Source: Candidatus Levybacteria bacterium RIFCSPLOWO2_12_FULL_41_12 (GTDB taxonomy: Bacteria; Patescibacteriota; Microgenomatia; Levybacterales; UBA12049). Taken from it: a stretch of DNA of 64,000 nucleotides. The stretch covers positions 34,012 through 98,011 of the forward strand of contig MFPL01000002.1 of the NCBI GenBank assembly GCA_001784155.1, written 5' to 3'. Both the position numbers and the translations under genes were made by a program. The notes beneath the pieces were generated by a model. The model was not told the origin of the DNA and made no database searches. It saw only the letters and a list, made by a program, of their open reading frames with translations. Below, in pieces: positions 1-64,000 of this stretch. Numbering within the stretch: the stretch's first letter is position 1; each line of letters begins with the position of its first letter.

Positions 1-309
1 TACCATTCCTACGAATCCTGCTCCAACAGAAACCAATCTCCCCGCCAGAAGCGGATCATCAACAAGCCTCATAATAACCATATTTATCCAGACAAAAGAG
101 GGTTGTTTTCCATCAGTAAGTGAAATAAAACGCCAGTTAGCATCAAATCTGGCTATTTGAGACCAACGGGTATAAATGGCTTCATCTGTGAACATTTGAA
201 GATCCAGAATGTTGTATAGTCTAGTTGCGAAGTAGAGGATAAAAAGAAGTCCGCTTATTAAAATCAATTTTCGATTCCTCAAAATAATACCCATAAAAGA
301 ATTATACAT
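1..309 (-). CDS. Partial (window-truncated) polytopic membrane protein, ArnT/PMT-like (GT39/GT83-type) glycosyltransferase N-terminus
   Basis: Minus-strand ORF starting ATG 309..307 (MYNSFMGIILRNRKLILISGLLFILYFATRLYNILDLQMFTDEAIYTRWSQIA...) runs off the window edge. Hydrophobic N-terminus with a DEA-containing loop typical of GT-C mannosyl/arabinosyl transferases. Confidence 0.35.
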   Translation of the reverse strand, partial: MYNSFMGIILRNRKLILISGLLFILYFATRLYNILDLQMFTDEAIYTRWSQIARFDANWRFISLTDGKQPSFVWINMVIMRLVDDPLLAGRLVSVGAGFVGMV

Positions 310-311
310 AA

Positions 312-1499
312 TTACCTTAATAATTTAGTACGCAGAGTTTTTCCAAACATTGCAATAACTACTGTCAAAAGAGCCGCTAACGCAAATCCTGCGGCTTCGA
401 TGTTTGAGACAGTGGTCGGATAGTCTTTGTTATAATCAGTTAAGTAAACATACGCTGCATAAACTAAAACGCCAGCAATTGACAGGACTAAAGAAGGCAC
501 TAGAACATACGGCCTTTTTGAAATAAAAGTAGCGAAAGAAAGAGGGGGCAGAAGATACCACGGCTGAAAGTTGGTCCTTATGCTTGCAAGTAACATAGCA
601 AGAACAGAAAGGGAAGTAAGTGCAATAAAAACATTATTCCAGTCAATCGGCTTTTTTTTCTTCTCTAGATACGAGAGCCATAAAGCAACCGGCAATAAAA
701 AGGCAGTTGAATACTTCACCCCTACTGATAATACATAGGATACTAACGACAACGCTCTTTTTCTTAAAATGAATAGGTAAATTGAAGAAAGTGTCAGGAA
801 GATCATGGGCATATCGTTATGGGAAGAAACAAGTCCTTCAATAAGAACCAAAGGATTTAAGGCCCAGAATGACAAATGAAAAAGCCGATCCTCCGGAAAA
901 AGCTTACCTGAGATTTTATAGACCATATAACAACTCCCTATGAATGACGCGCTTATTAAGAATTTAAAGAGGAAAAATGTGGGCAGGAAATAATTCATAC
1001 CCAGAAATGACAAAGGAACAGTAAGTCCAAGCCAGGTAGGACCGTAAGGATAAGTCCTATGCGTCCACCTCATAAAATTTAGCATTGGATCTCCGCCATA
1101 GTCTAGGGCTTTGTGAATAAAGGGACTCTCATGGTAGTAAGTTACGATCTTCGCATCAAATATGTAATTAAAAAGGTCATAGGAAAACGCGTTGTAAGAA
1201 AAGGCAAGAAGAATACCAGCAAAAAGTATCGCTACCCAAACAGTTTTACTATCAATCTTTTTTTTACGAGCAAGATAAAGAAAGATAAAGTAGAACACGA
1301 ACAACAAACTAACTATAATTGTGTACAGATATGTGGACGTCGCTCTTTCAAAAAAGCCTATGTGCTGAAACTGCTTTTGGATTACCTGCCAGATCGAAGA
1401 CTGAGACAGAGTCAGGGAGAGATCAACTTGAGTGAAAGAATAAAAGAAAAGCGAAGTAATAACTGCAAGGTAGAAAAAGAGAAAAAGCTTTATCCTCAT
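312..1499 (-). CDS. Polytopic integral membrane protein, possible GT-C family glycosyltransferase
   Basis: 395 aa ORF with ~10 predicted hydrophobic helices. Lies immediately upstream (same strand) of a GT2 dolichyl-phosphate-sugar synthase-like gene. Confidence 0.45.
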   Translation of the reverse strand: MRIKLFLFFYLAVITSLFFYSFTQVDLSLTLSQSSIWQVIQKQFQHIGFFERATSTYLYTIIVSLLFVFYFIFLYLARKKKIDSKTVWVAILFAGILLAFSYNAFSYDLFNYIFDAKIVTYYHESPFIHKALDYGGDPMLNFMRWTHRTYPYGPTWLGLTVPLSFLGMNYFLPTFFLFKFLISASFIGSCYMVYKISGKLFPEDRLFHLSFWALNPLVLIEGLVSSHNDMPMIFLTLSSIYLFILRKRALSLVSYVLSVGVKYSTAFLLPVALWLSYLEKKKKPIDWNNVFIALTSLSVLAMLLASIRTNFQPWYLLPPLSFATFISKRPYVLVPSLVLSIAGVLVYAAYVYLTDYNKDYPTTVSNIEAAGFALAALLTVVIAMFGKTLRTKLLR

Positions 1500-2260
1500 A
1501 CATTGTATTTTCTAGTAACTCTATTTAGTCCAATTCTCGCAAAATCCAAAACACCGCTAATTGAATCTGTAATGGGATTTACCCTTCTCGTTTCAACGTA
1601 AAGCCACTCAACCGGAACCTCTTTTATCCGGTATCCCATTTTTGTGGCCAGATATAATAACTCTACGTCAAACCCGGCGGTTACAGCTGAACCCGATATC
1701 TCCTTAAATCCGCTGTGGAACTTGTTCATCTTCTCAAACAATACTTCAGCGGCTTCGCTTTTAAAGACTTTAAATCCGCATTGAGTGTCTGAAATATCAT
1801 AAAGCCCGACGAGAACCTTACGAACGAGCACTGCGCTTCTGGAAATGAATTGACGGATAAAAGGTGAGCCTTTTCTTTGATTGCTCCTTGAACCGATGAC
1901 TACGTCATACTCCTTTTCAACAAAAGGAAGAAGTTTTTTTATTTCTTCAATTGGCGTAGCCTGATCCATGTCCGTAAAAAGCTTATATTTCCCCCGAGCC
2001 TTAAGCATTCCGGCTGTAACGGCACCTGCCTTGCCCAAATGATGATTTTTGAGAAGCTGAAAGTTATTATTGTTTTCTTTAATAAACTCTTCTACAAATT
2101 CCCGGCTACCGTCATTTGATCCATCATCTACTATGATTACTTCGTATGAATAGCCCTCTCTTACAAGAAAATGTTCTATTTTATCCAAAACTCCCTTCCG
2201 AAGATTGGCCATTTCGTTATAAGAAGGTATAACTACAGAAAGAAAAGGAGAATCGCTCAC
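1496..2260 (-). CDS. Family 2 glycosyltransferase (dolichol/polyprenol-phosphate mannosyl- or glucosyl-transferase-like)
   Basis: N-terminal motif VVIPSYNE...IIVDDGSNDGS and DxD-like TDMDQ. Overlaps the upstream membrane-protein gene by 4 nt, suggesting an operon. Confidence 0.85.
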   Translation of the reverse strand: MSDSPFLSVVIPSYNEMANLRKGVLDKIEHFLVREGYSYEVIIVDDGSNDGSREFVEEFIKENNNNFQLLKNHHLGKAGAVTAGMLKARGKYKLFTDMDQATPIEEIKKLLPFVEKEYDVVIGSRSNQRKGSPFIRQFISRSAVLVRKVLVGLYDISDTQCGFKVFKSEAAEVLFEKMNKFHSGFKEISGSAVTAGFDVELLYLATKMGYRIKEVPVEWLYVETRRVNPITDSISGVLDFARIGLNRVTRKYNV

Positions 2261-2302
2261 TCAAAAATTATACAACAGAAGGCTCCGAAGAAACAAATAA
2301 AA

Positions 2303-2644
2303 CTACTTCCTGGAGAGAATAAACCCATGCACCTTTAAATTCCCCCCTTCTGATTCCTCCGCAATTATCATAGCATCTGTCTCTTGAGGCATTCTTACTA
2401 CACGCCTTACCCCATCACTCTGAGTAGTAGCTGCCAAAGCACTTGTTCTATTTAATACCAGTATTTCAACCCTAAGCTCTGTTTCTAAGCCTTCAAACAC
2501 CACCTGATGTTCTCCATCCTCAAGAACAGTAGAAACAGACTCGGGAATATCAAGCCTACCGCACGCTAAAGCTTCTGCTTTCCTAGCCAAACTATCTTCT
2601 TTAAAAACAGAGGGCCGACTTAATGAAATTACTTCAATAGGCAT
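2303..2644 (-). CDS. Hypothetical protein (113 aa)
   Basis: Clean ORF with no recognisable motif. Confidence 0.45.
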   Translation of the reverse strand: MPIEVISLSRPSVFKEDSLARKAEALACGRLDIPESVSTVLEDGEHQVVFEGLETELRVEILVLNRTSALAATTQSDGVRRVVRMPQETDAMIIAEESEGGNLKVHGFILSRK

Positions 2645-2725
2645 AATTTCTGGGATTATACAGTAAAACGCTTGTTACATCAATCAAATTGCCCTGAGGC
2701 TCGTTTTGAGGTAAAATAGAAGAAG

Positions 2726-2800
2726 AGCCCCCGTCGTCTAGCGGTTTAGGACACCTGGTTCTCATCCAGGAGATCACCGGTTCAAATCCGGTCGGGGGTA
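2726..2800 (+). tRNA. tRNA-Glu (anticodon CTC)
   Basis: Cloverleaf read directly. Acceptor stem GCCCCCG/CGGGGGT. Anticodon stem CCTGG/CCAGG with loop TTCTCAT (U33, CTC, A37). T-arm CCGGTTCAAATCCGG. Discriminator A. CCA not encoded. Confidence 0.8.
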
Positions 2801-2805
2801 CAAGA

Positions 2806-5172
2806 TTAGTTGGGTTGTGTGGAGGCTTGGAGGACTGGTCTTTCAGACACTTCTCTTACTTTTATCTTAGGGAGCTTCTTAGTAAAGAATACGTCTAAGA
2901 CTTCATCCATGTGGTCCACGAATACGAATTTCAAATCTGTTAGAACTTCTTTAGGAATATCCACTAGATCTTTTTTGTTGTCCTTAGGAAGTATGATAGT
3001 TTTAAGTCCTGCTCTATGAGCGGCTATAACTTTTTCTTTTACTCCGCCTATCTCAAGCACGCGTCCCCTTAAAGTTACCTCTCCAGTTCCTCCGACCAGC
3101 CTATTTATCGGTATTTTGGTAAGAGCTGATGTAATAGCTGTAGTAATAGCAATTCCTGCTGAAGGTCCGTCTTTGGGGACTGCGCCTTCCGGTACGTGGA
3201 TATGAATATCAAGCTTTTGAAAAAATTTAGGCGAAAGTCCAAGCTCAACGCCCCTTGCCCTGACATAAGACATCGCAGCCTGACAAGATTCCTTCATAAT
3301 GTCTCCCAATTGTCCCGTAAGAATAAGCTGACCTTTTCCAGGCATAAGCGCTACCTCTATAAATAGTATGTCTCCTCCTGCTTCTGTCCATGCAAGTCCT
3401 GTAGCGAGCCCTATATCATCTTTTTTCTCAATCATTGTTCCCCGCATTTTAATGGGCCCTAGGAATTTAGTAGTGTTCTTGGCTGTAATTGTGATCTTTT
3501 TCTTTTTCCCCTCCGCAACAAGCTTTGCTACCTTTCGAAGAAGGCGCGCAATTTGCCGTTCAAGACTTCTTACTCCTGCCTCCCTTGTATAATGTTCTAT
3601 AACGAATTTAAGAGCAGAGTCTGTGATCTCTATTTCCTTTGAGGTCAAGCCGTGTGATTCCATTTGCTTTTTGATTAAGAAATCCTTTGCGATTTTGAAT
3701 TTCTCATCGTGCGTATAGCCGGCGAAGTTTATTACCTCAAGCCTATCCCGCAGAGCTGGAGGTATCGTGTACAAAACGTTTGCCGTAGTGATAAACATTA
3801 CGTCTGACAAATCAAAGGGTACTTCTAAGTAATGGTCTGAGAAGGAATGGTTCTGCTCGGGATCAAGCGCCTCAAGAAGCGCAGATGATGGGTCTCCTCG
3901 AAAGTCTGCTCCAACTTTATCGATCTCATCAAGCATAAATACCGGATTTTTTGTCTTCGCTTCCTTAATTCCCTGAATTATTCGCCCTGGAAGCGCACCG
4001 ACATAAGTTCTCCTATGTCCTCTTATCTCTGCCTCATCCCTTATTCCGCCTAGCGAGACTTTTACAAATTCGCGGCCCAACGCTCTAGCGATGGACTTTC
4101 CAATAGATGTCTTACCTACTCCAGGAGGTCCGGCAAAGCAAAGAATTGGCCCCTTCATCTTTCCTGAAAGCTTGTGGACTGCGAGATACTCAACTATCCT
4201 TTCCTTTGCGTCCTTCAGGCCGTAATGGTCTTCATCAAGAACCTTCTCTGCGGCTTTTACATTGACATTATTTTCCGATACTTTACTCCATGGAAGATCA
4301 ATCAACCATTCCAGGTAATTTCTTACGTAGCCTGCCTCGGGATTGAATTGTGTCATTTGGGAAAGCTTTTTAGCTTCTTTCCTGGCTTTTTCCTCAATCT
4401 CCTCAGGCATTCCTGCTTCTTTAATCTTCATAAGAATCTCTCTTGTTTCATTATCTTCTTCGGACTCTCCGAGCTCTTTTTCAATCGTCCTTAGCCGCTC
4501 CCGAAGCATTACCTCCCGGGCTCCTTTTTCAAACCTTTCTTTAGTCTTAGTATCAATCTTTCGCTCAAGTTCCAAAACTTTTATTTCTTTTGCCAGAAGA
4601 TCCGCCACCTTTTCAAGCCTTTGTCTTACATTCAGGATAGTCAGAAGTTCTTGTCTTTGAACCGGCCTTAAATCCAAAACTGATGCTATAAGATCGGAAA
4701 GCTGAGAAGGGGTGCTTTCAGACATTATGTTCATAAAGACCAGAAAGTCTACGGCCTTGCCCAAATTCATGGCTCTTCTGAACTCATTTGTCAGGTGATT
4801 GCAGAGGGCCCGTATTTCAGGGGTATCAACTACCTCGTCCTGAAGCTCTTTTACAGATCCCAGAAGGAAGGAGTTCCTGTTCTCAAAAGACGTTATTTTT
4901 ACGCGCGCCAGGCCTTTTACATGGGCATTTATCTCTCCATCGGACTTTATCATTCTCTCGATTCGGCAAAGAGTTCCTACTGTATATAGGTCTGAGGGGG
5001 CCGGGTCATTAAGCTTGGAGTTCTTTTGAAGTACAAAACAGACTATCCTTTCCTTACTGAATGATTGCTCTAAGGCAAGCAGACTCTTCGGCCTTCCGAA
5101 TGTGAGAACCGAATCCGTATTGGGAAAAATTATTCCGTCTCTTATTGGAATTATGGGGACTATTTTTTCCAT
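2806..5172 (-). CDS. lon: ATP-dependent protease Lon
   Basis: 788 aa. N-terminal LON substrate-binding domain. Walker A GPPGVGKTS. C-terminal protease domain with PKDGPSAG catalytic-serine motif. Confidence 0.95.
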   Translation of the reverse strand: MEKIVPIIPIRDGIIFPNTDSVLTFGRPKSLLALEQSFSKERIVCFVLQKNSKLNDPAPSDLYTVGTLCRIERMIKSDGEINAHVKGLARVKITSFENRNSFLLGSVKELQDEVVDTPEIRALCNHLTNEFRRAMNLGKAVDFLVFMNIMSESTPSQLSDLIASVLDLRPVQRQELLTILNVRQRLEKVADLLAKEIKVLELERKIDTKTKERFEKGAREVMLRERLRTIEKELGESEEDNETREILMKIKEAGMPEEIEEKARKEAKKLSQMTQFNPEAGYVRNYLEWLIDLPWSKVSENNVNVKAAEKVLDEDHYGLKDAKERIVEYLAVHKLSGKMKGPILCFAGPPGVGKTSIGKSIARALGREFVKVSLGGIRDEAEIRGHRRTYVGALPGRIIQGIKEAKTKNPVFMLDEIDKVGADFRGDPSSALLEALDPEQNHSFSDHYLEVPFDLSDVMFITTANVLYTIPPALRDRLEVINFAGYTHDEKFKIAKDFLIKKQMESHGLTSKEIEITDSALKFVIEHYTREAGVRSLERQIARLLRKVAKLVAEGKKKKITITAKNTTKFLGPIKMRGTMIEKKDDIGLATGLAWTEAGGDILFIEVALMPGKGQLILTGQLGDIMKESCQAAMSYVRARGVELGLSPKFFQKLDIHIHVPEGAVPKDGPSAGIAITTAITSALTKIPINRLVGGTGEVTLRGRVLEIGGVKEKVIAAHRAGLKTIILPKDNKKDLVDIPKEVLTDLKFVFVDHMDEVLDVFFTKKLPKIKVREVSERPVLQASTQPN

Positions 5173-5270
5173 TTAGTTAGCACTCTAGCACAACATCTGC
5201 TAGTTGTCAAGCGCCCCAAATGTGCTTCTTTAGGGTTGACACAAATTATATCATAAGGCTAAAATAATAT

Positions 5271-5780
5271 ATGAGGAAAAAACTGGAAAACAATGAAATC
5301 TTACCCCTTGGCCTCCCGGAAGGAATAAAGCCGGAGCAACTACGCAGAAAGCTTCATTCCGTAGAAGGAAGAACCGCTGAGTTTATTAGTAACTGGGCTG
5401 GCAGCATGCCTTTTGTATACTTTCATGTTATTTGGTTTACTTTATGGTTTGTAATCAATTCTACAAATGTTTTCTCAAACCACGTAAAACCTTTCGATCC
5501 CTTCCCTTATGGACTTCTTACAATGCTTGTCTCTCTCGAGGCTATATTTCTGGCTACTTTTATTATGATCAATCAGAACAGACAGGTTCTTGTAGACACC
5601 TACAGGGAACTCGAGGAAGAAGAAGAGCAGGAAGCTGAAGAACAAGAGCAGGAGGAGCTCGAAGAGGATGTCCAGGACATACAGAAAGATTTAGACGACA
5701 TAAAAAACGCAATTGTCTTTATTCAGCAGAAAATAAGCACGCATGAAAAAAATCCGCAAACTGCCCCTGAAAAAAAGTAA
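5271..5780 (+). CDS. DUF1003-like two-TM membrane protein with acidic coiled-coil tail
   Basis: Conserved N-terminal block (AEFISNWAGSMPFVYFHVIWFTLWF...) followed by an E/Q-rich low-complexity tail. Confidence 0.65.
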   Translation: MRKKLENNEILPLGLPEGIKPEQLRRKLHSVEGRTAEFISNWAGSMPFVYFHVIWFTLWFVINSTNVFSNHVKPFDPFPYGLLTMLVSLEAIFLATFIMINQNRQVLVDTYRELEEEEEQEAEEQEQEELEEDVQDIQKDLDDIKNAIVFIQQKISTHEKNPQTAPEKK

Positions 5781-6414
5781 AGATTTGGAAGGAATGACAA
5801 AAGAGGAGAAAGTCAAACAGATTATTTCTAGGCTTGAAAAGCTTTTTCCGGGCTCAAAGATTGCGCTTAACTACTCTTCTCCTTGGGAACTTTTCGTAGC
5901 AGTGGTGCTGTCAGCACAAACCACAGACAAACAGGTTAATGTGGTAACACATGATTTGTTTGCGAAATATAAAACTCTAGAAGACTACGTTAATACTCCA
6001 CTAGAGGAGTTTCAAAACGACATAAAAAGAATCGGGCTTTTTAGAGGAAAAGGAAAGAGTATAAAGCTCACAGCTGATATCGTTTATAAAAGCTACAGTG
6101 GCAAACTACCGGACTCGATGGAAAAGCTTCTAGAGCTTCCAGGGGTAGGAAGAAAAACAGCAAACGTTTTGCTTGGAAATATCTACGGTAAATCTGAAGG
6201 AATAGCTGTAGACACGCACGTAAAGAGACTTGCAAAATTATTTGGGCTGACGGATGAGACTGATCCTAACAAGATCGAGCGCGATCTCATGGAGATAACT
6301 CCGAAGAAAGACTGGTTTATGATTACCTATCTGTTAATTGATTACGGACGGAAATATTGCACTGCGAGGTGTAAACACACAGACTGCCCACTTAAAAACT
6401 ACATAATAAAATGA
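5743..6414 (+). CDS. nth: Endonuclease III (DNA glycosylase/AP lyase)
   Basis: HhH-GPD motif LPGVGRKTANVLL. C-terminal 4Fe-4S cluster CTARCKHTDCPLKNY (C-x6-C-x2-C-x5-C). The true start may be the internal Met at 5794, since the listed start overlaps the upstream gene by 38 nt. Ends with TGA overlapping the ATG of the next gene (ATGA). Confidence 0.9.
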   Translation: MKKIRKLPLKKSKDLEGMTKEEKVKQIISRLEKLFPGSKIALNYSSPWELFVAVVLSAQTTDKQVNVVTHDLFAKYKTLEDYVNTPLEEFQNDIKRIGLFRGKGKSIKLTADIVYKSYSGKLPDSMEKLLELPGVGRKTANVLLGNIYGKSEGIAVDTHVKRLAKLFGLTDETDPNKIERDLMEITPKKDWFMITYLLIDYGRKYCTARCKHTDCPLKNYIIK

Positions 6415-7022
6415 CGACGTTAAAATTCTATAAAAAAGCCTCAACCTATCTTTGCGGTAAAGACAAAAAACTAGCTAAAATTATAAAACAGCACGAACTT
6501 TCGCCTCTCGAGCTTCATGAAGACTACTTTAGGGAATTGACTGAATCTATCATAGGCCAGCAGTTATCCGTAAAGGCCGCTGATACAATATTAAAAAGGT
6601 TTTACGCGCTCATTACAGAACCATTAAACCCAAAGAAAGTTATAGCAATAAAAGACGATAAGATAAGAGCAGCGGGAATTTCCTGGTCCAAGATTTCATA
6701 CATTAAAGATCTTGCGAAAAGATTCGCGGACGGAGAAATTGAAGTAGGCAGATTTGACAAGATGACTGATGAAGAAATAATTGAAGAGCTGGTGAGGGTA
6801 CGCGGGATTGGAAGGTGGACTGCTGAAATGTTTCTCATATTCGGCCTTGGCAGACCTGACGTATTTTCATTCGGAGACTTGGGCCTAAGGCGAGCTATTG
6901 AGAAGGTACATGGAATAAAGGAGCTAGGAGAAACAGATGCTATGAAAATTTCTGAGACGTGGAAGCCGTATCGCTCAGTTGCGTCCCGCTATCTGTGGAA
7001 AAGCCTGGATAACAAGGGCTAG
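6411..7022 (+). CDS. HhH-GPD DNA glycosylase, AlkA-like (DNA-3-methyladenine glycosylase II family)
   Basis: Motif VRGIGRWTAEMFLIFGLGRPDVFSFGDLGLRRA, the HhH plus catalytic Asp region of the AlkA/Ogg family. Confidence 0.8.
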   Translation: MTTLKFYKKASTYLCGKDKKLAKIIKQHELSPLELHEDYFRELTESIIGQQLSVKAADTILKRFYALITEPLNPKKVIAIKDDKIRAAGISWSKISYIKDLAKRFADGEIEVGRFDKMTDEEIIEELVRVRGIGRWTAEMFLIFGLGRPDVFSFGDLGLRRAIEKVHGIKELGETDAMKISETWKPYRSVASRYLWKSLDNKG

Positions 7023-7372
7023 TCTTCGTAGAAGTCGCCTTCTTCGTAATTTTGTTTAAAACAAAGATAGCGGTACTCTTCTTTCGTGTCATTCACCACT
7101 TCATGCCTATCGTTAGGTTCAATTACTAGAGCGTCGCCTGTGCCAAACGTAAACTTTTTTCCGTTTATTAACCAATAGCCATTTGAGTCAAAGAAATAGA
7201 ATATTTCGGTTTGCTTTTTGTGGTAATGAAGAGATGCTGTCCCTCCTGCTTTTATCAAAACCTCCTGAACCCAAACACCTGGAAGACCAAGATCGTCTTC
7301 ATCTAAAAGAACTTTTTTGCTATAACCTTTTCCCTCAAACCAATCTTTTTCCTCAGGTTTAATTATCTTCAC
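7019..7372 (-). CDS. Cupin-domain protein
   Basis: Cupin signature GxxxxxHxHxxxxExxYF (GGTASLHYHKKQTEIFYFF) and a second motif around PNDRHEV. Confidence 0.7.
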   Translation of the reverse strand: MKIIKPEEKDWFEGKGYSKKVLLDEDDLGLPGVWVQEVLIKAGGTASLHYHKKQTEIFYFFDSNGYWLINGKKFTFGTGDALVIEPNDRHEVVNDTKEEYRYLCFKQNYEEGDFYED

Positions 7373-7396
7373 GCTTTGATTATATCAAAGAGGAAA

Positions 7397-7702
7397 CTAG
7401 CTTGTGGGCTCTTGAGGCTTGGCTGCTGTTTCTTTTGAAGCAAGTACTCCCATCATTTGGTCAGGTGATCTTTGCACGATACCGCCAAAACCTGAACCCT
7501 TTTCATGAGGAGGAGTAACTCTAGGAGTAATCATAGGGTCCCTAAGGCTTACATTTCTATGACCATCCCTGTACTCAGCTTGAAACACATCATCCGAATG
7601 ATCCGGATTTCTGTGGATTGCAGGAGGCAATTGCCCCGATGTTTCTCCGCCTGGTCTTGATTCTATTGGTCCTCCGCTCATAATCCTTAGGGATATTATC
7701 AA
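7397..7702 (-). CDS. Hypothetical Gly/Pro-rich, probably disordered protein
   Basis: Low-complexity ORF. The real start is probably the internal Met (MSGGPIESRPGG...). Weak resemblance to KGG-repeat stress proteins. Confidence 0.35.
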   Translation of the reverse strand: MIISLRIMSGGPIESRPGGETSGQLPPAIHRNPDHSDDVFQAEYRDGHRNVSLRDPMITPRVTPPHEKGSGFGGIVQRSPDQMMGVLASKETAAKPQEPTS

Positions 7703-7704
7703 AT

Positions 7705-8490
7705 CTAGACAGAAAACTCAAGGATCATGGGGAGATGGTCTGAAACGATAATTTCCGGTACTTCAAATGTCTTCACCTTAATTCCTCCCGAAACTAAAAT
7801 ATAGTCTGCGTATCTCTCGCTGGTCTTTTTATAATGGTGAGTCCTTGTCCCCTTTATCGAAAACTCTTTGATGAGATTTTTCATATTCTCCTCAAGGATT
7901 TTCAAACTCTCAGTATTAGGACTAAGGTTAAAATCGCCGCAAATAATCTTTTCCCCACTAAAACTGTCTGAAATTTTCTTTATTGCTTTTGACTGAGCAA
8001 TTCTCTCGGGAGTATCCATTTTTTCACCTGGAATCCAATATCCGTGGACATTGCCTACCAGAATTTCCTTTTTACCTACTTTTATTCTCAGGCATTGAAT
8101 GTTTCTTGGTAAATCAAGTGCATTCTTAATCCCCTCCATCTTTATGCTCGGTTTATAGTCATATTTTCCGTGAATAAAAATAGCTTTTTCTGACGAAACC
8201 TTAATATTTTTCCTGACAAATGTGGCCTGACCAAAGGAAAGGGGAAAATTTACTCTTCTCTCGGTGTCATAACCTGTGAACATCGGGGCATAGTAACTAT
8301 TGTAGCCTTTTAGTAATTCCGATAAGTCAGCGTAGAGATCTGTCTTAAATCCGTTTCTGAATTCGCTTTTTGGAGAGTCGAAAACTTCCTGAAAACAGAA
8401 AATGTCGGCGTCGCGGCTTTGATCGTGGACAAACTCTAAGAGTGGCTTATGCATTTTCCCACCCCAAGTATTTAAGGAGACTAACTTCAT
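7705..8490 (-). CDS. Endonuclease/exonuclease/phosphatase (EEP) family protein
   Basis: N-terminal LNTWGG...DIFCFQEV and C-terminal SDHLP catalytic motifs. Confidence 0.8.
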   Translation of the reverse strand: MKLVSLNTWGGKMHKPLLEFVHDQSRDADIFCFQEVFDSPKSEFRNGFKTDLYADLSELLKGYNSYYAPMFTGYDTERRVNFPLSFGQATFVRKNIKVSSEKAIFIHGKYDYKPSIKMEGIKNALDLPRNIQCLRIKVGKKEILVGNVHGYWIPGEKMDTPERIAQSKAIKKISDSFSGEKIICGDFNLSPNTESLKILEENMKNLIKEFSIKGTRTHHYKKTSERYADYILVSGGIKVKTFEVPEIIVSDHLPMILEFSV

Positions 8491-8506
8491 TCGGATATTA
8501 TATCAG

Positions 8507-9283
8507 CTAGAAGCTACTTTCTTTTAGGATTTTTTTTGTTCTTTTCACCAACTCGTCATGCACTCTTCCATTACTCGCTATAAAACCGTTTATAGGCTGA
8601 TCGTATCTTTGCTCATTTCCCAAGAGATCTGTAACTTTACCTCCTGCCTCTTCAACAACTATTTTTACCGCTGCGGCGTCCCAGGGGTTTACGTGCCTGT
8701 AAATTTCGGCTACAAACTCTCCCAATGCAACAAGCATCCCGCCATAAACACACGAATAAATTCTAGTCGTAAGAACTTTTCTCTTTCGAATTTCTTCTTC
8801 CATTCCTAAAAGCTTAAGACTTTCTATTCCCCCGTCAATTATGGTCCTTTCTGAAAAAGAAGAGGCCGAAGAGACTTTTACAGGTTTCCCATTTAATGTG
8901 GTTCCCTTATTTTTTTCGGCATACAAAAGCCTATCAACTATCGGATCGTAAATTACTCCCAGCACGGGACTTCCGTTTTTAACGAGAGCGAGAGAGAAAG
9001 CAAAGATGGGAAAGCCATGGGAAAAAGGGATCGTCCCGTCAATTGGATCACATACCCAAACGTATTCTGAATCCTTAAGACTATTTTCCTCTTCTCCCAA
9101 AATACTGTGCTCCGGATACTCCTTTCCGATAGCGTTTATTACCATTCTATTGACGAAGGTGTCTGTTACGGTAACTGGGGTTTTGTCTTTTTTCCACTCC
9201 TTCTTCATACCGAGAGAAAAATCTTTCCGCATTACTTCTCCTGCCTGCCTTGCCAAACCCATTGAAAAGTCTTTGTAGTTCAT
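8507..9283 (-). CDS. suhB: Inositol monophosphatase family protein (SuhB-like)
   Basis: IMPase motifs WVCDPIDGT and GG metal-binding region. The listed ORF start is a TTG. The ATG at 9283 sits 8 nt downstream of a TATAAT box. Confidence 0.85.
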   Translation of the reverse strand: MNYKDFSMGLARQAGEVMRKDFSLGMKKEWKKDKTPVTVTDTFVNRMVINAIGKEYPEHSILGEEENSLKDSEYVWVCDPIDGTIPFSHGFPIFAFSLALVKNGSPVLGVIYDPIVDRLLYAEKNKGTTLNGKPVKVSSASSFSERTIIDGGIESLKLLGMEEEIRKRKVLTTRIYSCVYGGMLVALGEFVAEIYRHVNPWDAAAVKIVVEEAGGKVTDLLGNEQRYDQPINGFIASNGRVHDELVKRTKKILKESSF

Positions 9284-9321
9284 TTGGGACAATTATAGCC
9301 CTTCGACTGCGCTCAGGACAA
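9284..9321 (-). promoter_or_regulatory. Predicted leaderless sigma70-type promoter of suhB (TTGTCC-18-TATAAT-8-ATG) embedded in the dispersed repeat
   Basis: On the minus strand the sequence reads TTGTCC tgagcgcagtcgaagggc TATAAT tgtcccaa ATG. Confidence 0.55.
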
Positions 9322-9329
9322 TAGCAGAA

Positions 9330-9605
9330 TTATTTTTCCCAGAACTTGATTTGGCCAATTACTAAAGCGCTGGTAAAAAGGGAGTAAATAAAAATATATG
9401 AAGAGTCGGTAAGAAAATACCCCAAGTCTACAAACGCTTTGTTTTCTGTCAGTCTTAACAAATAGCCTAACGAGAAAACAGCAATCGGCATAACTATAAT
9501 TGCCGAAAAACCAATATCTTTCTTAAATCTTCTGAAAAAGAACAATAAAGACAAGGAATACGTAAGAAAAACAACAGAAATTACGAGAACTTGATAGAAA
9601 AACAT
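9330..9605 (-). CDS. Small membrane protein, hypothetical
   Basis: 91 aa, three hydrophobic segments. Confidence 0.4.
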   Translation of the reverse strand: MFFYQVLVISVVFLTYSLSLLFFFRRFKKDIGFSAIIVMPIAVFSLGYLLRLTENKAFVDLGYFLTDSSYIFIYSLFTSALVIGQIKFWEK

Positions 9606-9671
9606 TCTCCGATTGTAGATTTTAAATATTTATATACAAGAGGCGAAATTCGGGGGCAATTATAGCAGAAG

Positions 9672-10007
9672 TTATTTTGCGGCGATCATGGAGATTTCTA
9701 TTTTTGCTCCTAGGGGAAGTTCTTTAACAGCGACAGTTTCTCTTGCTGGATATGGTTCTTTGAAATAGCTTGCATAGGTTTCATTAACTTTTTCGTAAAG
9801 CTCCATATCGGTTAGGTAAATGGTAGTTTTAACTACGTTTTCAAAATTCAATCCTTCCTTTTCAAGGATAGATTTGAGGTTTGTCATTACTTGATGCGTT
9901 TGTTCTTCTACAGTTCCTTCCAAAAGCTTTCCATCTTTGAGGTAAACCTGGCCGGATGTAAAAACGAGTCCGTTTTTTGAAACTGATGGCGAAAATGGTA
10001 ACGACAT
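9672..10007 (-). CDS. ridA: RidA/YjgF/TdcF-family reactive-intermediate deaminase
   Basis: Characteristic C-terminus LPLGAKIEISMIAAK and overall 111-aa length. Confidence 0.85.
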   Translation of the reverse strand: MSLPFSPSVSKNGLVFTSGQVYLKDGKLLEGTVEEQTHQVMTNLKSILEKEGLNFENVVKTTIYLTDMELYEKVNETYASYFKEPYPARETVAVKELPLGAKIEISMIAAK

Positions 10008-10032
10008 GAGGAAATTTTACTCCTTTTGCCTT

Positions 10033-10446
10033 CTATTTGCCAGAGTTAAGTCTTAAATATTTTTTGTGTCTTCTTATTAAAATAAGTAAAACAAATATAA
10101 TGTTTAATAAAACTATCGGAACGGAATAAAATAAGTTGTATATATCCCACTTTTGTCCCATCCCAAGCACAAAAACCTCTAAGCATGTAACAAAAGCCAT
10201 TACTGAAACTGGTATCCAGAAAAAGAGGAAAAAGATTATTCCCAGTCTTCTTAAAAATCCAAAAAAAGATTTTGTATGTTTTAGCGAATGGTAAACGATG
10301 AAAACAAGACACAAAATGGCAATAATGATGGAGGGAATTAAAAAGGGAGCCATCATTTTCTGCAATATAGAATCAGTAAAAGAATAAATCAGTATTACGA
10401 AACTAGAAGCCCACAAAAACGGAAAAGTTAAGATTGGCTTAATCAT
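10033..10446 (-). CDS. Membrane protein, hypothetical
   Basis: The listed ORF is longer. The ATG at 10446 (MIKPILTF...) lies 6 nt downstream of a TATAAT box, making it the likely start. Four hydrophobic helices. Confidence 0.5.
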   Translation of the reverse strand: MIKPILTFPFLWASSFVILIYSFTDSILQKMMAPFLIPSIIIAILCLVFIVYHSLKHTKSFFGFLRRLGIIFFLFFWIPVSVMAFVTCLEVFVLGMGQKWDIYNLFYSVPIVLLNIIFVLLILIRRHKKYLRLNSGK

Positions 10447-10550
10447 GGGGCAATTATAACCCTTCGACTGGGCTTCCTTCAAGTCTTCAGGGTAAACAGG
10501 TGTAAAGTGAACTATTGACAACAGTATATACAAAGTATATACTGTTAAAT

Positions 10551-10850
10551 ATGAATACTGCTGTAATAAACATTAAAACAAATCCCGAAGTTAAAGCTAA
10601 GGCTCAAAAAATTGCTGAAGAACTCGGCTTTAGTCTTAGTTCCCTAATAAATGGATATCTAAGAAGCCTTGTGAAGACAAAGGCTGTGCATTTCAATACA
10701 AGTGAGAAGCCGACAGACTATTTAATTCAAGCGCTCAAGGAATCAGAAAAAGATAGAAGAGCAGGAAGAATCGTTTCTTTTAAGAATCTTAAAGATGAGA
10801 TGGATTATCTTGACAAAATGATCGCGGATGATAAAAATAAAAAGAATTGA
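10551..10850 (+). CDS. RelB/DinJ-family antitoxin
   Basis: N-terminus MNTAVINIKTNPEVKAKAQKIAEELGFSLSSLINGYL is the DinJ/RelB ribbon-helix-helix type. Overlaps the downstream toxin gene. Putative promoter TTGACA-N15-TATATA-8-ATG. Confidence 0.7.
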   Translation: MNTAVINIKTNPEVKAKAQKIAEELGFSLSSLINGYLRSLVKTKAVHFNTSEKPTDYLIQALKESEKDRRAGRIVSFKNLKDEMDYLDKMIADDKNKKN

Positions 10851-11097
10851 ATATTCTAGAAAGTTTGATAAAGATTTAAAAAAGTCCCCAACCAAAATTA
10901 AAATAGCATTTAAAAAAAGACGGGAAATTTTCCAGCAAAATCAATTCCATCCGTTGCTTAACAACCATTTACTGACAGGAAACCTTAAGGGATACAGAAG
11001 CATAAATATTACAGGTGATTGGCGAGCAATTTATTCTGAAAGAAATGGTGTAATTACTTTTGAAATTTTAGGGACACATAGCATGCTTTATAAATAA
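10828..11097 (+). CDS. RelE/YafQ-family mRNA interferase toxin
   Basis: 89 aa. IEYSRKFDKDLKK...HPLLNNHLLTGNLKGYRSINITGDWRAIY matches the RelE/YafQ/ParE-superfamily core. Overlaps the antitoxin by 23 nt. Confidence 0.75.
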   Translation: MIKIKRIEYSRKFDKDLKKSPTKIKIAFKKRREIFQQNQFHPLLNNHLLTGNLKGYRSINITGDWRAIYSERNGVITFEILGTHSMLYK

Positions 11098-11222
11098 ACC
11101 ATGTCATTAATAAGAAATAAATCACTGAGTAAAAAGCGTAAAAGAGCAATAGCTTTTGCGGGGTGGCGAAGAAATATTGGAGCAAGAGAGAAAATTATTG
11201 CAAAAGAACTTAGAGATAAATT

Positions 11223-11330
11223 GGGGCAATTATAGCACCCTACTTCACTTCGGTTTCACTCAGTGTAAACCCTTCGACTAGGCTCAGGGCAAGCACCCCA
11301 CTTCACTTCGGTCTAACTCAGTGTAAACGC
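11223..11330. repeat. Intergenic repeat block: GGGGCAATTATAGC core, then two ~35 bp tandem copies of (C)ACCCYACTTCACTTCGGTYTMACTCAGTGTAAAC separated by a CCTTCGACTAGGCTCAGGGCAAGC unit
   Basis: Direct reading. Copy 1 at 11236-11270, copy 2 at 11294-11328 (31/35 identical). The spacer is a variant of the dispersed CCCTTCGACTG.GCTCAGG repeat. Confidence 0.6.
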
Positions 11331-11449
11331 TGTAGGCTTCCACCGACGCTAAAGCTTTGGCGGACAAGACGAGGGGCAAGGATAGAAATTCCAAAATCTA
11401 TTTTAGTAAATTTGATAATAGAAGTGTTTTGATGTAACATACTTCCCAA

Positions 11450-12211
11450 ATGAGTTCTGCAGTCTTTTTACTGGGGTTTATTATTCTTTTCTTGGTAATT
11501 CTTATTCCTTCGATAAAGCAGGTTAATCAATACGAAAGAGGTGTCCGCTTCCGATTTGGGAAATTTCGAGACGAGATGGCGCCCGGATGGAGAATTGTCT
11601 GGCCCGTTATAGAGGGTTGGCAAAGAATTGACATCAGAGTAAAGGCCGTAGACGTCCCGGATCAGGAGGCTATAACCCGAGATAATGTTTCGGCCCGCGT
11701 TAACGCTGTTATTTATTATCGTGTGGATCAGGCAAGGAAGGCAGTTTTGCAGGTGGAGGATTTTTACTATGCGGTCTCCCAACTCGCTCAAACAACCATG
11801 AGGAATGTGATAGGAGAAACTTCCCTTGATGATTTACTCTCCAAGCGTGAACAGGTCGCCAAAAAAATCCAGACAATTATCGACAAGGCCACTGATCCCT
11901 GGGGAGTCAAGGTAGAATCAGTTGAGCTAAAAGATATAATTCTCCCCGAGGAGATGAAAAGGGTTATCGCACGCCAGGCCGAGGCGGAAAGGGAACGCCG
12001 GGCAATTGTTATTCGGGCAGAAGGAGAAAAGGCTGCTGCTGAAAATATTGCTATCGCAGCGGGAAGACTTTCCAAAACCACAGGAGGTCTTCATGTTCGC
12101 ACGCTTCAGACTCTTTCAGAATTAGCATCCGATAAAAGCAACACTATAGTTTTCGTAACTCCCCTTGAAGTGCTCCGCGCTTTTGAAGGAATCATTAAGA
12201 AATTCAAATAA
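11450..12211 (+). CDS. SPFH/band-7 (stomatin/prohibitin-like) membrane protein
   Basis: N-terminal TM helix followed by an SPFH domain (IDIRVKAVDVPDQEAITRDNVSARVNAVIYYRV...), then a coiled-coil Ala/Glu-rich region. Confidence 0.85.
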   Translation: MSSAVFLLGFIILFLVILIPSIKQVNQYERGVRFRFGKFRDEMAPGWRIVWPVIEGWQRIDIRVKAVDVPDQEAITRDNVSARVNAVIYYRVDQARKAVLQVEDFYYAVSQLAQTTMRNVIGETSLDDLLSKREQVAKKIQTIIDKATDPWGVKVESVELKDIILPEEMKRVIARQAEAERERRAIVIRAEGEKAAAENIAIAAGRLSKTTGGLHVRTLQTLSELASDKSNTIVFVTPLEVLRAFEGIIKKFK

Positions 12212-12233
12212 AGGGGCAATTATAGCAGAAGAG

Positions 12234-12686
12234 TTATGCTGCGGTTCGCGGAGGAGGAAGTCGTAGCTTGCCTTTTTGATGAGCGGAAAGTAAATGTTTG
12301 GCACTTACCGATAAACTAGGAAGCGCTGCCATCTCGGCCCAAGAAAAATATTCTATATCGTCATGTATAGACTCTACAACGTGAGGAGTTCCAGACACAA
12401 TTTTTGAGTTATACCAAATGTATAGCTTAGGTTTATCTTCAAAGTAGTGAGCTCTTCCAGCTTCTTGTTCTACCTCAATATCTATTCCAGCTTCCTCACC
12501 GGCTTCCCGGGCGGCAGTTAAAGTAGGATCTTCACCAGGGTTTGATTTTCCGCCAATTATTTCCCACTGGTTTTTTTCGGGAGTATTTCGATGTATCAGA
12601 AGAACTCTGCCTAAATCGTCTTGGATAATTGAACCGGCCATTACTGTTACCGGCGATGGTTCAAATTCCTGCCCAACCAATGTCAT
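12234..12686 (-). CDS. NUDIX hydrolase
   Basis: Nudix box GGKSNPGEDPTLTAAREAGEEAGI. ATG at 12686 lies 8 nt downstream of TGTTATAAT (extended -10). The listed TTG start at 12695 is probably not used. Confidence 0.85.
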   Translation of the reverse strand: MTLVGQEFEPSPVTVMAGSIIQDDLGRVLLIHRNTPEKNQWEIIGGKSNPGEDPTLTAAREAGEEAGIDIEVEQEAGRAHYFEDKPKLYIWYNSKIVSGTPHVVESIHDDIEYFSWAEMAALPSLSVSAKHLLSAHQKGKLRLPPPRTAA

Positions 12687-12735
12687 TAAGGGCAATTATA
12701 ACACCCCACTCTGTTATAAACTACTAAGGGCAAAG
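12687..12735 (-). promoter_or_regulatory. Predicted leaderless promoter of the NUDIX gene (TGTTATAAT-8-ATG) carrying the GGGCAATTATAAC repeat core
   Basis: Minus strand reads gggGTGTTATAATtgcccttaATG. Confidence 0.5.
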
Positions 12736-12770
12736 GAAGTAGTATTTAACAAATACGCTAAAAAATTTCT

Positions 12771-12959
12771 TTACTTCTCTAGCTTATATGCGCTCCAGGC
12801 AAGAAAGCCCGCAGCTACTGCTCCGACAATGCTTAGCCACATTGGAACTACCCACCCCCCAACATTTACGCTCCAACCCAAAAACAACCTTAAAATATGG
12901 AAAGATCCAACTAACAAAAACAGAAGACATGTAACCTGATTGTAGGTTTTTTGCTTCAT
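12771..12959 (-). CDS. Small two-TM membrane protein
   Basis: 62 aa. Preceded by a strong SD (AGGAGGTGAGTAA-ATG). Confidence 0.5.
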   Translation of the reverse strand: MKQKTYNQVTCLLFLLVGSFHILRLFLGWSVNVGGWVVPMWLSIVGAVAAGFLAWSAYKLEK

Positions 12960-13006
12960 TTACTCACCTCCTTTCAGGATTTTCCTAAAGACCAACTAAT
13001 TTCGTT

Positions 13007-13126
13007 CTATCTATATTTCTTGCTAGTTTTTAAGGCTAGCATTTTTCGTTTTATCTCAAGCCTTTTCTTGGTTTTGTGCGGATGAGATCTCTTTTCGTTC
13101 CCAAGTCCTGTATCTCGTTTTGCCAT
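13007..13126 (-). CDS. Small basic protein (39 aa), possible bL28-like ribosomal protein fragment
   Basis: Not in the ORF track (<60 aa). MAKRDTGLGNEKRSHPHKTKKRLEIKRKMLALKTSKKYR. The GN..SH...KTK(K/R)R(L/F) block resembles the bL28 core GNNVSHSxxKTKRRF. Preceded by GTATAAT-7-ATG. Confidence 0.3.
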   Translation of the reverse strand: MAKRDTGLGNEKRSHPHKTKKRLEIKRKMLALKTSKKYR

Positions 13127-13170
13127 ATATCAAATTATACACTATTAATAATTCCTAAATCTCTAGGCGC

Positions 13171-14379
13171 TTACTCGACGAAGGTTAGCGCAGTACCTCT
13201 TTTACCGGCGCGCCCGGTTCTTCCAATTCTATGAATATAGTCTCTATATGACGCAGGCTGGTCATAATTTATGACATGAGTTACGTCCTCTATGTCAAGT
13301 CCGCGGGAGGCCACATCCGTTGCGATAAGAACCTGAAGCCTATTTTCCTTAAAGCCGTCAAGCGCACGCTGACGCTGATTTTGTGATTTATTTCCATGAA
13401 TTGCGGCTGTTTTAAAACCGCGATCAAGAAGTGTACGCGACAATTTTTCCATTCCCCATTTAGTTCTTCCGAAAATTAATACTTTATCAAATCCCGGTTT
13501 AATTAAGAGGTCATGGAGTACGTCTATTTTTTGCCTGCCCGTTAATCGCACAATATCCTGCTCTATATTCTCTGCTGTATCTTGCTGTTTTACAGAAACA
13601 GTCACAGGATTTGTTACAAAGCTTCGAAGGATTTCCTGTGTTTTTTCATCTACTGTCGCTGAGAAAAATAGTGACTGGCGCACTTTTGGAAGTAGCGAGA
13701 TGAGATACTTTATGTCTTTTATAAATCCTATGTCTACCATCCTATCTACCTCATCAAGAACTACATTCTGGAATTGCATTAGATTAAGCTCTCTTCTTTC
13801 AATAAGATCCTTAAGTCTCCCCGGAGTACCGATAACAAAATGCGGTTTATGTCGAAGAGCATAAGTCTGTCTCCTAATATTTATTCCTCCGACTGTAGTT
13901 ACAGACTCAAGATCCATGCCTTTTGCAAAAAGACGGAATTCTTCTCCAATTTGTACTGCAAGCTCTCGGGTAGGAACAACTATTAAAACTCTCTGGTTTC
14001 GATCCAAAAATGATTTATTAACTAGAGTTATAAGAAAAGCCGCGGTCTTGCCTGTTCCTGTATTTGCAATACCAATAAGGTCTCGTCCTAAAAGTATTTC
14101 CGGGATTGCCTTTTCCTGGATTGCGGTGGGAGTAGTATATCCGTGGTCAATAATGTTACGCGAAAGCTTCTCAACGATTTTATAATCTGAAAATTTCCCA
14201 TTCGTCACTTCGCTCCTCAGGGCAAGCGCGTCCGTATCTTGCTCTTTTGCGCTTTTGACAAAAAATCTAGGGTCAAGCTTCTTCTCAAATCTGGGTGCTC
14301 TTCCACGAAAATTATTCGTGCGAGCACGATAATTACCGCCACCATTGTGACTATGATTTCGACCATTGCCTTTGTACAT
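13171..14379 (-). CDS. DEAD-box ATP-dependent RNA helicase with RGG/Asn-rich N-terminal tail
   Basis: Q-motif, Walker A ANTGTGKTAAF, DEVD (DEAD variant), SAT, and HRIGRTGRAG motif VI. Confidence 0.9.
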   Translation of the reverse strand: MYKGNGRNHSHNGGGNYRARTNNFRGRAPRFEKKLDPRFFVKSAKEQDTDALALRSEVTNGKFSDYKIVEKLSRNIIDHGYTTPTAIQEKAIPEILLGRDLIGIANTGTGKTAAFLITLVNKSFLDRNQRVLIVVPTRELAVQIGEEFRLFAKGMDLESVTTVGGINIRRQTYALRHKPHFVIGTPGRLKDLIERRELNLMQFQNVVLDEVDRMVDIGFIKDIKYLISLLPKVRQSLFFSATVDEKTQEILRSFVTNPVTVSVKQQDTAENIEQDIVRLTGRQKIDVLHDLLIKPGFDKVLIFGRTKWGMEKLSRTLLDRGFKTAAIHGNKSQNQRQRALDGFKENRLQVLIATDVASRGLDIEDVTHVINYDQPASYRDYIHRIGRTGRAGKRGTALTFVE

Positions 14380-14382
14380 ATT

Positions 14383-14640
14383 TTACCTTTCTACTTGTGG
14401 TTTGGCTTCTTTTACGGCGATCTGACGTCCATTGAGATCTGACCCGTTAAGTTTGTCCATTGCAGTTTTGGCTAATTCTTCTGTCTCCATTTCTACAAAA
14501 CCAAAACCTTTACCTTGTCCTGTATTTCTATCAACTATAACCTTTGCTGATAAAACTTTTCCAATTGTTGCAAAAAGTTCTTCCAGCTGCGCGTCTGTAG
14601 TTGCGTAATCAAGACTTCCTATAAATAATTTATTTGTCAT
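14383..14640 (-). CDS. RRM-type RNA-binding protein
   Basis: RNP-2 LFIGSL and RNP-1 KGFGFVEM. Strong SD AGGAGG 9 nt upstream. Lies 3 nt upstream of the DEAD-box helicase, so probably an operon. Confidence 0.85.
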   Translation of the reverse strand: MTNKLFIGSLDYATTDAQLEELFATIGKVLSAKVIVDRNTGQGKGFGFVEMETEELAKTAMDKLNGSDLNGRQIAVKEAKPQVER

Positions 14641-14858
14641 TTATTCGTTCCTCCTTTCTCTTAAAGATTAATATTGTTATGCAAATAGCTCTGCTCAAAT
14701 GTGAAGTGGTTTAATTGGGATGAAGATACAAACATGTGGAAAAATTGAGGTATCTTTTGTCTTTTAAAAAACTAAATCAAAATGTAAGCAGATTTATTCG
14801 CGAACAATTTACTACATAAGCATTATAACACAACTCAAGTCTTAATTCAAACTATAGG

Positions 14859-15245
14859 TTAACTATAAGCCGCTGTGATAAGAGAACCGTGCCTAGAAAC
14901 AAACTCCCGCGTAGGGCTGGATAGTAAGAGCTTCTGAAGCTCTTTGAGAGTGAAAAATGCGAGCGTTTGTCCTTCTGCACGCTGAATATGGTTTACGTTG
15001 TCGTCGGTAAGGCAGGCGTGATAGCAAGATCTAGATACGAATTCAACATTTTCAACTCTTATTCCCATCTCTTTCTCTATAATTTTTCCAAGCGCATCCT
15101 CAAAAGACTCTTTCGTTGCTTTCGTGCCTCCTATAAAACTCCACGCGTGCTTTTCTTCATCGATTGCGCTATTCTGCCTGTACATAAGAAGCGCTTTGTT
15201 CTTATAGGTAAGGAGGATCAGACTTGAGGAAAATTTATCATCCAT
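14859..15245 (-). CDS. Degenerate NUDIX-fold protein
   Basis: Nudix-box-like GGTKATKESFEDALGKIIEKEMGI with Lys in place of the catalytic Arg-Glu pattern (REx2EE becomes KIIEKE). Confidence 0.45.
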   Translation of the reverse strand: MDDKFSSSLILLTYKNKALLMYRQNSAIDEEKHAWSFIGGTKATKESFEDALGKIIEKEMGIRVENVEFVSRSCYHACLTDDNVNHIQRAEGQTLAFFTLKELQKLLLSSPTREFVSRHGSLITAAYS

Positions 15246-15416
15246 TAATTACATTATAGACCCATTTGGAGAGAAAAGGTTGAGCAAAATCAGGCTAAAC
15301 GTAACAAAGTCGAAGTGCTGAGCATTCCGCTCCAGACCCATTATATCACTATAGCGGTGTCTCAATTTTGTAGCTGGACAACCTATAATTTTTGGTGTAA
15401 TACTTTATATAGACAC

Positions 15417-16505
15417 ATGCTTGTAGAGCAAAGAGAAATAGCTCGAATGCAAGTCCAAATGGAAAACAATGAAGGTATTAGTCCTGAAATATTGCCTGCT
15501 GAGAAAGTTCGTGTATTAATCCCCTACGATCCCGAGGTTGCACATTATAATGCCGCAGTAATAAGATCAAGAAAAAATCCTAGCGATTTACTTATTTTAC
15601 TGCGAGAAGTATCACGGGCCACTGTAAAATCCGGTATTCCCGATAAAGGAAATTTACTTATCTATCGATCAACGCCTGAGAAAGTTGAGAAAATTGGTCA
15701 ATTAGATTTATCCGACCCTACTGTAATCGGTTGGGAAGATGTTCGGGCTTTTAGCTCTGATGAAACCGTTGTAGACGACCAAGGTATTGAGAGCGAAAGA
15801 GTTTTATTAGGCCTGACAGCAATTAGAGCTAGTGACAATAAGCCTGTCGCCGCAACGGTAAGAGGAGAAGTTATTGATGGTAATTTTTTTGTAGAGCAAG
15901 GATCTTTACTTGTTTATCTTGACGATGAAGGGAAAAACGTAACGCCGATTTCTCTTACAGAATCTCTATTTAGAAGAGAGGGGTCTAGTCATTCTTTGGA
16001 AGTAGTTGAACATAGCAAAGATGAGAATGGCCGGAATAAGCTACGTGTTAAAAAAACTATCCAATTTCCCCAAAAACCGTGGTGTGAATGGCGGATTGGA
16101 ACACAAGCTCAAATTCTTCCTGGAGGAATACTCCCAATTCATGGGGTAAACAGATTTAGTTTGGGAATTGATTCCAAAACAGGCGAAGAAGTTTATGGTT
16201 ATACATATAGTATGGGTCTTGCTCAATTAGATGAGGATCTAAATGTTGTTAAAATTACCGATACTCCATTGTTTACCCGGGAATCATTCAGAAACATACT
16301 CCCCACGGGAACAGAACTGAATACTAATAAGAACGTTATTTACTGTTGTGGATATTCGGTTGAGGGAGATATGGTTAAGTTTGTTATCAATATAGGGGAT
16401 CTTATGACGGTTGAGGTTTCCAAAAGCTTGTTTGAGTTAAGAAGAGCATTAGACAAATCTTCTCCTATTGTCTCAAAAGAAATGATTGATAAGGCAGCAG
16501 CCTAG
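15417..16505 (+). CDS. Hypothetical protein (362 aa from ATG 15417) with no recognisable domain
   Basis: Long clean ORF. The listed start at 15315 lies inside the upstream repeat. ATG 15417 is 6 nt downstream of TTATAT. Confidence 0.55.
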   Translation: MLVEQREIARMQVQMENNEGISPEILPAEKVRVLIPYDPEVAHYNAAVIRSRKNPSDLLILLREVSRATVKSGIPDKGNLLIYRSTPEKVEKIGQLDLSDPTVIGWEDVRAFSSDETVVDDQGIESERVLLGLTAIRASDNKPVAATVRGEVIDGNFFVEQGSLLVYLDDEGKNVTPISLTESLFRREGSSHSLEVVEHSKDENGRNKLRVKKTIQFPQKPWCEWRIGTQAQILPGGILPIHGVNRFSLGIDSKTGEEVYGYTYSMGLAQLDEDLNVVKITDTPLFTRESFRNILPTGTELNTNKNVIYCCGYSVEGDMVKFVINIGDLMTVEVSKSLFELRRALDKSSPIVSKEMIDKAAA

Positions 16506-16686
16506 GATTTATATTAATTCCTAAAAATATAGGGATTACGGTCTATGTTGACATAGTCCAATTTCATATATTGTTCAGATACCGGACGGTATCTGGCCGC
16601 GGTACATTCTCACTTGCAAAGCAAGGTATCGAATGGTACCTTACTGAGCAGGCCGGTCAAGACCCCTTCAATCATTATAGCTTTAA

Positions 16687-17583
16687 CTATTGATAAATTA
16701 AATAAAGGCCTAGGAACATTAGGAAAATAGCTAAAACTTTAACCCCTAAAGCGCTTTTGCTTAATTCCTCTTTAAGTATTTTAGGAAACCAGATTGAAAG
16801 AAAAACAGTAAAAATAAGAACAAACGCACTTTGAAATCCTCTAGTTACGCTAATTAACGTAACAGGTCCAGTTATTAGAGCCCAATTTATGCTTAACGAT
16901 GCTCCGGCTACGAAAAGCATAGCCATTATCAGAAGTATCCAACCCACAGGTTTTAAATTTGAAAAATTATCAACTAATCTATTTTTAAAATTAGGTATTA
17001 AAAGAAGTAGCGGTGTGGGAAGAAATTGGCCAAAAATTAAATAGACTGTTAAGTCCCAAAATGGATAAGAAACGTATAAAGGTTTTAAAATTACAATTTG
17101 AATTGCATAGATTAAACTGGATAAAACCATCAACCAAAAAGCATTCCTTAATTTAAATACACCCTCTATTCTCTTGAGAGAAATTAAAAAACCACCTATT
17201 AAGATCAATATAAAAGCAAGGTATTGAGGCCTGGTTAAAACTTCTCCCAAAAATAAAAAGGAGAGTATCAGGACAAAGGGCGGAGTCAGCTGAAATAAAG
17301 GTATTACTCGAGATATTTCTTCTTTGGAGATTGCTTGGTAAAAAGCAAAAACAGCGATTATTTGAAACGAGCCGGCAAACACAGCAAGTGCCACTGGGAC
17401 GGGACCAATCCAGCTTAAACCATTGAATAAGATAATGATTAGGGCGAGAAGTAACGAAGAAATTCCAGCTACAAAAGTTAATATAAGCGGGTTTTTGAGA
17501 TGCTTTCCTATTAATAGTTTATCTACAATATTATCCGCCGCCCATAAGGCTCGAGACAAAAGAGAAAAAATTACCCACTCCAT
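16687..17583 (-). CDS. EamA/DMT-family transporter
   Basis: 298 aa, ~10 TM helices with a two-fold EamA repeat organisation. Confidence 0.75.
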   Translation of the reverse strand: MEWVIFSLLSRALWAADNIVDKLLIGKHLKNPLILTFVAGISSLLLALIIILFNGLSWIGPVPVALAVFAGSFQIIAVFAFYQAISKEEISRVIPLFQLTPPFVLILSFLFLGEVLTRPQYLAFILILIGGFLISLKRIEGVFKLRNAFWLMVLSSLIYAIQIVILKPLYVSYPFWDLTVYLIFGQFLPTPLLLLIPNFKNRLVDNFSNLKPVGWILLIMAMLFVAGASLSINWALITGPVTLISVTRGFQSAFVLIFTVFLSIWFPKILKEELSKSALGVKVLAIFLMFLGLYLIYQ

Positions 17584-17593
17584 ATCGTTGAAA

Positions 17594-17878
17594 TTATAGC
17601 TCTTTTAAGAATCTTAAATCTCCCAAAATTAATGCCTCCTTTTTAGCACGAGACCATTGCTTCAATTGCCATTCACGTTTCATTGCTTTCGAACGGGTTT
17701 TAAAAGATTCCGAGTAAACAAGCTTAAAGGAATTGTAATAACGAGTATACTTTGCAGATTTTGAAGTTTTATTTTTGTGTTCAAGAATTCTTTTCTCTAA
17801 ATTATTTGTTTGTCCGATGTAAAGAGTATTTGATGAGGTGCGAAGAATATAAACGTAAAAGACTATCTTTCGATTCAT
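17594..17878 (-). CDS. GIY-YIG nuclease-domain protein (small stand-alone)
   Basis: FYVYIL...YIGQTNNLEKRILEHK is the GIY-YIG core. Confidence 0.8.
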   Translation of the reverse strand: MNRKIVFYVYILRTSSNTLYIGQTNNLEKRILEHKNKTSKSAKYTRYYNSFKLVYSESFKTRSKAMKREWQLKQWSRAKKEALILGDLRFLKEL

Positions 17879-17943
17879 TTCATGGTTCGACTTTGCTCAC
17901 CATTGTAATTCGCTCAAGACCATCTTCCTTGTTCATGGCTATA

Positions 17944-17985
17944 GCCCTGAGCGCAGTCGAAGGGCTGAGCATACCGCTCTAGACC
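17944..17985. repeat. Dispersed-repeat copy GCCCTGAGCGCAGTCGAAGGGCTGAGCATACCGCTCTAGACC
   Basis: Contains the reverse complement of the CCCTTCGACTGCGCTCAGGGC unit seen at 9299-9317. Its second half matches 15309-15338 at 27/30 positions. Confidence 0.6.
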
Positions 17986-18062
17986 AGTTTAGACCTTATA
18001 ACTGATTGTATCACCAGGAGGCTAAACGAGACAAATGAGACAGTATAAAAAGAGCATAAACC

Positions 18063-18494
18063 TTATTTTCTCAGAACCGAATATCCTTTATCTTCCCAGT
18101 CAATCATGCCTCCTGTATGGTTATAGACATTAGCATAGCCTAACTTCGTCAGCGTTTGCGCTGCTTCCTCACTCATCCTACCGCTTCGACAATAGAGCAC
18201 TATTTTAGCATTCTTGTCTTGCGGTAGCTTGTCTAAATTGTTCTCAATTTCATTATATGGAATAAACACATCTGTTTTTACCAGCTCTCTTTCATAAGGA
18301 ATATGGACGTTCACAAGGAGAAAATCTTTTTTCTCAAGCATTTTTACCAACTCTGGACTTGTTATAGTTTTAAAACTAAGAGACTGAGCGGGTTTATTAC
18401 TTGCGCCATTTTCTTTTTGATCGATGGAAAAGAGTAATCCTCCCAATATAAAAATACTGAGAACAATTATACCTATAGCAATTTTTGTTTTCAT
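18063..18494 (-). CDS. Rhodanese-domain sulfurtransferase, membrane-anchored
   Basis: N-terminal TM helix. Rhodanese active-site loop CRSGRMS. Confidence 0.8.
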   Translation of the reverse strand: MKTKIAIGIIVLSIFILGGLLFSIDQKENGASNKPAQSLSFKTITSPELVKMLEKKDFLLVNVHIPYERELVKTDVFIPYNEIENNLDKLPQDKNAKIVLYCRSGRMSEEAAQTLTKLGYANVYNHTGGMIDWEDKGYSVLRK

Positions 18495-18505
18495 AGACAG
18501 CGTTT

Positions 18506-18910
18506 TTACAAATTAGCAATAACCTGTTCTAGCTTTTGCTCAACCTCTTTGGCAATACCTGCTACATCATCATTCTTAACAACCTGCATGGCAGCTGTCG
18601 GCCTGATCGCAGAAACAGTTATCTTGTCTTCTTCATTTTCATAGACAATGACGTTGCAGGGAAGAAGTAGTCCTATTTCCTGTTCTTTTAGGAGTACCTG
18701 ATAAGCAAACTGAGGGTGGCAGGCACCAAGAATTTGATAGTTTGGGTAATCAATGTCCAGTTTTTTCTTAAGGGTATCTTTAACATTAATTTCCGTTAAA
18801 ATGCCAAAACCTTCCTTCGCAAGAGCGCCTTTTACTCTTTCTACTGCTTCATCAAATGTACCTGTTATTGTTTTTTGTATACCGTATGATGTCATATATT
18901 TCACCTTCAA
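18506..18910 (-). CDS. DUF302-family protein
   Basis: YGIQKTITGTFDEAVERVKGALAKEGFGILTEINVKDTLKKK pattern of DUF302. Confidence 0.7.
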   Translation of the reverse strand: MKVKYMTSYGIQKTITGTFDEAVERVKGALAKEGFGILTEINVKDTLKKKLDIDYPNYQILGACHPQFAYQVLLKEQEIGLLLPCNVIVYENEEDKITVSAIRPTAAMQVVKNDDVAGIAKEVEQKLEQVIANL

Positions 18911-18911
18911 T

Positions 18912-19295
18912 CTATTGTATCAGCGAATACCCTTTTGCCCTCCAGGCAAGAAGTCCGCTTGTCATATTAAACACCCTGGTGTAACCAAGTTTCAGCAGGA
19001 TATCTGCTGCCTGTATGCTCCGTGAACCACTCAGGCAATAGACATAGAGAGTTTCCTTTTTATCCTTCAAAACAGAGGCTGCTTTTTCCGAAACAGTATC
19101 AACAGGCAAAAGAAGACTTCCTTCAAGATGACCTTTTCTATACTCATCCGGCGTTCTGACATCTACTATGGTAACATCCGCTTTTGTATCGAGCGCCTGC
19201 TTGACTTCTTCTGCTGTAATTGATGGGACTGATTTTGAAAAACCAAACATACTACTTCTCCTTGTTGTGTCATGCCCAGTAATTGCTTCATACAA
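18912..19295 (-). CDS. Rhodanese-domain sulfurtransferase
   Basis: IVDVRTPDEYRKGHLEGS...YVYCLSGSRS, a Cys-containing active-site loop. Confidence 0.8.
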   Translation of the reverse strand: MYEAITGHDTTRRSSMFGFSKSVPSITAEEVKQALDTKADVTIVDVRTPDEYRKGHLEGSLLLPVDTVSEKAASVLKDKKETLYVYCLSGSRSIQAADILLKLGYTRVFNMTSGLLAWRAKGYSLIQ

Positions 19296-19314
19296 CTACC
19301 TCCTGCTAGGACAT

Positions 19315-19388
19315 TGGCTGCTGGACTAGGATTCGAACCTAGATGAATGGATTCAGAGTCCACTATCCTACCGTTAGATGATCCAGCA
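19315..19388 (-). tRNA. tRNA-Gln (anticodon CTG), CCA encoded
   Basis: Minus-strand cloverleaf. Acceptor TGCTGGA/TCCAGCA (U1:A72 as in bacterial tRNA-Gln). D-stem ATCT/GGAT. Anticodon stem GTGGA/TCCAT with loop CTCTGAA (CTG). T-arm CTAGGTTCGAATCCTAG. Discriminator G plus CCA. Confidence 0.8.
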
Positions 19389-19473
19389 AAGTCCCTAAAT
19401 TATACCAAAATGGCCACCGGTATGCTCTTATTCTCCCTTTACAAGGAATTTAAATTCTCTGTAGAATAAAAAG

Positions 19474-20652
19474 ATGTTGAAAAATCGAAACGTGCTGATA
19501 GTTTCGCTTATTGCGGTCGTCAATGCTTTAGGCTACGGAATTATAATCCCCATCCTTTATTCATATTCTCAAAAATTCGGCCTATCTGATTTTGATAACG
19601 GACTTCTATTCTCTCTTTTTTCAGTTTCACAATTCTTCTCGACCCCCATCATAGGACGCATGTCTGATAAATTCGGCAGACGACCTATTCTCGTTCTATC
19701 ACCCCTGGGAACAGCTATTTCATTTTTCATGGCTGCCTTTGCACCAAGCGCTTTTATCCTTTTTCTTTCCCGCGCGCTTGATGGAATAACTGCAGGGAAC
19801 TTCCCTGCAGCAGCGGCCGTAATATCAGACAGCACAGATCTCAAGGACCGCGCAAAAGGGTTTGGTATAATCGGCGCGTCATTCGGATTTGGATTTGTAT
19901 TCGGGCCAGCTATTGCCGCGGCGACTGTCGGATTTGGCACGAATGTGCCTTTTATTATCGCGGGCTTTCTTTCTCTTACGGCAGCTGTAATCGCCTACTT
20001 TTTCCTGCCCGAGACCAACGAACACATTGGCGAAGTAAAACAGGGACGTCTCTTCGACTTTGGAAAATTGGCAAAAGCAGTTTTTGATAAAAACGTAGGG
20101 CCTACTCTTCTAATAACACTTGTTTACTCATTTGCATTTGGAATGCTCATTTACGTTTTCCAGCCTTTCTCAGTAAAAGCATTAAGGCTTTCGGTAAATG
20201 AAATTTCTGCGCTTTTCACATTGTTTGGCGCAGTAGGACTAGTAACCCAGCTTTTTATTCTTCCTAGGGTGGTAAAAAGACTGGGTGAGAAAAAAACATT
20301 TAAACTAGCCCTATTTCTTTTGGCATTAGCATTTTTTGGAATGTTCTCCACGCGCAATCTTCCTTTCTTTGTAGGACTTTCTATATTGTTTGGGTTATCA
20401 AATTCCTTTGTTAACCCTCTACTTCAAACAATTCTTTCAAAAGAAACCGATGCAAAATCTCAGGGAAGTATTCTGGGAATTAACTCTTCCTATATGAGCG
20501 TAGGCACAATAATAGGCCCCATTGCAGGAGGAACAATCGCAACGCTTGGCATAGCTTATCCGTATCTCGCTGGGGGAATTTGCATTCTCATTTGCCTGGC
20601 TCTTACTTCTAGAATTTTAAAGGCAGGAGTAAAGAAAGAATCAGCCTTCTAG
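19474..20652 (+). CDS. MFS transporter
   Basis: 12-TM topology. MFS motif A-like GRMSDKFGRRP between TM2 and TM3. Confidence 0.85.
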   Translation: MLKNRNVLIVSLIAVVNALGYGIIIPILYSYSQKFGLSDFDNGLLFSLFSVSQFFSTPIIGRMSDKFGRRPILVLSPLGTAISFFMAAFAPSAFILFLSRALDGITAGNFPAAAAVISDSTDLKDRAKGFGIIGASFGFGFVFGPAIAAATVGFGTNVPFIIAGFLSLTAAVIAYFFLPETNEHIGEVKQGRLFDFGKLAKAVFDKNVGPTLLITLVYSFAFGMLIYVFQPFSVKALRLSVNEISALFTLFGAVGLVTQLFILPRVVKRLGEKKTFKLALFLLALAFFGMFSTRNLPFFVGLSILFGLSNSFVNPLLQTILSKETDAKSQGSILGINSSYMSVGTIIGPIAGGTIATLGIAYPYLAGGICILICLALTSRILKAGVKKESAF

Positions 20653-21501
20653 AACTTCGGAATCCAAATATTCTCGTATAATCCGAGCTGTTTCTTTGGG
20701 CTGTTCATATGAAGGACTATGGCCCGATTTATCAATGACACGGAGGGAAAGATTTGAATTCTTTGCTTTTTTTAAAAGAGACTCAGCGGTTTTAAGCGAA
20801 ACATATTTATCTGCCGAACCAAATATGAGTAAAGTTTTATTACGAATATTATGTAATTCTTCATCAAGTACGTATCCCATAATAGCTACGCCCATCTGGA
20901 TGTAGGACTTTCCGTTTACTTTCTTTCGTCCGGGGATAAAGTATAAATCTATAAGTTTCTTGTCAAACCGATATGCGTTAATATATTTTTCGACGAAATA
21001 GGCACTGTATTTGTTTTTAATTACTCGCTCGAATGCATTATGAGCCAGCTTGGAATCGGTAGAAAGCGTAAGTAACCTGGAATAAGCTTCTTTTATTAGT
21101 GCCGTTCTTCTTTGTTTTAAAACTGTTCCGATGAGAATTAGAGAGGTATTATATCTATTTGTAGTAACCATATGAACAGCGACAAATGTCCCCGCAGATG
21201 CTCCAATAATCGCTCTCGGGCTTGGAACATATTTATCAATAAATTCAGATAAATATCTATTAACAATTTCTAGGGAATAACGCGGGAGAGAGTCAGAATC
21301 GCCAAAGCCGGGTAAATCCACCATGTAAAGCTTGTAGTACGGGGAAAGCTCGTTTGCAAGCAGAGTCCACCCTATCCATGAGTTGGACCATCCATGAATA
21401 AATACGAGAGGCCCACCTTGTCCTGCTTCTGCAACATTTAGATAAATATCCCCTACTTTATATTTTTTTGTTTTTATTTCAAAAGTATTATTTTTTTTCA
21501 T
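20641..21501 (-). CDS. Alpha/beta-fold hydrolase
   Basis: HGWSNSW oxyanion region, nucleophile elbow GASAG, and a C-terminal His. Confidence 0.8.
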   Translation of the reverse strand: MKKNNTFEIKTKKYKVGDIYLNVAEAGQGGPLVFIHGWSNSWIGWTLLANELSPYYKLYMVDLPGFGDSDSLPRYSLEIVNRYLSEFIDKYVPSPRAIIGASAGTFVAVHMVTTNRYNTSLILIGTVLKQRRTALIKEAYSRLLTLSTDSKLAHNAFERVIKNKYSAYFVEKYINAYRFDKKLIDLYFIPGRKKVNGKSYIQMGVAIMGYVLDEELHNIRNKTLLIFGSADKYVSLKTAESLLKKAKNSNLSLRVIDKSGHSPSYEQPKETARIIREYLDSEVLEG

Positions 21502-21534
21502 AATTTATAATGCGCGAGAGCTATTTCAAAGATT

Positions 21535-22941
21535 TCAAAAGCGGGACTTTAGGTTTTCAAGAATTTGCTCTCTTCCATCAATTTTTACCATTGTTTCAAT
21601 TAGGGGGAGACCTTGTTCGCGTCCAGTTATCAGAAAATAGATTTCTTTCATAGAAACATTTTCCGTATTTTTGAAATTTTTCAAAACATTAAGAATTCTC
21701 TCTTCCCTCCAATCGCTGTGCTCAATGTTAGAAAGCGTATTGAAAAGCTTTTCCGCGATTTTCATCTCAGCTGTGGTTAAGTCTCTTGCAGAAGCATTGT
21801 TAAAGGCCAGGTTTTTAAAGTCCGACAGTTTTTTCATCCTGCTTTGAGAAAGACCAATTAAAAGATCTATGTGTGAGCTCTTAAACATTTCAAGAGTTTC
21901 TTTATCGTTCTTGTAAAAATCTAATAGTCTTTTTTTAAGCTCAGTTAGGGGAAATTTTCGGATCCATACGCCGTTAAGCCATTCAAGCTTTGTTAAATCA
22001 AATACCGGTCCAACCGGCTTTAAGTCTTTTGGATCAAAAAGTTTTGTAAATTCAGATAGGTAAAATTCCTCTTTTCCTTCGGGATGGCTCCATCCCATAA
22101 GAGCCAAGAAATTTAAAATTGCTTCGGGAAGAAAACCCTCCTGTCTATACCAGTCGATTGAAGCATGGCCATGCCTTTTTGATAGTTTTGATTTGTCAGT
22201 ATTTCGAAGATTCGGTGTGTGATAAAAATAGGGTTTTTCCCAACCGAAATAATCGTAGATAAGCACGTGCTTTGGATAGGACGGGAGCCATTCTTCTCCT
22301 CTTATAACGTGCGTAATCTTCATTAAGTGATCATCGACCACTACTGCAAAATGATACGTTGGAAATCCGTCTGTTTTTATTAGAACCGAATCCTCAATAA
22401 GAGATGCGTCAAACTCAACGTCTCCTCTTATCTCATCTCTCACTACTAAATTTCCCTCTTGCGGAACTTTAAGCCGCAAAACATAAGGTTCGCTCTCGTT
22501 TTTAGCGATTTCTTCTTCATTCAGTTTTCGGCATAGTTCGTCATAGATCGTCGGCTGTTTTGATGCAGCCTGACTAGATCTGAGCGCATCAAGCCTTTCC
22601 TTGGTACAAAAACATTTATATGCTCCGCCTTTTTCTAAAAGATCCTTTTCGTATTCTCTGTATATAGAAAGTCTCTCAGATTGCCTGTATGGACCCCAGT
22701 CTCCTCCTTTTCGCGGGCTTTCGTTTTCGGAGAGGGAAACCCAGTCTATTGCTTCGAAGATTTTTCCTTCAGCTCCTTCAACAAATCTTTCACGATCAGT
22801 GTCTTCTATCCGAACAAGAAATTTTCCATCATTTTTTTTAGCAAAAGCGAAGTTAAAAAGCGCTTGATAAAGTGTGCCTATATGCGGGCTTCCGGTCGGA
22901 GACGGGGCAATTCGAGTCCTCACCAAATTACTTCCAGCCAT
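21535..22941 (-). CDS. gltX: Glutamate--tRNA ligase
   Basis: Class I HIGH (SPHIGT) and KMSKS (KLSKRHG) motifs with the GluRS catalytic-core pattern. Confidence 0.95.
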   Translation of the reverse strand: MAGSNLVRTRIAPSPTGSPHIGTLYQALFNFAFAKKNDGKFLVRIEDTDRERFVEGAEGKIFEAIDWVSLSENESPRKGGDWGPYRQSERLSIYREYEKDLLEKGGAYKCFCTKERLDALRSSQAASKQPTIYDELCRKLNEEEIAKNESEPYVLRLKVPQEGNLVVRDEIRGDVEFDASLIEDSVLIKTDGFPTYHFAVVVDDHLMKITHVIRGEEWLPSYPKHVLIYDYFGWEKPYFYHTPNLRNTDKSKLSKRHGHASIDWYRQEGFLPEAILNFLALMGWSHPEGKEEFYLSEFTKLFDPKDLKPVGPVFDLTKLEWLNGVWIRKFPLTELKKRLLDFYKNDKETLEMFKSSHIDLLIGLSQSRMKKLSDFKNLAFNNASARDLTTAEMKIAEKLFNTLSNIEHSDWREERILNVLKNFKNTENVSMKEIYFLITGREQGLPLIETMVKIDGREQILENLKSRF

Positions 22942-22979
22942 ACTTGCATTGTAGCCAAAAAAGAACCTATACTCAAGGT

Positions 22980-24011
22980 ATGCTGACTTTGAGCAAGCTC
23001 AAATACGATTTAAAATCAATTCTTCGAATTTTATCACTGATAATTGGAGTGGTCATTTTTATCTTTGTTCTTTTTAAAATAGGCTCTTTTGTAAAAGAAG
23101 TGATCTCCCCAACGCCCCCAGCTTCGCCCGATGTTAAGTTCGGCATATTGCCCGAACTCGCGTTCCCAAAAAGTGTAACCGGGAAAATTCCTACTTACAG
23201 AATCGACACCTTATCCGGAAGGTTACCCACTTTTTACCACTTGGCAAAAGTTTACACGATGGAAAGGCCAAAAGCAGATCTCCTGGCGCTTGACAGGGCA
23301 AACAACAGGGCTAAGGCTATAGGATTTAACAAGCCGGGAAGAAAAACTGCCGACAAACTGTATGAATGGAAGAACGATGCCGGAAGAACATTTAGCCTTA
23401 ACCTTCTGACATCTGACTTTTTGCTTAAATCAGACTTATCAACGGACTCAGCAGGGTTCATCGATGAATCTTCTGAGACTGAAGCAATAAATAAGGCGAC
23501 GAGCTTTTTGAACAATCTAGACTTACTTCGGGACGATATAGATACCGAAAAAACAACTACATATTTATATTCTTTTAAAAACGAATCTCTTGTTGACGCA
23601 ACAAGCCTATCAAATACCCAGGCAATTAAAGTCTATTTTTTTCAAAAGGATGTTGAGGATCTACCCGTTTATTATCCAGATGGCCGCTCGACAATGTCTG
23701 TTCTTATAACTAGCGACAAAAGAAGGATGGATATTTCTGGTGCAGAGTTTTTCTATCAGACCCCAGACCTTAACAGAAAAACAACGTATTCGATAAAAAC
23801 GAGCACAGAGGCATTTGAAGAATTGAAAAAAGGAAAAGCCTACATTGCAAGCCATAACCCGCTGGACTTAGAAATATTAATTAAAAATCTCTATCTAGGC
23901 TACTACATAGGGCAGGAAAAACAGGATTATTTAATGCCCATTTACGTTTTTGAGGGCAACAATTTCCTAGCTTATGTCTCAGCGATCAGGGATGAATGGA
24001 TAAGTAATTAA
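22980..24011 (+). CDS. Membrane-anchored extracytoplasmic hypothetical protein
   Basis: ATG 22980 is 6 nt downstream of TATACT. N-terminal TM helix then a ~310-aa Ser/Thr/Asp-rich domain with no recognised motif. Confidence 0.5.
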   Translation: MLTLSKLKYDLKSILRILSLIIGVVIFIFVLFKIGSFVKEVISPTPPASPDVKFGILPELAFPKSVTGKIPTYRIDTLSGRLPTFYHLAKVYTMERPKADLLALDRANNRAKAIGFNKPGRKTADKLYEWKNDAGRTFSLNLLTSDFLLKSDLSTDSAGFIDESSETEAINKATSFLNNLDLLRDDIDTEKTTTYLYSFKNESLVDATSLSNTQAIKVYFFQKDVEDLPVYYPDGRSTMSVLITSDKRRMDISGAEFFYQTPDLNRKTTYSIKTSTEAFEELKKGKAYIASHNPLDLEILIKNLYLGYYIGQEKQDYLMPIYVFEGNNFLAYVSAIRDEWISN

Positions 24012-24924
24012 TTTTTTCAAGACTCCTGAGTAAAACTTCTGTATCATAAAACCTATCCTCGCTTTGCATAACTACAAGAATCAAAGACTGCGGGCCTTGG
24101 GACGACTCTAAGGTCTTTGAAGTTACGAGAATTTGTCCTGCCTCCTCTGTATAACCAGTTTTTATTCCATTTATACCCCCTAAATCTAAAAGCCTATTGA
24201 GATTTCTTAAGACGTGCAGGTTGGTTTTGTCAGCGTCCTCAATCAATTTGTCCCTCGTACCTACCACTCTCGCAAATAGCTCATTTCCCATAGCATTAGA
24301 CGCAAGAAGCGCCAAGTCGCGAGTGCTTGTGTAATTTTTCGTATCCAGAAGTCCCACCGGTTCTTCGTAATGTGTGTTTTTAAGAGACAAGAAGTAAGCC
24401 TTCTCATTCATTTTTTCAACAAATGCTTTTTCTCCACCGGGATAATTATCTGCGATAACGGAGGCTGCGTCGTTACTTGAAGGAAGCATCATTGCATAAA
24501 GCATGTCCACAAACCGAACGCGCTCTCCTCTTTTAAAATCTACTACGTCATCTCTCTGTGAATCTTTATTGACAAGCAAAATGTCATCTTCTTTGTAATA
24601 ATCTATGCCCACAAGTGCTGTCATAATTTTTGTTGTGGATGCCGGAGCAAATCTTAGATCCGGGTTCTTGGAAAATATAACCACTTTTGAATTTCTGTCC
24701 ATAACGGTAACTCCCTTGGCTGAAAGACTTGGAAAAGAGTTAATATCAAGAGCCGGATACTCCTTCACAGAATATTCTAGCGGAGAAGGTAATATCTCAT
24801 ATTTATTTACCTGAAGTTTTGCAATAACATCTAGCGAAAACAAAATAGCCAAAACAACAAACAGCAAAAGCGGTACTAGCGCTAAGGAAAATTTATTTCT
24901 TCGACTTTTTTGAGAACCGTTCAT
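23986..24924 (-). CDS. D-alanyl-D-alanine carboxypeptidase (serine-type, PBP5/S11 family)
   Basis: SxxK (ASTTK), SxN (SSND) and KTG (KTGYT) motifs with an N-terminal signal/TM. Confidence 0.85.
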   Translation of the reverse strand: MNGSQKSRRNKFSLALVPLLLFVVLAILFSLDVIAKLQVNKYEILPSPLEYSVKEYPALDINSFPSLSAKGVTVMDRNSKVVIFSKNPDLRFAPASTTKIMTALVGIDYYKEDDILLVNKDSQRDDVVDFKRGERVRFVDMLYAMMLPSSNDAASVIADNYPGGEKAFVEKMNEKAYFLSLKNTHYEEPVGLLDTKNYTSTRDLALLASNAMGNELFARVVGTRDKLIEDADKTNLHVLRNLNRLLDLGGINGIKTGYTEEAGQILVTSKTLESSQGPQSLILVVMQSEDRFYDTEVLLRSLEKINYLSIHP

Positions 24925-26363
24925 TAAGAAGAGACCTTATCATCCGAAATAACTTTAATCCCCAATTCCTTGAGAATATTCTCTGGGACACTTGCTGGAG
25001 CATCCATTACCGAAGTTCTGCCACTTGAGGTCATTGGAAAAGCCATAGTTTCTTTAATCGATAGCTCTCCTTTTAGGAGCGCTATGTGCCGATCGATACC
25101 CAGGGCAATTCCACCATGTGGTGGAGCACCAAATGAGAATGCTTCAAGCATGTGCCCAACGCTTTCTTCAATTTGAGAGTCTGAATACCCCATAATTTTA
25201 TACGTAGCCTTTAAAAGCTCAGGGGTATGGGCTCTAATACTTCCGCCGCCCGCTTCGAGTCCGTTACAGACCAGATCATATTGCGTAGTAAGAATTTCCC
25301 CAATATTTTTCCCCGCAAGAAGTCTTTCAACATGCTCGGGTATTGGCATACTGAATGGATTATGGGTAAAAGTCCATTCACTTTTGCTATCAAATTTGTC
25401 TGATATTTCCTCCTTATTTACCGGTCTAAAAAATGGAAAGTCCGTAACCCAGGCAAAAGCTAAAACTCCGTTCTTTTTCTCTGCCTCTGTCCGCAGGTCA
25501 AACTTGTCTGCTCCATATTTATCCATTGCCGCGCGATACGAGACAACAGGAAAAGTCTCATCTTTTAACTTTCCCCCTACAGCCTTAACCCCTTCTTTTA
25601 CCACCTCTTCAACTGCCTGCATTACTTCCTCTCTTGTAACAAAACTCATTTCTAAATCTAGCTGAGTATGCTCAAATCCTCTATCCGCTCTTAGATCTTC
25701 GTCTCTTAGACAATGTGGAAACTGAAAATATCGTTCAAACCCTGCCACCATTAAAAGCTGCTTGTACTGCTGAGGGCTTTGGGGAAGAGCGTAAAATTTG
25801 CCCGGCTGAAAGCGCGAAGGGACGATAAAGTCTCGCGCTCCTTCCATGGTGGTTTTTGTAAGAAGCGGCGTCTCTATTTCAACAAAATCTTTTTTTATCA
25901 GCGCCTGACGCAATGCCTGCATGTAATCGCTTCTAAGCCGGAGATTCTCTTGCATTCTCTTGCGTCTTAGGTCTAGGTACCTGTATCTAAGACGAACTTC
26001 TTCTCCTATTTCTAGTCCATCTGTAGTCAAATCAAAAGGCGGGGTTTCGGACCGGCTTAGAATATTTAGGCTCTTTACTTCAATTTCAACTGTGCCTGTT
26101 GGAATATCTTTGTTAATATTCTTCTCAGGACGCTTATTGACCTTACCTGCAATTTCCACTACGAATTCCGGCCTTATTGCTTGCGCAACTTCATAAGCGG
26201 CTGGCGAAGTCTGGGGAATAACAACAGCCTGAACAATTCCGCTTCTATCTCTTATATCTAGAAAAACCAACTTACCATGATCTCTCCTAACCTCTACCCA
26301 ACCCTTAAGCATTACATCTTCGCCGGCTTTACTAGCCGTATCCTTAATGAGCGTTCTTTGCAT
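24924..26363 (-). CDS. aspS: Aspartate--tRNA ligase, short archaeal/eukaryal-like form lacking the GAD insertion
   Basis: N-terminal OB fold. Class II motif 2 FRDEDLRADRGFEHTQLDLEMSF and motif 3 GGIALGIDR. At 479 aa it is too short for a bacterial GAD-containing AspRS. Confidence 0.88.
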   Translation of the reverse strand: MQRTLIKDTASKAGEDVMLKGWVEVRRDHGKLVFLDIRDRSGIVQAVVIPQTSPAAYEVAQAIRPEFVVEIAGKVNKRPEKNINKDIPTGTVEIEVKSLNILSRSETPPFDLTTDGLEIGEEVRLRYRYLDLRRKRMQENLRLRSDYMQALRQALIKKDFVEIETPLLTKTTMEGARDFIVPSRFQPGKFYALPQSPQQYKQLLMVAGFERYFQFPHCLRDEDLRADRGFEHTQLDLEMSFVTREEVMQAVEEVVKEGVKAVGGKLKDETFPVVSYRAAMDKYGADKFDLRTEAEKKNGVLAFAWVTDFPFFRPVNKEEISDKFDSKSEWTFTHNPFSMPIPEHVERLLAGKNIGEILTTQYDLVCNGLEAGGGSIRAHTPELLKATYKIMGYSDSQIEESVGHMLEAFSFGAPPHGGIALGIDRHIALLKGELSIKETMAFPMTSSGRTSVMDAPASVPENILKELGIKVISDDKVSS

Positions 26364-26444
26364 AGGTATATTGTATTATTTTGCATTTTTATAGACAAGC
26401 CTCAATTGACTAACTACTATAAGATGTGGTAAAATCCCCCTACT

Positions 26445-27893
26445 ATGCCAAGACAAGAAGCGCCTCAACCCATAACGAGAGATAGTAGAGATCGAAAGAG
26501 AGTAGGGACTTTCATACCAAAAGAAGGATTAGCTGGGTATGGGGGAAATTTTGATTTACTTGATCAAAATGGACACTTCAGAATTCCAGAACCTCCTTTC
26601 ACAAGCCAGCAAAGAAGAGAATGGCGTACATCTCTTACCATAGGTGAACAAATTGAATTTAACACACTAAGATCTAATGTGTTGGAATTATTCGGTGTGG
26701 ACAGCTTACCCCAAATAAGAGATGTCATGGCAGACCCACAAAGAAAAGCTGAGAGAACTATTGAAGCTAATAGAATTATTGCTAAAAGATTTGGTATTCG
26801 GGGAAGCGATGAGTTTATAAGAGCACAAATAAGTGAATATTACAAAACAGCTGTTAGAGAAAGAAAAGAGGAAGCGCGAAAACTTGGCATAGTATCAACT
26901 TTCGAATTATCGAATGCTGTTGCTCTAACCTCCAATGTATTAGAGCTAGCCAATTTAGCATTTTTTAGTCCAAAAAAAAGAATAAGATTTGAAGCAGGGA
27001 AAATACTTGATGGCATGGATGCGGTAGCTGCAGCAGATAGCGTAAGGCGAGAAGAGGAAACAACTAGATTTCTTGCATCTCCAAATACTTCCTCATCGCA
27101 TGTTGACGAAGAAGGTAAAGAAGTAGATCCAGATGTTTCTGAAATAAATGCTATCCTAGACGGCCATTTTTATAGCTCAGCGCCTCCCGAAGAGCCTGCG
27201 CTCTTCAAAAGTAGGCATGCTAAAGATGATTTTAGGACTTTGGAAATAATTAGAATTCCTCCAAAACAAGCAAGGATTGCGAGATTTAAAGATCCAGGAG
27301 GCATGCAGCTTTGGACCGATATTCCTGAAAGGGTGATAATACATGACGGCGTGGAAACGCTTGCATATGCAACAGTAAGGAAAAAATCACCAGAGTCAAC
27401 TACGAGAAAAGCCAGAAGAAAAGGTACTAGAAATATCAGAAAAGCCGTAGAGGATACTATCGCAATGCGTGTAATAGTTCAGAATAAAGCAGATATCCCA
27501 GTGGTTCACGAAAAACTGGTACAAGCTTTCGCTGATGCTGGACACTCCTTTACTCTTCTTGAGCTTCAAGACTCGTTGTCAGGGGGAACATATGCCATAA
27601 GAAATCCTGGGAGCTCTGAGAATCTAGAGGTTGTAAATATTATGGCTAAAGTAGGACCTTGGATAGCTGAGATTCAATACACTGATTACTTTGGATGGAT
27701 TGATTCAACTACTAGACGTGGAGTCGCACGTGCAGATTTTGAATTAAATAGACTTTATGAAAGTGGAGTTCCTCAGCATGATTTTCCAGAATGGATATAC
27801 AAATTACCTCACGATAAAATAAGAGAAAAGAGAGAAAGAGAAATAAGAGCAGGAATCGCTAATGGTCTTTTCCGCGATGAATTAGATCTTTAA
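26445..27893 (+). CDS. Two-domain protein: unknown N-terminal domain plus C-terminal RelA/SpoT-homolog (small alarmone synthetase-like) nucleotidyltransferase domain
   Basis: Residues ~315-420 align by eye to RelQ/SAS motifs: ESTTRKARRKG (cf. SILEKARRK), VEDTIAMRVIV (cf. MQDIAGLRIM), ADIPVV (cf. DDIQIV), IAEIQYTDYFGW (cf. VEIQIRTLAMNFW). No searches run. Confidence 0.55.
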   Translation: MPRQEAPQPITRDSRDRKRVGTFIPKEGLAGYGGNFDLLDQNGHFRIPEPPFTSQQRREWRTSLTIGEQIEFNTLRSNVLELFGVDSLPQIRDVMADPQRKAERTIEANRIIAKRFGIRGSDEFIRAQISEYYKTAVRERKEEARKLGIVSTFELSNAVALTSNVLELANLAFFSPKKRIRFEAGKILDGMDAVAAADSVRREEETTRFLASPNTSSSHVDEEGKEVDPDVSEINAILDGHFYSSAPPEEPALFKSRHAKDDFRTLEIIRIPPKQARIARFKDPGGMQLWTDIPERVIIHDGVETLAYATVRKKSPESTTRKARRKGTRNIRKAVEDTIAMRVIVQNKADIPVVHEKLVQAFADAGHSFTLLELQDSLSGGTYAIRNPGSSENLEVVNIMAKVGPWIAEIQYTDYFGWIDSTTRRGVARADFELNRLYESGVPQHDFPEWIYKLPHDKIREKREREIRAGIANGLFRDELDL

Positions 27894-29562
27894 TTCTGAG
27901 CTCTATTTTTTTGTTTCCGTTCCATTCATTAAGAACAAGCGAATAAGCGATATCTACGGTATCTCCGATTTTAATCCCTCTTAATTTTTCCACCCCATTA
28001 AAATACATTGCTTCGATAGAAAACTCTCCATCAGAGCAGACAATTTTTATGTGTCTTTGGTCCGCTCCAACAATTCTAAGATCGTAAATATTTAAACCCC
28101 GGCTTACGAAAACAGGCGTTGGATTCCCCATACCAAAAGGCTCAAGCTTTGACAGAGAGTCGTAAACTTCAATGTTCAAACTTCTAAGTGGTATCTCACA
28201 ATCAATCCTAAGTTTTCTTTTAAGAAGCTCTTCTGTTAACATTTCTTCGGCAAACTTCTGGAACTTTTTTTCAAGTGCGGTAAGATTTTCTGTCTTAACC
28301 GTAAAGCCGGCAGCCATGGGATGACCCCCTGCGTCCACCAGAAGATCCGAAGCCTTCCTTATAAATTCTATGATATTAAAGCCCGATACAGACCTCGCCG
28401 ATGCGCGACTTATTTCTTTTCCTTTTGAGACAACAATTGAAGGCAGAAAATATTCTTCGGTAAGTCTCCCTGCTACAAGTCCTATAATTCCCTGCTCGTA
28501 TGAATCGTGCTTAACGAACAATAGCTTTTTTGAATTTCCTTTCACTCGAGATTTAGCATGCATAAATGTATCTATGGTTAGTTTCTGACGACTTCTGTTA
28601 GTGTCGCCTAATTTAATTGCCAAAAGTCTTGCCCTCTTCGGATCGGTCGTACACAAAAGCCTCAAGCTATCCATCGCATTTTCAAGTCTTCCCATCGCAT
28701 TGAGTCTCGGTGCGATAACGTGCCCTATCGTATATACGGATATTTCCTCTTTTTTTATTCCTGCTTCTTCAAAAAGCGCAAGGAGTCCCGGCCGCATACT
28801 TTCTCTTAAATTTTTCAGTCCGAAATAAAGAAGACTTCTATTTGCTTGAGTCAGGGGAACTAAGTCTGCAACCGTAGCCAATGCTACGAGCTCCAAATGA
28901 GAGTCATTGGAAATTGAAAATTGCTCGCCCCGCGAAGCTTGGGCGAAGCGAGGAAAATTGGAAATTGCTCGCGAGAGCATATAGGCCACTCCGGCGCCAC
29001 AAAGACTAGTGGTATGAACAATCGAGTAAGCGTCTGGAAGAGCGCTTGATGGAACATGGTGGTCGGTAATTATTACGTCTATTCCCCTCTCTTTTGCAAA
29101 AAATACAGCATCATTTGCTACTATGCCATTATCTACGGTTATGATAAGAGCGGGCCTACCAAGCGTCTTTTCTAAATCTTCAATTCCCTTAACGGACAGA
29201 CCGTATCCCTCTTCAATTCTGTTGGGAATATACGGCATAACGTCTGCTCCTGCGTCGCGAAGCGACTCCCAAAGAATAGCTGTTCCAGCAATTCCATCTA
29301 CATCGTAGTCTCCATAGACGACAATCTTCTCCTTACTAGCTATGGCCTTTCTTATTCTTTCGACTGATTTGTTAAGCTCCTTCATGTTAATTCCTACACT
29401 TTTGGCAGAAATTTTTTTAAGATTTGGGTTAAGAAAATCAGAAGTATCGTTCTTTGAAATTTTTCTATTTTTTAAAAGAAGATCTATTAATTTGTCTGCC
29501 TCCAGATTCTTTTTTATTTTAAGCGAACCTAGGATTTCCCAGTTCGTGAGGGTTGTTTTCAT
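27859..29562 (-). CDS. recJ: Single-stranded-DNA-specific exonuclease RecJ
   Basis: DHH motifs (DYDVDGI, DHH), DHHA1 domain, C-terminal OB fold. Confidence 0.9.
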   Translation of the reverse strand: MKTTLTNWEILGSLKIKKNLEADKLIDLLLKNRKISKNDTSDFLNPNLKKISAKSVGINMKELNKSVERIRKAIASKEKIVVYGDYDVDGIAGTAILWESLRDAGADVMPYIPNRIEEGYGLSVKGIEDLEKTLGRPALIITVDNGIVANDAVFFAKERGIDVIITDHHVPSSALPDAYSIVHTTSLCGAGVAYMLSRAISNFPRFAQASRGEQFSISNDSHLELVALATVADLVPLTQANRSLLYFGLKNLRESMRPGLLALFEEAGIKKEEISVYTIGHVIAPRLNAMGRLENAMDSLRLLCTTDPKRARLLAIKLGDTNRSRQKLTIDTFMHAKSRVKGNSKKLLFVKHDSYEQGIIGLVAGRLTEEYFLPSIVVSKGKEISRASARSVSGFNIIEFIRKASDLLVDAGGHPMAAGFTVKTENLTALEKKFQKFAEEMLTEELLKRKLRIDCEIPLRSLNIEVYDSLSKLEPFGMGNPTPVFVSRGLNIYDLRIVGADQRHIKIVCSDGEFSIEAMYFNGVEKLRGIKIGDTVDIAYSLVLNEWNGNKKIELRIKDLIHRGKDH

Positions 29563-29593
29563 TTTGCTATACTATAGCAGAGAAGAATATTTT

Positions 29594-30997
29594 ATGGAAA
29601 GCATAATTAACAAAATCCCCAAGGTCGTTTTGTCAGCTTACAATACTCTTAAAGACAAAGGCTATAAGGTTTACCTCGTGGGAGGCGGCGTAAGAAATCT
29701 ACTCATGGATATTCCGGTTAAAGACTGGGATCTCTCGACAAATGCTACCCCGGACGAAATTACGACACTTTTCAAAGATTCATACTACAACAATCTCTTT
29801 GGAACGGTGGGTCTGCCCGTAGATATAAACGGCACGAAATCAGTTATAGAAATTACTACCTTCAGAAGCGAGGGTGAATATAAAGACAGGAGACGACCCG
29901 AAAGCGTTGAGTGGGGAAAGACAATTGAAGACGATCTTTCTAGACGTGACTTTACGATAAACGCGATTGCCCTTCGCTTTGCTCCCTTCGACGGTTCTCA
30001 GGACAAGCAGGATAAACCCTCTGAAGTTGAATTCGCTGATCCGTTTAATGGTAGGGTGGATATAAAAAACAAATTGATAAAAGCAGTCGGCGATCCAAAG
30101 AAGAGGTTTAAAGAAGATGCTCTGCGCCTTATGAGGGCAGTAAGAATTGCAACACAGCTCTCCTTTACAATAGACGATGCCACTTGGAAAGAAATTCAAA
30201 ATGATGCGAAGCTGATAAGAGATATCTCGGGAGAAAGAATAAGAGATGAACTCTTAAAGATTCTTGGATCCGAAAACTCATACGAGGGAACAATAATGCT
30301 TAAAGATTCAGGGCTACTTGAAGAAATAATTCCTGAGCTCTTGGAGGGAGAAGGAATTTCGCAAGCAAGACCAGGTAGGCATCACACCGAAGACGTACTC
30401 ACTCATAATCTTTTGTCTCTTAAACATTCTCCCACAAAGAATTCTATCGTTCGCCTAGCCGCTCTTCTTCATGATGTCGGGAAACCAAAAGCGCTAGGGA
30501 AAGATGAAGAAGGACTCGTTACTTTTTACAACCACGAAGTCGCAGGAGCAAAAATTGTTAAAGAAATTGCACAGCGCCTTAGGCTCTCCAAGAAGGAAAC
30601 AGAAAGAATTGTGACTTTGGTCCGCTGGCATATGTTTACGGTTGACGAGAAAATAACAGATGCAGCAGTACGCAGATTTATAAGAAGAATTGGCGTTGAA
30701 AATGTTACCGACATGATGGATCTTCGAATTGGTGATCGACTTGGCGGGGGAACCCAGACGGCAGAATCTTGGCGACTAAAACTATTTAAAAAAAGGGTGG
30801 AAAAAGAACTATCACCCAAACCGTTTTCTATCGAGGACATGGCGATTGACGGAAATGATGTTATGAAAGAACTTGGAATAAAACCGGGTCGTAGGATAGG
30901 AGAAATTCTACAAGCTCTTTTTGAAGAAGTCGACGAGGATCTATCGAAAAACACTAAAGAGCACTTACTCCAAAGAATAAAAGATTTGGGGAAATAG
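29594..30997 (+). CDS. cca: CCA-adding tRNA nucleotidyltransferase with C-terminal HD domain
   Basis: Start at ATG 29594 (MESIINK...). Head domain GGGVRNLLMDIPVKDWDL. HD motif HDVGKP. The listed 29342 start would overlap recJ and is rejected. Confidence 0.9.
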   Translation: MESIINKIPKVVLSAYNTLKDKGYKVYLVGGGVRNLLMDIPVKDWDLSTNATPDEITTLFKDSYYNNLFGTVGLPVDINGTKSVIEITTFRSEGEYKDRRRPESVEWGKTIEDDLSRRDFTINAIALRFAPFDGSQDKQDKPSEVEFADPFNGRVDIKNKLIKAVGDPKKRFKEDALRLMRAVRIATQLSFTIDDATWKEIQNDAKLIRDISGERIRDELLKILGSENSYEGTIMLKDSGLLEEIIPELLEGEGISQARPGRHHTEDVLTHNLLSLKHSPTKNSIVRLAALLHDVGKPKALGKDEEGLVTFYNHEVAGAKIVKEIAQRLRLSKKETERIVTLVRWHMFTVDEKITDAAVRRFIRRIGVENVTDMMDLRIGDRLGGGTQTAESWRLKLFKKRVEKELSPKPFSIEDMAIDGNDVMKELGIKPGRRIGEILQALFEEVDEDLSKNTKEHLLQRIKDLGK

Positions 30998-31009
30998 TAT
31001 AATTAATAT

Positions 31010-31462
31010 ATGGATAAAAATAAACTTCAGGAAGAATTAAAGAAATCGATGCTGGCAAGAGATGAGCTGAGAACGTCAGTTCTGCGCCTTCTTCTTTCTG
31101 CAATTAATTACTACGAAATTCAAAAGGGCGGAGCAGGATATGTGGCGACCGAAGAAGATGTCTTGTCTGTAATACAAAAAGAGGCAAAGCAAAGACGAGA
31201 CTCTATCACAGAGTACGAAAAAGCAGAAAGACAAGATTTAGCTGATAAGGAAAAGAAGGAGCTTGAAATATTGCAAACGTTTCTACCAGAACAAATGCCA
31301 GAGGATAAGATTCAAAAGATTGTTGAGCAAACTATAAGTGAAATAGGAGCAGTCTCGATTCAGGATATGGGAAAGGTCATGGGCGAGCTAAACGGCAAAC
31401 TTAAAGGCAAAGCAGATATGGGAATGATCTCAAATCTCGTCCGTCAAAAACTTGCCTTATGA
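31010..31462 (+). CDS. yqeY: GatB/YqeY-domain protein
   Basis: ELKKSMLARDELRTSVLRLLLSAINYYEIQKG pattern. TATAAT-6-ATG promoter. Confidence 0.8.
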   Translation: MDKNKLQEELKKSMLARDELRTSVLRLLLSAINYYEIQKGGAGYVATEEDVLSVIQKEAKQRRDSITEYEKAERQDLADKEKKELEILQTFLPEQMPEDKIQKIVEQTISEIGAVSIQDMGKVMGELNGKLKGKADMGMISNLVRQKLAL

Positions 31463-31872
31463 CAATACAGAGACCAGAAGCAGGAATCGGCGTAATAATA
31501 CTAAAGAATAAAAAGGTTTTACTCCTAAAAAGGGAGGGTATTGCCGGGGATGGTACTTGGTGTTTTCCCGGAGGGCACATAGAGTTAAACGAATCATTTG
31601 AAGAGGCAGCTAAAAGAGAAACAATAGAGGAGTCAGGGATACAAATAAAGAATGTTAGTGTCGTAGCAGTGACTAATGATATTCTTAAAACAGATAATAA
31701 ACATTACGTTACGGTCTTTGTAATTTCTGATTATGATTCTGGCGAAGAAAAATTGATGGAACCAAATAAATCCAGCGAGATAAAATGGTTTGATTGGGAC
31801 AGATTGCCTAAACCGCTTTTTCTTCCAATTGAAAATTTATTAAAACAAAACTTTAACCCTTTTTCTTTGTAA
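31459..31872 (+). CDS. NUDIX hydrolase
   Basis: Nudix box GGHIELNESFEEAAKRETIEESGI. Confidence 0.85.
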   Translation: MTIQRPEAGIGVIILKNKKVLLLKREGIAGDGTWCFPGGHIELNESFEEAAKRETIEESGIQIKNVSVVAVTNDILKTDNKHYVTVFVISDYDSGEEKLMEPNKSSEIKWFDWDRLPKPLFLPIENLLKQNFNPFSL

Positions 31873-31925
31873 GCTCGTCCACCAAAAACTATCCTCATAG
31901 TAGTTGTTATGCTATAATCCCCAGC

Positions 31926-32366
31926 ATGATTGAACGAACAGAAGCAAGTGCGCCCTTTCCTATTGACAGAACTGAATTGACAATAGGAACAAGAAATGAT
32001 CAATATGGACACACTAACTATAAATCCTATCCAGGACTTTTCGAAGCCGGACAGGATGCCTATATGGCAGCTCGAGGTCAATCTTTTGACGAGATTGAAT
32101 CAACTCATGACCTTAGAAGCGTAGTTCCCTCTTATAAGATAGCTATTAGAGATGACAGTCATCAGGGTGAACGAGTAACTGTAGAAACGAGCATAAGCAA
32201 AGTTGGAAAATCATCGTTTACTTTTGGGCAATCAATGCTACGAGGAGAGATTCTAATAGCGGACTATTCTATGACTGTTGTTTTAATTGACGAAAGTGGA
32301 ACTCCTAGACCTATTCCACAATCAATAAGAGAAAAGCTTCAGGCTCGCCCATCAGCTGAAGAATAA
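31926..32366 (+). CDS. Hotdog-fold acyl-CoA thioesterase (4HBT/YbgC-like)
   Basis: DQYGHTNYKSYPGLFEAGQDAYMAARG matches the 4HBT active-site region. TGCTATAAT-7-ATG promoter. Confidence 0.7.
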   Translation: MIERTEASAPFPIDRTELTIGTRNDQYGHTNYKSYPGLFEAGQDAYMAARGQSFDEIESTHDLRSVVPSYKIAIRDDSHQGERVTVETSISKVGKSSFTFGQSMLRGEILIADYSMTVVLIDESGTPRPIPQSIREKLQARPSAEE

Positions 32367-32367
32367 A

Positions 32368-33267
32368 TTATTTTCTACTTCTCCTCTGGCTCCATTCGTG
32401 CCAGAGGACAAGAATTGGCGCGGCATTAAAGATTGAAGAGTAAGTACCGGATGCAACTCCAATAAGAAGCGCTACCACAAACCACCTTATACTTTCTCCT
32501 CCAAAAAGAAGCATTGCAAATAAAACAAGTATTACCGTGAGTGAAGTATTAAGAGATCTATTTAAGGTCTGAAGAATTGAATCGTTAACCACTTTTTCAA
32601 ATGGGTCGGAAGACTTGGAAAGATTTTCCCTTATCCTGTCGAAGACTACAATAGTATCATGCACGGAAAATCCGATGATAGTGAGCATAGCTGTAATAAA
32701 AAGACTATCCACTTCAACACCGAAGAAGTGTCCGAAGATCGAAAACGCTCCCAGGACGACCAAAACGTCGTGTCCCATCGCGAGAATCGTGGCCACACCA
32801 AACCTTATGCTGCTAGCTGGTTTTGGCACTCGCCTAAAAACAGTGCTTATATAGATAACTACCAAAACCGCCGCCAGAAGAATCGCTTTTATTGCGTTTT
32901 GTGTAATCTCCTTTCCTATCGTAGGGCCGACCGTCTCAAAGCTCTCCTCCTTCACTCCTTTATATCTGCCGGATAAATCCTGAATAAACTGGTTGTACTC
33001 TTTTTGATCAAGGGGAGCTGTTCTGACAAATACCAATTTGCCCGCTTTCTCTACTCCCGCAACTTTAACTTGCTCGTCTTTCAAGATTCTTTTTATATCC
33101 GCGATATCAGAATCGGCTGGAGTAATCGGAAAAGAGACTGTAATCCTTGAACCGCCGGTAAATTCAATAGATAGATTCACTCCAAAAAGCATTAGCGAGA
33201 TAAGCCCCGGAATTATCAGAATCAGGGAAATTAAAAAATAAATATTTTTTTTATCTATTATGTTCAT
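32368..33267 (-). CDS. secF: Protein-export membrane protein SecF
   Basis: Six-TM SecF pattern with conserved periplasmic loop. Directly downstream of secD. Confidence 0.9.
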   Translation of the reverse strand: MNIIDKKNIYFLISLILIIPGLISLMLFGVNLSIEFTGGSRITVSFPITPADSDIADIKRILKDEQVKVAGVEKAGKLVFVRTAPLDQKEYNQFIQDLSGRYKGVKEESFETVGPTIGKEITQNAIKAILLAAVLVVIYISTVFRRVPKPASSIRFGVATILAMGHDVLVVLGAFSIFGHFFGVEVDSLFITAMLTIIGFSVHDTIVVFDRIRENLSKSSDPFEKVVNDSILQTLNRSLNTSLTVILVLFAMLLFGGESIRWFVVALLIGVASGTYSSIFNAAPILVLWHEWSQRRSRK

Positions 33268-33270
33268 CGC

Positions 33271-34590
33271 TTATTCTTTGTACAAAATCCTCATAAAACT
33301 TCTAGTTACGATAATTGCTGAAAACATTGATACTACGACGCCAATTATGAGTACTACTGCAAAACCTCTGACTATACCGGTTCCAAAATAGATGAGGATC
33401 ATACTTGTAATTATCGTTGAAACGTTTGAGTCACGAATAGAAGTCCACGCCCTCTTAAATCCCAGCTCTACAGCTTGGGACTTCGACCTTCCCATGTGAA
33501 GCTCTTCTTTAATCCTCTCAAATATCAAAACATTTGCATCAACCGCCATCCCTATTGAGAGAATAAATCCCGCTATGCCTGCAAGGGTAAGCGTTACTCC
33601 GTAAGGCGTAAGAGAGCTCAACTTAAAAACTGAAAGAACAAAAATGGTGTAAAGAAAAAGAGCAATGCTTGCCACAATACCTAGCCTTCCATATAAAGCT
33701 GTCATGAATACGACAATTGTAAAAAATCCTATAAGCCCTGCGAAAAGACTTTTTTGAAGAGACACTGCACCGAGAGTCGGGCCAATGACATGTTGTTCAA
33801 GTATGGTAAGGGATATTGGTAATGCTCCTGCATTAAGCTGGGTGCTCAAGGCTTTCGCCTCATCGCTCGTGAAAGAACCGGTTATAACTGCGTCTCCTGT
33901 AAGAATGGGTTCATTAACATTTGGAGCGGTTATTACAACGCCATCTAGAACTATTGCAACAGGCTTGCCTACATTTCTCTTGGTTATGTCCGCAAACTTT
34001 TTGGATCCTGCTTCTGTAAATCTCAGCTGCACCTGTGGCTGGCCAGTATTTTGATCAAAACCAACAGACGAAGTTTTCAAATCCCCACCAGTTAGCGTTG
34101 TCTCTTTTGGATTACCCCCGAGAATCGGAGCAAGGAGTAGTTCTGTTGCAGAACCCGATGCGATAACATCAGCAGACGCTGTTGCCTCTCCTTCCCAAAA
34201 TGTAAGTTTGGCTGTAGTTCCAATAAGCGATATTGCCTCGTTCACATTTGTTACGCCCGGAAGCTCAACTATAATCCGGCGGTCTTCCGAGGTTTTTGAA
34301 GTCTGTATTACGGGCTCTGATACGCCGAAAAGATTTACCCTTCTCTCAATAACTTCTTTCGCCGAGTCAAGCGCCTTATCCCGGTCAGACGTAATAATAC
34401 TATCTGTATTTGCTTTAAACGTGATATTTACTCCGCCTTTCAAATCCAATCCCTGCCGAAACTCCATTTCTTTCCCAACGCCAATCTTAGACAAAAGAGA
34501 ATTTCTTAACGAAAAATCCGGCAAAACAACGAAAAGAGCAATAACTGTGAGTACAATAATGAGAACGGAGATAATCCGAGGGTTTTTCAT
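33271..34590 (-). CDS. secD: Protein-export membrane protein SecD
   Basis: N-terminal TM helix, large periplasmic domain, C-terminal six-TM SSD-like bundle. Confidence 0.9.
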   Translation of the reverse strand: MKNPRIISVLIIVLTVIALFVVLPDFSLRNSLLSKIGVGKEMEFRQGLDLKGGVNITFKANTDSIITSDRDKALDSAKEVIERRVNLFGVSEPVIQTSKTSEDRRIIVELPGVTNVNEAISLIGTTAKLTFWEGEATASADVIASGSATELLLAPILGGNPKETTLTGGDLKTSSVGFDQNTGQPQVQLRFTEAGSKKFADITKRNVGKPVAIVLDGVVITAPNVNEPILTGDAVITGSFTSDEAKALSTQLNAGALPISLTILEQHVIGPTLGAVSLQKSLFAGLIGFFTIVVFMTALYGRLGIVASIALFLYTIFVLSVFKLSSLTPYGVTLTLAGIAGFILSIGMAVDANVLIFERIKEELHMGRSKSQAVELGFKRAWTSIRDSNVSTIITSMILIYFGTGIVRGFAVVLIIGVVVSMFSAIIVTRSFMRILYKE

Positions 34591-35162
34591 GAAAGCATAT
34601 CTTCTTCGTCCCCGAGAAGCATGACTCTGGACGCTATAAGAATAGATACGATAAAAGGGTCTCTTTTCTGCTTACGAAATCCAAACTCTTCCTCTGTCAT
34701 GACAGTATAGTTGATTTCCGTGTTAAGCCTTTTCTCCTCATCTCTAATGAGAAGCGCCAGTTCCGGAAGAACAACAGTACCTACTATTAAAAGGTCTACC
34801 TCGTCCGGTTCTTTTCTAATGCTTCTAGCAAATTTACCGGAAAACATAGCGTATTTTATCTTCCCGAGTTTTACTCTATTCTTTAATATTTCAGCACCTA
34901 GTCCCGTGGTCTTTGTTCGAAGTCTTAGAAGATCGTAGTAAAAGGGGTAGTTTTTAGAAAGAGAGTAATAGACCCTATTGGCTCTGGGCTCCTTTACCAG
35001 AACCCCCTTTCCCTCAAGATGGGAAAGCTCTCTTCTGACCGCATTTATTTCGTCCCCTGTCCTCCGAACTAACTCCCGGACATGAAACATGTCAGACGGA
35101 TAGGACAGAAATACGTTAAGAAGCTTTACCCGTGATTTAGATGTAATGAAATCAGAAAACAT
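34587..35162 (-). CDS. Winged-helix DNA-binding protein (putative transcriptional regulator)
   Basis: N-terminal wHTH (VRELVRRTGDEINAVRRELSHLEGKGVLVKE). The C-terminal half is unassigned. Overlaps secD by 4 nt. Confidence 0.5.
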   Translation of the reverse strand: MFSDFITSKSRVKLLNVFLSYPSDMFHVRELVRRTGDEINAVRRELSHLEGKGVLVKEPRANRVYYSLSKNYPFYYDLLRLRTKTTGLGAEILKNRVKLGKIKYAMFSGKFARSIRKEPDEVDLLIVGTVVLPELALLIRDEEKRLNTEINYTVMTEEEFGFRKQKRDPFIVSILIASRVMLLGDEEDMLS

Positions 35163-35190
35163 ACTGCCTGCCGTTCTACGATTTCCTAAT

Positions 35191-36366
35191 TTACTTAACG
35201 TCGGCTACTCCGCCGACCGGAACAATTTCAAACCAAATAGGCCCTCTGTTAAACTCTACTTCATTTCCGCTGGCATCGAGTATTTGAAGTCTTCCCTCTC
35301 TGCCGCTTTTCTTCCATGTTCCAACTACTTCCTTCCCATCCAGAAGTATCACTGCTTTACCTGTGCCTTTTGTTTTGTACAGAAGATGGACATTGTTTTC
35401 ATAGCCATCATTCGCGCTTGATTCCTGCATGAAGAGAGCTATAACATTTTTTGAAGTGATAGTTTTCTTAGTATTGAGATCTATATGCGGACTTCCTCCA
35501 TTTTTCCTGGTAAAACTATTTGTTGTGGAATCATAAACCCAATCTATAAAGTAATCCGAACTATTTTCCCAGAATTCTATATGAAAACTTTTAACATCTC
35601 CTCTGTCTTGAGTCTCTGCATCATCCTTGAATGAATACTTCTCAAAATCTCCGTCCCATGAATTTCCATCTTCATCTTTATCGTCAAGGTCCCTATCTTT
35701 TTTGGCAAAATCCCAAAGTTTTGTTGTCGATGAATACATGGTGTGCTCTGTCGCAGTAGCATGACCTAAGCGGTTATAATCCCGAACGAATGTAGGGAAA
35801 CCTATGGAAAACTGATTTAGATCATTGTAGCTTCCCCAACCATAGCTATTTATCTGAGACAGCGCATCAGCAGGTCCAGGAGTATTCGCTCCTCCTACGT
35901 GAGCGTAGAGCGGATTTTGCCCATATTCAGAGATGAAGTCCAAGTAATATGTTCTCGCAGAGCGGACAGGCCCTACAAAAGGCGCATCTTCACAATAAAA
36001 TACCGCTAAGAATCTTGTTATTCCGCCTTCCGCAACAGCCTCGTAGACCACGTCTGCTGATGAGAGTCCCGATTGAGGCCTGGAGGTCTCATGATTTTCA
36101 ATCATAACGCCCAAAGGCCTATGCTTTTCCCACCAGGATTTTTGCTGTTTTGAGTACTTTGCACCGTTAAGAGGGCACTCCTCAGTCTTAGGCAGGCTCT
36201 CATCAAATACTACTTTACCATCAGGGCTAGTAGTAACATCCGGCGGGGGATTAAAAAGCTGTGACGATGCTTTTGAAAATACGAAATATGAACCGCCCGC
36301 AGAAAAAAGATAAATAATTGCAGCCGTTATGAATAGTATTAGTAGGTTTTTATTTTTTAGATTCAT
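35191..36366 (-). CDS. DUF3048-domain secreted/membrane-anchored protein (YerB-like)
   Basis: N-terminal TM/signal. RPLGVMIENH...RPQSGLSSADVVYEAVAEGGITRFLAVF matches the DUF3048 N- and C-domain signatures. Confidence 0.7.
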   Translation of the reverse strand: MNLKNKNLLILFITAAIIYLFSAGGSYFVFSKASSQLFNPPPDVTTSPDGKVVFDESLPKTEECPLNGAKYSKQQKSWWEKHRPLGVMIENHETSRPQSGLSSADVVYEAVAEGGITRFLAVFYCEDAPFVGPVRSARTYYLDFISEYGQNPLYAHVGGANTPGPADALSQINSYGWGSYNDLNQFSIGFPTFVRDYNRLGHATATEHTMYSSTTKLWDFAKKDRDLDDKDEDGNSWDGDFEKYSFKDDAETQDRGDVKSFHIEFWENSSDYFIDWVYDSTTNSFTRKNGGSPHIDLNTKKTITSKNVIALFMQESSANDGYENNVHLLYKTKGTGKAVILLDGKEVVGTWKKSGREGRLQILDASGNEVEFNRGPIWFEIVPVGGVADVK

Positions 36367-36823
36367 TTTCTGATACTTCTTTTAGCGCTTTTTTCTCTTC
36401 CTCCGAGAGCTCGTGCTCTGCTCCTTTACCTGCGATAATTTTCTTCGCATACCACCTGGCACCTGACCTAGAATAAAGACCGGATATTAAAACTCCCGTG
36501 TTATTTCCGTCTAAGAGAGACAAAATAAAACTCTGGTCTCCTCCGGTGTCTTTAAACGGATTAAACCTGAGTAACCCGATCTTCTGAATATGAAAACGGC
36601 TGTCTTTTTCTATTTTAGCACAATACCTGATTATATCTTCAAGATCTTTTTTTGACTTTGCCGAATCTCTGAGAAGCGACTCCAAAACAGACTTGAGGCT
36701 TTTTTCGCTTACGCCTTTAGTAAGCCTATTATAGTGTCCCTGTGTTCTCCAGAATAAGAAAGTTATGACAAGAAGCCAAATAAAAATTACTCCCAATAGA
36801 ATGAGAGTATAGTCGAACACCAT
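36350..36823 (-). CDS. DUF4446-family membrane protein
   Basis: N-terminal TM helix plus the block IGLLRFNPFKDTGGDQSFILSLLDGNNTGVLISGLYSRSGARWYAK. Confidence 0.65.
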   Translation of the reverse strand: MVFDYTLILLGVIFIWLLVITFLFWRTQGHYNRLTKGVSEKSLKSVLESLLRDSAKSKKDLEDIIRYCAKIEKDSRFHIQKIGLLRFNPFKDTGGDQSFILSLLDGNNTGVLISGLYSRSGARWYAKKIIAGKGAEHELSEEEKKALKEVSENESKK

Positions 36824-36910
36824 AGATACTCAGTATATTAGCCTCTTGACATATCTTGTGTCAATAGTGTAATCTTAGCCATAAAGTGAGCCTAGATAGG
36901 CTCAAACCAT

Positions 36911-37171
36911 TTGAGAATGTCAAAAAAGAAAAAAACTCTCAAGCAAAAGATCACAGCTGATCTAAGACATGCTCAATACAGACTCGAACTGCCCGATTAT
37001 AAGGACGACATAGAGCCTGCAGTAGTTAAATCTTCTGTGCCGCGCACCCAGATTCTTCTCTACAAGGATTTAAGAAAAACCGTAGTCACCTCCATTCTGA
37101 TAATTACATCTCAAGTTGTTTTATATTTTCTCTTAAAAAACGGAGCTATCAAGCTGCCTTTTACTTACTAG
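36911..37171 (+). CDS. Hypothetical small protein with C-terminal TM helix
   Basis: 86 aa ORF. No motif. Confidence 0.3.
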   Translation: MRMSKKKKTLKQKITADLRHAQYRLELPDYKDDIEPAVVKSSVPRTQILLYKDLRKTVVTSILIITSQVVLYFLLKNGAIKLPFTY

Positions 37172-37197
37172 TAAACCTGAAAGGAGGTGAATGAAAA

Positions 37198-37341
37198 ATG
37201 GCATCAATGTATTGTGTTAAATGTAGAGCAAAGAGAGACGATCCTAACGCAGAGAGAGTAACAATGAAAAACGGCAAACCGGCTCTCAAAGGAAAGTGTC
37301 CAGTTTGTGGAACCGGAATGTATAAGATCGGATCTGCATAG
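37198..37341 (+). CDS. 47-aa zinc-ribbon mini-protein (CxxC...CxxC)
   Basis: Not in the ORF track. MASMYCVKCRAKRDDPNAERVTMKNGKPALKGKCPVCGTGMYKIGSA. Strong SD AAAGGAGGTGA 7 nt upstream. Followed by a strong intrinsic terminator. Confidence 0.6.
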   Translation: MASMYCVKCRAKRDDPNAERVTMKNGKPALKGKCPVCGTGMYKIGSA

Positions 37342-37393
37342 AATAAATCTTTCTTGAAGACCTCACAAATTCTTCAAGAAACACATTTGAAAA

Positions 37394-37421
37394 ACCCCTC
37401 CATTTGGACGGGGTTTTTCTT
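37394..37421 (+). terminator. Rho-independent terminator
   Basis: ACCCCTCC-ATTT-GGACGGGG followed by TTTTTCTT. An additional upstream 8-bp hairpin CTTGAAGA...TCTTCAAG. Confidence 0.65.
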
Positions 37422-37465
37422 CGGTCTATTCTAAGTAGCGGTCTTTGTGGTCGCAGTAAAGCAAA

Positions 37466-39076
37466 CTATTCGTTTTCTCTAAAATGTTTTAGTCTGATAA
37501 TCTTAACGACTGAGAAATTCCACTCAGCGTCTATCTCGCTTCTGCCGAATCCTGCTATTTCCCACTTAGCTTGACCTAATGGCTCACAGGGAAGCGTCTC
37601 GCAAACTATCAGGAGTTGGTCTGTAACTGTCTTCCTTTCCGGGTCCAAAGCCGGCGTTTCGATTACAGTAGGTTCTTTCCCTGCGAGTTTGAAGAAATAT
37701 CTATATGCATAGTCAGAGTTACCCCCCGTCACTATAGCAAAATTAAATGGCCGCTCTCCTGCAGTAGATAAAACGAGATTGGAAATATCTCTAATCTGTT
37801 TTACCTGCTGATTTTGACCTCTTTTGACCGGAGTATTATGAAGACTCATAAAAGCTAGAATACCAAGCAATAAAACCGCACTGAGTCGCATTAGAGATGG
37901 GTTTATGTTTCTAAACCTAGTCTCCCAAAGCTTCGAAACGAAGTTACCTACCAGAAGAAAAGGTAAGGGGAAAATTATTCCTAAGTAATAATCGTAAACA
38001 TCTTTATTGTAAAAGCCAAAAAGCACTAGGGGAACAAAAAACCAAAGAAAAAGGAAAAGAGATTTCTTAGAAAATACATCTCCCTTCCTAAGCAACGAAA
38101 CAAAAAGGGTGGTTGATAAAACAGCCAAAATAATTGCAAATACCATCCATAAGAACAGCGCTCCGTTACTATATTCGTAGAAATGCGCGGGGAGTGGATA
38201 ATTTGCTACAAGACCTGCAAAAAGCCTTTCGAAGACGTGCCAGACTTGAGGAACAAAAGAGATTCCTAAACCCGTTTCTTCCGAGGACAGAATGAATCTC
38301 AATATATTTTTTGTGTTTAATAGATCGTGGCGGAACTCAAAAAGCAGAAAAGGCAAAAAGCCCATAACAAATCCCAAGAAAACGGAGATAGAGTTCAGCG
38401 CAAAACGCATTGCTTTGTTTATAAATCTGTCCGAGTGACCCAGAAACGCAGTTGCCGCGACATACAAGAACATAACCACTCCCATGAAAGACGCTAAGTA
38501 ATGAAGCTGCATGAGTATTCCGAAAGAAAAGCCAGACCCGATAAGAAAAAGCTTTTTATTTCGCGCTATCCCTTTATATAAAAGGTATAGCGTAACTATT
38601 GAGAAGAAAGGAACGATGTTGGGATTCCATGAAGACTTGGAGTATATAATTACAACCGGGGAGATAGCATACAGGAATGAGGCAATAAGTCCTGCCCTTT
38701 CGCCAAAAAATTCTTTACCGATTTTATAGACTAGAAAAACTGTCGCGATTCCAAATAACGCGACCATAATTGATGGGCCGACAGGATTGTACTTAGATAA
38801 GTAAAGGAATGGGGCGGCAAAATAGTAATATATCGGACCCAAGAAGAAACCTCCCACAGAAGATGCAGGACCCAGTAAAGTCAGGTGCCCATGCAAAATG
38901 TCATAAATCGCAAGCATATCCCTTCCCTCGTCTCCCAGAAAAGTCATATATTGCTCGACCTTGTAGAGCCGCAGAAAAGATGCGAATAGAAGAATTAGTG
39001 TCAATATGACATGCGGAGGCCTTAACCTACCCATTTTTGAAGCTTGGAAAGAGAAGAAACGTGCCATCTTTTCCAT
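37466..39076 (-). CDS. GT39/GT83-type (ArnT/PMT-like) polyprenyl-phosphate-sugar-dependent glycosyltransferase
   Basis: Multi-TM. N-terminal FLGDEGRDMLAIYDILHGHL loop typical of ArnT/PMT family GT-C enzymes. The start may be the internal Met at 39034, since the listed start overlaps the upstream GT2 gene by 55 nt. Confidence 0.85.
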   Translation of the reverse strand: MEKMARFFSFQASKMGRLRPPHVILTLILLFASFLRLYKVEQYMTFLGDEGRDMLAIYDILHGHLTLLGPASSVGGFFLGPIYYYFAAPFLYLSKYNPVGPSIMVALFGIATVFLVYKIGKEFFGERAGLIASFLYAISPVVIIYSKSSWNPNIVPFFSIVTLYLLYKGIARNKKLFLIGSGFSFGILMQLHYLASFMGVVMFLYVAATAFLGHSDRFINKAMRFALNSISVFLGFVMGFLPFLLFEFRHDLLNTKNILRFILSSEETGLGISFVPQVWHVFERLFAGLVANYPLPAHFYEYSNGALFLWMVFAIILAVLSTTLFVSLLRKGDVFSKKSLFLFLWFFVPLVLFGFYNKDVYDYYLGIIFPLPFLLVGNFVSKLWETRFRNINPSLMRLSAVLLLGILAFMSLHNTPVKRGQNQQVKQIRDISNLVLSTAGERPFNFAIVTGGNSDYAYRYFFKLAGKEPTVIETPALDPERKTVTDQLLIVCETLPCEPLGQAKWEIAGFGRSEIDAEWNFSVVKIIRLKHFRENE

Positions 39077-40185
39077 ATAAATATATTATACATAGTATAA
39101 CTGTAAGGAATAACAAACAGACCAATTGCAAGTATTAAGAACAATTGTCTCGTTTCCTCTCCGAAAAGATGAGTTCCAATAAATAATACTGTTGTAATTA
39201 TCACGAGAGATCCAGCAGAAACTAGATTAAACTGAGGGAATTTTAGAAGAACTCTCAATGGGTGAGTGATTTTATAGCTTCCGAATGCCCAGAAGTTATT
39301 GATAGTAAAGTTCCAAATAATTGAAAGCTCGGCTCCTATTGCGCCTGCTGCCGCGGGATGAAACCCCCGCCTAAAAAGAACTTCAAGCGTAATCGCGTTT
39401 ATTATATAGCCAACGAATCCGGTTATAGCGTATTTCAGAAAAGGCGAGTGCACAAGCTCTCTTGCCCGAGCAACAGTAACATACTTAAGAAGGTTTAATA
39501 TATATTCAGCTGGCGCGATTTTCGACCTTCCCAGAAATCTGTCCTTAGCATGAAAGGGAACTTCAGTTATTCTAAACCCATCTGCAACGGCTTTATGAAG
39601 AAAAGCTACTTGAAAAGTGTACCCCGCATATTTTGAAAGCTTTGACTTCTCCTTCAGGAATACTTCCTTTTTGATCGCTCTGTAACCACCAGTCCAATCA
39701 TGAATCCAGAACCTCATTAGTATTCCTTTTACCATTAGGTTACCTATGAGAGACAATATCTTTCTGTGAGTTCCCCAATTGTCAGGAATTCCTCCGCCTT
39801 TTATGTATCTGCTCCCTACTACAAAATCGTATCCTTCATCGATTTTTTTCAAGAATTCCGGAATTTTCTGAGGGTCGTGGAAAAAATCAGCATCCATCTC
39901 AAACATTATGTCCGCCCCCATTTCATCGACTGCATAATTCATTGCTCTTATGTAGGCAGCACCGAGCCCCTTCTTTGGACCCGTTGTGAGACCTATATTC
40001 TTCCACTTTTTCATCATATTTTTTATTTCTTCGGCAGTACCGTCCGGAGAGTTATCGTCTGCGATCAATATATACATATCGTATTTTTTCAATTCTGGAA
40101 AAATCTCATTTTCAATAAGAGGGACTAGCTTCTGAATATTCTCTTTTTCGTTATAAGTTGGGATAATTATTACTACCTTCTTCAT
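39022..40185 (-). CDS. GT2 polyprenyl-phosphate sugar synthase (DPM1/ArnC-like) fused to a C-terminal GtrA-like 4-TM domain
   Basis: IIIPTYNEKENI...ADDNSPDGT...DADF catalytic motifs. Four C-terminal TM helices (GtrA type). Confidence 0.85.
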   Translation of the reverse strand: MKKVVIIIPTYNEKENIQKLVPLIENEIFPELKKYDMYILIADDNSPDGTAEEIKNMMKKWKNIGLTTGPKKGLGAAYIRAMNYAVDEMGADIMFEMDADFFHDPQKIPEFLKKIDEGYDFVVGSRYIKGGGIPDNWGTHRKILSLIGNLMVKGILMRFWIHDWTGGYRAIKKEVFLKEKSKLSKYAGYTFQVAFLHKAVADGFRITEVPFHAKDRFLGRSKIAPAEYILNLLKYVTVARARELVHSPFLKYAITGFVGYIINAITLEVLFRRGFHPAAAGAIGAELSIIWNFTINNFWAFGSYKITHPLRVLLKFPQFNLVSAGSLVIITTVLFIGTHLFGEETRQLFLILAIGLFVIPYSYTMYNIFIWKRWHVSSLSKLQKWVG

Positions 40186-41134
40186 TAATTTTTAAAGTAT
40201 TGTATTGTTTTTAGAAGACCTTCTTCAAGAGGCACTTTTGGTTCCCAATCCAAAAGAGTCTTTGCTTTTGAAATGTCGGGTTTTCTACGAATCGGATCAT
40301 CTTCTGGTAATTTCTCTGAGAAGATTATTTCGCTACTTGAAACGGTTAATTTTTTAACAAGCTCTGCGAATTCAAGAACCGTATGTTCCTCCCCGGAGCC
40401 GATGTTTACCACTTCGCCTTTTGTTCCATCTCCAAACATTAGTCTTACAAGCCCCAAAACAGTATCTTCTACAAAACACAGTGATCTGGTCTGACTACCA
40501 TCTCCAAAAATCGTTATAGGTTCTCCGCGCAAAGCCTGTGTAATGAAAATTATTATCATTCGCATATCTTCCTTCATCATTCTTGGCCCATATGTGTTGA
40601 ATATCCTTGCAATTTTAGTATCTAGTTTTTTATTTCTTGAAAAATATGCAGTTATGGTTTCTCCAAATCTTTTAGATTCATCGTATATAGAGCGCGGACC
40701 GGTCGTCGAAACATTTCCTCTGTATTCTTCTTTTTGGGGATGCTCAAGCGGATCACCGTAAACCTCAGAGGAAGACGCAAACAAGAACTTTGCGTTATTT
40801 TTTTCTGCAAATTTAAGAAGCTCAAGCGTACCGGTAGTGTTGGCGAGCATGGTTTCAAGAGGCAAGGAGTGATAACTTATCTTGCTATGATGGTTTGGCG
40901 ATGCCGGAGATGCTAGATGAAAAACGTGAGTCACCTTAAAGTCCAATTTCAGCGGTTCACAAATGTCATGATTTATTGACGAAAAGCTTTTGTTATCCCT
41001 AAGATGACTTATGTTTTCAAGACTACTGGTTAGGAAATTGTCAACACAAACTACAGAGTAACCCTCTTTTAGAAGCTTATCGCAAAGATGCGAACCCAAG
41101 AAACCGGCTCCCCCGGCGACTAAAACTGTTTCCA

Positions 41135-41135
<1 letters not shown>
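40185..41135 (-). CDS. uxs: UDP-glucuronate decarboxylase (UDP-xylose synthase-like SDR)
   Basis: VLVAGGAGFLGSHLCDKLLKEGYSVVCVDNFLTSS Rossmann N-terminus and YxxxK, typical of the UXS/ArnA-decarboxylase clade. Confidence 0.75.
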
Positions 41136-43062
<1,927 letters not shown>

Positions 43063-43102
43063 AAACTTTTGCCTGCCCGCCGAAGCTTTGTGCGAAGGCG
43101 GG

Positions 43103-44392
43103 TCATCTGCCTACCCCTATGTAAGAAAATCCAGCTTTTACTATTTCCGAAGGCTCATAAATGTTACGCGTATCAATAATACTTAAGGTCTTCATTCGCT
43201 TCTTAATCTCCCCTAAATCAATTTCTTTAAAATCATTCCAATCAGTTAATACTATTAATAGATCTGCGCCGTCGGCAACCGAATACATGTCTCTTGCATA
43301 TTCAATTTTTGGCAAAACTGTCTTGGCGTTACCCATTGCTTGAGGATCAAAAGCACAAATTTGCGCTCCGTCATTTACTAAGAGCGTTATGATGTCTATC
43401 GCTGGTGCGTCTCTCATGTCATCAGTATTGGGTTTAAACGCTAATCCTAAGATTCCAATTTTTTTACCTCGCAGCTCTCCAAGAGCTTTTCTTGCTTTTT
43501 TTACAACATCCCTTCGCATCTGGCTATTTATGTTTTCTACTTCCTCAAGAAGAGAGAAAGCATAATCATTATCTTTCGCAATTGTAATCAAAGCTTTAAC
43601 GTCTTTAGGAAAACAGCTGCCGCCGTACCCGGGTCCTGGAGAAAGAAATAAACTGCCAATTCTCTTGTCCATGCCAATTCCTTCCAAAACCTTCAGCGCA
43701 TCAGCTCCCAGTAATTCAGAAAGCTTTGCTATGGCATTTGCATAGGAAATTTTAAGAGCCAGGAATGAATTTGCGGCGTACTTTATAAGCTCTGCCGTCT
43801 CAAAATTGGTCAAAACAACAGGCGCCTTAATCGGCTCGTGTAATTTTATAAGAAGCTTCTGTGCGCGGCTGTCCGAAGCTCCAATTACAATTCTGTCTGG
43901 GTTAACCGTATCAGAAATTGCGCTTCCTTCACGCAGAAATTCAGGAACTGACGCATAGCTTACTTCCGCTCCCTTAGGCTTTGATTCGGCCAAAATTCTT
44001 TGTACTTTTTTATTCGTTCCGGCTGGAACGGTACTTTTTGTTGCAACAACTGTGTAGCCCTTAAGGTTTTTGCCTATTTTTTCTGCCACGTCAAGAACTG
44101 TTGATAGATCTGCGTCTCCTGTTGTTGTTGAAGGTGTTCCGACTGCAATGAAAACAACGTCAGCCTCCGGTATTACTTTATCAAAAGACAGGGTAAACAT
44201 TAAACGCCCTGCATCAATGTTCTTTTTAACAAGCTCGCTTAGGCCGGGCTCAAAGATTGGGATTATTCCTTTTTTTAAGTTCTCTATTTTCTCAGGCGTA
44301 TGTCCAACAACATTCACCGTGTTTCCTAAATCCGCAAATACAGCTGCTGTTACTAAACCCACGTATCCGTGTCCGATGAAAGTTATAGTCAT
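43103..44392 (-). CDS. ugd: UDP-glucose 6-dehydrogenase family (UDP-glucose/GDP-mannose dehydrogenase)
   Basis: N-terminal GxGYVG Rossmann. Catalytic Cys in GGSCFPKD. C-terminal UDP-binding domain. Confidence 0.85.
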   Translation of the reverse strand: MTITFIGHGYVGLVTAAVFADLGNTVNVVGHTPEKIENLKKGIIPIFEPGLSELVKKNIDAGRLMFTLSFDKVIPEADVVFIAVGTPSTTTGDADLSTVLDVAEKIGKNLKGYTVVATKSTVPAGTNKKVQRILAESKPKGAEVSYASVPEFLREGSAISDTVNPDRIVIGASDSRAQKLLIKLHEPIKAPVVLTNFETAELIKYAANSFLALKISYANAIAKLSELLGADALKVLEGIGMDKRIGSLFLSPGPGYGGSCFPKDVKALITIAKDNDYAFSLLEEVENINSQMRRDVVKKARKALGELRGKKIGILGLAFKPNTDDMRDAPAIDIITLLVNDGAQICAFDPQAMGNAKTVLPKIEYARDMYSVADGADLLIVLTDWNDFKEIDLGEIKKRMKTLSIIDTRNIYEPSEIVKAGFSYIGVGR

Positions 44393-44396
44393 ATGG

Positions 44397-45281
44397 TTAG
44401 GGGTTTAATTGGTTTTTTGATTCCCCAATTCCTTCCTTAAAAGATCGCATCCTAATTCCCAGCTTTCCTATTTTACCATTATTAAGCTCCAAATTAAAAG
44501 GTCTCGGAGCGCTTCCCTTAAAAAATTCTTCTCTAGTTATGGGATTTATTAGCCTTAGATCAAAATCAAAGGTTTGGGCAATTAAGATAGCGGCATCATA
44601 GGGAGATAAAGCCTGACCCCCTACCGCATGGTAAATCCCTACAGCGTCAATGGAAATTAATTCTTTTATTACAGGAACCAAATCGTCTATAAAAGTGGGG
44701 CAGAAAACGTGATCTGTCACTGCTTTTACAGATTCTCCGTTAATAAGCTTCTCTTTAATCGATCTGGAAAAATCCCCTCTTTTATCAGACTCTGCTCTAT
44801 AGGGATATGCAATCCTGAGTATTGCATAGTCGGCCCCGCTTCGCTCAACTACCCTCTCACCTTCATACTTTGTCTTCGCGTACCAATTTATTGGATTCGG
44901 AATGTCCTCTTCGTCGTAAGAATCTCCTTCTGGTTTTTCTCCGTCAAAAACAAAGTCCGTTGAAACATAAATTATCTTCTTGCCTGTTTCCCGGCAAACT
45001 TCAGCTACGTTTTTCGGCCCCAGTACATTAACTCTCCACGCTTCACCTTGCTCTCCCAGGTCTTTATCCAGCTCACAGCTGTCCACATTGGTTTTCGCAG
45101 CTAAATGCAATACAAAACTTGCGTCTTTATAATCCTTTATTGAAATCAGCGTCTCGGGCTTTGTTATATCTACACCGTTTGAAGTACTAAGGCCTACGAA
45201 TTCATATTTATCGGATAAAAGTTCTTCGATTCTGGACCCAACCAAACCCGAAAGTCCGAATGCTATAATCTGGGGCTTCAT
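44397..45281 (-). CDS. rfbD: dTDP-4-dehydrorhamnose reductase
   Basis: RmlD-type SDR. GLSGLVGSRI N-terminus and YxxxK. Confidence 0.8.
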   Translation of the reverse strand: MKPQIIAFGLSGLVGSRIEELLSDKYEFVGLSTSNGVDITKPETLISIKDYKDASFVLHLAAKTNVDSCELDKDLGEQGEAWRVNVLGPKNVAEVCRETGKKIIYVSTDFVFDGEKPEGDSYDEEDIPNPINWYAKTKYEGERVVERSGADYAILRIAYPYRAESDKRGDFSRSIKEKLINGESVKAVTDHVFCPTFIDDLVPVIKELISIDAVGIYHAVGGQALSPYDAAILIAQTFDFDLRLINPITREEFFKGSAPRPFNLELNNGKIGKLGIRMRSFKEGIGESKNQLNP

Positions 45282-46288
45282 TTTTTGTACTGTTCTTCGT
45301 AATATTTCTTGTACTCTCCGCTTTTAACTTTTTTCCACCAGGCCTCATTCGTCTTATACCATTCGACCGTGGTCTTAAGCCACTCCTCAAAAGTATGCCG
45401 AGGCTCCCACCCGAGCTCGTTTTTGGCTTTTGAGAAGTCTACTGCATAACGACGATCATGTCCTGGCCTATCTTTGACAAATTCTATTACTGTCTCGTCT
45501 TTTCCTAGAAGTCCTGCGATTTTTTTTGCAACCTCAAGATTATTTATATCCTCCGTCATTCCTCCAAGGCAATATGTTTCTCCGATTTTCCCACGGCTAA
45601 GCACAAGATCTATGCCCCGACAGTGATCTTCAACATACAGCCAATCCCTCACATAGAGTCCGTCACCGTAAATTGGGATTTTCTTCTCCTCAAGAACATT
45701 GGTTATAGCAAGGGGTATGATTTTCTCTGGGAATTGATACGGGCCAAAATTGTTTGAACAGTTAGTTATAGTTACCGGAAAATTATATGTATGGAAATAT
45801 GCGCGGACTAAATGATCTGAGGAAGCTTTGCTTGCAGAGTAAGGACTTCTGGGATCGTAGCACGTGCTCTCGTTAAATTTTTCATCCGAATCAAGTTCAA
45901 GCTGACCAAACACCTCGTCTGTCGAAACATGATGAAACCTCTTAATATTATTCTTTCTTGCTGAATCCAGAAGAACCTGAGTGCCTAGCACATTAGACAT
46001 TACAAAAGGAGCTGGTCCTGAAATGGATCTGTCAACGTGTGTTTCTGCAGCGAAATGGACCACTGCATCGACTCCCTCCATAGCGCTATTTACCTCATTT
46101 ACGTTAGCTATGTCTCCTTTTACAAACCTGTAATTGGGGTTTTTCTCAATGCTTATTAAGTTTTCTAAATTTCCGGCATAAGTAAGTGCGTCAAAGTTAA
46201 CGACTTGATCTTCCGGATGATTCTTAAACCAGTAGAGGATAAAGTTTGACCCTATAAAACCCGCTCCGCCTGTTACAAGAAGTCTCAT
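45278..46288 (-). CDS. rfbB: dTDP-glucose 4,6-dehydratase
   Basis: RLLVTGGAGFIGSNF and the conserved TDE/YxxxK catalytic pattern. Confidence 0.9.
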   Translation of the reverse strand: MRLLVTGGAGFIGSNFILYWFKNHPEDQVVNFDALTYAGNLENLISIEKNPNYRFVKGDIANVNEVNSAMEGVDAVVHFAAETHVDRSISGPAPFVMSNVLGTQVLLDSARKNNIKRFHHVSTDEVFGQLELDSDEKFNESTCYDPRSPYSASKASSDHLVRAYFHTYNFPVTITNCSNNFGPYQFPEKIIPLAITNVLEEKKIPIYGDGLYVRDWLYVEDHCRGIDLVLSRGKIGETYCLGGMTEDINNLEVAKKIAGLLGKDETVIEFVKDRPGHDRRYAVDFSKAKNELGWEPRHTFEEWLKTTVEWYKTNEAWWKKVKSGEYKKYYEEQYKK

Positions 46289-47026
46289 TTAGCTTAATTC
46301 CCCGTTTTTAATTTTCTCAGCTATTGTGTTGTTCGCTCGCAATAACTCATCAAACGACGTTCCCGAGTCTACCCACCAATCCAACATGACACACTCCATT
46401 GTTCCTTCCGAAACATAGCGGTTATTCAAATCCGTTACTTCAAGCTCGCCTCTTGCGGAAGGCTTAAGTTTTTTTATGAAATCAAAAACTCTTTGGTCAT
46501 ACATATATATTCCTGTTTGAGCTATGTTAGATTTTGGATGATCGGGTTTTTCCTCAATTGATACAACTTTTCCCTTACTATCGATTTCAATTACACCGTA
46601 ATGTTTTGCGTCTCCGGGAATTTGGGTCCCAAAAACTCTTGCTCCTTTATCTTGTTTTTTAAATTCATCTGCAACCGGTTTCAAATTAAAATTAAAAATG
46701 TTATCTCCTAAAATTACAAGAGTTTTGTCTTTTTCGGCAAAGCTTTCTCCAAGCGCAATTCCCTGCGCAATTCCTCCCGCTTCCTGCTGAATTTCATAAG
46801 TAAGTTTTAATCCAAAATCACTTCCGTTTTTAAGAAGATTCATAAACGCTCCTACATGGGGCGGACCGGTAATAATCAGGACATCTTCGATTCCAGCTTT
46901 TTGCATCGATTCAAGAGGATAATAAATCATTGGTTTATTGTAGATAGGAAGCAGATGTTTATTAGTTACCCAGGTCAAAGGCCTGAGTCTTGTAGCATTT
47001 CCTCCTGCTAAAATTATTCCTTTCAT
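46289..47026 (-). CDS. rfbA: Glucose-1-phosphate thymidylyltransferase-like sugar nucleotidyltransferase
   Basis: MKGIILAGGNATRLRPLT signature. Confidence 0.85.
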   Translation of the reverse strand: MKGIILAGGNATRLRPLTWVTNKHLLPIYNKPMIYYPLESMQKAGIEDVLIITGPPHVGAFMNLLKNGSDFGLKLTYEIQQEAGGIAQGIALGESFAEKDKTLVILGDNIFNFNLKPVADEFKKQDKGARVFGTQIPGDAKHYGVIEIDSKGKVVSIEEKPDHPKSNIAQTGIYMYDQRVFDFIKKLKPSARGELEVTDLNNRYVSEGTMECVMLDWWVDSGTSFDELLRANNTIAEKIKNGELS

Positions 47027-47072
47027 AAATAAATTTTTAAAGCTCCGTTTATAAGAAATATTCTACTATACT

Positions 47073-47106
47073 AATTACAATTTAGTCAAAGAAATTGTAA
47101 TTTAGT
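47073..47106. promoter_or_regulatory. Repeat pair AATTACAATTTAGT-N6-AATTGTAATTTAGT in the divergent rfbA / dehydratase-like promoter region, a putative operator
   Basis: Direct reading. Arms are both inverted (AATTACAATT vs AATTGTAATT) and direct (TTTAGT). TATAAT at 47118-47123 lies 6 nt upstream of ATG 47130. Confidence 0.4.
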
Positions 47107-47129
47107 ACGATATATCTTATAATACTACT

Positions 47130-47930
47130 ATGGGTTTTAACGAGCAACCTTCAACAGTTAGTTATTTAGATTCTCATATAGATACGATGTTAAAAGCACC
47201 TGAATTAACCGGCATAAGAACCTGGTATGAAGGGCAATTAGCAAATCTTGGAGAAATAACCGTAACCCCAGCTCCCCTTACAGACGGAGATAGATGGAGA
47301 AGAGAATTAACTTCAGCCGGTGAGGTAGACAAGGTAGACGGAGCTTTTTTTACTCTCCAGGGACAAGCAATAACAAAATACAATCCTGATGGATCTGTTT
47401 CATCCGGATGGACTCAGCCGGGGCTACTCCAAAAAGAAGGAGAAATTGAAATACCAACCCCAGAAGGATCAAGAAAAATAAAATTCAGTGGGGCTATAGG
47501 CATAATAAAAGACGCAAATGGAAATGTTCTTTTAACTGTAGCTCAAGAACCTTTTGCTCAAACACCCAAAAGAGCTCTTGCAAGAACCCCTTTCCAAACA
47601 TCCTCTACAAAACTTCAGGGAATTGTGGATGGCAACAGAGATCTTGACCCTACGCTTTACGATTTAATTGCGAGTGTTGCTACGGGAAAAAGTCCATCTG
47701 AAATATTCCAAATGGGTGATGTAAGCCTTTTTCCATTATCATATGCCGACGCTAACAGAATTGCTGCAACAAATATAGGATTTGTGCTTGCCGTTACCGA
47801 TGCAAAACTTGCTAAAAAACTTGAAAGTGATGGGAAAAATAGATGGTGTAGCATTGAAGAAGTTAAAGGGTTAACAAAAGCAGGTCTTCTTAATGGGCTT
47901 ACTGCCACTGCAATTTTTGCAACTTCATAA
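47130..47930 (+). CDS. Single-domain NDP-hexose 2,3-dehydratase-like protein
   Basis: Blocks GWTQPGLL, GNVLLTVAQEPFAQ, TPFQTSSTKLQ and C-terminal RWCSIEEVKGL resemble one repeat of EvaA-type hexose 2,3-dehydratases (normally two tandem repeats, ~470 aa). Confidence 0.5.
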   Translation: MGFNEQPSTVSYLDSHIDTMLKAPELTGIRTWYEGQLANLGEITVTPAPLTDGDRWRRELTSAGEVDKVDGAFFTLQGQAITKYNPDGSVSSGWTQPGLLQKEGEIEIPTPEGSRKIKFSGAIGIIKDANGNVLLTVAQEPFAQTPKRALARTPFQTSSTKLQGIVDGNRDLDPTLYDLIASVATGKSPSEIFQMGDVSLFPLSYADANRIAATNIGFVLAVTDAKLAKKLESDGKNRWCSIEEVKGLTKAGLLNGLTATAIFATS

Positions 47931-48200
47931 TCCAATCCCTCCTTTAAGAATTAAGAGCGCTATTGATATTCCAAGAGCACTCATGAGTATATATTCTACC
48001 ATAATTTTTGCTACTAGATCGTGGTTTATGGCGTGATGCATGATGCCCCAGATTGCATAAATCGAGGATGTAACGAAGATCCCCATTAGTTGAAGCTGTC
48101 TGTCTGGGCCTGAGGAATATACAAAATAGAAACCAAGCCCAAGTATCATAATGAGCGAGCCGTAGTATAGTAAGTGTTCATTTATCCTGTTATCCATCAT
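47925..48200 (-). CDS. Small three-TM membrane protein
   Basis: 91 aa hydrophobic ORF. 4-nt overlap with the downstream CAP-domain gene. Confidence 0.4.
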   Translation of the reverse strand: MMDNRINEHLLYYGSLIMILGLGFYFVYSSGPDRQLQLMGIFVTSSIYAIWGIMHHAINHDLVAKIMVEYILMSALGISIALLILKGGIGL

Positions 48201-49111
48201 ATAATCGACCCTTTATTAAGCGCTGCTATCAAACCTAGAACAATTATTAGAAAAAGTATGTGATCCAAGTTGTGGCCCACGAATCTGACTACTTTTCTTC
48301 TCTGCATTGCTATAAGATCCACAACAAGCACGGTGATGAAGAAAAAGACTATGAGAGTTGAGACATTTGAAGTAAGACTTATGCCGTTAAACATCGGACT
48401 TGCTTTAAAAACAGGCGCACCATCTATAAGTTCCTTTATTGGACTCTGTGGTTCCCCTAATACTGAGCTTGTCTGCTTAATTGCTTCAGGCGCCTCGGGG
48501 GAAGCAGGCTCGGAGCTCTTTGCAAGTGGCGCGGCATTCCTGCTGCCGAACTCCTGCACAACAAGAACAGTCTCTTCTCCTGCAAATGTTCCTGTCTTAA
48601 CTGCGAATCCTATATCCGTATAGTTTGCTGAAAGAAGATTTTCCTTGTGACCCGCAGCGCTCGCCATCCACGCATCTACTGCCTCTGAAGCACTAGAGTA
48701 CCCCCTGGCTAAATTTTCACCTGCATAAGTATATTCATACCCGGCCCCCTTTATAAAAACCCAAGGTGTGGTTCCATCTGGGGCGTTGTGCGCCCAATAA
48801 TCCCTAGCGAACATATCGTCTGCCTTGCGACTTGCTGCAAGAGAAAGCTGTTCGTTAAACACTAGAGGTAGGAGATTGTTTTCAAGCCTTTTTTGGTTTG
48901 TCAAAAGAAACAGTTCTTCAGTAGATATATTATGGGTTACACCAAGAATCTGAGGAGAAACCGTTCTTACTTCGGAAAGAAGAAAAGACGCGAAGATAAG
49001 GAGAATTACCGTTAAAAGAAGGCTTTGAAGATGTAAGAATTTGGCCCTATGATTATTTGATTCATGTGGCAGAAAGAGGTGCCTTAGTGAATTTTTCACG
49101 CCTACAATCAT
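48197..49111 (-). CDS. CAP/SCP/PR-1 domain protein, membrane-anchored at both ends
   Basis: CAP signature HYTQVVW-like region (YWAHNAPDG...GENLARG...GHKENLL). N-terminal TM plus C-terminal TM. Confidence 0.7.
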   Translation of the reverse strand: MIVGVKNSLRHLFLPHESNNHRAKFLHLQSLLLTVILLIFASFLLSEVRTVSPQILGVTHNISTEELFLLTNQKRLENNLLPLVFNEQLSLAASRKADDMFARDYWAHNAPDGTTPWVFIKGAGYEYTYAGENLARGYSSASEAVDAWMASAAGHKENLLSANYTDIGFAVKTGTFAGEETVLVVQEFGSRNAAPLAKSSEPASPEAPEAIKQTSSVLGEPQSPIKELIDGAPVFKASPMFNGISLTSNVSTLIVFFFITVLVVDLIAMQRRKVVRFVGHNLDHILFLIIVLGLIAALNKGSII

Positions 49112-49116
49112 GCTTC

Positions 49117-49425
49117 TTACTCATACTTGGGCTTCGCGGAAATCCCTCCGTTAACCGGAACGTTTAACGCAAACCCTAAAGCATTGGCAAGCGATACTCC
49201 TACTTTTATCCCGGTGAAAGATCCCGGACCTGAGTTGACTTCAACTTCATCGATCTCGGTCGGATGAAGCCTGTTTTGCTTTAGAAGCGTATCAATAAGA
49301 AGAAGAACTTTTTGCGAATTTCCGCGCTCAACATCCTGTACGATTTTATCTTCTTTTTCATCTATACATAGCCCTACCATGACTTGGGCTGAGTCTGTAG
49401 TGTCAATTGTAAGTCTTACCACCAC
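49117..49425 (-). CDS. tsaB: tRNA t6A protein TsaB (YeaZ), truncated 102-aa form
   Basis: LTIDTTDSAQVMVGL...SGPGSFTGIKVGVSLANALGF matches the TsaB N-terminal half. Confidence 0.7.
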   Translation of the reverse strand: MVVRLTIDTTDSAQVMVGLCIDEKEDKIVQDVERGNSQKVLLLIDTLLKQNRLHPTEIDEVEVNSGPGSFTGIKVGVSLANALGFALNVPVNGGISAKPKYE

Positions 49426-49430
49426 TTCTA

Positions 49431-50006
49431 TTATATATCCCTAACAGCCCCAAAGCGCAATACCCTCCATGGATTTACCGAACAATCAATAACTGTTGAG
49501 GAAATTCTTGTTTTTGTTTCACCGTTAAGCACATAGTCTACCTTAGAGATAAGATCCCTGTTTAAATCATTATAAGAGTACGGAGTCGGATCTCCATGAA
49601 AATTAGCAGAAGGACCAAGAATTGGTGCGTCAACCATCTTTATCAAAGCCTGTGTATCGACGTGGTCCGGTATCCTTACTCCAATGTTTAAGCCTCCGCC
49701 CCTGACAATACTGGTAACTTTTTCTAGATTCGCAGGCAAAACTATAGTCAGACCTCCTGGCCAGTGTTTTTCCATTAGCTCTCTAACTGATAAACCGAAG
49801 GGCAAAACATATTCCTCAACTTGTTTTATTGAACTAAACAAAACCGGAGTAGCCTTGCTTTCTGGCCTTTTTCTTATTTCAAACAGTCTCTCAATAGCTT
49901 TTTCGTCATCAATCCTGCATCCGATACCAAAGGCTGTATCCGTAGGAAAAATTATAATTCCTCCCTTTTTAAGAACATCTATTGCCTTCTTAAGATCGCT
50001 AGTCAT
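49431..50006 (-). CDS. tsaC: L-threonylcarbamoyladenylate synthase (TsaC/YrdC/Sua5 family)
   Basis: YrdC-domain motifs (FPTDTAFGIG, KRPESKATPVLFSS). Confidence 0.85.
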   Translation of the reverse strand: MTSDLKKAIDVLKKGGIIIFPTDTAFGIGCRIDDEKAIERLFEIRKRPESKATPVLFSSIKQVEEYVLPFGLSVRELMEKHWPGGLTIVLPANLEKVTSIVRGGGLNIGVRIPDHVDTQALIKMVDAPILGPSANFHGDPTPYSYNDLNRDLISKVDYVLNGETKTRISSTVIDCSVNPWRVLRFGAVRDI

Positions 50007-50440
50007 TTTCTAATTATCCTGAGCTTTCTTTGGAATTCACCTTCGTGCTCCATATGCACCTCTATTCTTTTTTCAGGTAAAAGTTCTTGCGCCTTCTCTG
50101 CCCATTCTATAACTACAATATTTTCCGGATTGGACAGGATTTCCCTAAAACCTATACTTCCCAACTCGCTTTCAGATTCTACTCTGTAAAGATCAATGTG
50201 GTACAACTTCCTAATTCTTGATTCATAATTCTTAATTCTGTGCTCGCGAACGAGTACGAAGGTGGGGGAAATAATCCGCTCCTTTATTCCCAATCCTTCT
50301 GCCAATCCCTGAGCAAAAGTTGTTTTGCCCGAACCCAGTTCGCCGAAAAGAGCGATAACACCCCCTGCTTTAAGATTTGAAACAATCTTACCTGCAATCT
50401 TTTTAGTTTCTTCGGGACTTTTAGAGATTGTTCTTCGCAT
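50003..50440 (-). CDS. tsaE: tRNA t6A ATPase TsaE (YjeE)
   Basis: P-loop GELGSGKTT plus the TsaE-specific downstream blocks. Confidence 0.85.
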   Translation of the reverse strand: MRRTISKSPEETKKIAGKIVSNLKAGGVIALFGELGSGKTTFAQGLAEGLGIKERIISPTFVLVREHRIKNYESRIRKLYHIDLYRVESESELGSIGFREILSNPENIVVIEWAEKAQELLPEKRIEVHMEHEGEFQRKLRIIRK

Positions 50441-50456
50441 CGAGGAAAAAATTATA

Positions 50457-51308
50457 TCAGAAACCAGCTTCTTTTCTCTCTTTTATATAGTTTCTTACCA
50501 AAAATCCAGCTCCCGAAAGCAGTAAAACAATCCCTATAATAACTAAGAATTTCGAAAGAAGCGAATAGGGATTAAAAGTCTTTTCAGACAAAACTTCTGA
50601 TTTTACGGGAGTTGGTGTATCTGTTTGATTATTAGGCAAACTAGTATTTGAAGCTAAACTTTTATCCGTTGATGAATTTGATTTCGAACTTGAAGATTTA
50701 ACGGGCGTGGGGGTCTTCGTGGGAGTGGGTTTGCTCGTTGGTGTTGGCGTTTTCGTAGGAGTTGGGGTTTTTGTGGGCGTCGGGGTCTTAGTCGGAGTGG
50801 GCGTTGGGTCGGGAGTAGGGGTGGGTGTTGAGAAAACGGATGAGGAATTGTTTGAAGAATTCTTCGATTGAATCGTAAAAATTACCCATTCGCTACTTCC
50901 GTCTGTCTTTCTTCCTCCGCTCTGGTTCTCTTCGGGCTTAGCCAAGCCCCCCTTATCTCCATATGAAACCTCATCTACAACTGATTCGTTTGATGCCAAT
51001 ATAAGTTTTATCGTGTCTCCACCGTTGTTTAGTTTGTTGCTCCAATCAAAAGAGGCAAACCCTCCGCCATTAATAGTTCCCGTTAAATTAAGCTCATTTG
51101 TATCGTTATAATCTCTAATTTTATAACCAGAAAGATCAATAGCTTCCTCTCCGCTGTTATAAATTTCTATCCAATCACTAGTTGTTGCCGAAGAAAATTC
51201 ATTTATTAATACGTCTGCGTAGGATTTTAAAGGAGGAAAAATAAAAATTAGTAAAAATATAGATAAAAAGAAAGGTAATGACAGCAGACGCCTAAAAAAT
51301 CTTTTCAC
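50457..51308 (-). CDS. Cell-surface protein with lamin-tail domain (LTD), Pro-Thr repeat linker and C-terminal TM anchor
   Basis: Signal peptide. LTD core VLINEFSSATTSDWIEIYNSGEEAIDLSGYKIRD. Linker (PTPTKT)n encoded by the tandem DNA repeat at ~50700-50830. C-terminal hydrophobic helix. Confidence 0.7.
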   Translation of the reverse strand: MKRFFRRLLSLPFFLSIFLLIFIFPPLKSYADVLINEFSSATTSDWIEIYNSGEEAIDLSGYKIRDYNDTNELNLTGTINGGGFASFDWSNKLNNGGDTIKLILASNESVVDEVSYGDKGGLAKPEENQSGGRKTDGSSEWVIFTIQSKNSSNNSSSVFSTPTPTPDPTPTPTKTPTPTKTPTPTKTPTPTSKPTPTKTPTPVKSSSSKSNSSTDKSLASNTSLPNNQTDTPTPVKSEVLSEKTFNPYSLLSKFLVIIGIVLLLSGAGFLVRNYIKERKEAGF

Positions 51309-51309
51309 A

Positions 51310-52500
51310 TCATTGTAGAGTTATAGCATGAAGATAATAAGTTTGAGCTCCATCGCCTTGATCAACTTTTGAATAAAGAAGAACACCACTGCCACAGCCG
51401 ATACTTCCGCTATATAATTTCCCTTGCTTGACAGCTTTTACGACTAGACTGCTTAATGAATACATATCGATTCCCGTATGAGGTCCTCCCCCGTAAGCAC
51501 CAGCCTGTGCAAATGCTGTCATGCCATAATCTTGAGTAATGTAGACAGGGTCATTTATTGGCCAGGGCCATGAACCACTGAAAGACAGCTGGTCTCCTTG
51601 GACTCCTTTTGGACCTAGGTAACCTTTAGGATCTACTAAGGATCCATTGCTTCGCACTTCAAAATGAAGATGTGTCCCTGTAGAACAAGGGGATGCCCCA
51701 GATATGATTTGCGCTATGCTTGCTCCCTCACCTACGTCTCTTACAGATATTTCTTTTCCTTTTCCAGCAATTATTCCCTGAATGGCTCTTTGTTCTGCTA
51801 AAGCTGACTGAAGTTTCTGTTGGTAGATTACCTCGTCGTTTTGGGTTATCCGTAGTAGTTCATCCTTATCTCTTTTTTCTTGCTCAATTTGTGCAGTGTA
51901 TGTTTCGAGTTCTACCTTCAGTGCCTCGACTTTATTTCTCCTGCTCTCGAAAATTTCTTTCTGGTTTGAGTAATCATTCTTTGCCTGAACAGTGTCATAA
52001 ATGAGTCTTTTATCATGTGCCTGAGCAACTCTTAGGTAATTTGCTCTCTGGACGAAATCCGAAACATCGGACGAAGCCATAAGAACCTGAAAAGACGACG
52101 AGCTTCCCACTACATACGTTGCTCTAATTCTATTGATGAGAATCTCTGTGAGAGAATCTATAGACTTCTCAAGACCCCCTATCTTTTTTGTCGTTGTATC
52201 AATATCAAGTGCCAAGTCTGTAATCTGCTGCTCAACTGAAGCAATTTTTAGTTCGGTTAGATGGATTTGGTTGTCCATTACAGCAATTTGCGAAGAAAGA
52301 GTTTTCTCTTGTCCTTGAAGATCTGAAATCTTTGTCTGTAGATCATTTATCTCCTTCTGTAGTTCCTCGGCCCGAGAGCTTGACGTTGGACTAGGAGTAG
52401 GAGTTTCTGTTAGAGCTGCTACAAAAGATGAGAAGTAAAAAGAAGCAATGAAGAAAAAGCTTATCAAGAGATATAAAAGGATTTTTTTACTCTTAATCAT
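51310..52500 (-). CDS. Coiled-coil M23 peptidase (EnvC-like murein hydrolase/activator)
   Basis: N-terminal signal. ~200-aa coiled coil. C-terminal M23/LytM domain with HxxxD and HLHFEV motifs. Confidence 0.85.
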   Translation of the reverse strand: MIKSKKILLYLLISFFFIASFYFSSFVAALTETPTPSPTSSSRAEELQKEINDLQTKISDLQGQEKTLSSQIAVMDNQIHLTELKIASVEQQITDLALDIDTTTKKIGGLEKSIDSLTEILINRIRATYVVGSSSSFQVLMASSDVSDFVQRANYLRVAQAHDKRLIYDTVQAKNDYSNQKEIFESRRNKVEALKVELETYTAQIEQEKRDKDELLRITQNDEVIYQQKLQSALAEQRAIQGIIAGKGKEISVRDVGEGASIAQIISGASPCSTGTHLHFEVRSNGSLVDPKGYLGPKGVQGDQLSFSGSWPWPINDPVYITQDYGMTAFAQAGAYGGGPHTGIDMYSLSSLVVKAVKQGKLYSGSIGCGSGVLLYSKVDQGDGAQTYYLHAITLQ

Positions 52501-52512
52501 AAGCAGACAAAT

Positions 52513-53382
52513 CTAATTTTTAAGGTATCGAAGAACAGCTAGATAACTTGAAAATGCTCCCAGGAGAATAGCAAGAAGCACCTCTGCTAAAAGAAGAAGT
52601 ATTAACGAAACAAATGATACGGGGAATAATGGTATTCCGCGGAGGAATGAGGACAGGAATGGAGCAGCATACCAAAGCGCTGTAGCTGCTATAAGCCAGC
52701 CGGCGAGTGAACCCAAAACTCCATAAAAAATCCCCTCCATTATAAATGGCTTCCTAATATACCAATTAGTTGCACCTATCAGTTTCATTATCTCAATATC
52801 TTCTTTTTTGTGAGAAATTTTTATTCCTATAATTGTAACCATGATGAATATAGAAACAAGGCTTAGGACCAGGATCGCTGCTACTCCTACTCTACGAAGT
52901 GCATTTGTCCATGAAGTTAAAGTGGCTATAACATCCCTTTGATATATTACCTCCTGCACAATGGGCGATTTAGAAAGCTCGTTTGAAACCAAAGCCAAAT
53001 CCTCGATCTCAACTGTAGATATCTCAAGAGACGCCGGTAAAATATCTGCGGTAACTAAGTCTAAAAGAAGCGGGTCGTTCTTATTTTGCTCTCTGTAAAT
53101 CTTAAGGGCCTCTTCTTTTGAGACAAAGCGGACACCTGAAACCTGTTCAGTTCCTTTTAAACCTTTCGATAACGCGTCTATGTCCGCCTGTTTTGCTTCA
53201 TCCTTAAAGAAAGCTGTAACCTGTGGCTTTGATTCAAAATAATTTATTACCTTCGATGACCCCGCAAGAATGAATATAAAGAAGGAAAAGACGAGGAAAG
53301 TCATCGTCATTATGAATATCGCGGCTATTGCCTGATAGGGCGATCTTCTAATATTCTTCCATGCAGTTATTTTAGAGTTCAC
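52513..53382 (-). CDS. ftsX: Cell-division ABC transporter permease FtsX
   Basis: Four-TM FtsX topology with a large first periplasmic loop. Overlaps ftsE by 4 nt. Confidence 0.85.
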   Translation of the reverse strand: MNSKITAWKNIRRSPYQAIAAIFIMTMTFLVFSFFIFILAGSSKVINYFESKPQVTAFFKDEAKQADIDALSKGLKGTEQVSGVRFVSKEEALKIYREQNKNDPLLLDLVTADILPASLEISTVEIEDLALVSNELSKSPIVQEVIYQRDVIATLTSWTNALRRVGVAAILVLSLVSIFIMVTIIGIKISHKKEDIEIMKLIGATNWYIRKPFIMEGIFYGVLGSLAGWLIAATALWYAAPFLSSFLRGIPLFPVSFVSLILLLLAEVLLAILLGAFSSYLAVLRYLKN

Positions 53383-54050
53383 TTCTCTCCCTTCCCATCC
53401 CTGACTATTCTCCCTTTTTCAAGCTGTATTGTTCTCTTCTTAAGATTTTTAACTATGTCCACATTATGCGTAGCCATTATAACTGTTGCTCCTTTTTCGT
53501 TAATATCTGAGAGCAGCTTTACTATTTCCCAAGAAGTTGCGTTATCCAGATTTCCCGTAGGCTCATCAGCAAGAAGAATTTCCGGATTAAGAACAAGAGC
53601 CCTGGCAATAGCTACCCTTTGGAGTTCTCCTCCCGCTAGCTGGACAGGGAATTTATCCTTATGCTCTATTATTCCAGTCTGTGTTAGAATTTCTTCAACT
53701 CGCCTCATGGCGTCTTTTGCAGCTACGCCTGCCACCTCCATAGGAAGAAGAACGTTTTCAGAAACAGTTCTGTCGGTTAAAAGTTTTATGTCCTGGAAAA
53801 CCACGCCTATTTTTTTTCGAAGCTCAGGGATCTTTTCATTTGGGAGCTTTGCTACATCCCAGCTTTCTATCTGAATACTTCCCTTTGAAGGCAAAATTTC
53901 GCGAATAAGAAGCTTAAAAACGGTCGTCTTACCAGAACCCGTAGGCCCCACCAAAAAAACAAATTCTCCTTTGTCTATCGAGAAGGAGACATCGGAAATA
54001 CCAAAAGCTCCAGTACCAAATTTTTTTGAAACATTATCGAGACTTATCAT
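53379..54050 (-). CDS. ftsE: Cell-division ABC transporter ATPase FtsE
   Basis: Walker A GPTGSGKTT, ABC signature LAGGELQRVAIARAL, Walker B LLADEPT. Confidence 0.9.
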   Translation of the reverse strand: MISLDNVSKKFGTGAFGISDVSFSIDKGEFVFLVGPTGSGKTTVFKLLIREILPSKGSIQIESWDVAKLPNEKIPELRKKIGVVFQDIKLLTDRTVSENVLLPMEVAGVAAKDAMRRVEEILTQTGIIEHKDKFPVQLAGGELQRVAIARALVLNPEILLADEPTGNLDNATSWEIVKLLSDINEKGATVIMATHNVDIVKNLKKRTIQLEKGRIVRDGKGEK

Positions 54051-54126
54051 AGTTTGACTTTGTCCTTCGACAGTGAGCTCAGGACTGTCGAACTGCTCAC
54101 TATGACCCTGAGTCTAATCGAATGGG

Positions 54127-54588
54127 TCATTTAAGCACTTCAACCCTCCCCACATCCATGAGCCAGCCTGCATATTGGGCTTTTTGGGTTTGACCCCATA
54201 TTTTAATTTTTTTACCCTCAAATAAAGATAGGTCAACAATTGACGAGGTTAGATAAACATTCTGGCTTTCTCCACCGGGTCTCACTAGGTGATACTGGCC
54301 TTCTCCTTCAATGCCTCCCTTCTTTAGCTCTCCCTCTACTTCGTCACTAAATGTTTTTTTGTCATTTGAGCCGAAGGATTTCCCCGCAGTGACCGAAGAT
54401 GCATCTTTAGGCTGATCTACACTGCCACCGGATGATCTGCTAAAAATAAATCCTGTGCCGATTCCAAACGCTACGATAATCAGGTAAATTGCGGCTATCT
54501 TAGGAGATAGAGAAAGTTTTGTTTTCTTATTCTCAAAATCATGAACCAATGAACTGTCTTGGGAATTTTTTGAATCCGTAAAAATCAC
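54127..54588 (-). CDS. Membrane-anchored hypothetical protein
   Basis: N-terminal TM helix then a Ser/Gly-rich linker and a ~60-aa C-terminal domain. Confidence 0.4.
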   Translation of the reverse strand: MIFTDSKNSQDSSLVHDFENKKTKLSLSPKIAAIYLIIVAFGIGTGFIFSRSSGGSVDQPKDASSVTAGKSFGSNDKKTFSDEVEGELKKGGIEGEGQYHLVRPGGESQNVYLTSSIVDLSLFEGKKIKIWGQTQKAQYAGWLMDVGRVEVLK

Positions 54589-54637
54589 CTCCTAAATTTG
54601 TTAAGCATAACTAGTAAACCACATTTGAGCTTTTTTA

Positions 54638-55648
54638 TCAACCTTGAAGCAATTTTATTGCTTGGCCTGTTTTGTAACTTTTCGCGTGTTTTAAATAACC
54701 AAGATATGACTGGATAGTCTGATTTAGCGAAAAATCAGAGATTCTCCCTGTTTTGTATTCATCAAGCTTATCTGATATCTTTCTAAACATCCTTTTCTTT
54801 GTTTTTGTTCTTGGCAAAACGTAGTGGGGAAGTATGACGTAACCTAAAAAATCAACTCCCCATGAAAGTCTTCTCATAATAATCTTGCCTGGATTAAGTC
54901 TCAGCTTAAGATTTTCTTCCAAGAAGACTGGTATACTAGTATACCAGTCTAATAATCTACTCCTATTGGATTCTAAAATTAAAAAGTCATCAGCGTAACG
55001 CAGGTAATATTTCACTCTTAGACTCTGCTTTATAAATTGGTCCAGTTCGTTTAAGTAAATATTTGCAAAAATCTGACTTGTCAGATTGCCAAGAGGAATT
55101 CCTTTCCCTCTTCCTTGTTCCACGCTAAAACTTTGAATAACTTCTTTTAAAAGCCAGAGAATATCTTCATCTTCTATTCTCTTTTTTAGAAGTTCGAACA
55201 AAATCTTATGATCAACATTTGCAAAGAATTTTTTAATATCAAGTTTTAGAGCAAAGCAGTTTCTTGTATAATTCTTGCTCACTTTTCTCGCAAATAACTC
55301 AAGCCTTTCAACTCCTTTATGCGTTCCTTTATCTAAACGACAAGAATATGAATCATAAATAAAACTTTTATCAAAGACAGAATATAAATATTTATATAAA
55401 AGGTGATGTAAAACCCTATCCGAAACACAGGCTTTATGGATGTGCCGTCTTTTCGGATCGTTAACGAAGAATTCCTCGTATTTTCCATGTTGGTAAGTTT
55501 TGTTTTTCAAAGACAAGTGCAGAGAGAACAAATTGTCTTCCAAATTCCGCTCGAAAACTTGTAAATCCAATCTCTTCTTCTTTCCTTTTTTAAATTCAGA
55601 AAAGGCTTGAAAAAGATTTTCTATTTGTATAAGATCTTCATAGTTCAT
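54638..55648 (-). CDS. DGR-type reverse transcriptase
   Basis: Start at ATG 55648 (MNYEDLIQ...). Motifs DSYSCRLDKGTHKG (DGR-like SxxxRxxKGTH), GIPLGNLTSQIFANIYLNELD (LGNLTSQ replaces the usual QG...SP, a DGR hallmark), and YADDFLIL (YxDD). The listed 373-aa ORF start is an artefact of reading through the upstream (CA)n tract. Confidence 0.9.
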   Translation of the reverse strand: MNYEDLIQIENLFQAFSEFKKGKKKRLDLQVFERNLEDNLFSLHLSLKNKTYQHGKYEEFFVNDPKRRHIHKACVSDRVLHHLLYKYLYSVFDKSFIYDSYSCRLDKGTHKGVERLELFARKVSKNYTRNCFALKLDIKKFFANVDHKILFELLKKRIEDEDILWLLKEVIQSFSVEQGRGKGIPLGNLTSQIFANIYLNELDQFIKQSLRVKYYLRYADDFLILESNRSRLLDWYTSIPVFLEENLKLRLNPGKIIMRRLSWGVDFLGYVILPHYVLPRTKTKKRMFRKISDKLDEYKTGRISDFSLNQTIQSYLGYLKHAKSYKTGQAIKLLQG

Positions 55649-55672
55649 ATGAGTAACATCAATAAACCTGTT

Positions 55673-55698
55673 CACACACACACACATACACACACACC
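55673..55698. repeat. Dinucleotide microsatellite (CA)7-TA-(CA)5, 25 nt upstream of the RT start
   Basis: Direct reading: cacacacacacacatacacacacacc. It lies between TR and RT, flanked by the GC-rich inverted repeat GCCCGCC...GGCGGGC at 55711-55747. Confidence 0.8.
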
Positions 55699-55737
55699 GA
55701 TAGTAATTTAGCCCGCCTGCCAGCACCTGACCGCAGG

Positions 55738-56088
55738 GATGGCGGGCAGGATATCCCAATCTTTACCAAGCTCTACGAATTTTATAAAACGCTTAGCTCA
55801 ATTATTCCATCTTTCCCTAAGACAAAACGCTACACGCTAGGTCAAAAGTTGGATAACACAACCTTGGACATACTCGAATTCTTGTTTGCAATACCGTTAA
55901 GCAGTAATAAGCTGATTATCCTTCAAAAAATAAGCGTAAAAGTCGATTTATTAAAAATTCTAATCCGTCTCTCTAAAGACACCCAGATAATTAATAACAA
56001 AGACTGCTTAGAGCTTGAAACAAAACTTTCTGAAATAGGCAAAATGCTTGGAGGATGGATCAGAGCCTCCAAGCAAAATACCACTTAA
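55738..56088 (+). CDS. Avd-like (accessory variability determinant, four-helix-bundle) protein encoded antisense to the DGR, with no canonical in-frame start
   Basis: C-terminus LSEIGKMLGGWIRASKQ closely parallels BPP-1 Avd's AEVGRILGSWIARVNRK. Upstream block IPSFPKTKRYTLGQKL resembles the PF05635-family N-terminal region. The open frame extends to 55738 with no ATG/GTG. The nearest ATG (55739) is in a different frame, and the track's TTG at 55849 would truncate the fold. Confidence 0.55.
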   Translation, partial: DGGQDIPIFTKLYEFYKTLSSIIPSFPKTKRYTLGQKLDNTTLDILEFLFAIPLSSNKLIILQKISVKVDLLKILIRLSKDTQIINNKDCLELETKLSEIGKMLGGWIRASKQNTT

Positions 56089-56104
56089 AAAACTTCTTCT
56101 ACTA

Positions 56105-56220
56105 GAAACTATCAAGCGAACCGCATGAACATTGTCATTGCCGTTATCAGGCTTAAAGTCATTGACATTCAAACCGTTATCGGGATTCGCATTGCCGACA
56201 ATCGCAGCATTAGAACCCAC
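56105..56220 (-). repeat. DGR template repeat (TR)
   Basis: Core 56113-56217 matches VR 56547-56651 at 85/105 positions. TR coding (minus) strand is adenine-rich with AAC codons (translates GSNAAIVGNANPDNGLNVNDFKPDNGNDNVHAVRLIV). Shared 3' IMH-like end GCGGTTCGCTTG. Confidence 0.88.
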
Positions 56221-56519
56221 ATTTTGTGCATATCCCTTCGTTAACAGAACCTCACCAAAGATTTCTGTAAAGATCTCTTTTGAATTTTATCCGTCTCGCC
56301 AAAAACGGCGGAGCGAAAAAAGATATACGTAGTGTCTAGTAAATTTTTCTTTAAGTACTCTCCCTCACTATGTATAGTGAGGGACTCTGACTATTGAAAG
56401 ATCCTAGAAATAGGCGGTACGGCTTAAATCAAACCGGACTCATTGCGCTATTGCGAATAATTGTAGCAAAAAAATCGGAGAACCAAAATACAAGAAGTCC
56501 AAAATTACCAAGAGGACAA

Positions 56520-57248
56520 CTACTTATTTCCGTGGTTAGGCACTACCAAGCGAACCGCAAGAACACCGCCACCGCCGCCACCAGGCCCAAAGCCACGGAC
56601 ATCCAAACCGTCATCGGGATGCGCACGGCCGACAACCGCAGCATTAGAACCGGATTTAGTCGTTGGATTTTTTGTTCTTCCGTACCGATAGCCGTAATCT
56701 GGTCCAAATAACCATTCTCCTGTTTGATCTAAATAGTCAAAAGTAATTCCTGTAAGAGTCGATGCCTCGTTTGGAATTCTAACATCTACTCCAGATAATC
56801 CTAATCTTTCTCTTAAAGTCTCTCCGTCTCTACTGACCATCCTCTCCTGCGTAGCTAAATCTTTACCGCCTGTGCCGGGAATAAAGAATCTGTCCGGATC
56901 GGGATAAATTGCTACTTCAGCAAGACTTGAAGGGACATTAAGAAGTCCGTCTTCCGCATTAGCAACAAAATAAAACGAGGGTTTTTCTTTTTGTCTTTGG
57001 GCTTCTCTTTGTGAGGGAATAGTCTGATCGAGGGGCTTTAAAATAATTGCCCCGTCTTTTGATAAAGCGCGCTTTTCTACGGCAGTAAACTTATCGGCTT
57101 TCCCAACCTGTTCACGTCTTGGAAGAGGGACATCTTTCCCTCTAGCTTTATGCATTGCAGCAATTACATCCGCTCTTTCTGCGTCGCGGGGATCGTTTGT
57201 TACTCTAAGTTTTCTTTCGACCCATTCCATTCCCATATGAACGAACAA
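56520..57248 (-). CDS. DGR target protein (variable C-terminal ligand-binding domain, probable C-type-lectin/FGE-like fold)
   Basis: C-terminus ...GSNAAVVGRAHPDDGLDVRGFGPGGGGGGVLAVRLVVPNHGNK is the VR-encoded region. It ends with the xVRLVx-like segment typical of CLec-fold DGR targets. No obvious signal peptide. Confidence 0.8.
   Translation of the reverse strand: MFVHMGMEWVERKLRVTNDPRDAERADVIAAMHKARGKDVPLPRREQVGKADKFTAVEKRALSKDGAIILKPLDQTIPSQREAQRQKEKPSFYFVANAEDGLLNVPSSLAEVAIYPDPDRFFIPGTGGKDLATQERMVSRDGETLRERLGLSGVDVRIPNEASTLTGITFDYLDQTGEWLFGPDYGYRYGRTKNPTTKSGSNAAVVGRAHPDDGLDVRGFGPGGGGGGVLAVRLVVPNHGNK
56540..56655 (-). repeat. DGR variable repeat (VR) at the 3' end of the target gene
   Basis: Of the 20 mismatches to TR, 16 are A-to-G, 3 are A-to-C and 1 is A-to-T on the coding strand. 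Six TR adenines are unchanged. No non-adenine position differs within the 105-bp core. Confidence 0.88.
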
Positions 57249-57277
57249 TATATCAGACTATAGGGCGTTTGTCAAGT

Positions 57278-58282
57278 CTATAAATTGCGAAGCTCTTCTT
57301 CTATAAATTTATCCAGCTCGCCATCCAAAACTGCGTCCGTATTCGAAGTTTCATAGCCTGTCCTTAAATCCTTGACCATTTTGTAGGGATGAAGAACGTA
57401 GGAGCGGATCTGATTTCCCCAGCCCGGAGTTTTATAGCCACCCTTTAAGGATGCCTCCTCAGCTTTAACTCTTTCCTGCTCTATAAGCCAAAGCTTGCCT
57501 CTTAGAAGCTTCAGAGCGTATTCCCTGTTTTGAGCCTGATACCTCTCGGATTGGGCTGTCACTACTATTCCCGTCGGCTTGTGCTTTAGCCTCACTGCCG
57601 ATGAGACTTTCTGGACGTTTTGTCCTCCATGAGAGCTTGCTCTGTAGAATTCCCAGTCCAGATCGTCTTCTCGGATATCTGTCTCTATATCTTTTTCTAT
57701 TTCGGGCAGGACTTCGACAAGAGCAAAAGATGTCTGGCGAAGGCTGTCTGCGTTAAAAGGGGATTGACGAACAAGCCTATGTACGCCTGCTTCGTTTTTT
57801 AAATATCCATAGGCAAATTCTCCTTTAACCGTAAATGAAACACTTTTGAGACCTGCCTCCTCGCCTATGGTTTCTTCAAATACCTCGAGCGTCCATTTCC
57901 TTCTTTCCCCAAGCCGGCAATACATTCTGAAAAGCATACTCGTCCAGTCCATTGCCTCAACTCCGCCTTGACCCGAATGAATTGAAACTATTGCTGCCCC
58001 GCGATCAAAAGGACCGGATAGATAAGCATATACTTCAAGCTCCGAAAGAAGATTCTCGGCCTCTCCTAAATCTCCTGACTTAAGCAGAGAATTAATTTTT
58101 TCAACCTTCCCGAGCTCCTTCTGCACGGATGCCATTTCCTTCATCAGGATTGACGCCCTCTCGTTATCTTTCCAGAAGTTCGGGCTCTGGGACTCTTTAT
58201 GTATCTCCTCAAGTCTTTTTCTTTTTGCTTCAGGATTTAAAGAAACGATAATTTTTTGGGCTCTAAGCTTAATCTCTTCCAT
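57278..58282 (-). CDS. prfB: Peptide chain release factor 2, encoded in a single frame without the programmed +1 frameshift
   Basis: SPF tripeptide-anticodon motif, GGQ motif (GQGGVEAM...HSGQGG). The N-terminal region aligns to E. coli RF2 across the usual frameshift site without interruption. Confidence 0.9.
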   Translation of the reverse strand: MEEIKLRAQKIIVSLNPEAKRKRLEEIHKESQSPNFWKDNERASILMKEMASVQKELGKVEKINSLLKSGDLGEAENLLSELEVYAYLSGPFDRGAAIVSIHSGQGGVEAMDWTSMLFRMYCRLGERRKWTLEVFEETIGEEAGLKSVSFTVKGEFAYGYLKNEAGVHRLVRQSPFNADSLRQTSFALVEVLPEIEKDIETDIREDDLDWEFYRASSHGGQNVQKVSSAVRLKHKPTGIVVTAQSERYQAQNREYALKLLRGKLWLIEQERVKAEEASLKGGYKTPGWGNQIRSYVLHPYKMVKDLRTGYETSNTDAVLDGELDKFIEEELRNL

Positions 58283-58298
58283 AGAAACTACCTCTCAG

Positions 58299-58688
58299 TC
58301 AAAAGTTTTTACAAAGGTTCTCGCAGGTCTGGCGGGCGGTACTTGAAGGCAAATCTTTTAAAGTTTTTATATCGTTTAATATTTTCTGAATTTGCGGGGA
58401 AGAAGATGCAATTTCCTCGACGTCTACGCTATCCAAATCTTCTTTAATTAACCCCACTTTTTCTTCCAGATCTATGCTGAATTGAGGAGTCTCCACACCC
58501 TCAAAGGCATCCTGAGTAGTAAGCTTTTCGGTTTTTATTCCCCTTGTGTCTTTTTTCGTAGTCCCTCCATCATCTAAGAGCACCGACTTTAGCGTGAAGA
58601 AAAGAAGAGCTACGCCTAAGAGAAAAAGGCAAGCTAAAACTATCTTTTTTTTGTCCCACGGTTCTCGTTCAGTATCTCTCTCTTTCAT
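58299..58688 (-). CDS. Membrane-anchored hypothetical protein
   Basis: N-terminal TM helix and an acidic extracytoplasmic domain. Confidence 0.4.
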   Translation of the reverse strand: MKERDTEREPWDKKKIVLACLFLLGVALLFFTLKSVLLDDGGTTKKDTRGIKTEKLTTQDAFEGVETPQFSIDLEEKVGLIKEDLDSVDVEEIASSSPQIQKILNDIKTLKDLPSSTARQTCENLCKNF

Positions 58689-58753
58689 CTCACAATTGTA
58701 AGTAAACTCTCCGGTTATTGCAAACAGGCTAGTCTATCTAATACTATTGTTTT

Positions 58754-59731
58754 ATGCACTCCTTTGATCTGTTGTCCATAGGAAACGTTACAGTCGACAT
58801 CTTCTTAAGTATTCCTGATGCCAGTGAACACTTCAGTGTCACAGCAAACAAAGAGCTTGTCTTAAAAATCGGAGATAAAATTCACCTTGAGAAATATGAC
58901 ATTTCACTTGGAGGAGATGCCTCAAATGTAGCAATAGGCGTGGGAAGACTCGGATTTTCGACAACCCTTGCAGCGGAAACAGGATACGATGAATTTCTTC
59001 CAAAGATTACAAAAACTCTTGAGAAAGAAGGAGTAGATCAATCACTCCTAAGGCGGGGTCAGGAAAAGGAATCGTGTTTTAGCGTAATAATTAATTATAA
59101 AGGAGACAGAATAATTTTTGCTGAAGAAAGGCAGCGCGAGCATAAATTTGATTTTACGCAAATCGAGACAAAAATCGTTTATCTCACGAGTCTTGGAAAA
59201 CAGTGGATAGACGCTTACGAAAAAGCTTTGCTGTTCGCAGAACAAAATTCCTCGAGACTCATTTTTAACCCGGGCGCGCATCAGATCGAAGAAAAAAATG
59301 AAATCATAGGGAAGGTTTTGAAAAGATGCGATCTAATATTTCTAAATAAGGAGGAGGCAAAAACCATACTTGGCGAGAATCCTTTGGAAATAAGAGAACT
59401 TGCTCAAAAAATTAAGGCGCTTGGCCCGAAAGAAGTTGTTATAACTAATGGCGTGGAGGGTTCGTATTTTCTAGATAACCAAGGGGTACTATATAAAGCA
59501 GGCTTGGTTCAAACGGAAGTTGTAGAAAGAACAGGCGCAGGCGACGCATTTGCTTCAGGATTTATATCGGCAATACTTCTTGGATTACCTCCGGAAGAAA
59601 GACTATTTTGGGGTAGTGCTAATTCGGCATCGGTCATAGGACAACTTGGCGCTATAGCAGGACTTCTTTCAAAAGAAGAGATGGAAGAAAAGTCAAAGAG
59701 CAAATCTAGTTTCAGAGTAGAAAAACTTTAA
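58754..59731 (+). CDS. PfkB-family carbohydrate kinase (ribokinase-like)
   Basis: N-terminal GG motif (LGGDASNVAIGVGRLG) and C-terminal TGAGDAFASGF anion-hole motif. Confidence 0.85.
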   Translation: MHSFDLLSIGNVTVDIFLSIPDASEHFSVTANKELVLKIGDKIHLEKYDISLGGDASNVAIGVGRLGFSTTLAAETGYDEFLPKITKTLEKEGVDQSLLRRGQEKESCFSVIINYKGDRIIFAEERQREHKFDFTQIETKIVYLTSLGKQWIDAYEKALLFAEQNSSRLIFNPGAHQIEEKNEIIGKVLKRCDLIFLNKEEAKTILGENPLEIRELAQKIKALGPKEVVITNGVEGSYFLDNQGVLYKAGLVQTEVVERTGAGDAFASGFISAILLGLPPEERLFWGSANSASVIGQLGAIAGLLSKEEMEEKSKSKSSFRVEKL

Positions 59732-59781
59732 ACATTGAAAATTCATTAAAAATTGGGAATTAAAAATTGAAAATTTAGAGT

Positions 59782-60549
59782 ATGGTGGACCTATCAAAAA
59801 TTATTCACACAAACGGCAAAGCTATTTTTTTAGCTTATGACCAGGGCTTGGAACACGGACCTACAGATTTTAACGATGAGAACGTAGATCCGACTTTCGT
59901 GCTGGGAATTGCAAAAGAAGGGGACTATAGCGCAGTCATACTTCAAAAGGGAATTGCGCAAAAATACTATACGGACAGATATAGGTCTGTACCCCTGATA
60001 GTAAAGCTTAACGGAAAAACTAACTTAGTAGCACATACCGATCCCTATTCCCCTCAGATTTGCAGCGTTCTTGAGGCTATAGAATTAGGAGCCTCTGCAG
60101 TCGGTTATACCATTTATGTGGGCAGCTCCTATGAACCGGTCATATTTTCTGAGTTTTCAAAGATTGAGAAGGAGGCTCACGAAAAAGGACTTCCCGTAAT
60201 TGCCTGGATGTATCTTCATGGGTCAGGAACAAAAGGAAAAGATGTAGGAGAAATGACTGCATATGCTACAAGACTAGGCCTTGAGCTTGGGGCAGATATA
60301 GTAAAGATAAAATATCCGGGAGACTTGGAGGCTCTTTCGTGGGCAGTAGAATCAGCAGGGTTAACAAAAGTTGTCGTATCAGGAGGAGAAAAGAGGGAAG
60401 AGGAGGAGTTCTTAACTACTGCAAGAGAAGTTATGAAATCAGGAGCAATTGGCATGGCAGTGGGCAGAAATATTTGGCAGAATGACAATCCAATGGTAAT
60501 AACTGATAAACTAAAAGCGATAGTATATGGTGAGCCTGTCGAACCATGA
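59782..60549 (+). CDS. fbaB: Class I fructose-bisphosphate aldolase, DhnA/FbaB type
   Basis: Archaeal-type class I aldolase blocks (AYDQGLEHGP, Schiff-base Lys region VKIKYPG). Confidence 0.85.
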   Translation: MVDLSKIIHTNGKAIFLAYDQGLEHGPTDFNDENVDPTFVLGIAKEGDYSAVILQKGIAQKYYTDRYRSVPLIVKLNGKTNLVAHTDPYSPQICSVLEAIELGASAVGYTIYVGSSYEPVIFSEFSKIEKEAHEKGLPVIAWMYLHGSGTKGKDVGEMTAYATRLGLELGADIVKIKYPGDLEALSWAVESAGLTKVVVSGGEKREEEEFLTTAREVMKSGAIGMAVGRNIWQNDNPMVITDKLKAIVYGEPVEP

Positions 60550-60995
60550 AAATATTTATCGGAGCTGACCATAGGGGATTTGAATTAAAAGGCAAGATTA
60601 TTCTTGAGCTCCTTTCCTCAATGGGTAATGAATATATAGAAGATTGCGGAGCATTTGAGTTTTCTCAAAACGATGACTACGTAGATTACGCGAAGAAAGT
60701 TTCAGAGAAAGTTTTGGCAAACGAAGGATCGAGAGGAATAGTAATCTGTGGATCAGGCGTAGGGGTAGATATTGTAGCAAATAGGATAAAAGGGATAAAA
60801 TGCGGTCTGGGATTTAATCCCGATCAAGTACGAAACGCGAGAAATGACGATGATATAAATGTCTTGGCCCTCGGGTCTGACTTTATAGATTTTGATGGTG
60901 CAAAAAGAATAGTAAAATCTTTCTTAGAAACTCCATATGATCCCGCCGAAAGACACGAACGAAGAATAAGAAAAATAGAAGAATTAGAAAATTAG
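60546..60995 (+). CDS. rpiB: Ribose-5-phosphate isomerase B (RpiB/LacAB family)
   Basis: KIFIGADHRGFELK...VICGSGVGVDIVANR pattern. Confidence 0.85.
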   Translation: MKIFIGADHRGFELKGKIILELLSSMGNEYIEDCGAFEFSQNDDYVDYAKKVSEKVLANEGSRGIVICGSGVGVDIVANRIKGIKCGLGFNPDQVRNARNDDDINVLALGSDFIDFDGAKRIVKSFLETPYDPAERHERRIRKIEELEN

Positions 60996-62032
60996 GATTT
61001 TTTCCCCACCATCACTACTTCTTCGACAAGTCTATTTGCATATCCGTATTCGTTATCATACCAGGCTATGACTTTTACCATATTTCCTCCGACAACTTGA
61101 GTAAGAGAGAGATCAACTATAGCGGAAGCAGGATTTCCTATAATATCTGAGGAAACAATAGGATCTTCCGTCGTTTCAAGTATTCCCTGGTAATTCTTGT
61201 CTTCTGAGGCTTTTTTAAACGCATTGTTGACTTCCTCCTTGCTTGTTTCTTTTTTGGTGACGAACGTAAAATCGGAGAGTGATCCCACGGGTACGGGTAC
61301 ACGTAGAGCCAATCCTTCAAAAATTCCCGAAAGTTCGGGTAAAGCTTTACCTGCAGCAATTGTAGCGCCTGTTGATGTAGGGATAATATTAAGGCCCGCT
61401 GCCCTCGCTCTTCTATAGTCTTTATGCCCTCCGTCCTGAAGCCTTTGGTCTGAAGTATATCCGTGCACTGTAGTCATCATTGCTTTTTCTACCCCAAAAT
61501 TATCTACCATAACTTTTGCAACAGGCGTAATACAGTTCGTAGTGCAGGATGCATTGCTGATTACATCTTCGCCAGAGTAATCCTCTGCGTTTACCGACAA
61601 GACATATGTCGGAATATTTCCCTCCTTCACGGGTGCCGACAAAACCACAGCTTTTGCTCCTGCCTGAAGATGCAATTTCAAACTTTTTTCGCTTTCAAAA
61701 TGGCCCGTTGATTCAATAACTACGTCTATTCCTAAATCTTTCCAGGGAAGAAGTCCCAGATCTTTTTGCGAAAACATTTGGATTTTCTTTCCACTTACCA
61801 ACATTTCCCCTAAGAAGTCAGCCTTTGACTGACTATTTTCTTTAACGGTTATCTTGTTAGGGAACGTCCCGTAAACAGAATCGTATTTGAGAAGATACAT
61901 CCATCCCTTAATGTCAGTTGAGGAGCCGGCATTTATAGCTACAACATCTAGCTGTTTGGAAAATCTCTCGAGAATTACTCTATGCGCGAGTCTCCCGATA
62001 CGCCCATATCCGTTAATTGCGACTTTTATCAT
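60992..62032 (-). CDS. gap: Glyceraldehyde-3-phosphate dehydrogenase (type I)
   Basis: NGYGRIGR Rossmann and the ASCTTNC catalytic-Cys motif. Confidence 0.92.
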   Translation of the reverse strand: MIKVAINGYGRIGRLAHRVILERFSKQLDVVAINAGSSTDIKGWMYLLKYDSVYGTFPNKITVKENSQSKADFLGEMLVSGKKIQMFSQKDLGLLPWKDLGIDVVIESTGHFESEKSLKLHLQAGAKAVVLSAPVKEGNIPTYVLSVNAEDYSGEDVISNASCTTNCITPVAKVMVDNFGVEKAMMTTVHGYTSDQRLQDGGHKDYRRARAAGLNIIPTSTGATIAAGKALPELSGIFEGLALRVPVPVGSLSDFTFVTKKETSKEEVNNAFKKASEDKNYQGILETTEDPIVSSDIIGNPASAIVDLSLTQVVGGNMVKVIAWYDNEYGYANRLVEEVVMVGKKS

Positions 62033-62036
62033 ACTT

Positions 62037-62414
62037 TTAGCTTAACACCTCTTTTACTTTTTTAACAATGGCGCTGCTTGAGATTTCTTCATAATTTAAA
62101 AGCTCTTCAGGCGTACCACTTCGGGGCTTTTTTGAAACTGCCAAGCTGTATACTGCTGTCTTTAATCCGGAGAGGCAGGAGCGGACCGCATCTGCGATTC
62201 CGCCTTCTGGATAATGATCTTCAACAACTACTATCACACCTGTCTCCTCCACTGCTTTTTCTAGCGTCGCACAATCTATTGGCTTAACAGAATACATATC
62301 TATCACCCTTACATTTATTCCGTCTTTTTTTAGCATCTCATGTGCCAAAAGAGCCTCATGGATTGTTATCCCTGCTCCGACAACAGTCACCCCATCTTTG
62401 TCCGATTCTTTCAA
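62037..62414 (-). CDS. tkt: Transketolase C-terminal domain (125 aa), same frame as the upstream tkt ORF and lacking an ATG start
   Basis: VTVVGAGITIHEALLAHEMLKKDGINVRVIDMYSVKPID is the TK C-terminal domain. The only available start is a TTG 9 nt after the in-frame TGA. Confidence 0.7.
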   Translation of the reverse strand: MKESDKDGVTVVGAGITIHEALLAHEMLKKDGINVRVIDMYSVKPIDCATLEKAVEETGVIVVVEDHYPEGGIADAVRSCLSGLKTAVYSLAVSKKPRSGTPEELLNYEEISSSAIVKKVKEVLS

Positions 62415-62423
62415 AGTCTTACT

Positions 62424-63965
62424 TCAGCCAATTGGGAACTCTTCAGAATTCTCGTAAATAACAGGCGTCTCTTTTCGCGTGGTCCGTAAATAAACAATCC
62501 CATTTGTATTTGCGGCTTGAAGGGTAAGCTTGGCGCAGGAAACTGCGTCTGATGGATATAAAACAGCACTACCAAACACGCTTCGGAACATTGAGATATC
62601 TTCAAGACCCATCTGGGACGGCCCGTCTTCACCAATTGACACTCCTGCGTGTGAACCGACAAACTTTATGTTGGCGTTAGAATATGCTGCCATACGTATT
62701 TGGTCATGCGCGCGAGACCAAAATGCTGCAAAGGTAGAAGCAAAAGGAATTTTCCCTCTTTTTGAAAGCCCGATTGCAACTCCTACCATATTCTGCTCTG
62801 CGATATACATTTCGAAGAAACGCTCAGGATACTTGAGCTTAAAAATTTCAGAATAAGTAGAATTTGAGACTTCAGCATCAAGAACGACTAGGGGAGTGTC
62901 CTCAGAAAAAATGGCGACCAATGTTTCACCGTATGCTTTTCTTGTAGCAATTAAATCTCCCTTATTATATTGTGCGACGCGAGATCCATGAAACCCGGAG
63001 AAGGGCTGATTTACGCGGCCTAAGCTCTCACGCTTATCAATATGTCCCCGAAGAGTCTTGTCTATATCCTCAAGCTCTTTCAAGGCCTCCCCTAGTTTTT
63101 CGTAGGGGAGTGTCTTGCCGTGCCAGCCAATCTTATCCTCCATAAACGAGACACCTTTACCCTTTATGGTCTTTGCAATTATCATCACAGGCTTGTCTTT
63201 GGATGACTCTGCGAGAGAATAGGCGTCCGCGACTTCTGTGACAGAATGACCGTCTATAACTATAGTCTCCCAGCCAAAAGAAGAAACTCTTTTGGCATAT
63301 TCTTTAACATTATGCCCAAGCATTGTCTCTCCTCTCTGACCCAGCCTATTTACGTCGAGAATTCCGATCAAATTACTAAGTTTATAGTATGAGGCGAGCT
63401 GTATCGCCTCCCACACTGACCCTTCCGCCATTTCACTATCCCCCAATAGAACGAATGTTTTGTATGGAAGCTCGTCTAGCTTTGCATTTAAGGAGTAGCC
63501 CACACCAATTGATAACCCCTGGCCTAAAGACCCTGTCGCCACTTCTGCATACGGAAACTGCGGAGTAGGATGACCTTCAAGAACACTTCCGAACTTTCTA
63601 TAAGTCAGGAGCTCTTTTTCTGACATGACTCCGGCTGAAGTCCACAAAGCGTACAAAAGCGGGCTGGCATGACCTTTGGAGAAAATAACCCTATCGTTTA
63701 AAGGATTTTGTATGTCCTTAAGGTCGTATTTTAAAAACCCTCCAAAGAATAGCACAGTCATAAGTTCTACAGCTGATAAAGAGGACGAAGGGTGGCCAGA
63801 GCCAGCCTGGGTTGTAGATTTAAGGATATAATAACGAATAAGCTTTGATAGCTCTTTAAGGTTATCCATAACTTTATAGTAAATAGAAAATAGTAAATAG
63901 TAAATAGAGCCATTACGGCATTGCGCGGGGAGCTTGTGAATTTTTCGCACGAACATCAGGGACAA
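62424..63965 (-). CDS. tkt: Transketolase, N-terminal TPP-binding plus central Pyr domains (513 aa), terminating at an in-frame TGA
   Basis: TPP-binding GDG-type region. ...HPSSSLSAVELMTVLF... and the Pyr-domain blocks. The stop TGA at 62422-62424 is followed in the same frame by the C-terminal domain. Confidence 0.85.
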   Translation of the reverse strand: MSLMFVRKIHKLPAQCRNGSIYYLLFSIYYKVMDNLKELSKLIRYYILKSTTQAGSGHPSSSLSAVELMTVLFFGGFLKYDLKDIQNPLNDRVIFSKGHASPLLYALWTSAGVMSEKELLTYRKFGSVLEGHPTPQFPYAEVATGSLGQGLSIGVGYSLNAKLDELPYKTFVLLGDSEMAEGSVWEAIQLASYYKLSNLIGILDVNRLGQRGETMLGHNVKEYAKRVSSFGWETIVIDGHSVTEVADAYSLAESSKDKPVMIIAKTIKGKGVSFMEDKIGWHGKTLPYEKLGEALKELEDIDKTLRGHIDKRESLGRVNQPFSGFHGSRVAQYNKGDLIATRKAYGETLVAIFSEDTPLVVLDAEVSNSTYSEIFKLKYPERFFEMYIAEQNMVGVAIGLSKRGKIPFASTFAAFWSRAHDQIRMAAYSNANIKFVGSHAGVSIGEDGPSQMGLEDISMFRSVFGSAVLYPSDAVSCAKLTLQAANTNGIVYLRTTRKETPVIYENSEEFPIG

Positions 63966-64000
63966 TGACTTTATGGACGGTACAAACTATTTCCCGCAGG

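Follow-up and report, generated by a model that had tools for sequence, protein, structure and literature searches.

The window, a 64,000-nucleotide stretch of a contig from a tiny-celled bacterium of the Patescibacteria (candidate phyla radiation, CPR), quite probably comes from a genome with many leaderless transcription units. Its genes were called mechanically, with the first ATG as the start, and a hexamer was accepted as a -10 element if it had A at position 2 and T at position 6 and matched TATAAT at five or more of six positions. Among the 80 genes called, 28 had such a hexamer with its 3′ end 5-10 nt before the first ATG, compared with 4.1±2.0 genes (maximum 12) in 2000 dinucleotide-preserving shuffles of the upstream regions. 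Exact TATAAT occurred at this spacer in 14 genes, against 0.45±0.68 expected from the shuffles. The recurrent placement of a -10 hexamer just before the ATG is thereby confirmed and exceeds what AT-rich composition produces, and the figure of "at least twelve" genes in the original prediction was an understatement. The claim of widespread leaderless mRNAs drew support from every test at the level of sequence, from which leaderlessness itself is inferred.

Distance between the -10 hexamer and the ATG

The spacer between hexamer and ATG had its mode at 6 nt, where a peak one position wide held 12 genes over a background of ~0.4 per offset, and spacers of 6-8 nt accounted for 21 of the 28 cases in the window. 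At control offsets of 11-52, each 6-nt bin held just 2-5 genes. In a test independent of the gene calls, 18 ATGs were preceded by a -10 at spacer 6, and 15 of them opened ORFs of at least 60 codons, whereas 20% of all ATGs did so. TATAAT-like words are common in AT-rich spacers, and a consensus promoter scan gave only a mild excess (61 sites vs 44±7 in shuffles over 20 kb), as might be expected if the hexamers arose by chance from AT-rich intergenic DNA (GC content, 40%) and from the choice of ATGs near AT-rich sequence. However, the shuffle and offset controls already rule out a chance origin, and the narrowness of the 6-nt peak and the long ORFs opened by spacer-6 ATGs also reduce its probability to a negligible level. 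The identical pipeline likewise gave no -10 peak in 50 kb of E. coli (40 genes), in which SD-like 4-mers were present at spacers 4-10 in most of the 40 genes. With the crude first-ATG pipeline, a leaderless signal was not reproduced in 50 kb of plasmid MP1 from D. radiodurans.

Motif-bearing genes and their start codons

When the starts were read individually, 11 of the 12 examples cited in the original prediction had a valid -10 ending 5-9 nt before the ATG. Those upheld on the minus strand were suhB (9281..9301; GGGCTATAATTGTCCC motif, TATAAT-8-ATG at 9283), a 137-aa membrane protein (10444..10462; GGGTTATAATTGCCCC, TATAAT-6-ATG at 10446), a NUDIX gene (12684..12704; TGtTATAATTGCCCT, TGtTATAAT-8-ATG at 12686) and a 39-aa basic ORF (13124..13139; TATAAT-7-ATG at 13126), for which a family search gave no match. 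On the plus strand they were yqeY (30998..31012; TATAAT-6-ATG at 31010), whose hexamer immediately follows the cca stop codon, a thioesterase (31910..31928; TGcTATAAT-7-ATG at 31926), a 266-aa gene (47118..47132; TTGTAA-17-TATAAT-6-ATG at 47130) and three members of divergent pairs described below (5271, 22980 and 26445). The promoter-proximal ATG of the relB antitoxin gene (10515..10553, plus strand) also stood; its hexamer, given previously as TATATA-8, is better read as TTGACA-17-TATACT-7-ATG(10551), within the palindrome ACAGTATATAC-AAA-GTATATACTGT. The exception was the gene at 15417, since the proposed TTATAT-6 lacks the conserved A at position 2, and its best promoter, TGGACA-18-AATACT, ends 12 nt before the ATG.

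Several motif-bearing genes face a divergent neighbour. The DUF1003 gene (5236..5273, plus strand; TTGACA-18-TAAAAT-5-ATG at 5271) diverges from lon (5170..5210, minus strand; TTGACA-17-(TG)TAGAGT-9-ATG at 5172), which combines a weak -10 (4/6) with a perfect -35. The genes gltX (minus strand; TTGAGT-17-TACAAT-6-ATG at 22941) and a 343-aa protein (plus strand; TATACT-6-ATG at 22980) lie back-to-back 38 bp apart (22939..22982, both strands), with the -35 region of each within the first codons of the other. In the divergent pair of aspS (minus strand; TTGTCT-17-TACAAT-6-ATG at 26363) and an RSH-like gene (plus strand; TTGACT-18-(TG)TAAAAT-9-ATG at 26445), which occupies 26361..26447 on both strands, the GenBank product lengths of 479 and 482 aa agree with these starts. 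The -10 of recJ (29560..29580, minus strand; TGcTATAGT-8-ATG at 29562) forms one half of the palindrome TGCTATACTATAGCA, common to the divergent cca promoter.

The other motif-bearing genes are mostly on the minus strand: a GT2 glycosyltransferase (2258..2272; TATAAT-6-GTG at 2260), a 113-aa gene (2642..2660; TATAAT-10-ATG at 2644) with an implied leader of ~3-4 nt, a cupin gene (7370..7384; TGaTATAAT-6-GTG at 7372) whose ORF is without any ATG, an Exo_endo_phos gene (8488..8502; TGaTATAAT-6-ATG at 8490) whose hexamer immediately follows the suhB stop codon, a 91-aa gene (9603..9617; TACAAT-6-ATG at 9605), a second NUDIX gene (15243..15258; TATAAT-7-ATG at 15245), an EamA transporter (17581..17598; TATAAT-9-ATG at 17583), a DUF4446 gene (36821..36837; TATACT-8-ATG at 36823), a PMT_2 glycosyltransferase (39074..39090; TATAAT-8 before a putative start, ATG at 39076) within the 3′ end of the upstream gene, tsaE (50438..50456; TGaTATAAT-10-ATG at 50440), a 238-aa gene (57234..57275; TTGACA-17-(TG)TATATT-10-ATG at 57236) and a 129-aa gene (58686..58700; TACAAT-6-ATG at 58688). 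An MFS transporter (19438..19476; TTTACA-18-TAGAAT-6-ATG at 19474) is on the plus strand. Two further minus-strand genes admit another mode of initiation. The RidA/L-PSP gene (10005..10025; TAAAAT-6-ATG at 10007) is ambiguous because AAGGAG is also present 12 nt upstream, and for a 191-aa gene (50004..50018; GATAAT-6-ATG at 50006) coupling is an alternative because of a 4-nt overlap with the tsaE stop. GTG follows the motif in three window genes, which fit a strict 5′-AUG rule less well.

For many genes the proximal ATG is the true start, because Pfam domain boundaries fix it: in at least 12 genes a domain begins within 10 residues of that ATG. The anchored N-termini include those of EamA and yqeY (YqeY; both from residue 3), lon (LON_substr_bdg), suhB (Inositol_P) and Exo_endo_phos (each from residue 5), DUF4446 (residue 6), and gltX (tRNA-synt_1c) and tsaE (TsaE; both from residue 7). 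In the GT2 gene, a candidate for GTG-initiated leaderless translation, the domain begins at residue 8 counted from GTG(2260), and the next ATG (2212) would delete the VVIPSYN strand. GenBank gene lengths on the source contig agree with the proximal starts, and the next in-frame starts downstream have no SD-like site ahead of them. It is therefore highly improbable that the starts were mis-assigned, with the proximal ATGs in 5′ UTRs and the true starts downstream behind ribosome-binding sites of their own, even though the hypothetical genes 10446, 13126, 22980, 47130, 58688 and 39076 have no N-terminal domain anchor.

Promoter character of the hexamers and modes of initiation

Features that had not been selected for distinguish the motifs from intragenic look-alikes. 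The TGn of an extended -10 was present in 29% of the window motifs vs 8% of look-alikes, and four or more of the six -35 positions matched in 54% vs 14%. TTG at -35..-33 was enriched in motif-bearing promoters; a recognisable -35 was found in only about half of the window promoters. The motif preceded 20 of the 40 first genes of transcription units in the window vs 8 of the 39 internal genes, that is, it was 2.4 times more frequent before first genes.

We also compared 80 other Patescibacteria loci comprising 1193-1194 genes. The motif was present in 268 of 1193 genes vs 68 at control offsets, with 98, 50, 47 and 34 genes at spacers 6, 7, 8 and 9 against a background of ~10-20, and was in excess in 50 of 57 loci. 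TGn accompanied 42% of these motifs vs 6% of intragenic look-alikes, and 52% had T at -17. A -10 occurred together with an SD-like 4-mer in one of the 268 motif-bearing genes, whereas ~21 would be expected if the two were independent; in the window, only 10007 and 50006 carried both. In these loci the excess was restricted to ATG starts (228 vs ~66 at control offsets), with none for GTG (20 vs 14-23) or TTG (19 vs 27-36). Conservation was modest: the architecture was found in 30% of orthologues of motif-bearing genes vs 15% for other genes, and in 23 of 77 aspS orthologues. The closest relative (L001) retained TACAAT-6-ATG before aspS.

Because of the TG-extended -10, the -35 TTG, the first-gene bias, the near-exclusivity with SD sites and the ATG-only excess in related loci, the hexamers behave as sigma70-type promoters rather than as AT-rich noise or a non-SD ribosome site. 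We consider it quite improbable that the motif is instead a non-SD ribosome-binding or A/U-rich enhancer element acting at the RNA level on mRNAs that carry leaders, as in genomes of the Bacteroidota-type group B. Another signal might be expected in a genome in which SD sites are rare, and eight motif-bearing genes follow a same-strand gene at a distance of only 10-25 nt or overlap one (e.g. 8490, 31010, 50006 and 39076); these eight may also be transcribed by read-through from upstream as leadered, SD-less cistrons. Such an element, however, would have no use for TG at -15/-14, T at -17 or TTG at -35 with a 16-19 bp spacer, and in group B the motif stands before all genes, whatever their place in the operon (PMC6028130). 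Nor would it account for a 6-nt mode equal to the -10-to-start distance and a tie to ATG only.

Transcription by RNA polymerase normally begins at the seventh nucleotide after the final T of the -10 hexamer, which makes a 6-nt spacer the canonical distance from -10 to transcription start. As the 6-nt mode equals this distance, +1 is predicted to fall on the A of the ATG. In the proposed reading, these units have a sigma70-type promoter (consensus T-n-TG-n-TATAAT) in which TTGaca frequently stands 17-18 bp ahead of the -10 hexamer, and the hexamer ends 6-10 bp short of the ATG, with 6 bp the commonest distance; transcription would then initiate on the A of AUG itself or no more than 1-4 nt ahead of it. 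An SD site is absent between hexamer and ATG, where there is no room for one; by analogy with characterised leaderless mRNAs, the ribosome with initiator tRNA and IF2 would bind the 5′-terminal AUG directly. In the window this would apply to ~28-35 of the 80 genes and to half or more of those that open a transcription unit; the set includes the housekeeping genes lon, suhB, gltX, aspS, recJ, tsaE and yqeY.

Spacers of 9-10 nt, found in five window genes (2644, 17583, 26445, 50440 and 57236), would imply leaders of 2-4 nt rather than none. Short leaders do occur here, with TGcTATACT 19 nt upstream of cca (29594) and the -10 of 15417 mentioned above, and compact genomes permit read-through from upstream units. 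It is nevertheless unlikely that the promoters, though real, mostly give mRNAs with leaders of 3-10 nt or extra upstream starts rather than strictly leaderless translation: the mode is exactly 6 nt with most cases at 6-8 nt, the ATG-only excess suggests recognition of a 5′-terminal AUG, and leaders of up to 5 nt are too short for an SD site and by convention count as leaderless.

Genes led by SD sites stand beside those presumed to be leaderless. The three AGGAGG-led genes named in the original prediction held up: those for a 62-aa membrane protein (12959..12975, minus strand; GAAAGGAGGTGAGTAA-ATG at 12959), an RRM protein (14640..14850, minus strand; AAAGGAGGAACGAATAA-ATG at 14640) and a DUF5679 47-aa zinc-ribbon-like protein (37181..37200, plus strand; AAAGGAGGTGAATGAAAA-ATG at 37198). 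The best promoter upstream of the RRM gene, TTGAAT-17-TGnTATAAT (14850-14822), implies a leader of ~175 nt. A rhodanese gene downstream of tRNA-Gln (19250..19264, minus strand; AAGGAGAAGTAGT-ATG at 19250) is also SD-led. Long canonical AAAGGAGGTGA sites preceded ~4-5 small genes among the 80 in the window, and any SD-like 4-mer ~10 of the 80. Among the 61 genes of at least 100 aa, SD-like 4-mers at spacers 4-11 numbered 6, equal to the 6 at control spacers 16-23. The window is thus not SD-dominated (group A), the type with an SD-like site 4-12 nt upstream of most genes. The presence of AAAGGAGGTGA sites indicates that the canonical anti-SD is evidently retained in this organism. In 20 of 39 internal genes of the window, the start lay between -4 and +5 nt relative to the stop codon of the preceding gene. 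The two initiation modes claimed to coexist are therefore joined by a third, stop-start coupling, and at least three modes coexist, because the few genes with AAAGGAGGTGA sites and the ~20 at stop-start overlaps occur beside the -10/ATG genes. Of the genes outside the proposed leaderless set, ~20 would be translated by coupling and the ~4-5 small ones by SD pairing on leadered mRNAs.

Comparison with known systems

The architecture appears to be the leaderless type termed group C in GeneMarkS-2, known from Actinobacteria and Deinococcus, with which it shares enrichment of a -10 at short distance, promoter features, lack of SD on motif genes and preference for a 5′-terminal AUG. Group C genomes include Mycobacterium tuberculosis, Streptomyces and Corynebacterium; ~25-50% of their transcription units lack leaders, and the other genes rely on different signals (Lomsadze et al. 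2018, PMC6028130; Cortes et al. 2013 as cited there). The distance distribution of the window matches the 6-8 nt given by GeneMarkS-2 for such genomes (PMC6028130). Group C actinobacteria, however, are high-GC with a loose TANNNT -10, and nearly all group C genomes that use genetic code 11 are high-GC (MetaGeneMark-2 preprint, 10.1101/2022.07.25.500264), whereas the window combines 40% GC with near-consensus TnTGnTATAAT. The remaining genes here make much weaker use of SD sites, and leaderless genes that start with GTG, though common in mycobacteria, are not in excess in the CPR loci. In Deinococcus deserti (Deinococcus-Thermus), as cited in PMC6028130 from de Groot et al. 2014, leaderless transcripts were the majority of those mapped, by RNA-seq and proteogenomics, and the -10 lies immediately upstream of the start codon as in the window, where leaderless transcripts are predicted from sequence.

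Mycoplasma genomes of group C, in which leaderless status is predicted for 30-60% of transcripts (10.1101/2022.07.25.500264), are likewise small, reduced, AT-rich and low in GC, but belong to another phylum and use genetic code 4, whereas TGA is a stop codon in the window. Bacteroidota of group B resemble the window in that SD sites are few and an AT-rich motif lies near the start codon; their motif is not a promoter and stands before all genes, including operon-internal ones, while the first-gene bias and the -35/TG features set the window apart from this group. Our literature search found no report of leaderless architecture in CPR bacteria. Part of the Parcubacteria, in the same superphylum, lost the anti-SD motif (Tsurumaki et al. 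2022, PMC9297842), evidently unlike the organism here, and this is an independent line of evidence that CPR bacteria can do without SD pairing; that study dealt with rRNA and ribosomal proteins, not with promoters or with 5′ ends, and makes no mention of leaderless mRNAs. Leaderless initiation is a known way of starting translation, for which a large CPR group would be a new setting.

Enrichment of -10 hexamers next to start codons

The genes of the window were examined for a start-proximal -10 hexamer, here termed the motif, which was defined strictly: A in the second position and T in the sixth, five or more of six matches to TATAAT, and an end 5–10 nt before the ATG. Eighty genes were called mechanically via a codon-usage score, with the first ATG taken as the start and upstream motifs ignored, and their upstream regions, shuffled 2000 times with dinucleotides preserved, served as the control. 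The motif was present in 28 of the 80 genes versus 4.1 ± 2.0 in the shuffles (maximum 12), and exact TATAAT was observed 14 times versus 0.45 ± 0.68. By spacer length, the 80 genes yielded 12 hexamers at 6 nt, 4 at 7 nt, 5 at 8 nt, 2 at 9 nt and 3 at 10 nt against a background of approximately 0.4 per offset, and the control offsets 11–52 gave 2–5 genes per 6-nt bin. The base composition is 40% GC across the whole window. Independently of any gene calls, 15 of the 18 ATGs in the whole window with a -10 hexamer at spacer 6 opened ORFs of at least 60 codons; such ORFs are opened by only 20% of all window ATGs. The identical pipeline generated no -10 peak in 50 kb of E. coli K-12, where SD-like 4-mers were found at spacers 4–10 in most of 40 genes. 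No peak was obtained with the first-ATG pipeline in 50 kb of the Deinococcus radiodurans MP1 plasmid, a control that is uninformative because first-ATG calling and the 5/6-TATAAT criterion are unsuited to a high-GC genome with TANNNT promoters. The start-proximal -10 pattern is thus confirmed as real, and the original prediction, which had counted at least twelve genes and proposed the comparison with shuffled controls, understated it.

Reading of the 60 nt 5′ of each start under the strict definition revealed leaderless-type -10/ATG spacing in 11 of the 12 genes cited in that prediction. The exception is the gene starting at 15417, where TTATAT lacks the invariant A at position 2 and the best promoter ends 12 nt before the ATG. 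The -10 of relB does lie at leaderless spacing, but the proposed TATATA-8 was replaced by a better reading, TTGACA-17-TATACT-7-ATG.

Mis-assigned start codons were considered as a cause of the pattern. Pfam domain onset, in residues from the proximal ATG, was 5 for Lon, 5 for SuhB, 3 for YqeY, 7 for GltX, 3 for EamA, 7 for TsaE, 6 for DUF4446, 5 for Exo_endo_phos and 4 for RidA, and the lengths of recJ, the RSH-like gene, aspS, the 22980 gene and gltX were identical to those in the GenBank record. As the N-terminal Pfam boundaries and the GenBank gene lengths agree, wrong start calls do not account for the pattern. For cca, a long ORF from 29342 was rejected in favour of a start at 29594, based on Pfam domain position and sequence; since its -10 lies 19 nt upstream of 29594, cca is short-leadered, not leaderless.

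Promoter character and initiation modes

The start-proximal hexamers were aligned and compared with intragenic look-alike hexamers, and features outside the selection criteria were scored. TG at -15/-14 accompanied 29% of the start-proximal hexamers versus 8% of the intragenic controls in the window, and 42% versus 6% in a set of 80 related loci (see below); a -35 match of at least 4/6 at 16–19 bp was found in 54% versus 14% in the window. In the 80 loci, T occupied -17 in 52%, and TTG was enriched at -35 to -33. Near-perfect promoters occur in the window, for example TTGACA-17/18 ahead of lon, the DUF1003 gene, relB and the 57236 gene. Of the 40 genes that diverge from their upstream neighbour or lie at least 40 nt away from it, 20 carry the motif; among the 39 same-strand genes that follow closely, only 8 do. 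The alternative considered, a non-SD ribosome site of the Bacteroidota-like kind, precedes all genes alike (PMC6028130); the promoter features and the bias to genes divergent or at least 40 nt from their neighbour argue against it. Judged by sequence, the features and positions of the motif are properties of a sigma70-type promoter. The -10 hexamer of such a promoter covers -12 to -7, and therefore, with a spacer of 6 nt, +1 would be the A of the ATG. A distance of 6–8 nt is that of M. tuberculosis, and this arrangement defines the leaderless class, group C, in GeneMarkS-2 (PMC6028130).

These sequence features support the leaderless interpretation of the motif-bearing genes. Transcription, as the architecture suggests, would start at the AUG or within approximately 4 nt of it. 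The ribosome with initiator tRNA would then bind the 5′ AUG of such mRNAs directly, by analogy with leaderless mRNAs elsewhere, for which this binding is established. Eight motif-bearing genes overlap or closely trail a same-strand gene, and these may also receive read-through from upstream.

Strong leaderless-type promoters precede approximately 28 of the 80 window genes. Weaker cases are lon (TAGAGT-9, with a perfect -35), 47026 (AAAAAT-6) and 58754 (TACTAT-6). Spacers of 9–10 nt were found in five window cases and GTG starts in three minus-strand genes: a GT2 glycosyltransferase gene (2258–2272, TATAAT-6-GTG at 2260), in which GTG is the sole start compatible with the Pfam domain, a cupin gene (7370–7384, TATAAT 6–7 nt ahead of GTG at 7372), and the 49422 gene (49420–49435, TATAAT 6–7 nt ahead of GTG at 49422). 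As GTG starts show no excess after the motif in the 80 loci, these three were regarded as exceptions.

Strong canonical SD sites were found in approximately 4–5 of the 80 genes, mostly for small proteins on predicted leadered mRNAs. The genes for the RRM protein (14640), a 47-aa DUF5679 protein (37198) and a 62-aa protein (12959) are AGGAGG-led as described earlier, with AAAGGAGG(TGA) sites 7–10 nt upstream of the start, and the best promoter of the RRM gene gives a predicted leader of approximately 175 nt. The claim that two initiation modes coexist therefore stands as to coexistence, but its list was incomplete: in approximately 20 of the 80 genes the start lies between -4 and +5 nt relative to the upstream stop codon, which suggests termination–reinitiation coupling. 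The remainder of the 80 genes, outside the leaderless-type, stop–start and SD classes, is unclassified. Rfam and tRNA scans (ARAGORN) detected no rRNA within the window, only tRNA-Glu and tRNA-Gln; from the AAAGGAGGTGA sites we infer that the 16S rRNA of the organism has a canonical anti-SD tail (...GAUCACCUCCUUU).

Repeats, palindromes and small ORFs around the promoters

A 16-nt consensus, (G/C)(G/T)G(C/T)TATAATTG(C/T)CC(C/T), occurs in six copies within 3.4 kb on one strand versus 0.03 expected (9286–9301, 9653–9668, 10447–10462, 11223–11238, 12213–12228 and 12689–12704, all minus). Three copies directly precede an ATG (suhB, the 10446 gene and NUDIX 12686), and no usable ORF follows the other three. 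Two of the ORF-less copies come after a stop codon; transcription from them would run antisense into the convergent Band_7 gene (11450–12211) and toward the YafQ-like toxin gene (10828–11097). The consensus copies are possibly strong promoters that have a GC-rich discriminator and drive antisense or non-coding RNAs; alternatively, they may be a small promoter cassette present in several copies. The word CAGTCGAAGGG has five matches versus 0.7 expected (9299–9309, 10460–10470, 11270–11280 and 29984–29994, minus; 17954–17964, plus), two of them as CCTGAGCGCAGTCGAAGGG-like sequence; it abuts the consensus promoter motif in two cases and looks like a short dispersed repeat.

The palindrome TGCTATACTATAGCA (29566–29580) lies between recJ (29562, minus) and cca (29594, plus). 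It reads as a TGcTATAsT extended -10 on either strand and hence looks like a symmetric bidirectional promoter, with the recJ side leaderless and the cca side having a leader of approximately 13 nt. Two tight back-to-back pairs were also found, gltX with a 343-aa gene (22939–22982, 38 bp apart), in which each promoter has its -35 region within the opening codons of the gene across from it, and the pair of aspS and the RSH-like gene (26361–26447, 81 bp apart). A perfect 11-bp inverted repeat, ACAGTATATAC-AAA-GTATATACTGT (10521–10545), extends over the spacer and -10 of the relB/yafQ-like toxin–antitoxin promoter and probably serves as the operator by which a leaderless antitoxin gene is autoregulated.

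The product of the RSH-like gene (26445–27893, plus), a 482-aa protein, has a weak partial RelA_SpoT match at residues 312–361 (E = 7.7e-6, just below the Pfam cut-off), and may contain a divergent small-alarmone-synthetase-like domain within a larger protein. A very basic 39-aa ORF (MAKRDTGLGNEKRSHPHKTKKRLEIKRKMLALKTSKKYR; 13007–13126, minus) matches no Pfam family, and its TATAAT-7-ATG is perfect; its product is possibly a small protein that associates with ribosomes or nucleic acids. A (CA)12 dinucleotide microsatellite (55673–55697) is located at the 5′ end of ORF 54638–55759. The adjacent plus-strand ORF 55760–56090 lacks an in-frame canonical start codon, and its translation presumably resembles a four-helix-bundle protein or one of the '23S rRNA intervening sequence' type.

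Related Patescibacteria loci and comparison with known leaderless genomes

The same mechanical analysis was applied to the best 80 related loci from species-representative genomes (1.3 Mb, 1193–1194 genes of at least 100 aa). Nearly all are labelled Patescibacteria/CPR (e.g. WWE3, Dojkabacteria, Saccharibacteria and Parcubacteria lineages), and the proteobacterial labels of a few MAGs look like mislabels. The highest AspRS identity to these loci was 76%, and synteny was slight beyond aspS and gltX. The spacer profile gave 98, 50, 47 and 34 hexamers at 6, 7, 8 and 9 nt versus approximately 10–20 elsewhere; the motif at 5–10 nt was found in 268 of 1193 genes versus 68 at control offsets, and 50 of the 57 loci having at least 12 genes showed an excess. 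The share of genes with SD-like sites per locus, in a broader count, ranged from none to more than half, and the motif and an SD-like 4-mer occurred together in only one gene versus approximately 21 expected if independent. ATG starts followed the motif 228 times versus approximately 66 at control offsets, and non-ATG starts showed no excess (GTG, 20 versus 14–23; TTG, 19 versus 27–36). The restriction of the excess to ATG fits recognition of a 5′-terminal AUG.

The aspS start is near position 10001 in most loci. Of 77 aspS orthologues, 23 are promoter-proximal, and in several lineages a visible AAGGAG leads the gene instead: TATAAT/TACAAT lies 6–10 nt upstream in L001, L012, L022, L029 and L069, and AAGGAG precedes aspS in L004, L006, L009 and L080. 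Because this signal differs among orthologues, the initiation mode of one gene changes between lineages. Orthologues of motif-bearing window genes had the motif in 30% versus 15% for other genes, which is only suggestive of conservation.

Much of bacterial diversity belongs to the Candidate Phyla Radiation, whose ribosomes are reduced and unusual. Leaderless mRNAs are amply documented in Actinobacteria, Deinococcus-Thermus and archaea, and no paper on them in Patescibacteria/CPR was found in the searchable literature. The mechanism itself is textbook and not new, but how common it is in CPR seems not to have been described. Tsurumaki et al. (2022, PMC9297842) report that about half of the Parcubacteria lack the anti-SD motif, and they offer no other route of initiation. 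Extension of the leaderless architecture across the clade is plausible. That translation throughout CPR starts mainly by leaderless initiation and stop–start coupling, with SD an accessory gained and lost between lineages, is a tentative proposal to which we would give slightly less than an even chance. If true, it would offer a functional explanation for the anti-SD loss in about half of Parcubacteria and a possible link to the reduced CPR ribosomes. If the predicted 5′ ends are real, anti-SD loss in many Parcubacteria would be simply explained, leaderless-aware models would be needed for gene starts and promoters in CPR metagenome assemblies, and promoter–ATG fusions without a ribosome-binding site could be used as expression cassettes in the newly tractable Saccharibacteria.

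Group C architecture is known in Actinobacteria, Deinococcus-Thermus and low-GC code-4 Mycoplasma (PMC6028130; 10.1101/2022.07.25.500264), and, according to the MetaGeneMark-2 preprint (10.1101/2022.07.25.500264), nearly every group C genome that uses code 11 is high-GC. The present CPR genome is group C-like by its sequence, yet has 40% GC and uses code 11, and would therefore be an unusual member of the group. Should the CPR-wide proposal hold, CPR would provide the first case of a mostly leaderless transcriptome in a large clade of low-GC, code-11 bacteria.

Follow-up and report, generated by a model that had tools for sequence, protein, structure and literature searches.

Genes, A core copies and ~22-nt units of the locus

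The window, by which we mean the whole 64-kb stretch of DNA analyzed, contains an array of cassette genes punctuated by copies of a 16-nt sequence, the A core, whose minus-strand consensus is (C/G)(T/G)GC-TATAAT-TGCCCC. The first gene behind an A copy is suhB (inositol monophosphatase; 8507–9283, minus strand), and further cassettes encode a 91-aa membrane protein (9330–9605, minus), a 137-aa membrane protein with RidA (Ribonuc_L-PSP; 9672–10446, minus) and a NUDIX hydrolase (12234–12686, minus). Two cassettes are inverted, namely a RelB/YafQ toxin-antitoxin module (10515–11097, plus) with its own TTGACA-17-TATACT promoter and palindromic operator, and the gene of an SPFH/Band 7 protein (11450–12211, plus). 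All six A core copies lie within 9286–12704, with none in the remaining 60 kb of the window. A search for GGGCAATTATAGC with up to two mismatches returned eight matches against 1.2 expected, and no shuffle reached eight. The stricter minus-strand pattern TATAATTG[CT]CC[CT] was matched six times, at 9286, 9653, 10447, 11223, 12213 and 12689, all on one strand, and its sole near relative elsewhere in the 64 kb was AATAATTGCCCC at 57042. The probability of six copies falling within 5.3% of the window under uniform placement is roughly 3 × 10⁻⁶.

A perfect TATAAT was present in every A core copy. In copy 1 (9286–9301, minus; GGGC-TATAAT-TGTCCC), it is followed by the ATG of suhB at a distance of 8 nt, and in copy 6 (12689–12704, minus; GTGT-TATAAT-TGCCCT), by the NUDIX ATG, also at 8 nt; copy 3 (10447–10462, minus; GGGT-TATAAT-TGCCCC) directly adjoins the start codon of the 137-aa membrane gene, its TATAAT lying exactly 6 nt before the ATG. 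The other three copies have no gene start behind them. Copy 2 (9653–9668, minus; CTGC-TATAAT-TGCCCC) lies 7 nt past the RidA stop codon, and the 91-aa gene starts 47 nt beyond it with its own TACAAT 6 nt before the ATG. Copy 4 (11223–11238, minus; GTGC-TATAAT-TGCCCC) is an orphan with the inverted RelB/YafQ module downstream, and copy 5 (12213–12228, minus), likewise an orphan, occupies the 22-nt gap between the stop codons of the NUDIX gene and the inverted SPFH gene. Copies 2 and 5 have in common a stretch of ~32 nt, CCGCA(A/G)(A/C)ATAACT(C)TTCTGCTATAATTGCCCC, within which the stop codons of RidA and NUDIX fall.

The sequences designated B and C are variants of one separate ~22-nt unit, CTGAGC-N3-GTCGAAGGG, which is distinct from the A core and has a longer form, TTGYC-CTGAGC-N3-GTCGAAGGG. 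With up to three mismatches, B (CCCTTCGACTGCGCTCAGG) was found four times against 0.01 expected (9299, 11270, 17946 on the minus strand, and 29984), and C twice against 0 expected (15309 and 17956). Within the array, the unit GCTATTGTC-CTGAGC-GCA-GTCGAAGGG (9299–9325, minus) gives copy 1 its −35 box and spacer, and degenerate units (10460–10500, minus) lie upstream of copy 3. Three tandem units occupy 11237–11331 (minus), two of 29–35 nt ending in GAAGTGAAGTRGGGTGC and one CTGAGCCTAGTCGAAGGG; next to them lies a related GC-rich module, CCTTGCCCCTCGTC... (11332–11392, minus), a counterpart of which precedes the A core in many other arrays. Farther along, a unit tail and the C-type unit CTGAGC-ATT-CCGCTCCAGACC are found at 15300–15338 (plus), and synteny with strain L003 stops ~30 nt to the right of them. 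At 17938–17985 (plus), GCTATAGCC is joined by a B and a C unit; its first part, 17938–17966, forms with 9297–9325 an inverted pair (27/29 nt), and the 8.6 kb between the two arms hold ordinary genes. Two units, CTTGAGC-GAA-TTACAATG and GTGAGC-AAA-GTCGAACC (17885–17925, minus), directly abut the start codon of a 94-aa GIY-YIG nuclease gene (17594–17878, minus; PF01541). Further units lie inside a helicase gene (14208–14230), in frame inside the gene of the CCA-adding enzyme (29984–30006, plus) and, as three units that differ in orientation, a short way before the start of ftsE (54054–54125). The last four of these sites had been missed in the original prediction.

All eight repeat sites listed in that prediction were recovered at their positions, as were the placement of the core 6–8 nt before the ATG of suhB, the 137-aa membrane gene and the NUDIX gene, and the extended sequence at two gene 3' ends. 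The 19-mer had been proposed as the promoter spacer of all three genes; this held for suhB and, in a degenerate form, for the membrane gene, but not for NUDIX. The statement that the core is promoter-associated and yet not simply a promoter agrees with the three copies that lack a gene start. What did not stand was the view of one dispersed family over 9 kb, in place of which we found an A core confined to a 3.4-kb cassette array and a separate, wider-spread unit.

The units occur in tandem, are more widely spread than the A core, and are also found within coding sequence, and their copy number differs among strains. Strain L003 carries a 66-nt insertion made of three units exactly at A copy 6, where the assembly of L001 has a gap, and a 24-nt unit was present in one copy of a module and absent from another. 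Unit insertions were flanked by TG microhomology only, and no evidence of transposition was seen for the B and C units. Generally, units lie just upstream of GIY-YIG nuclease genes, and GIY-YIG homologues with over-called N-termini read through unit-encoded peptides such as SEVEG, SKVEG and VVEP. The GIY-YIG gene is a candidate partner of the unit family, and such nucleases may spread the units. Units build up as tandem copies directly 5' of the −10 box, and their arrays expand and contract from strain to strain. One perfect palindromic pair of units was observed in the Bacteroidia genome L139.

Pneumococcal BOX, enterobacterial BIME/REP and mycobacterial MIRU elements are modular intergenic repeats with variable internal units, and REP-RAYT is the model of a repeat paired with a dedicated nuclease, in which REPs flank the RAYT genes. 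The B and C units resemble the former in being short, modular, tandem, strain-variable in number and located at gene boundaries, and resemble REP-RAYT in that one unit copy adjoins a small nuclease gene. In contrast to these systems, the units of the window are not hairpin-forming and also occur in frame inside genes, and the partner would be a GIY-YIG protein rather than an HUH/Y1 protein. A REP/BIME family with a RAYT was rejected, as the window gave no hairpin signal and no RAYT-like gene was seen, the neighbor being GIY-YIG. Miniature elements of the MITE type consist of terminal inverted repeats and a target-site duplication around an element of 50–500 nt; this class was also rejected, as the 16-nt block has no inverted ends and the 29-nt inverted pair spans 8.6 kb.

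Promoter features of the A core

By its sequence, the A core looks like a −10 box with an ATG 6–8 nt behind it, an arrangement expected of a leaderless promoter. Among 54 non-redundant copies that were not chosen by the scan patterns, conservation extended from −4 to +11 and then dropped to about zero. The TG of an extended −10 usually precedes the −10 box, and a TTG 17–19 nt upstream was found in 15 of the 19 copies without this TG against 8 of the 143 copies with it, suggesting that TG and −35 box compensate for each other. A sigma-70-type promoter has, besides a −10 hexamer near TATAAT, either TG at −15/−14 or a −35 box at 16–19 nt, and the core agrees with this. Where the TG is missing, the ~22-nt unit supplies a −35-like TTGYCC at 18 nt. 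In a promoter scan, both copies of the window that are combined with a unit scored 10/12 matches, copy 1 paired with TTGTCC and copy 3 with TTGAAG, each at a spacer of 18 nt. Among long single-hit loci, most of them higher in G+C than the arrays, the ATG behind the 18-mer began a long ORF in ~30 of 38 cases, which likewise speaks for promoter function. The 16-nt core may thus be a self-contained promoter for leaderless mRNAs. Because the 6 nt that follow the −10 box are pyrimidine-rich, the usual start distance would offer no purine other than the A of the ATG, and the transcript would begin with AUG.

A −10-like hexamer 4–10 nt before the ATG was found in 27 of the 73 window genes, whereas the rate over all ATG triplets was 4.5%; a Shine-Dalgarno-like motif was seen in just 8 genes. 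Leaderless geometry is thus general in this genome. In the 24 other window genes of leaderless type, −10 box and ATG are separated by unrelated sequences; given this and its absence from the rest of the window, the A core is not a generic promoter. A start codon 6–8 nt past the −10 box, without a Shine-Dalgarno motif, was present at three of the six window copies and at 10 of 44 unselected copies elsewhere; the copies without it precede a leader or an inverted gene. No ATG lay within 3 nt at three of the six window copies and at about two thirds of the unselected ones. A promoter role cannot explain why these ATG-less copies stay identical.

Leaderless-mRNA promoters are known in Actinobacteria and Deinococcus, where the spacer is not conserved and identical copies do not occur in arrays; Cortes et al. 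(2013), cited in PMC12641261, reportedly dealt with such promoters. Where a start codon follows the core, the −10 box 6–8 nt before the ATG and the lack of a Shine-Dalgarno motif are features in common with them, whereas the A core has a conserved spacer and is repeated as identical copies in arrays. A second precedent is the putative mobile promoter of Matus-Garcia et al. (2012; PMC3488235), a promoter that stands in near-identical form before non-homologous genes of one or several genomes. The A core is likewise a highly similar promoter before non-homologous genes; it differs from the promoters of that study in being only 16 nt long, in its dense co-oriented arrays and strain-level breakpoints, and in serving leaderless genes while orphan copies are retained.

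Arrays in related genomes and exchange at the core

Arrays of 4–8 A copies per 2–8 kb were found in other Levybacteria, in one Gottesmanbacteria genome and in one unclassified Patescibacteria genome, and 25 metagenome loci had 2–8 copies each, the metagenome copies being biased to the leaderless form because the scan pattern required ...CCCCATG. In the related Microgenomates genomes and the metagenomes, adjacent copies were on one strand in 83 of 83 pairs, with a median spacing of 590 nt. The arrays lie at differing chromosomal places; one in L206 separates rpsJ from rplC. Their cargo consists of small unrelated accessory genes, including toxin-antitoxin pairs and NUDIX, with 94 ORFs in the orientation of the core and 30 inverted. 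The 98 unique array proteins (median length, 143 aa) fell into 82 clusters. PNPOx, glyoxalase, GNAT, LigT, PIN, HicB, CopG, kinases and hydrolases are among the cargo families, and 78 unrelated protein families directly follow the core in Levybacteria, Gottesmanbacteria and other Patescibacteria. Inverted genes often end 0–5 nt from the core, as would suit an exactly set boundary better than a loosely defined promoter region.

Comparison of strains revealed that gene content changes at the core. In sister strain L229, which is 96–98% identical in the shared parts, these flanks enclose another set of genes: suhB is not at the corresponding position and the 91-aa membrane protein occurs as two diverged copies, and the junction of copy 5 is present there as well. 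Other cassettes are found at copy 4 in sister strains, a third strain, L176, having yet another module behind the matching joint. RidA stands by itself behind an A copy in L205, and the RelB/YafQ module is 80% identical in the array of L170. In 23 A-copy pairs, representing at least six independent modules, one of them in three contexts, the downstream side was common and the upstream sides were unrelated; the converse was seen in four pairs. Similarity between arrays starts or ends at the 16-mer. Relatives with 80% suhB identity keep the downstream synteny and lack the array and both motifs. The variable bases left of TATAAT travel with the upstream module, and in the comparison of copy 1 with L229, a T/C variant at +8 travels with the downstream gene; therefore, the crossover would lie inside TATAATTG.

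These data, together with the three extra units of L003, bear out the proposal of a recombinogenic module. The original interpretation as a whole was thus sound in calling the repeats promoter-associated and recombinogenic, and failed in treating them as a single element. A single window could not show what matters most, namely that in several Microgenomates genomes the 16-mer probably marks the joints within co-oriented arrays whose accessory genes can be exchanged.

Comparison with integrons and proposed mechanism

On this analysis, the array of this groundwater Levybacteria genome would resemble an integron, although neither attC sites nor an integrase gene were seen beside the arrays examined. 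Integron attC sites are imperfect inverted repeats of 57–141 nt that fold as single strands and carry RYYYAAC and GTTRRRY cores, and most integron cassettes lack a promoter of their own and are transcribed from Pc. As in integrons and integrase-less attC clusters (CALINs), co-oriented repeats separate short, unrelated, mostly co-oriented and strain-variable accessory gene cassettes; toxin-antitoxin modules have their own promoters and are often inverted; GNAT, glyoxalase, NUDIX and isochorismatase are among the cargo; and close strains differ in gene content with breakpoints at the repeat. Unlike in integrons, the repeat is an unfolded 16-mer that itself carries a promoter, no intI was found, and the arrays occupy different chromosomal sites in different genomes. 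When every ORF of the window and of the array loci was searched by phmmer with Xer and Hin queries, matches occurred only in L131 and L165, neither match being beside an array, and a complete integron was rejected for want of an adjacent intI at these loci. Identity with attC was rejected as well, given the 16-nt block, the often short spacers of 24–45 nt, the absence of folding, and a GTTATAA that is unlike GTTRRRY. Xer/dif (pdif-like) modules have 28-nt XerC-spacer-XerD sites in alternating orientation; here all copies are direct and the core lacks two 11-nt arms, and this class was discarded too. Over the whole window, Rfam 15 at the gathering score matched only two tRNAs.

An integron-like system would nevertheless account for much of the above, if a dedicated recombinase, its gene lying elsewhere in the genome, acted on the 16-mer, perhaps with a few flanking bases, to insert and excise modules at the core, the built-in promoter expressing every captured module. 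The strict co-orientation, the sharp edges of the conserved block on both sides, breakpoints at the core in every comparison, modules that begin 0–5 nt past it even when inverted, a cargo like that of chromosomal integrons, the intact orphan copies and the crossover placed within the core by flanking variants would all be expected. We nevertheless consider it unlikely, as neither a tyrosine nor a serine recombinase was found by Pfam among the window proteins, among the 25 listed cargo families or beside any array. Moreover, the pair of inverted binding arms that recombinase sites typically have is missing from the core, the six window junctions showed no excess folding on either strand (z-scores −0.9 to +0.15), the spacers are too short for attC, and some module boundaries have no core, as in L170, where a 207-aa gene is followed directly by an inverted toxin-antitoxin module.

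It is less probable still that the conserved bases on either side of the −10 box (a preceding GC and a following TTGCCCC) serve a repressor or activator as its operator, or a sigma variant as its preferred site, so that the modules are switched together, the copies being alike through selection for binding rather than through mobility. Positions dispensable for a −10 box are >90% conserved, GCTATAATTGC as read from sequence is near-palindromic (8/11 positions), and the core is limited to one functional class of genes, all of which would suit a regulon signal; such a signal leaves unexplained why orphan copies face inverted genes at their 3' ends, why strains differ with breakpoints just at the core, and why co-orientation is strict regardless of gene orientation, and no regulator gene is linked to the arrays. 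Convergence, in which each gene independently evolved one optimal leaderless promoter, arrays being regions of short genes and strain differences ordinary indels, is already disfavored and very improbable: the architecture does work broadly, since an identical 18-mer stands before real gene starts in loci of much higher G+C than the arrays, but six, elsewhere up to eight, identical 16-mers in a few kb cannot arise in this way, nor does it fit the orphan copies, the breakpoints at the core or the unrelated spacers of other leaderless-type genes.

We therefore favor, with moderate confidence, a portable leaderless promoter that doubles as the recombination joint of a cassette array, with the ~22-nt units as a separate layer. 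Identical A cores would punctuate chromosomal accessory-gene arrays of Levybacteria and related Microgenomates in one direction per array, with modules lying between copies, usually with the ATG right at the core; those that bring a promoter of their own, for the most part toxin-antitoxin pairs, are sometimes inverted. Strains would gain, lose and exchange modules at breakpoints that coincide with the core, presumably by recombination through the short identical core rather than by a dedicated integrase, possibly aided by homology in neighboring modules after DNA uptake. An identity of 16 nt is short for RecA-type recombination, which counts against this explanation, and the conserved C at −1 and TTG after TATAAT, dispensable for a −10 box, need homogenization or a further sequence-specific factor.

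No published description of A core arrays or of the ~22-nt units was found in the literature. A possibility that we raise only tentatively is that Microgenomates, of the Candidate Phyla Radiation (CPR), have an unrecognized gene-cassette system, analogous to integrons in function and built differently, with a recombinase that is encoded away from the arrays or belongs to a new type; one candidate for the machinery of this system would be the ~22-nt units exactly at the upstream edge of the site together with the GIY-YIG nuclease. If so, the 16-nt site would also be a leaderless promoter, each module would be expressed as soon as it is captured, and modules could lie in either orientation.

The A core and the repeat units of the window

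Every site listed by the original prediction, which had proposed one dispersed promoter-associated repeat family at 9280-18000, was present in the window (G+C content, 40%). When two mismatches were allowed, the A motif gave eight matches in the window against 1.2 expected. Its stricter minus-strand form, TATAATTG[CT]CC[CT], was found six times in the 64 kb, at 9286, 9653, 10447, 11223, 12213, and 12689, all on one strand and none elsewhere. The consensus of these copies on the minus strand was (C/G)(T/G)G(C/T)-TATAAT-TG(C/T)CC(C/T), a 16-nt sequence referred to as the A core and also written (C/G)(T/G)GCTATAATTGCCCC. B and C are variants of one unit of ~22–29 nt, separate from the A core. B matched the window four times (0.01 expected), C twice (0 expected), and the relaxed unit pattern CTGAGC-N3-GTCGAAGGG six times (0.86 expected), and further unit copies were recognized by reading the sequence at 17885-17925, 14208-14230, 29984-30006, and 54054-54125. 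Exact-protein look-ups assigned the window to a Levybacteria genome from the Rifle aquifer (assembly GCA_001782735.1) and found near-identical contigs in many samples; the host belongs to the Microgenomates, within the Candidate Phyla Radiation (CPR).

The predicted placement of the core 6–8 nt ahead of an ATG in three cases was borne out for suhB, the gene of a 137-aa membrane protein, and the NUDIX gene. One A copy was located 47 nt ahead of a 91-aa gene whose ATG is preceded, at 6 nt, by a separate TACAAT. Two copies point at the 3' ends of plus-strand genes, namely 11223, ahead of the inverted RelB/YafQ module, and 12213, which occupies the 22 nt between the NUDIX and SPFH stop codons. Reading of the sequence distinguished three kinds of sequence upstream of TATAAT: a unit ending in GTCGAAGGG(C/T) at 9286 and 10447, a unit ending in GT(A/G)GGGTG(C/T) at 11223 and 12689, and a pyrimidine-rich tail, TAACT(C)TTCTGC, containing the stop codon of the preceding gene, at 9653 and 12213. 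Each segment between copies holds one gene or one operon. At 10515-10550, the RelB/YafQ module carries a near-consensus promoter (TTGACA-17-TATACT, with the ATG 7 nt past the -10 box) that overlaps the palindrome ACAGTATATAC-aaa-GTATATACTGT, probably an autoregulatory operator. After YafQ, a putative gene for a very basic 44-aa protein (MSLIRNKSLSKKRKR...; 11101-11235), called in only some assemblies, has its last codons and stop inside the A core (..GQL*).

Gene modules and breakpoints at the core

The extent of the core was measured on 54 non-redundant A copies selected by neither scan pattern. The search pattern that yielded them fixed 11 bases, TATAATTG[CT]CC, and outside these only positions -4 to -1 and +11 were conserved, with conservation falling to about zero on both sides. 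Among 44 unselected copies, 10 abutted an ATG, 14 stood before a co-oriented gene with a leader, 14 before an inverted gene whose stop was often 0–5 nt away, and 6 before nothing callable; the stop of the preceding gene was a median 16 nt ahead of TATAAT in the unselected copies. Comparison of 181 copies with 150-nt flanks revealed 23 pairs with a common downstream side and unrelated upstream sides, representing at least six independent modules and including one 108-aa gene in three different contexts. The converse pattern was observed in four pairs, and in all pairs of either kind the similarity started or stopped at the 16-mer.

Presence/absence polymorphism among relatives, a point of comparison in the original prediction, was seen as 66 extra nt in the sister-strain locus L003 and as a different gene set in that of L229. 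L003, from another sample, was 99.6–100% identical to the window, and its extra nucleotides, three units of 22 nt each, separate GGGGTG from the TATAAT of the NUDIX copy, at exactly the point where one scaffold has an assembly gap. Its synteny with the window stopped ~30 nt past the C copy at 15309. L229 was 96–98% identical in the common parts and was flanked as in the window, by Exo_endo_phos at one end and by SPFH, A copy 12213, and NUDIX at the opposite end. In between, L229 was without suhB, RidA with the 137-aa gene, and RelB/YafQ, and carried an F420-type oxidoreductase, a serine hydrolase, a deaminase, a 116-aa gene, and the 91-aa gene twice, with an A copy ahead of each. The unit and A core ahead of suhB in the window were placed directly on the Exo_endo_phos ATG in L229. 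A simple deletion between two TATAAT boxes was rejected as the reason for the absence of suhB, because TGCCCC is retained in L229 and the opening codons of the gene that follows are different there. In a third strain, L176, 95% identical over the 5' part of SPFH, units, an A copy, and a PNPOx gene were found where the window has units, A copy 11223, and the inverted toxin-antitoxin module. More distant relatives, at 80% suhB identity, kept the downstream synteny but lacked the array and both motifs. An exact-protein look-up of YafQ gave only one strain context among the places found and no further arrangement. Beside the array, the Exo_endo_phos gene was called at 192 aa in L003 and L248 versus 261 aa in the window (L003 8099-8677 versus window 7705-8490), which may be due to a frameshift or to a different start.

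These data demonstrate a discrete 16-nt conserved core in co-oriented arrays at gene-module boundaries, and a module content that varies from strain to strain, the breakpoints falling at the core. We infer that the modules were moved by recombination through A copies. The bases left of TATAAT change with the upstream neighbour, and in the sole informative pair (window 9286 and L229) a T/C variant at +8 travels with the downstream gene; any crossover would therefore lie inside TATAATTG.

No recombinase was found in the window, beside any array, or among the 25 cargo families listed by Pfam. Hairpins of the attC or IS200 type were rejected, as no excess folding was observed at the six joints on either strand, and the array spacers are too short for attC. 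An Rfam search of the window returned two tRNAs only and no known RNA family for the motif. The inverted pair 9297-9325/17938-17966 was unsupported as the ends of one 8.6-kb element, since the interior consists of ordinary genes and the sister strains break elsewhere. ATAACTTC resembles one arm of loxP, and GGTTCGA the T-arm of a tRNA; both likenesses were judged coincidental, and neither a second arm nor a tRNA fold is present. A literature search found nothing relevant on the motif, on integrons or cassette arrays in Patescibacteria, or on GIY-YIG-linked repeats; the nearest published concept is that of putative mobile promoters (PMC3488235).

Arrays in other genomes and apparent leaderless expression

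A scan of a genome collection for a unit joined to the A core found nine places, five of them in Levybacteria, Gottesmanbacteria, and an unclassified Patescibacteria genome; these five stretches contained 4–8 copies of the core per 2–8 kb, mostly with an ATG directly behind. A metagenome scan for TGCTATAATTGCCCCATG, a pattern that biases the recovered copies towards the leaderless form, yielded 104 stretches, 25 with 2–8 copies. Genes in the fetched loci were identified by our own simple ORF calls. In the multi-copy loci, all 83 adjacent pairs lay on the same strand at a median spacing of 590 nt, and 94 internal ORFs were co-oriented with the core and 30 inverted. The 98 unique proteins (median, 143 aa) fell into 82 clusters, and Pfam families among the cargo included PNPOx, glyoxalase, GNAT, LigT, PIN, HicB, CopG, small kinases, methyltransferases, hydrolases, and isochorismatase. 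The chromosomal position of the arrays differs between genomes. At L206 3676-7787 (contig Ga0209726_10000004, 574 kb), an array of seven A copies separates rpsJ (S10) from rplC (L3), which are normally adjacent, with EF-Tu just upstream. Many single-hit metagenome loci had a G+C content much higher than that of the arrays, and the ATG behind the 18-mer opened a long ORF in ~30 of 38 long single-hit loci, as expected if this 18-mer functions as a leaderless promoter and arises by chance among many of that type. Viral contigs scanned with a 14-mer gave 120 single-match stretches that were regarded as noise, the background being one unit in 1.08 Mb.

A -10-like hexamer was found 4–10 nt before the ATG in 27 of 73 window genes (~37%), compared with 4.5% of all ATG triplets in the window, and a Shine-Dalgarno-like motif in only 8 of the 73. 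From these patterns, leaderless expression appears to predominate in this genome. The stretch from the -10 to the ATG differs in each leaderless-type window gene, and TG(C/T)CC(C/T) is common only to the six A copies. A TTG was present 17–19 nt upstream in 15 of 19 copies without the extended -10 TG, where a unit supplies it, and in 8 of the 143 copies with the TG, and a promoter scan flagged both unit-plus-A copies of the window. As judged from sequence, the features of the A core were shown to be promoter-like, the TG and the -35 box standing in for one another, and the core would fire as a leaderless promoter. The C-run before the ATG leaves A as the only purine at the usual start distance, and on general principles of start-site choice the transcript would be forced to begin with AUG.

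Repeat units, GIY-YIG genes, and biological significance

The units are tandem at 11237-11331, their number differs between strains, and two copies of one 207-aa module differ by the presence of a single unit. A reading of C as a conserved RNA hairpin (GAGC-loop-GCUC) was dropped, as the stem is broken in L003. The CCA-adding enzyme gene (29594-30997, plus strand) contains an in-frame unit at 29984-30006 (CCCTTCGACGGTTCTCAGGACAA), which encodes ..APFDGSQDKQ..; the PolyA_pol head domain of this enzyme matched over 137 residues versus 125 profile positions, and the excess length suggests an insertion. A unit-like stretch at 14208-14230 (CTGAGGAGCGAAGTGACG, minus strand) reads ALALRSEVTNG in the N-terminal tail of a DEAD-box helicase. 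Three units of mixed orientation, without an A core, were found at 54054-54125, just ahead of the start codon of ftsE (54050). Close by, at 54638-57236, the window contains a diversity-generating retroelement: a reverse transcriptase gene (54638-55687, minus strand; RVT_1 match) and a template repeat (56103-56217) pairing with a variable repeat (56537-56651) in the C-terminal end of the ORF at 56520-57236 (minus strand), with 21 of 23 mismatches on the minus strand being adenines in the template copy.

Units also lie directly upstream of the start of the gene for the 94-aa GIY-YIG protein (window 17594-17925). Homologous GIY-YIG proteins with over-long N-terminal calls (P0126-P0234) carry unit-encoded peptides (SEVEG, SKVEG, VVEP, and LSLSK..VVEG) just before the conserved start, indicating that the association holds across many Microgenomates. 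The units and GIY-YIG genes could constitute a repeat-nuclease partnership, and we infer that the units spread with the help of the GIY-YIG nuclease. In a Bacteroidia bacterium, Bin_39 (L139 7222-7285), two units around TTATAATTG form a perfect 24-nt palindrome, GTCACCCTGAGCGTAGTCGAAGGG-TTATAATTG-CCCTTCGACTACGCTCAGGGTGAC, indicating that the unit family extends beyond the CPR and there takes the form of a hairpin.

Genomes of CPR bacteria are tiny and contain few recognizable mobile elements, and by what means these bacteria acquire and express accessory genes is unclear. Exchangeable single-gene modules joined by one minimal promoter would answer both questions compactly. The 16-nt core offers a marker for locating the flexible gene pool of these bacteria directly in metagenomes, and a natural, very short, portable expression signal. 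A partnership between repeats and a nuclease, as formed by the units and GIY-YIG genes, would be of a new kind and, should a dedicated enzyme be involved, the arrays would mean that the integron principle was invented a second time, independently.

Follow-up and report, generated by a model that had tools for sequence, protein, structure and literature searches.

A divergent RSH-fold protein family with a re-modelled acceptor loop in Levybacteria-like Microgenomates

The window (the whole 64,000-nucleotide stretch of Candidatus Levybacteria DNA that was analysed) contains a gene for a 482-aa protein whose C-terminal domain is predicted to adopt the RSH synthetase fold. The most plausible reading, with a probability of roughly 55%, is that the protein is an active Mg2+-dependent ATP pyrophosphoryl-transferase with a free nucleotide as acceptor, acting as a second-messenger synthetase. 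A first-pass annotation had proposed either a second-messenger enzyme or a toxin; the messenger function is retained here as the best reading, whereas a toxSAS toxin is disfavoured. The protein had also been called an orphan, which does not hold, as it has 13 close homologues and belongs to a wider family with 153 cluster representatives.

Genomic context and transcription

The gene and its surroundings comprise the following features.

24924..26363, minus strand: aspS, divergent from the 482-aa gene across an 81-nt spacer that holds the putative promoter
26406..26435, plus strand: promoter-like element TTGACT-18 nt-TGgTAAAAT (extended -10), from a consensus scan (10/12 matches with TG)
26445..27893, plus strand: coding sequence with ATG start, 482 aa, divergent RSH-fold pyrophosphokinase-like protein
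27859..29562, minus strand: recJ, convergent, its 3' end overlapping that of the 482-aa gene by 35 nt
from about 29594, plus strand: cca
31459..31872: stand-alone NUDIX gene, after yqeY, 3.5 kb downstream of the 482-aa gene

The coordinates and length first given for the reading frame were reproduced exactly, and its orthologues share an MPR(K/Q)E start. The gene does stand alone between aspS and recJ, as had been noted; the interval contains no further ORF of at least 60 aa. The order aspS, 482-aa gene, recJ, cca is found in identical layout at eight loci (the window and L001, L002, L004, L012, L013, L016 and L021), down to 24–30% identity. Because this arrangement recurs, the best explanation includes the suggestion that Levybacteria-like Microgenomates inherit the gene vertically and use it for housekeeping. 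However, in some lineages the gene evolves faster than its neighbours (27–30% identity, versus 51–57% for recJ and 59–64% for cca), and such rapid divergence is atypical for a core regulator and counts against the best explanation. The closeness to aspS and cca, once taken as a hint of function, is lineage-wide synteny without co-orientation and therefore says little on this point.

The promoter-like element ends 9 nt 5' of the ATG, and no Shine-Dalgarno sequence was found between the two. On both counts, the mRNA is probably leaderless or near-leaderless. The layout TTGACx-N17/18-TGnTAnAAT-N9-ATG is kept upstream of the orthologues at L001, L002, L005, L009 and L012, in agreement with the leaderless-type promoter proposed earlier; the element is a putative promoter. 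No riboswitch or other RNA element was found in the 81-nt spacer; the Rfam matches in the window are two tRNAs, located elsewhere.

The locus bears on one alternative, which we consider quite unlikely, namely that the protein is a translation-targeting pyrophosphokinase similar to toxSAS enzymes (CapRel, FaRel2, PhRel type), serving in defence or growth arrest. The tRNA-related neighbours aspS, gltX and cca would suit such a role, as would a divergence that is fast and bimodal compared with that of the neighbouring genes. However, no adjacent antitoxin or immunity gene of the toxSAS type, nor any antitoxin-sized neighbour, was found at the window locus, and the layout is the same at the seven other loci. 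A scan of IMG/VR viral contigs with short conserved patterns, which reaches close relatives only, found no close relative. With neither a partner gene nor close viral relatives, a toxin–antitoxin cassette is unlikely. Defence genes are mobile and patchily distributed, whereas this gene has a strictly fixed chromosomal position at all eight loci and appears to have its own promoter. The PADLOC (defence) and PHROGs (phage) libraries gave no match, and the protein is not basic (pI 7.2; family median 6.8).

Evidence for the RSH fold

The predicted model of the protein (pLDDT 89, pTM 0.85) had RSH proteins as all of its top 32 Foldseek matches, and an earlier model of lower quality agreed. The RSH synthetase fold is the best structural match and is separable from other nucleotidyltransferases of the Pol-beta type, which bears out the RSH-type C-terminal domain that had been proposed from the letters. 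RelQ (SAS1, YjbM) and RelP (SAS2, YwaC) (PDB 5dec/5ded, 6fgk, 6ewz) are the closest known proteins, with other RSHs. The toxSAS enzymes CapRel, FaRel2 and PhRel2, as well as Tas1 and FaRel (which make (p)ppApp), share the common RSH synthetase fold and the catalytic Asp. However, RelP, RelQ and Rel rank structurally nearer to the 482-aa protein than do CapRel, FaRel2 and Tas1, which again speaks against a toxSAS-like function.

The same ranking favours a second alternative, in which the protein is a canonical (p)ppGpp synthetase, the usual stringent factor of its lineage, altered in sequence only by drift in a reduced and fast-evolving genome, so that neither chemistry nor regulation would be new. 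The nearest structures are (p)ppGpp synthetases, and the gene is core and syntenic. We nonetheless regard this alternative as unlikely, in part because 1.84 billion proteins, searched exhaustively, yielded only the 153 representatives of the family and no canonical RSH. Two narrower searches, of GTDB species representatives with alignment A1 and of proteins from an alignment seed, gave only 3 loci and only the close clade, respectively.

Sequence similarity to RelQ and RelP is marginal. RelP was the only significant match in a PDB profile search (E 0.003–0.007). Alignment of the family profile with RelQ in hhalign, using a RelQ sequence verified as identical to PDB 5ded, gave E 0.002 over 113 columns spanning Syn1–Syn4, at a probability of only 13.8%, and SpoT gives the same motif register. 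The alignment places VRKKSPESTTRKARRKG of the 482-aa protein opposite GRVKPVASILEKARRKS of RelQ, EDTIAMRVIV opposite QDIAGLRIMC, ADIPVV opposite DDIQIV and IAEIQYT opposite VEIQIRT, and thus reproduces the synthetase motif parallels drawn by eye over residues ~315–420. When RelQ was compared with all 148 ORFs in the window that reach 80 aa, its top match was the 482-aa ORF (E 0.007).

The Pfam family RelA_SpoT (PF04607) matches the protein at 26.6 bits (cut-off 27; E 7.7e-6) over profile positions 2–49 of 113. At E<0.1 it also matches 12 of the 13 close and 16 of the 65 diverse members scanned, none at the gathering cut-off, with some distant members aligning to profile positions 1–100. No other Pfam family recurs among these members; AtzH-like matches (E 0.005–0.04, 3–4 members) were treated as noise. 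The score just short of the cut-off, the coverage of only half the profile in this protein and the low hhalign probability count against the best explanation. Since RelQ picks out the 482-aa ORF and RelA_SpoT alone recurs, the motif resemblance goes beyond chance. For calibration, bona fide RSH subfamilies match weakly too, RelQ reaching ~25 bits with RelA and CapRel. An NCBIfam scan gave no match and no tested member reaches the Pfam threshold, so that standard annotation mostly leaves the family as 'hypothetical'. The analysis shows the fold and the motif register, as well as the conservation, synteny and fusions.

Synthetase core and catalytic motifs

The C-terminal part of the protein carries the following features, all on the plus strand.

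27351..27686, plus strand: RSH synthetase core, residues 303–414 (beta1-alpha-beta2-alpha-beta3-loop-beta4-beta5)
27378..27422, plus strand: Syn1, R312-K-K314-x3-S318-x3-K322-x2-R325-K326, donor ATP phosphate binding by homology
27453..27470, plus strand: Syn2, D337-T-I-A-M-R342 (D-x-x-[G/A]-x-R), register from hhalign against RelQ and SpoT
27570..27638, plus strand: acceptor loop, residues 376–398, D376-S-L-S-G-G-T-Y383-A-I-R-N387-P-G389-S-S391...N398
27669..27677, plus strand: Syn4, E409-I-Q411, opposite RelQ E139-I-Q141 (catalytic Glu) in hhalign
27687..27860, plus strand: C-terminal helices, residues 415–472, with conserved E431, Y/F432, R436, P448, Y452 and R468

In Syn1, R312, K314, S318, K322, R325 and K326 align with RelQ R46, K48, S52, K56, R59 and K60. 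These residues are 84–99% conserved across the family (K314 136/138, K322 137/138, R312 125/137, R325 124/138), except S318 (S 58/138, A 38/138). In Syn2, D337 lies opposite RelQ D72 and FaRel2 D90, an Asp that coordinates Mg2+ (bioRxiv 10.1101/2021.04.30.441581). It is invariant (140/140), and position 340 is G or A in 131/140 members (G in 127/140). R342 is present in the clade of the window protein and is R in only 25/140 of the wider family; a basic residue at position 342 or 398 is kept in 127/130 members. E409 of Syn4 is conserved in 134/141.

This conservation weighs most directly on the possibility that the protein is a catalytically dead member of the fold with a structural or regulatory role. 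There is precedent in the inactive hydrolase domain carried by RelA, and both the non-canonical acceptor motif and the loss of the Arg of D-x-x-G-x-R in most of the wider family would be compatible with it. However, D337, K322, K314 and E409 persist at about 20% identity, as does the basic residue at 342 or 398. A pseudoenzyme would not be expected to keep catalytic residues through such divergence; we consider this possibility very improbable, and read the protein as a probable active enzyme.

The acceptor loop

In place of the canonical Y-x-S-x-H of the RelQ and RelP G-loop, the family has a conserved loop of greater length, D-[TS]-L-x-G-G-x-[YFH]-x3-N-x-G-S-S, which spans ~20 residues in the predicted model. 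In both the RelQ and the SpoT register, G389 stands opposite the Tyr (RelQ Y116), S391 opposite the Ser and N393 opposite the His. The Ser is therefore the one residue retained, and the base-stacking Tyr and the His are absent. The loop is well conserved at D376 (115/142), G389 (114/142), S390 (115/139), S391 (116/141) and K398 (121/141; N in the clade of the window protein). An aromatic residue or His (Y/F/H) occupies position 383 in 113/137 members, and Y383 itself lies six residues upstream of the aligned Tyr position. The acceptor motif had been described as degenerate; it is indeed non-canonical, but rather than having decayed it appears to have been re-modelled into a loop with its own conservation.

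Several of these details could still be accommodated by a canonical (p)ppGpp synthetase. The clade of the window protein keeps D-x-x-[G/A]-x-R and E-x-Q, and the conserved residue at 383 could replace the Tyr in guanine stacking. However, the replacement loop is longer and shows conservation of its own (G389-S-S about 81%), which points to selection for another geometry and away from drift. With a conserved Gly aligned to the stacking Tyr, the acceptor could differ from GDP/GTP or ADP/ATP, and RNA would be among the options. A loop that departs from that of (p)ppGpp synthetases is also what a toxSAS-like enzyme might show. However, the missing Tyr is the canonical acceptor-stacking residue (FaRel2 Y128) that is essential in FaRel2 for tRNA modification (bioRxiv 10.1101/2021.04.30.441581).

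The N-terminal module

The remainder of the protein, left unassigned in the first-pass annotation, still has no detectable relative, but a substructure can be described.

26526..26594, plus strand: conserved N-terminal peptide GLAGYGGNFDLLDQNGHFRIPEP, residues 28–50
26604..27170, plus strand: all-helical domain, residues 54–242, signature R181-F-E-A-x-[KR]-[IK]-L-x-x-M191
27198..27344, plus strand: small beta-subdomain preceding the synthetase core, residues 252–300, with conserved S256, H258 and R296

The peptide is the most conserved region of the protein (identity 0.78 within the close clade, 0.34 among distant members), with G34, F36, L38, L39, D40, Q41, G43, F45, I47 and P48 invariant in the close family; its pLDDT is 56–82. 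A profile match of the RFEAxRKL motif of the helical domain to PDB 1puz (E 0.49) was treated as chance. In the model, the beta-subdomain consists of strands 252–258, 265–271, 288–293 and 296–300, and it is conserved at S256 (84/103), H258 (94/103) and R296 (109/120).

The module of ~300 aa is present in most members (77, the full-length class). SASs, in contrast, are single-domain proteins of about 200–250 aa. The long RSHs (Rel, RelA, SpoT) have an N-terminal HD or pseudo-HD hydrolase domain, which is absent from the N-terminal part of the 482-aa protein; nor does the latter contain a Pfam domain of their C-terminal TGS, helical, ZFD or ACT(RRM) region; it terminates at residue 482, after helices 415–472. 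Conserved residues on this scale, with no counterpart in any RSH, are difficult to reconcile with an ordinary stringent factor. CapRel, too, combines two domains, of which one is regulatory and fused in cis, a likeness that lends some support to the toxSAS-like alternative.

Proposed activity

We infer the activity, its chemistry, the acceptor class and the regulatory role from sequence and homology. In the preferred reading, the second-messenger synthetase, the gene would be transcribed from its own promoter into a leaderless or near-leaderless mRNA. Syn1 residues R312, K314, K322, R325 and K326 would hold the triphosphate of the donor ATP. D337 and E409 would serve as Mg2+ ligands and drive catalysis, in which the beta,gamma-pyrophosphate passes to the 3'-OH of the acceptor ribose. 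The acceptor would be bound by the family-specific loop (D376, aromatic 383, N387-x-G-S-S391), and H258, R296, R436 and R468, from the beta-subdomain and C-terminal helices, probably take part as well. A free (purine) nucleotide is the likeliest acceptor, which would give an alarmone-type second messenger such as (p)ppGpp, (p)ppApp or another. The N-terminal peptide and helical domain may form a lineage-specific module for regulation or specificity.

The CPR/Patescibacteria are host-dependent organisms with minimal genomes. Our literature searches brought up no study of alarmone signalling in this group. For the question of how starvation is sensed and signalled there, this family of predicted RSH-fold enzymes offers a concrete candidate. 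The known range of RSH enzymes, which began with (p)ppGpp, has already come to include (p)ppApp and tRNA, and the re-modelled loop and unique N-terminal module could widen the substrate and regulatory range further. If the product is ordinary (p)ppGpp, what remains is an annotation for Microgenomates that is useful, if divergent.

NUDIX fusions and neighbours

A C-terminal NUDIX hydrolase domain is present in 11 of 20 long relatives tested and absent from the window protein. These fusions strengthen the nucleotide second-messenger reading. No description of an RSH synthetase–NUDIX fusion was found in the literature searched. NUDIX domains can act on RNA ends too, which tells against the preferred reading; some of the fused domains bear a weak resemblance to Nudt16-like decapping enzymes, and in a toxSAS-like system they could in principle remove a 3'-pyrophosphate. 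Nudix ppGpp pyrophosphatases exist, for example Thermus Ndx8 (cited in PMC3153485), and are a precedent for a Nudix enzyme as the degradative partner of an RSH synthetase, with the difference that here only relatives of the window protein are fused.

A more far-reaching proposal, which we put forward only tentatively, is that the family represents an RSH clade not yet classified, with a re-modelled acceptor pocket that yields something different from (p)ppGpp: another nucleotide alarmone, or a pyrophosphorylated product built on a non-nucleotide ribosyl acceptor. In Levybacteria-like CPR the protein would then serve as the enzyme for housekeeping signalling, under the control of an N-terminal module without known relatives, and the NUDIX-fused relatives would be bifunctional make-and-break enzymes, analogous to Rel but with a non-homologous hydrolase. 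The synthetase–(PRTase-like)–NUDIX fusions suggest a second, independent build of a bifunctional alarmone synthetase/hydrolase.

A link of the split-versus-fused (Rosetta-stone) kind to stand-alone NUDIX genes was rejected, as these resemble the fused domains merely at the level of the Nudix box. The stand-alone genes of the window (31459..31872) and of L013 (11969..12412) share only 35% identity over 57 aa and differ in strand relative to yqeY, and no NUDIX gene occupies the position after yqeY in L001, L012, L016 or L021.

The relatives that join the synthetase to both a PRTase-like domain and a NUDIX hydrolase do not look like CPR members. The 811-kb contig GROS21-1_SAMEA9560429_METAG-scaffold_1, from among the NUDIX-fused members, carries carotenoid, photolyase and pyruvate-kinase genes.

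The gene and its promoter

The RSH-like gene was called at exactly the position and strand proposed in the first-pass annotation, and the ORF map of the window confirms its site between aspS and recJ:

24924..26363, minus strand, aspS, divergent from the RSH-like gene
26445..27893, plus strand, RSH-like gene, ATG start, 482 aa
27859..29562, minus strand, recJ, convergent with the RSH-like gene
near 29594 (probable start), plus strand, cca, downstream of recJ

The 3' ends of recJ and the RSH-like gene share 35 nt (27859..27893). This overlap is kept among orthologues at the numbered homologue-bearing loci (38 nt in L001/L002, 20 nt in L004, 4 nt in L012, L013, L016 and L021), and no terminator-like site or structure was found between the two genes. 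The 81-nt upstream spacer contains a good sigma-70-type match, TTGACT-18-TGgTAAAAT, which ends 9 nt ahead of the ATG with no Shine-Dalgarno sequence in between. The earlier remark that the promoter would be of leaderless type is backed by conservation of its layout, TTGACx-N17/18-TGnTAnAAT-N9-ATG, which is also present upstream of orthologues at five loci (L001, L002, L005, L009 and L012). The homologue P0011 at L004 (6001..7455) has been given a start codon that falls within the -10 element of this conserved layout (atGTTAGAAT). Its translation probably begins six codons further on, at the ATG of MTARE..., in line with the other orthologues.

Synthetase domain

The C-terminal half is almost certainly an RSH-fold homologue, and the RelA/SpoT-homolog domain claimed there is upheld by four independent lines: Pfam, a PDB sequence search, hhalign and predicted structure. 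Pfam RelA_SpoT does match residues 312–361 (E 7.7e-6, only profile positions 2–49), yet at 26.6 bits the match lies just below the gathering score of 27 bits. Such a score is normal between RSH subfamilies: with the small alarmone synthetase (SAS) RelQ, matches to RelA and CapRel likewise reach only ~25 bits. RelA_SpoT is the sole Pfam family that recurs across the RSH-like family, with matches in 12 of the 13 close members and 16 of 65 diverse members, and its alignment spans profile positions 1–100 in some distant ones. Against PDB sequences the close-family profile matched RelP/YwaC alone (E 0.007), and a broader profile matched RelP, RelP(Sa) and a RelQ-type SAS. The profile of the 65 diverse sequences aligned by hhalign with B. 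subtilis RelQ (query identical to PDB 5ded) over 113 columns, from the Syn1 motif to past Syn4 (E 0.002), reproducing all four motif parallels previously drawn by eye; E. coli SpoT gave an identical register (E 0.035). An unbiased check, in which RelQ was compared with every ORF of the window (148 in all), placed the RSH-like ORF first (E 0.007), with no other match.

The AlphaFold2 model built on the 65-sequence alignment (pLDDT 89, pTM 0.85) is predicted to adopt the RSH fold: all of its best 32 Foldseek matches are RSH enzymes, as was also the case for a first, poorer model. Structure-comparison scores were 7.1 for Pol lambda (the best non-RSH nucleotidyltransferase), 6.6 for CapRel and 5.6 for Tas1.

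Catalytic residues were paired by hhalign as follows:

Syn1: R312, K314, S318, K322, R325 and K326, with RelQ R46, K48, S52, K56, R59 and K60
Syn2: D337, with RelQ D72 (the Mg2+ Asp, equivalent to FaRel2 D90)
Syn4: E409 and Q411, with RelQ E139 and Q141

Mutation of FaRel2 D90 abolishes activity (bioRxiv 10.1101/2021.04.30.441581). Across ~140 family sequences, diverged to ~20% identity, these positions are near-invariant (D337 in 140/140, K322 in 137/138, K314 in 136/138, E409 in 134/141), as is G340 (127/140). Such conservation speaks strongly for a functional active site. We put the probability that the protein is a catalytically active pyrophosphokinase at about 0.75, and a pseudoenzyme is unlikely.

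Acceptor loop

It is at the acceptor site that the family differs from every characterised RSH. In both hhalign registers the base-stacking Tyr of Syn3 (Y-x-S-x-H; RelQ Y116) is replaced by G389 and the His by N393, with S391 at the Ser. The equivalent Tyr of FaRel2, Y128, is essential. The motif had been called degenerate; the canonical Tyr and His are indeed replaced, but the region has not decayed. The loop is longer, with ~20 residues in the AlphaFold2 model, and carries a conserved signature of its own, comprising D376 (115/142), G380-G381, an aromatic residue at 383 (Y/F/H, 113/137), N387, G389-S390-S391 (about 81% each) and K398 (121/141). In the window's clade residue 398 is Asn, but R342 is retained, the canonical Arg of D-x-x-G-x-R, which most of the family has lost. 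A basic residue is present at 342 and/or 398 in 127 of 130 sequences; of the 16 sequences without K/R398, 13 have R/K342, and three of these are distant members outside the window's clade. This pattern is suggestive of interchangeable positions, although the sequences are related and give no clean statistic. The extra beta-subdomain (S256, H258, R296) and the C-terminal helices (E431, Y432, R436, P448, Y452, R468) hold more conserved residues that are specific to the family.

The best-supported reading is that of an RSH-fold 3'-pyrophosphokinase, ATP-dependent and active, with a housekeeping role; its family-specific pocket would take the acceptor, most likely a free nucleotide. A (p)ppGpp synthetase that has merely drifted is possible, and would be the least interesting outcome.

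N-terminal region

The N-terminal 300 residues had been left unassigned, and indeed have no relative in Pfam, NCBIfam, the PDB sequence search, PADLOC or PHROGs. However, the AlphaFold2 model (pLDDT mostly 88–98 past residue 50) resolves them into three elements:

28–50, conserved peptide GNFDLLDQxGHFxIP (also from the alignment)
54–242, all-helical domain with the signature RFEAx[KR][IK]LxxM
252–300, small beta-subdomain

The peptide is the most conserved stretch of the protein (identity 0.78 in the close clade, 0.34 in distant members). An HD hydrolase domain in degenerate form, of the kind that RelA has, was not supported by comparison. In an exhaustive search the N-terminal domain was found solely alongside the synthetase domain, and matches to it alone were short fragments. 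The module probably regulates the protein or sets its specificity.

Family and genomic context

The protein is not the orphan it was taken for. It has 13 homologues at 51–100% identity, the identical one being a 'hypothetical protein' of a Candidatus Levybacteria MAG, and a profile run against 1.84 billion representatives returned 153 at E<0.001 (36 at E<1e-30), mostly of 430–500 aa, with no canonical RSH protein among them. Its synthetase domain has the RSH fold and catalytic motifs, lacks the canonical acceptor motif, and scores at the Pfam threshold. The protein differs from long RSHs in having no HD, TGS or ACT domains, from SAS in not being single-domain, and from toxin–antitoxin-type toxSAS in its context. 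We class it in an RSH subfamily of its own that is mostly without annotation, has a novel N-terminal module and includes NUDIX-fused relatives. Homologues of 60–80% identity in L005, L006 and L007 lie on contigs of GTDB species representatives labelled 'uncultured Gammaproteobacteria' or 'Alphaproteobacteria' MAGs; as the family and the identical NCBI protein are from Levybacteria, mislabelling or contamination of the bins is probable.

The gene order gltX, hypothetical, D-Ala-D-Ala carboxypeptidase, aspS, RSH-like gene, recJ, cca, yqeY is shared by L001, L002/L003, L004, L012, L013/L014/L015, L016/L017 and L021, even where the protein is only 24–30% identical to that of the window. No partner ORF lies beside the gene, no defence or phage signature was detected by PADLOC or PHROGs, and no close relatives were found on IMG/VR contigs. 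This context weakens the case for a toxSAS-type enzyme, which would pyrophosphorylate tRNA. With a pI of 7.2 (family median 6.8, RelQ 6.6), the protein is also not basic overall, as one would expect if it bound tRNA, although this is a crude measure. On the other hand, an antitoxin can be fused in cis, as in CapRel, and the gene evolves at an uneven rate: the protein is 58–65% identical in L001/L004 versus 27–30% in L012/L013/L016, whereas its neighbours are about equally diverged in all five (recJ 51–58%, cca 59–64%). Of the second-messenger or toxin function suggested earlier, the nucleotide second messenger is the better supported, and we lean towards a small nucleotide rather than RNA as acceptor.

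NUDIX domains

A C-terminal NUDIX domain scores above the Pfam threshold in 11 of 20 longer relatives scanned, and just below it in a twelfth. In Thermus, RSH synthetases are known to have as partner a NUDIX hydrolase that degrades ppGpp, and bacterial SAS are normally accompanied by a hydrolase (PMC3153485). The fusion argues for a nucleoside-diphosphate-linked product, one that is broken down as well as synthesised. The searchable literature yielded neither a description of a synthetase–NUDIX fusion nor work addressing ppGpp or RSH enzymes in CPR/Patescibacteria. The ~150-aa region between the two domains has a PRTase-like VLIVDD loop, with a Pfam match in one member (23.6 bits versus 26.3). 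In the relatives P0061 (~430–600) and P0067 (466–587) the PRPP-like loop reads NVLIVDDIGRD and NVLIVDDVGEK, without the usual TG-T after the acidic pair; this domain may have no enzymatic role and instead sense nucleotides or PRPP by binding them. One fused gene lies among carotenoid, photolyase and pyruvate-kinase genes on an 811-kb scaffold that does not look like CPR.

Stand-alone NUDIX genes directly follow yqeY in three loci:

window 31459..31872, plus strand, Nudix box GGHIELNESFEEAAKRETIEESG
L013 11969..12412, minus strand
L014 7493..7936, minus strand

The window's copy is 3.5 kb from the RSH-like gene, and no such gene stands at that position in L001, L012, L016 and L021. Between the window and L013, the copies differ in strand and share only 35% identity over 57 aa.

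Other features of the window

22872..24011, plus strand, 379-aa ORF without a Pfam match, between gltX and D-Ala-D-Ala carboxypeptidase
29342..30997, plus strand, longest cca ORF, 551 aa, its ~84 low-complexity first residues overlapping the recJ 5' end
2727..2801, plus strand, tRNA-Glu(CTC)
19315..19388, minus strand, tRNA-Gln(CTG)

The two tRNAs are the only Rfam or ARAGORN matches in the 64-kb window. The cca start is likely 29594, since the Pfam PolyA_pol head lies 26 residues past that ATG and orthologues have 454–469 aa. The 379-aa ORF is found at the same position in L004, L012, L013 and L016 (39–42% identity); its start is probably downstream, as its N-terminus overlaps gltX, which fits orthologues of 341–349 aa. 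Identities of aspS (73–81% in L001/L013/L016 versus 31–34% in L004/L012) and gltX (21535..22941; 67–69% in L004/L012 versus 39–42% in L013/L016) are bimodal among genomes of otherwise similar divergence, a pattern suggesting that in some lineages another type of synthetase has taken over at the same site.
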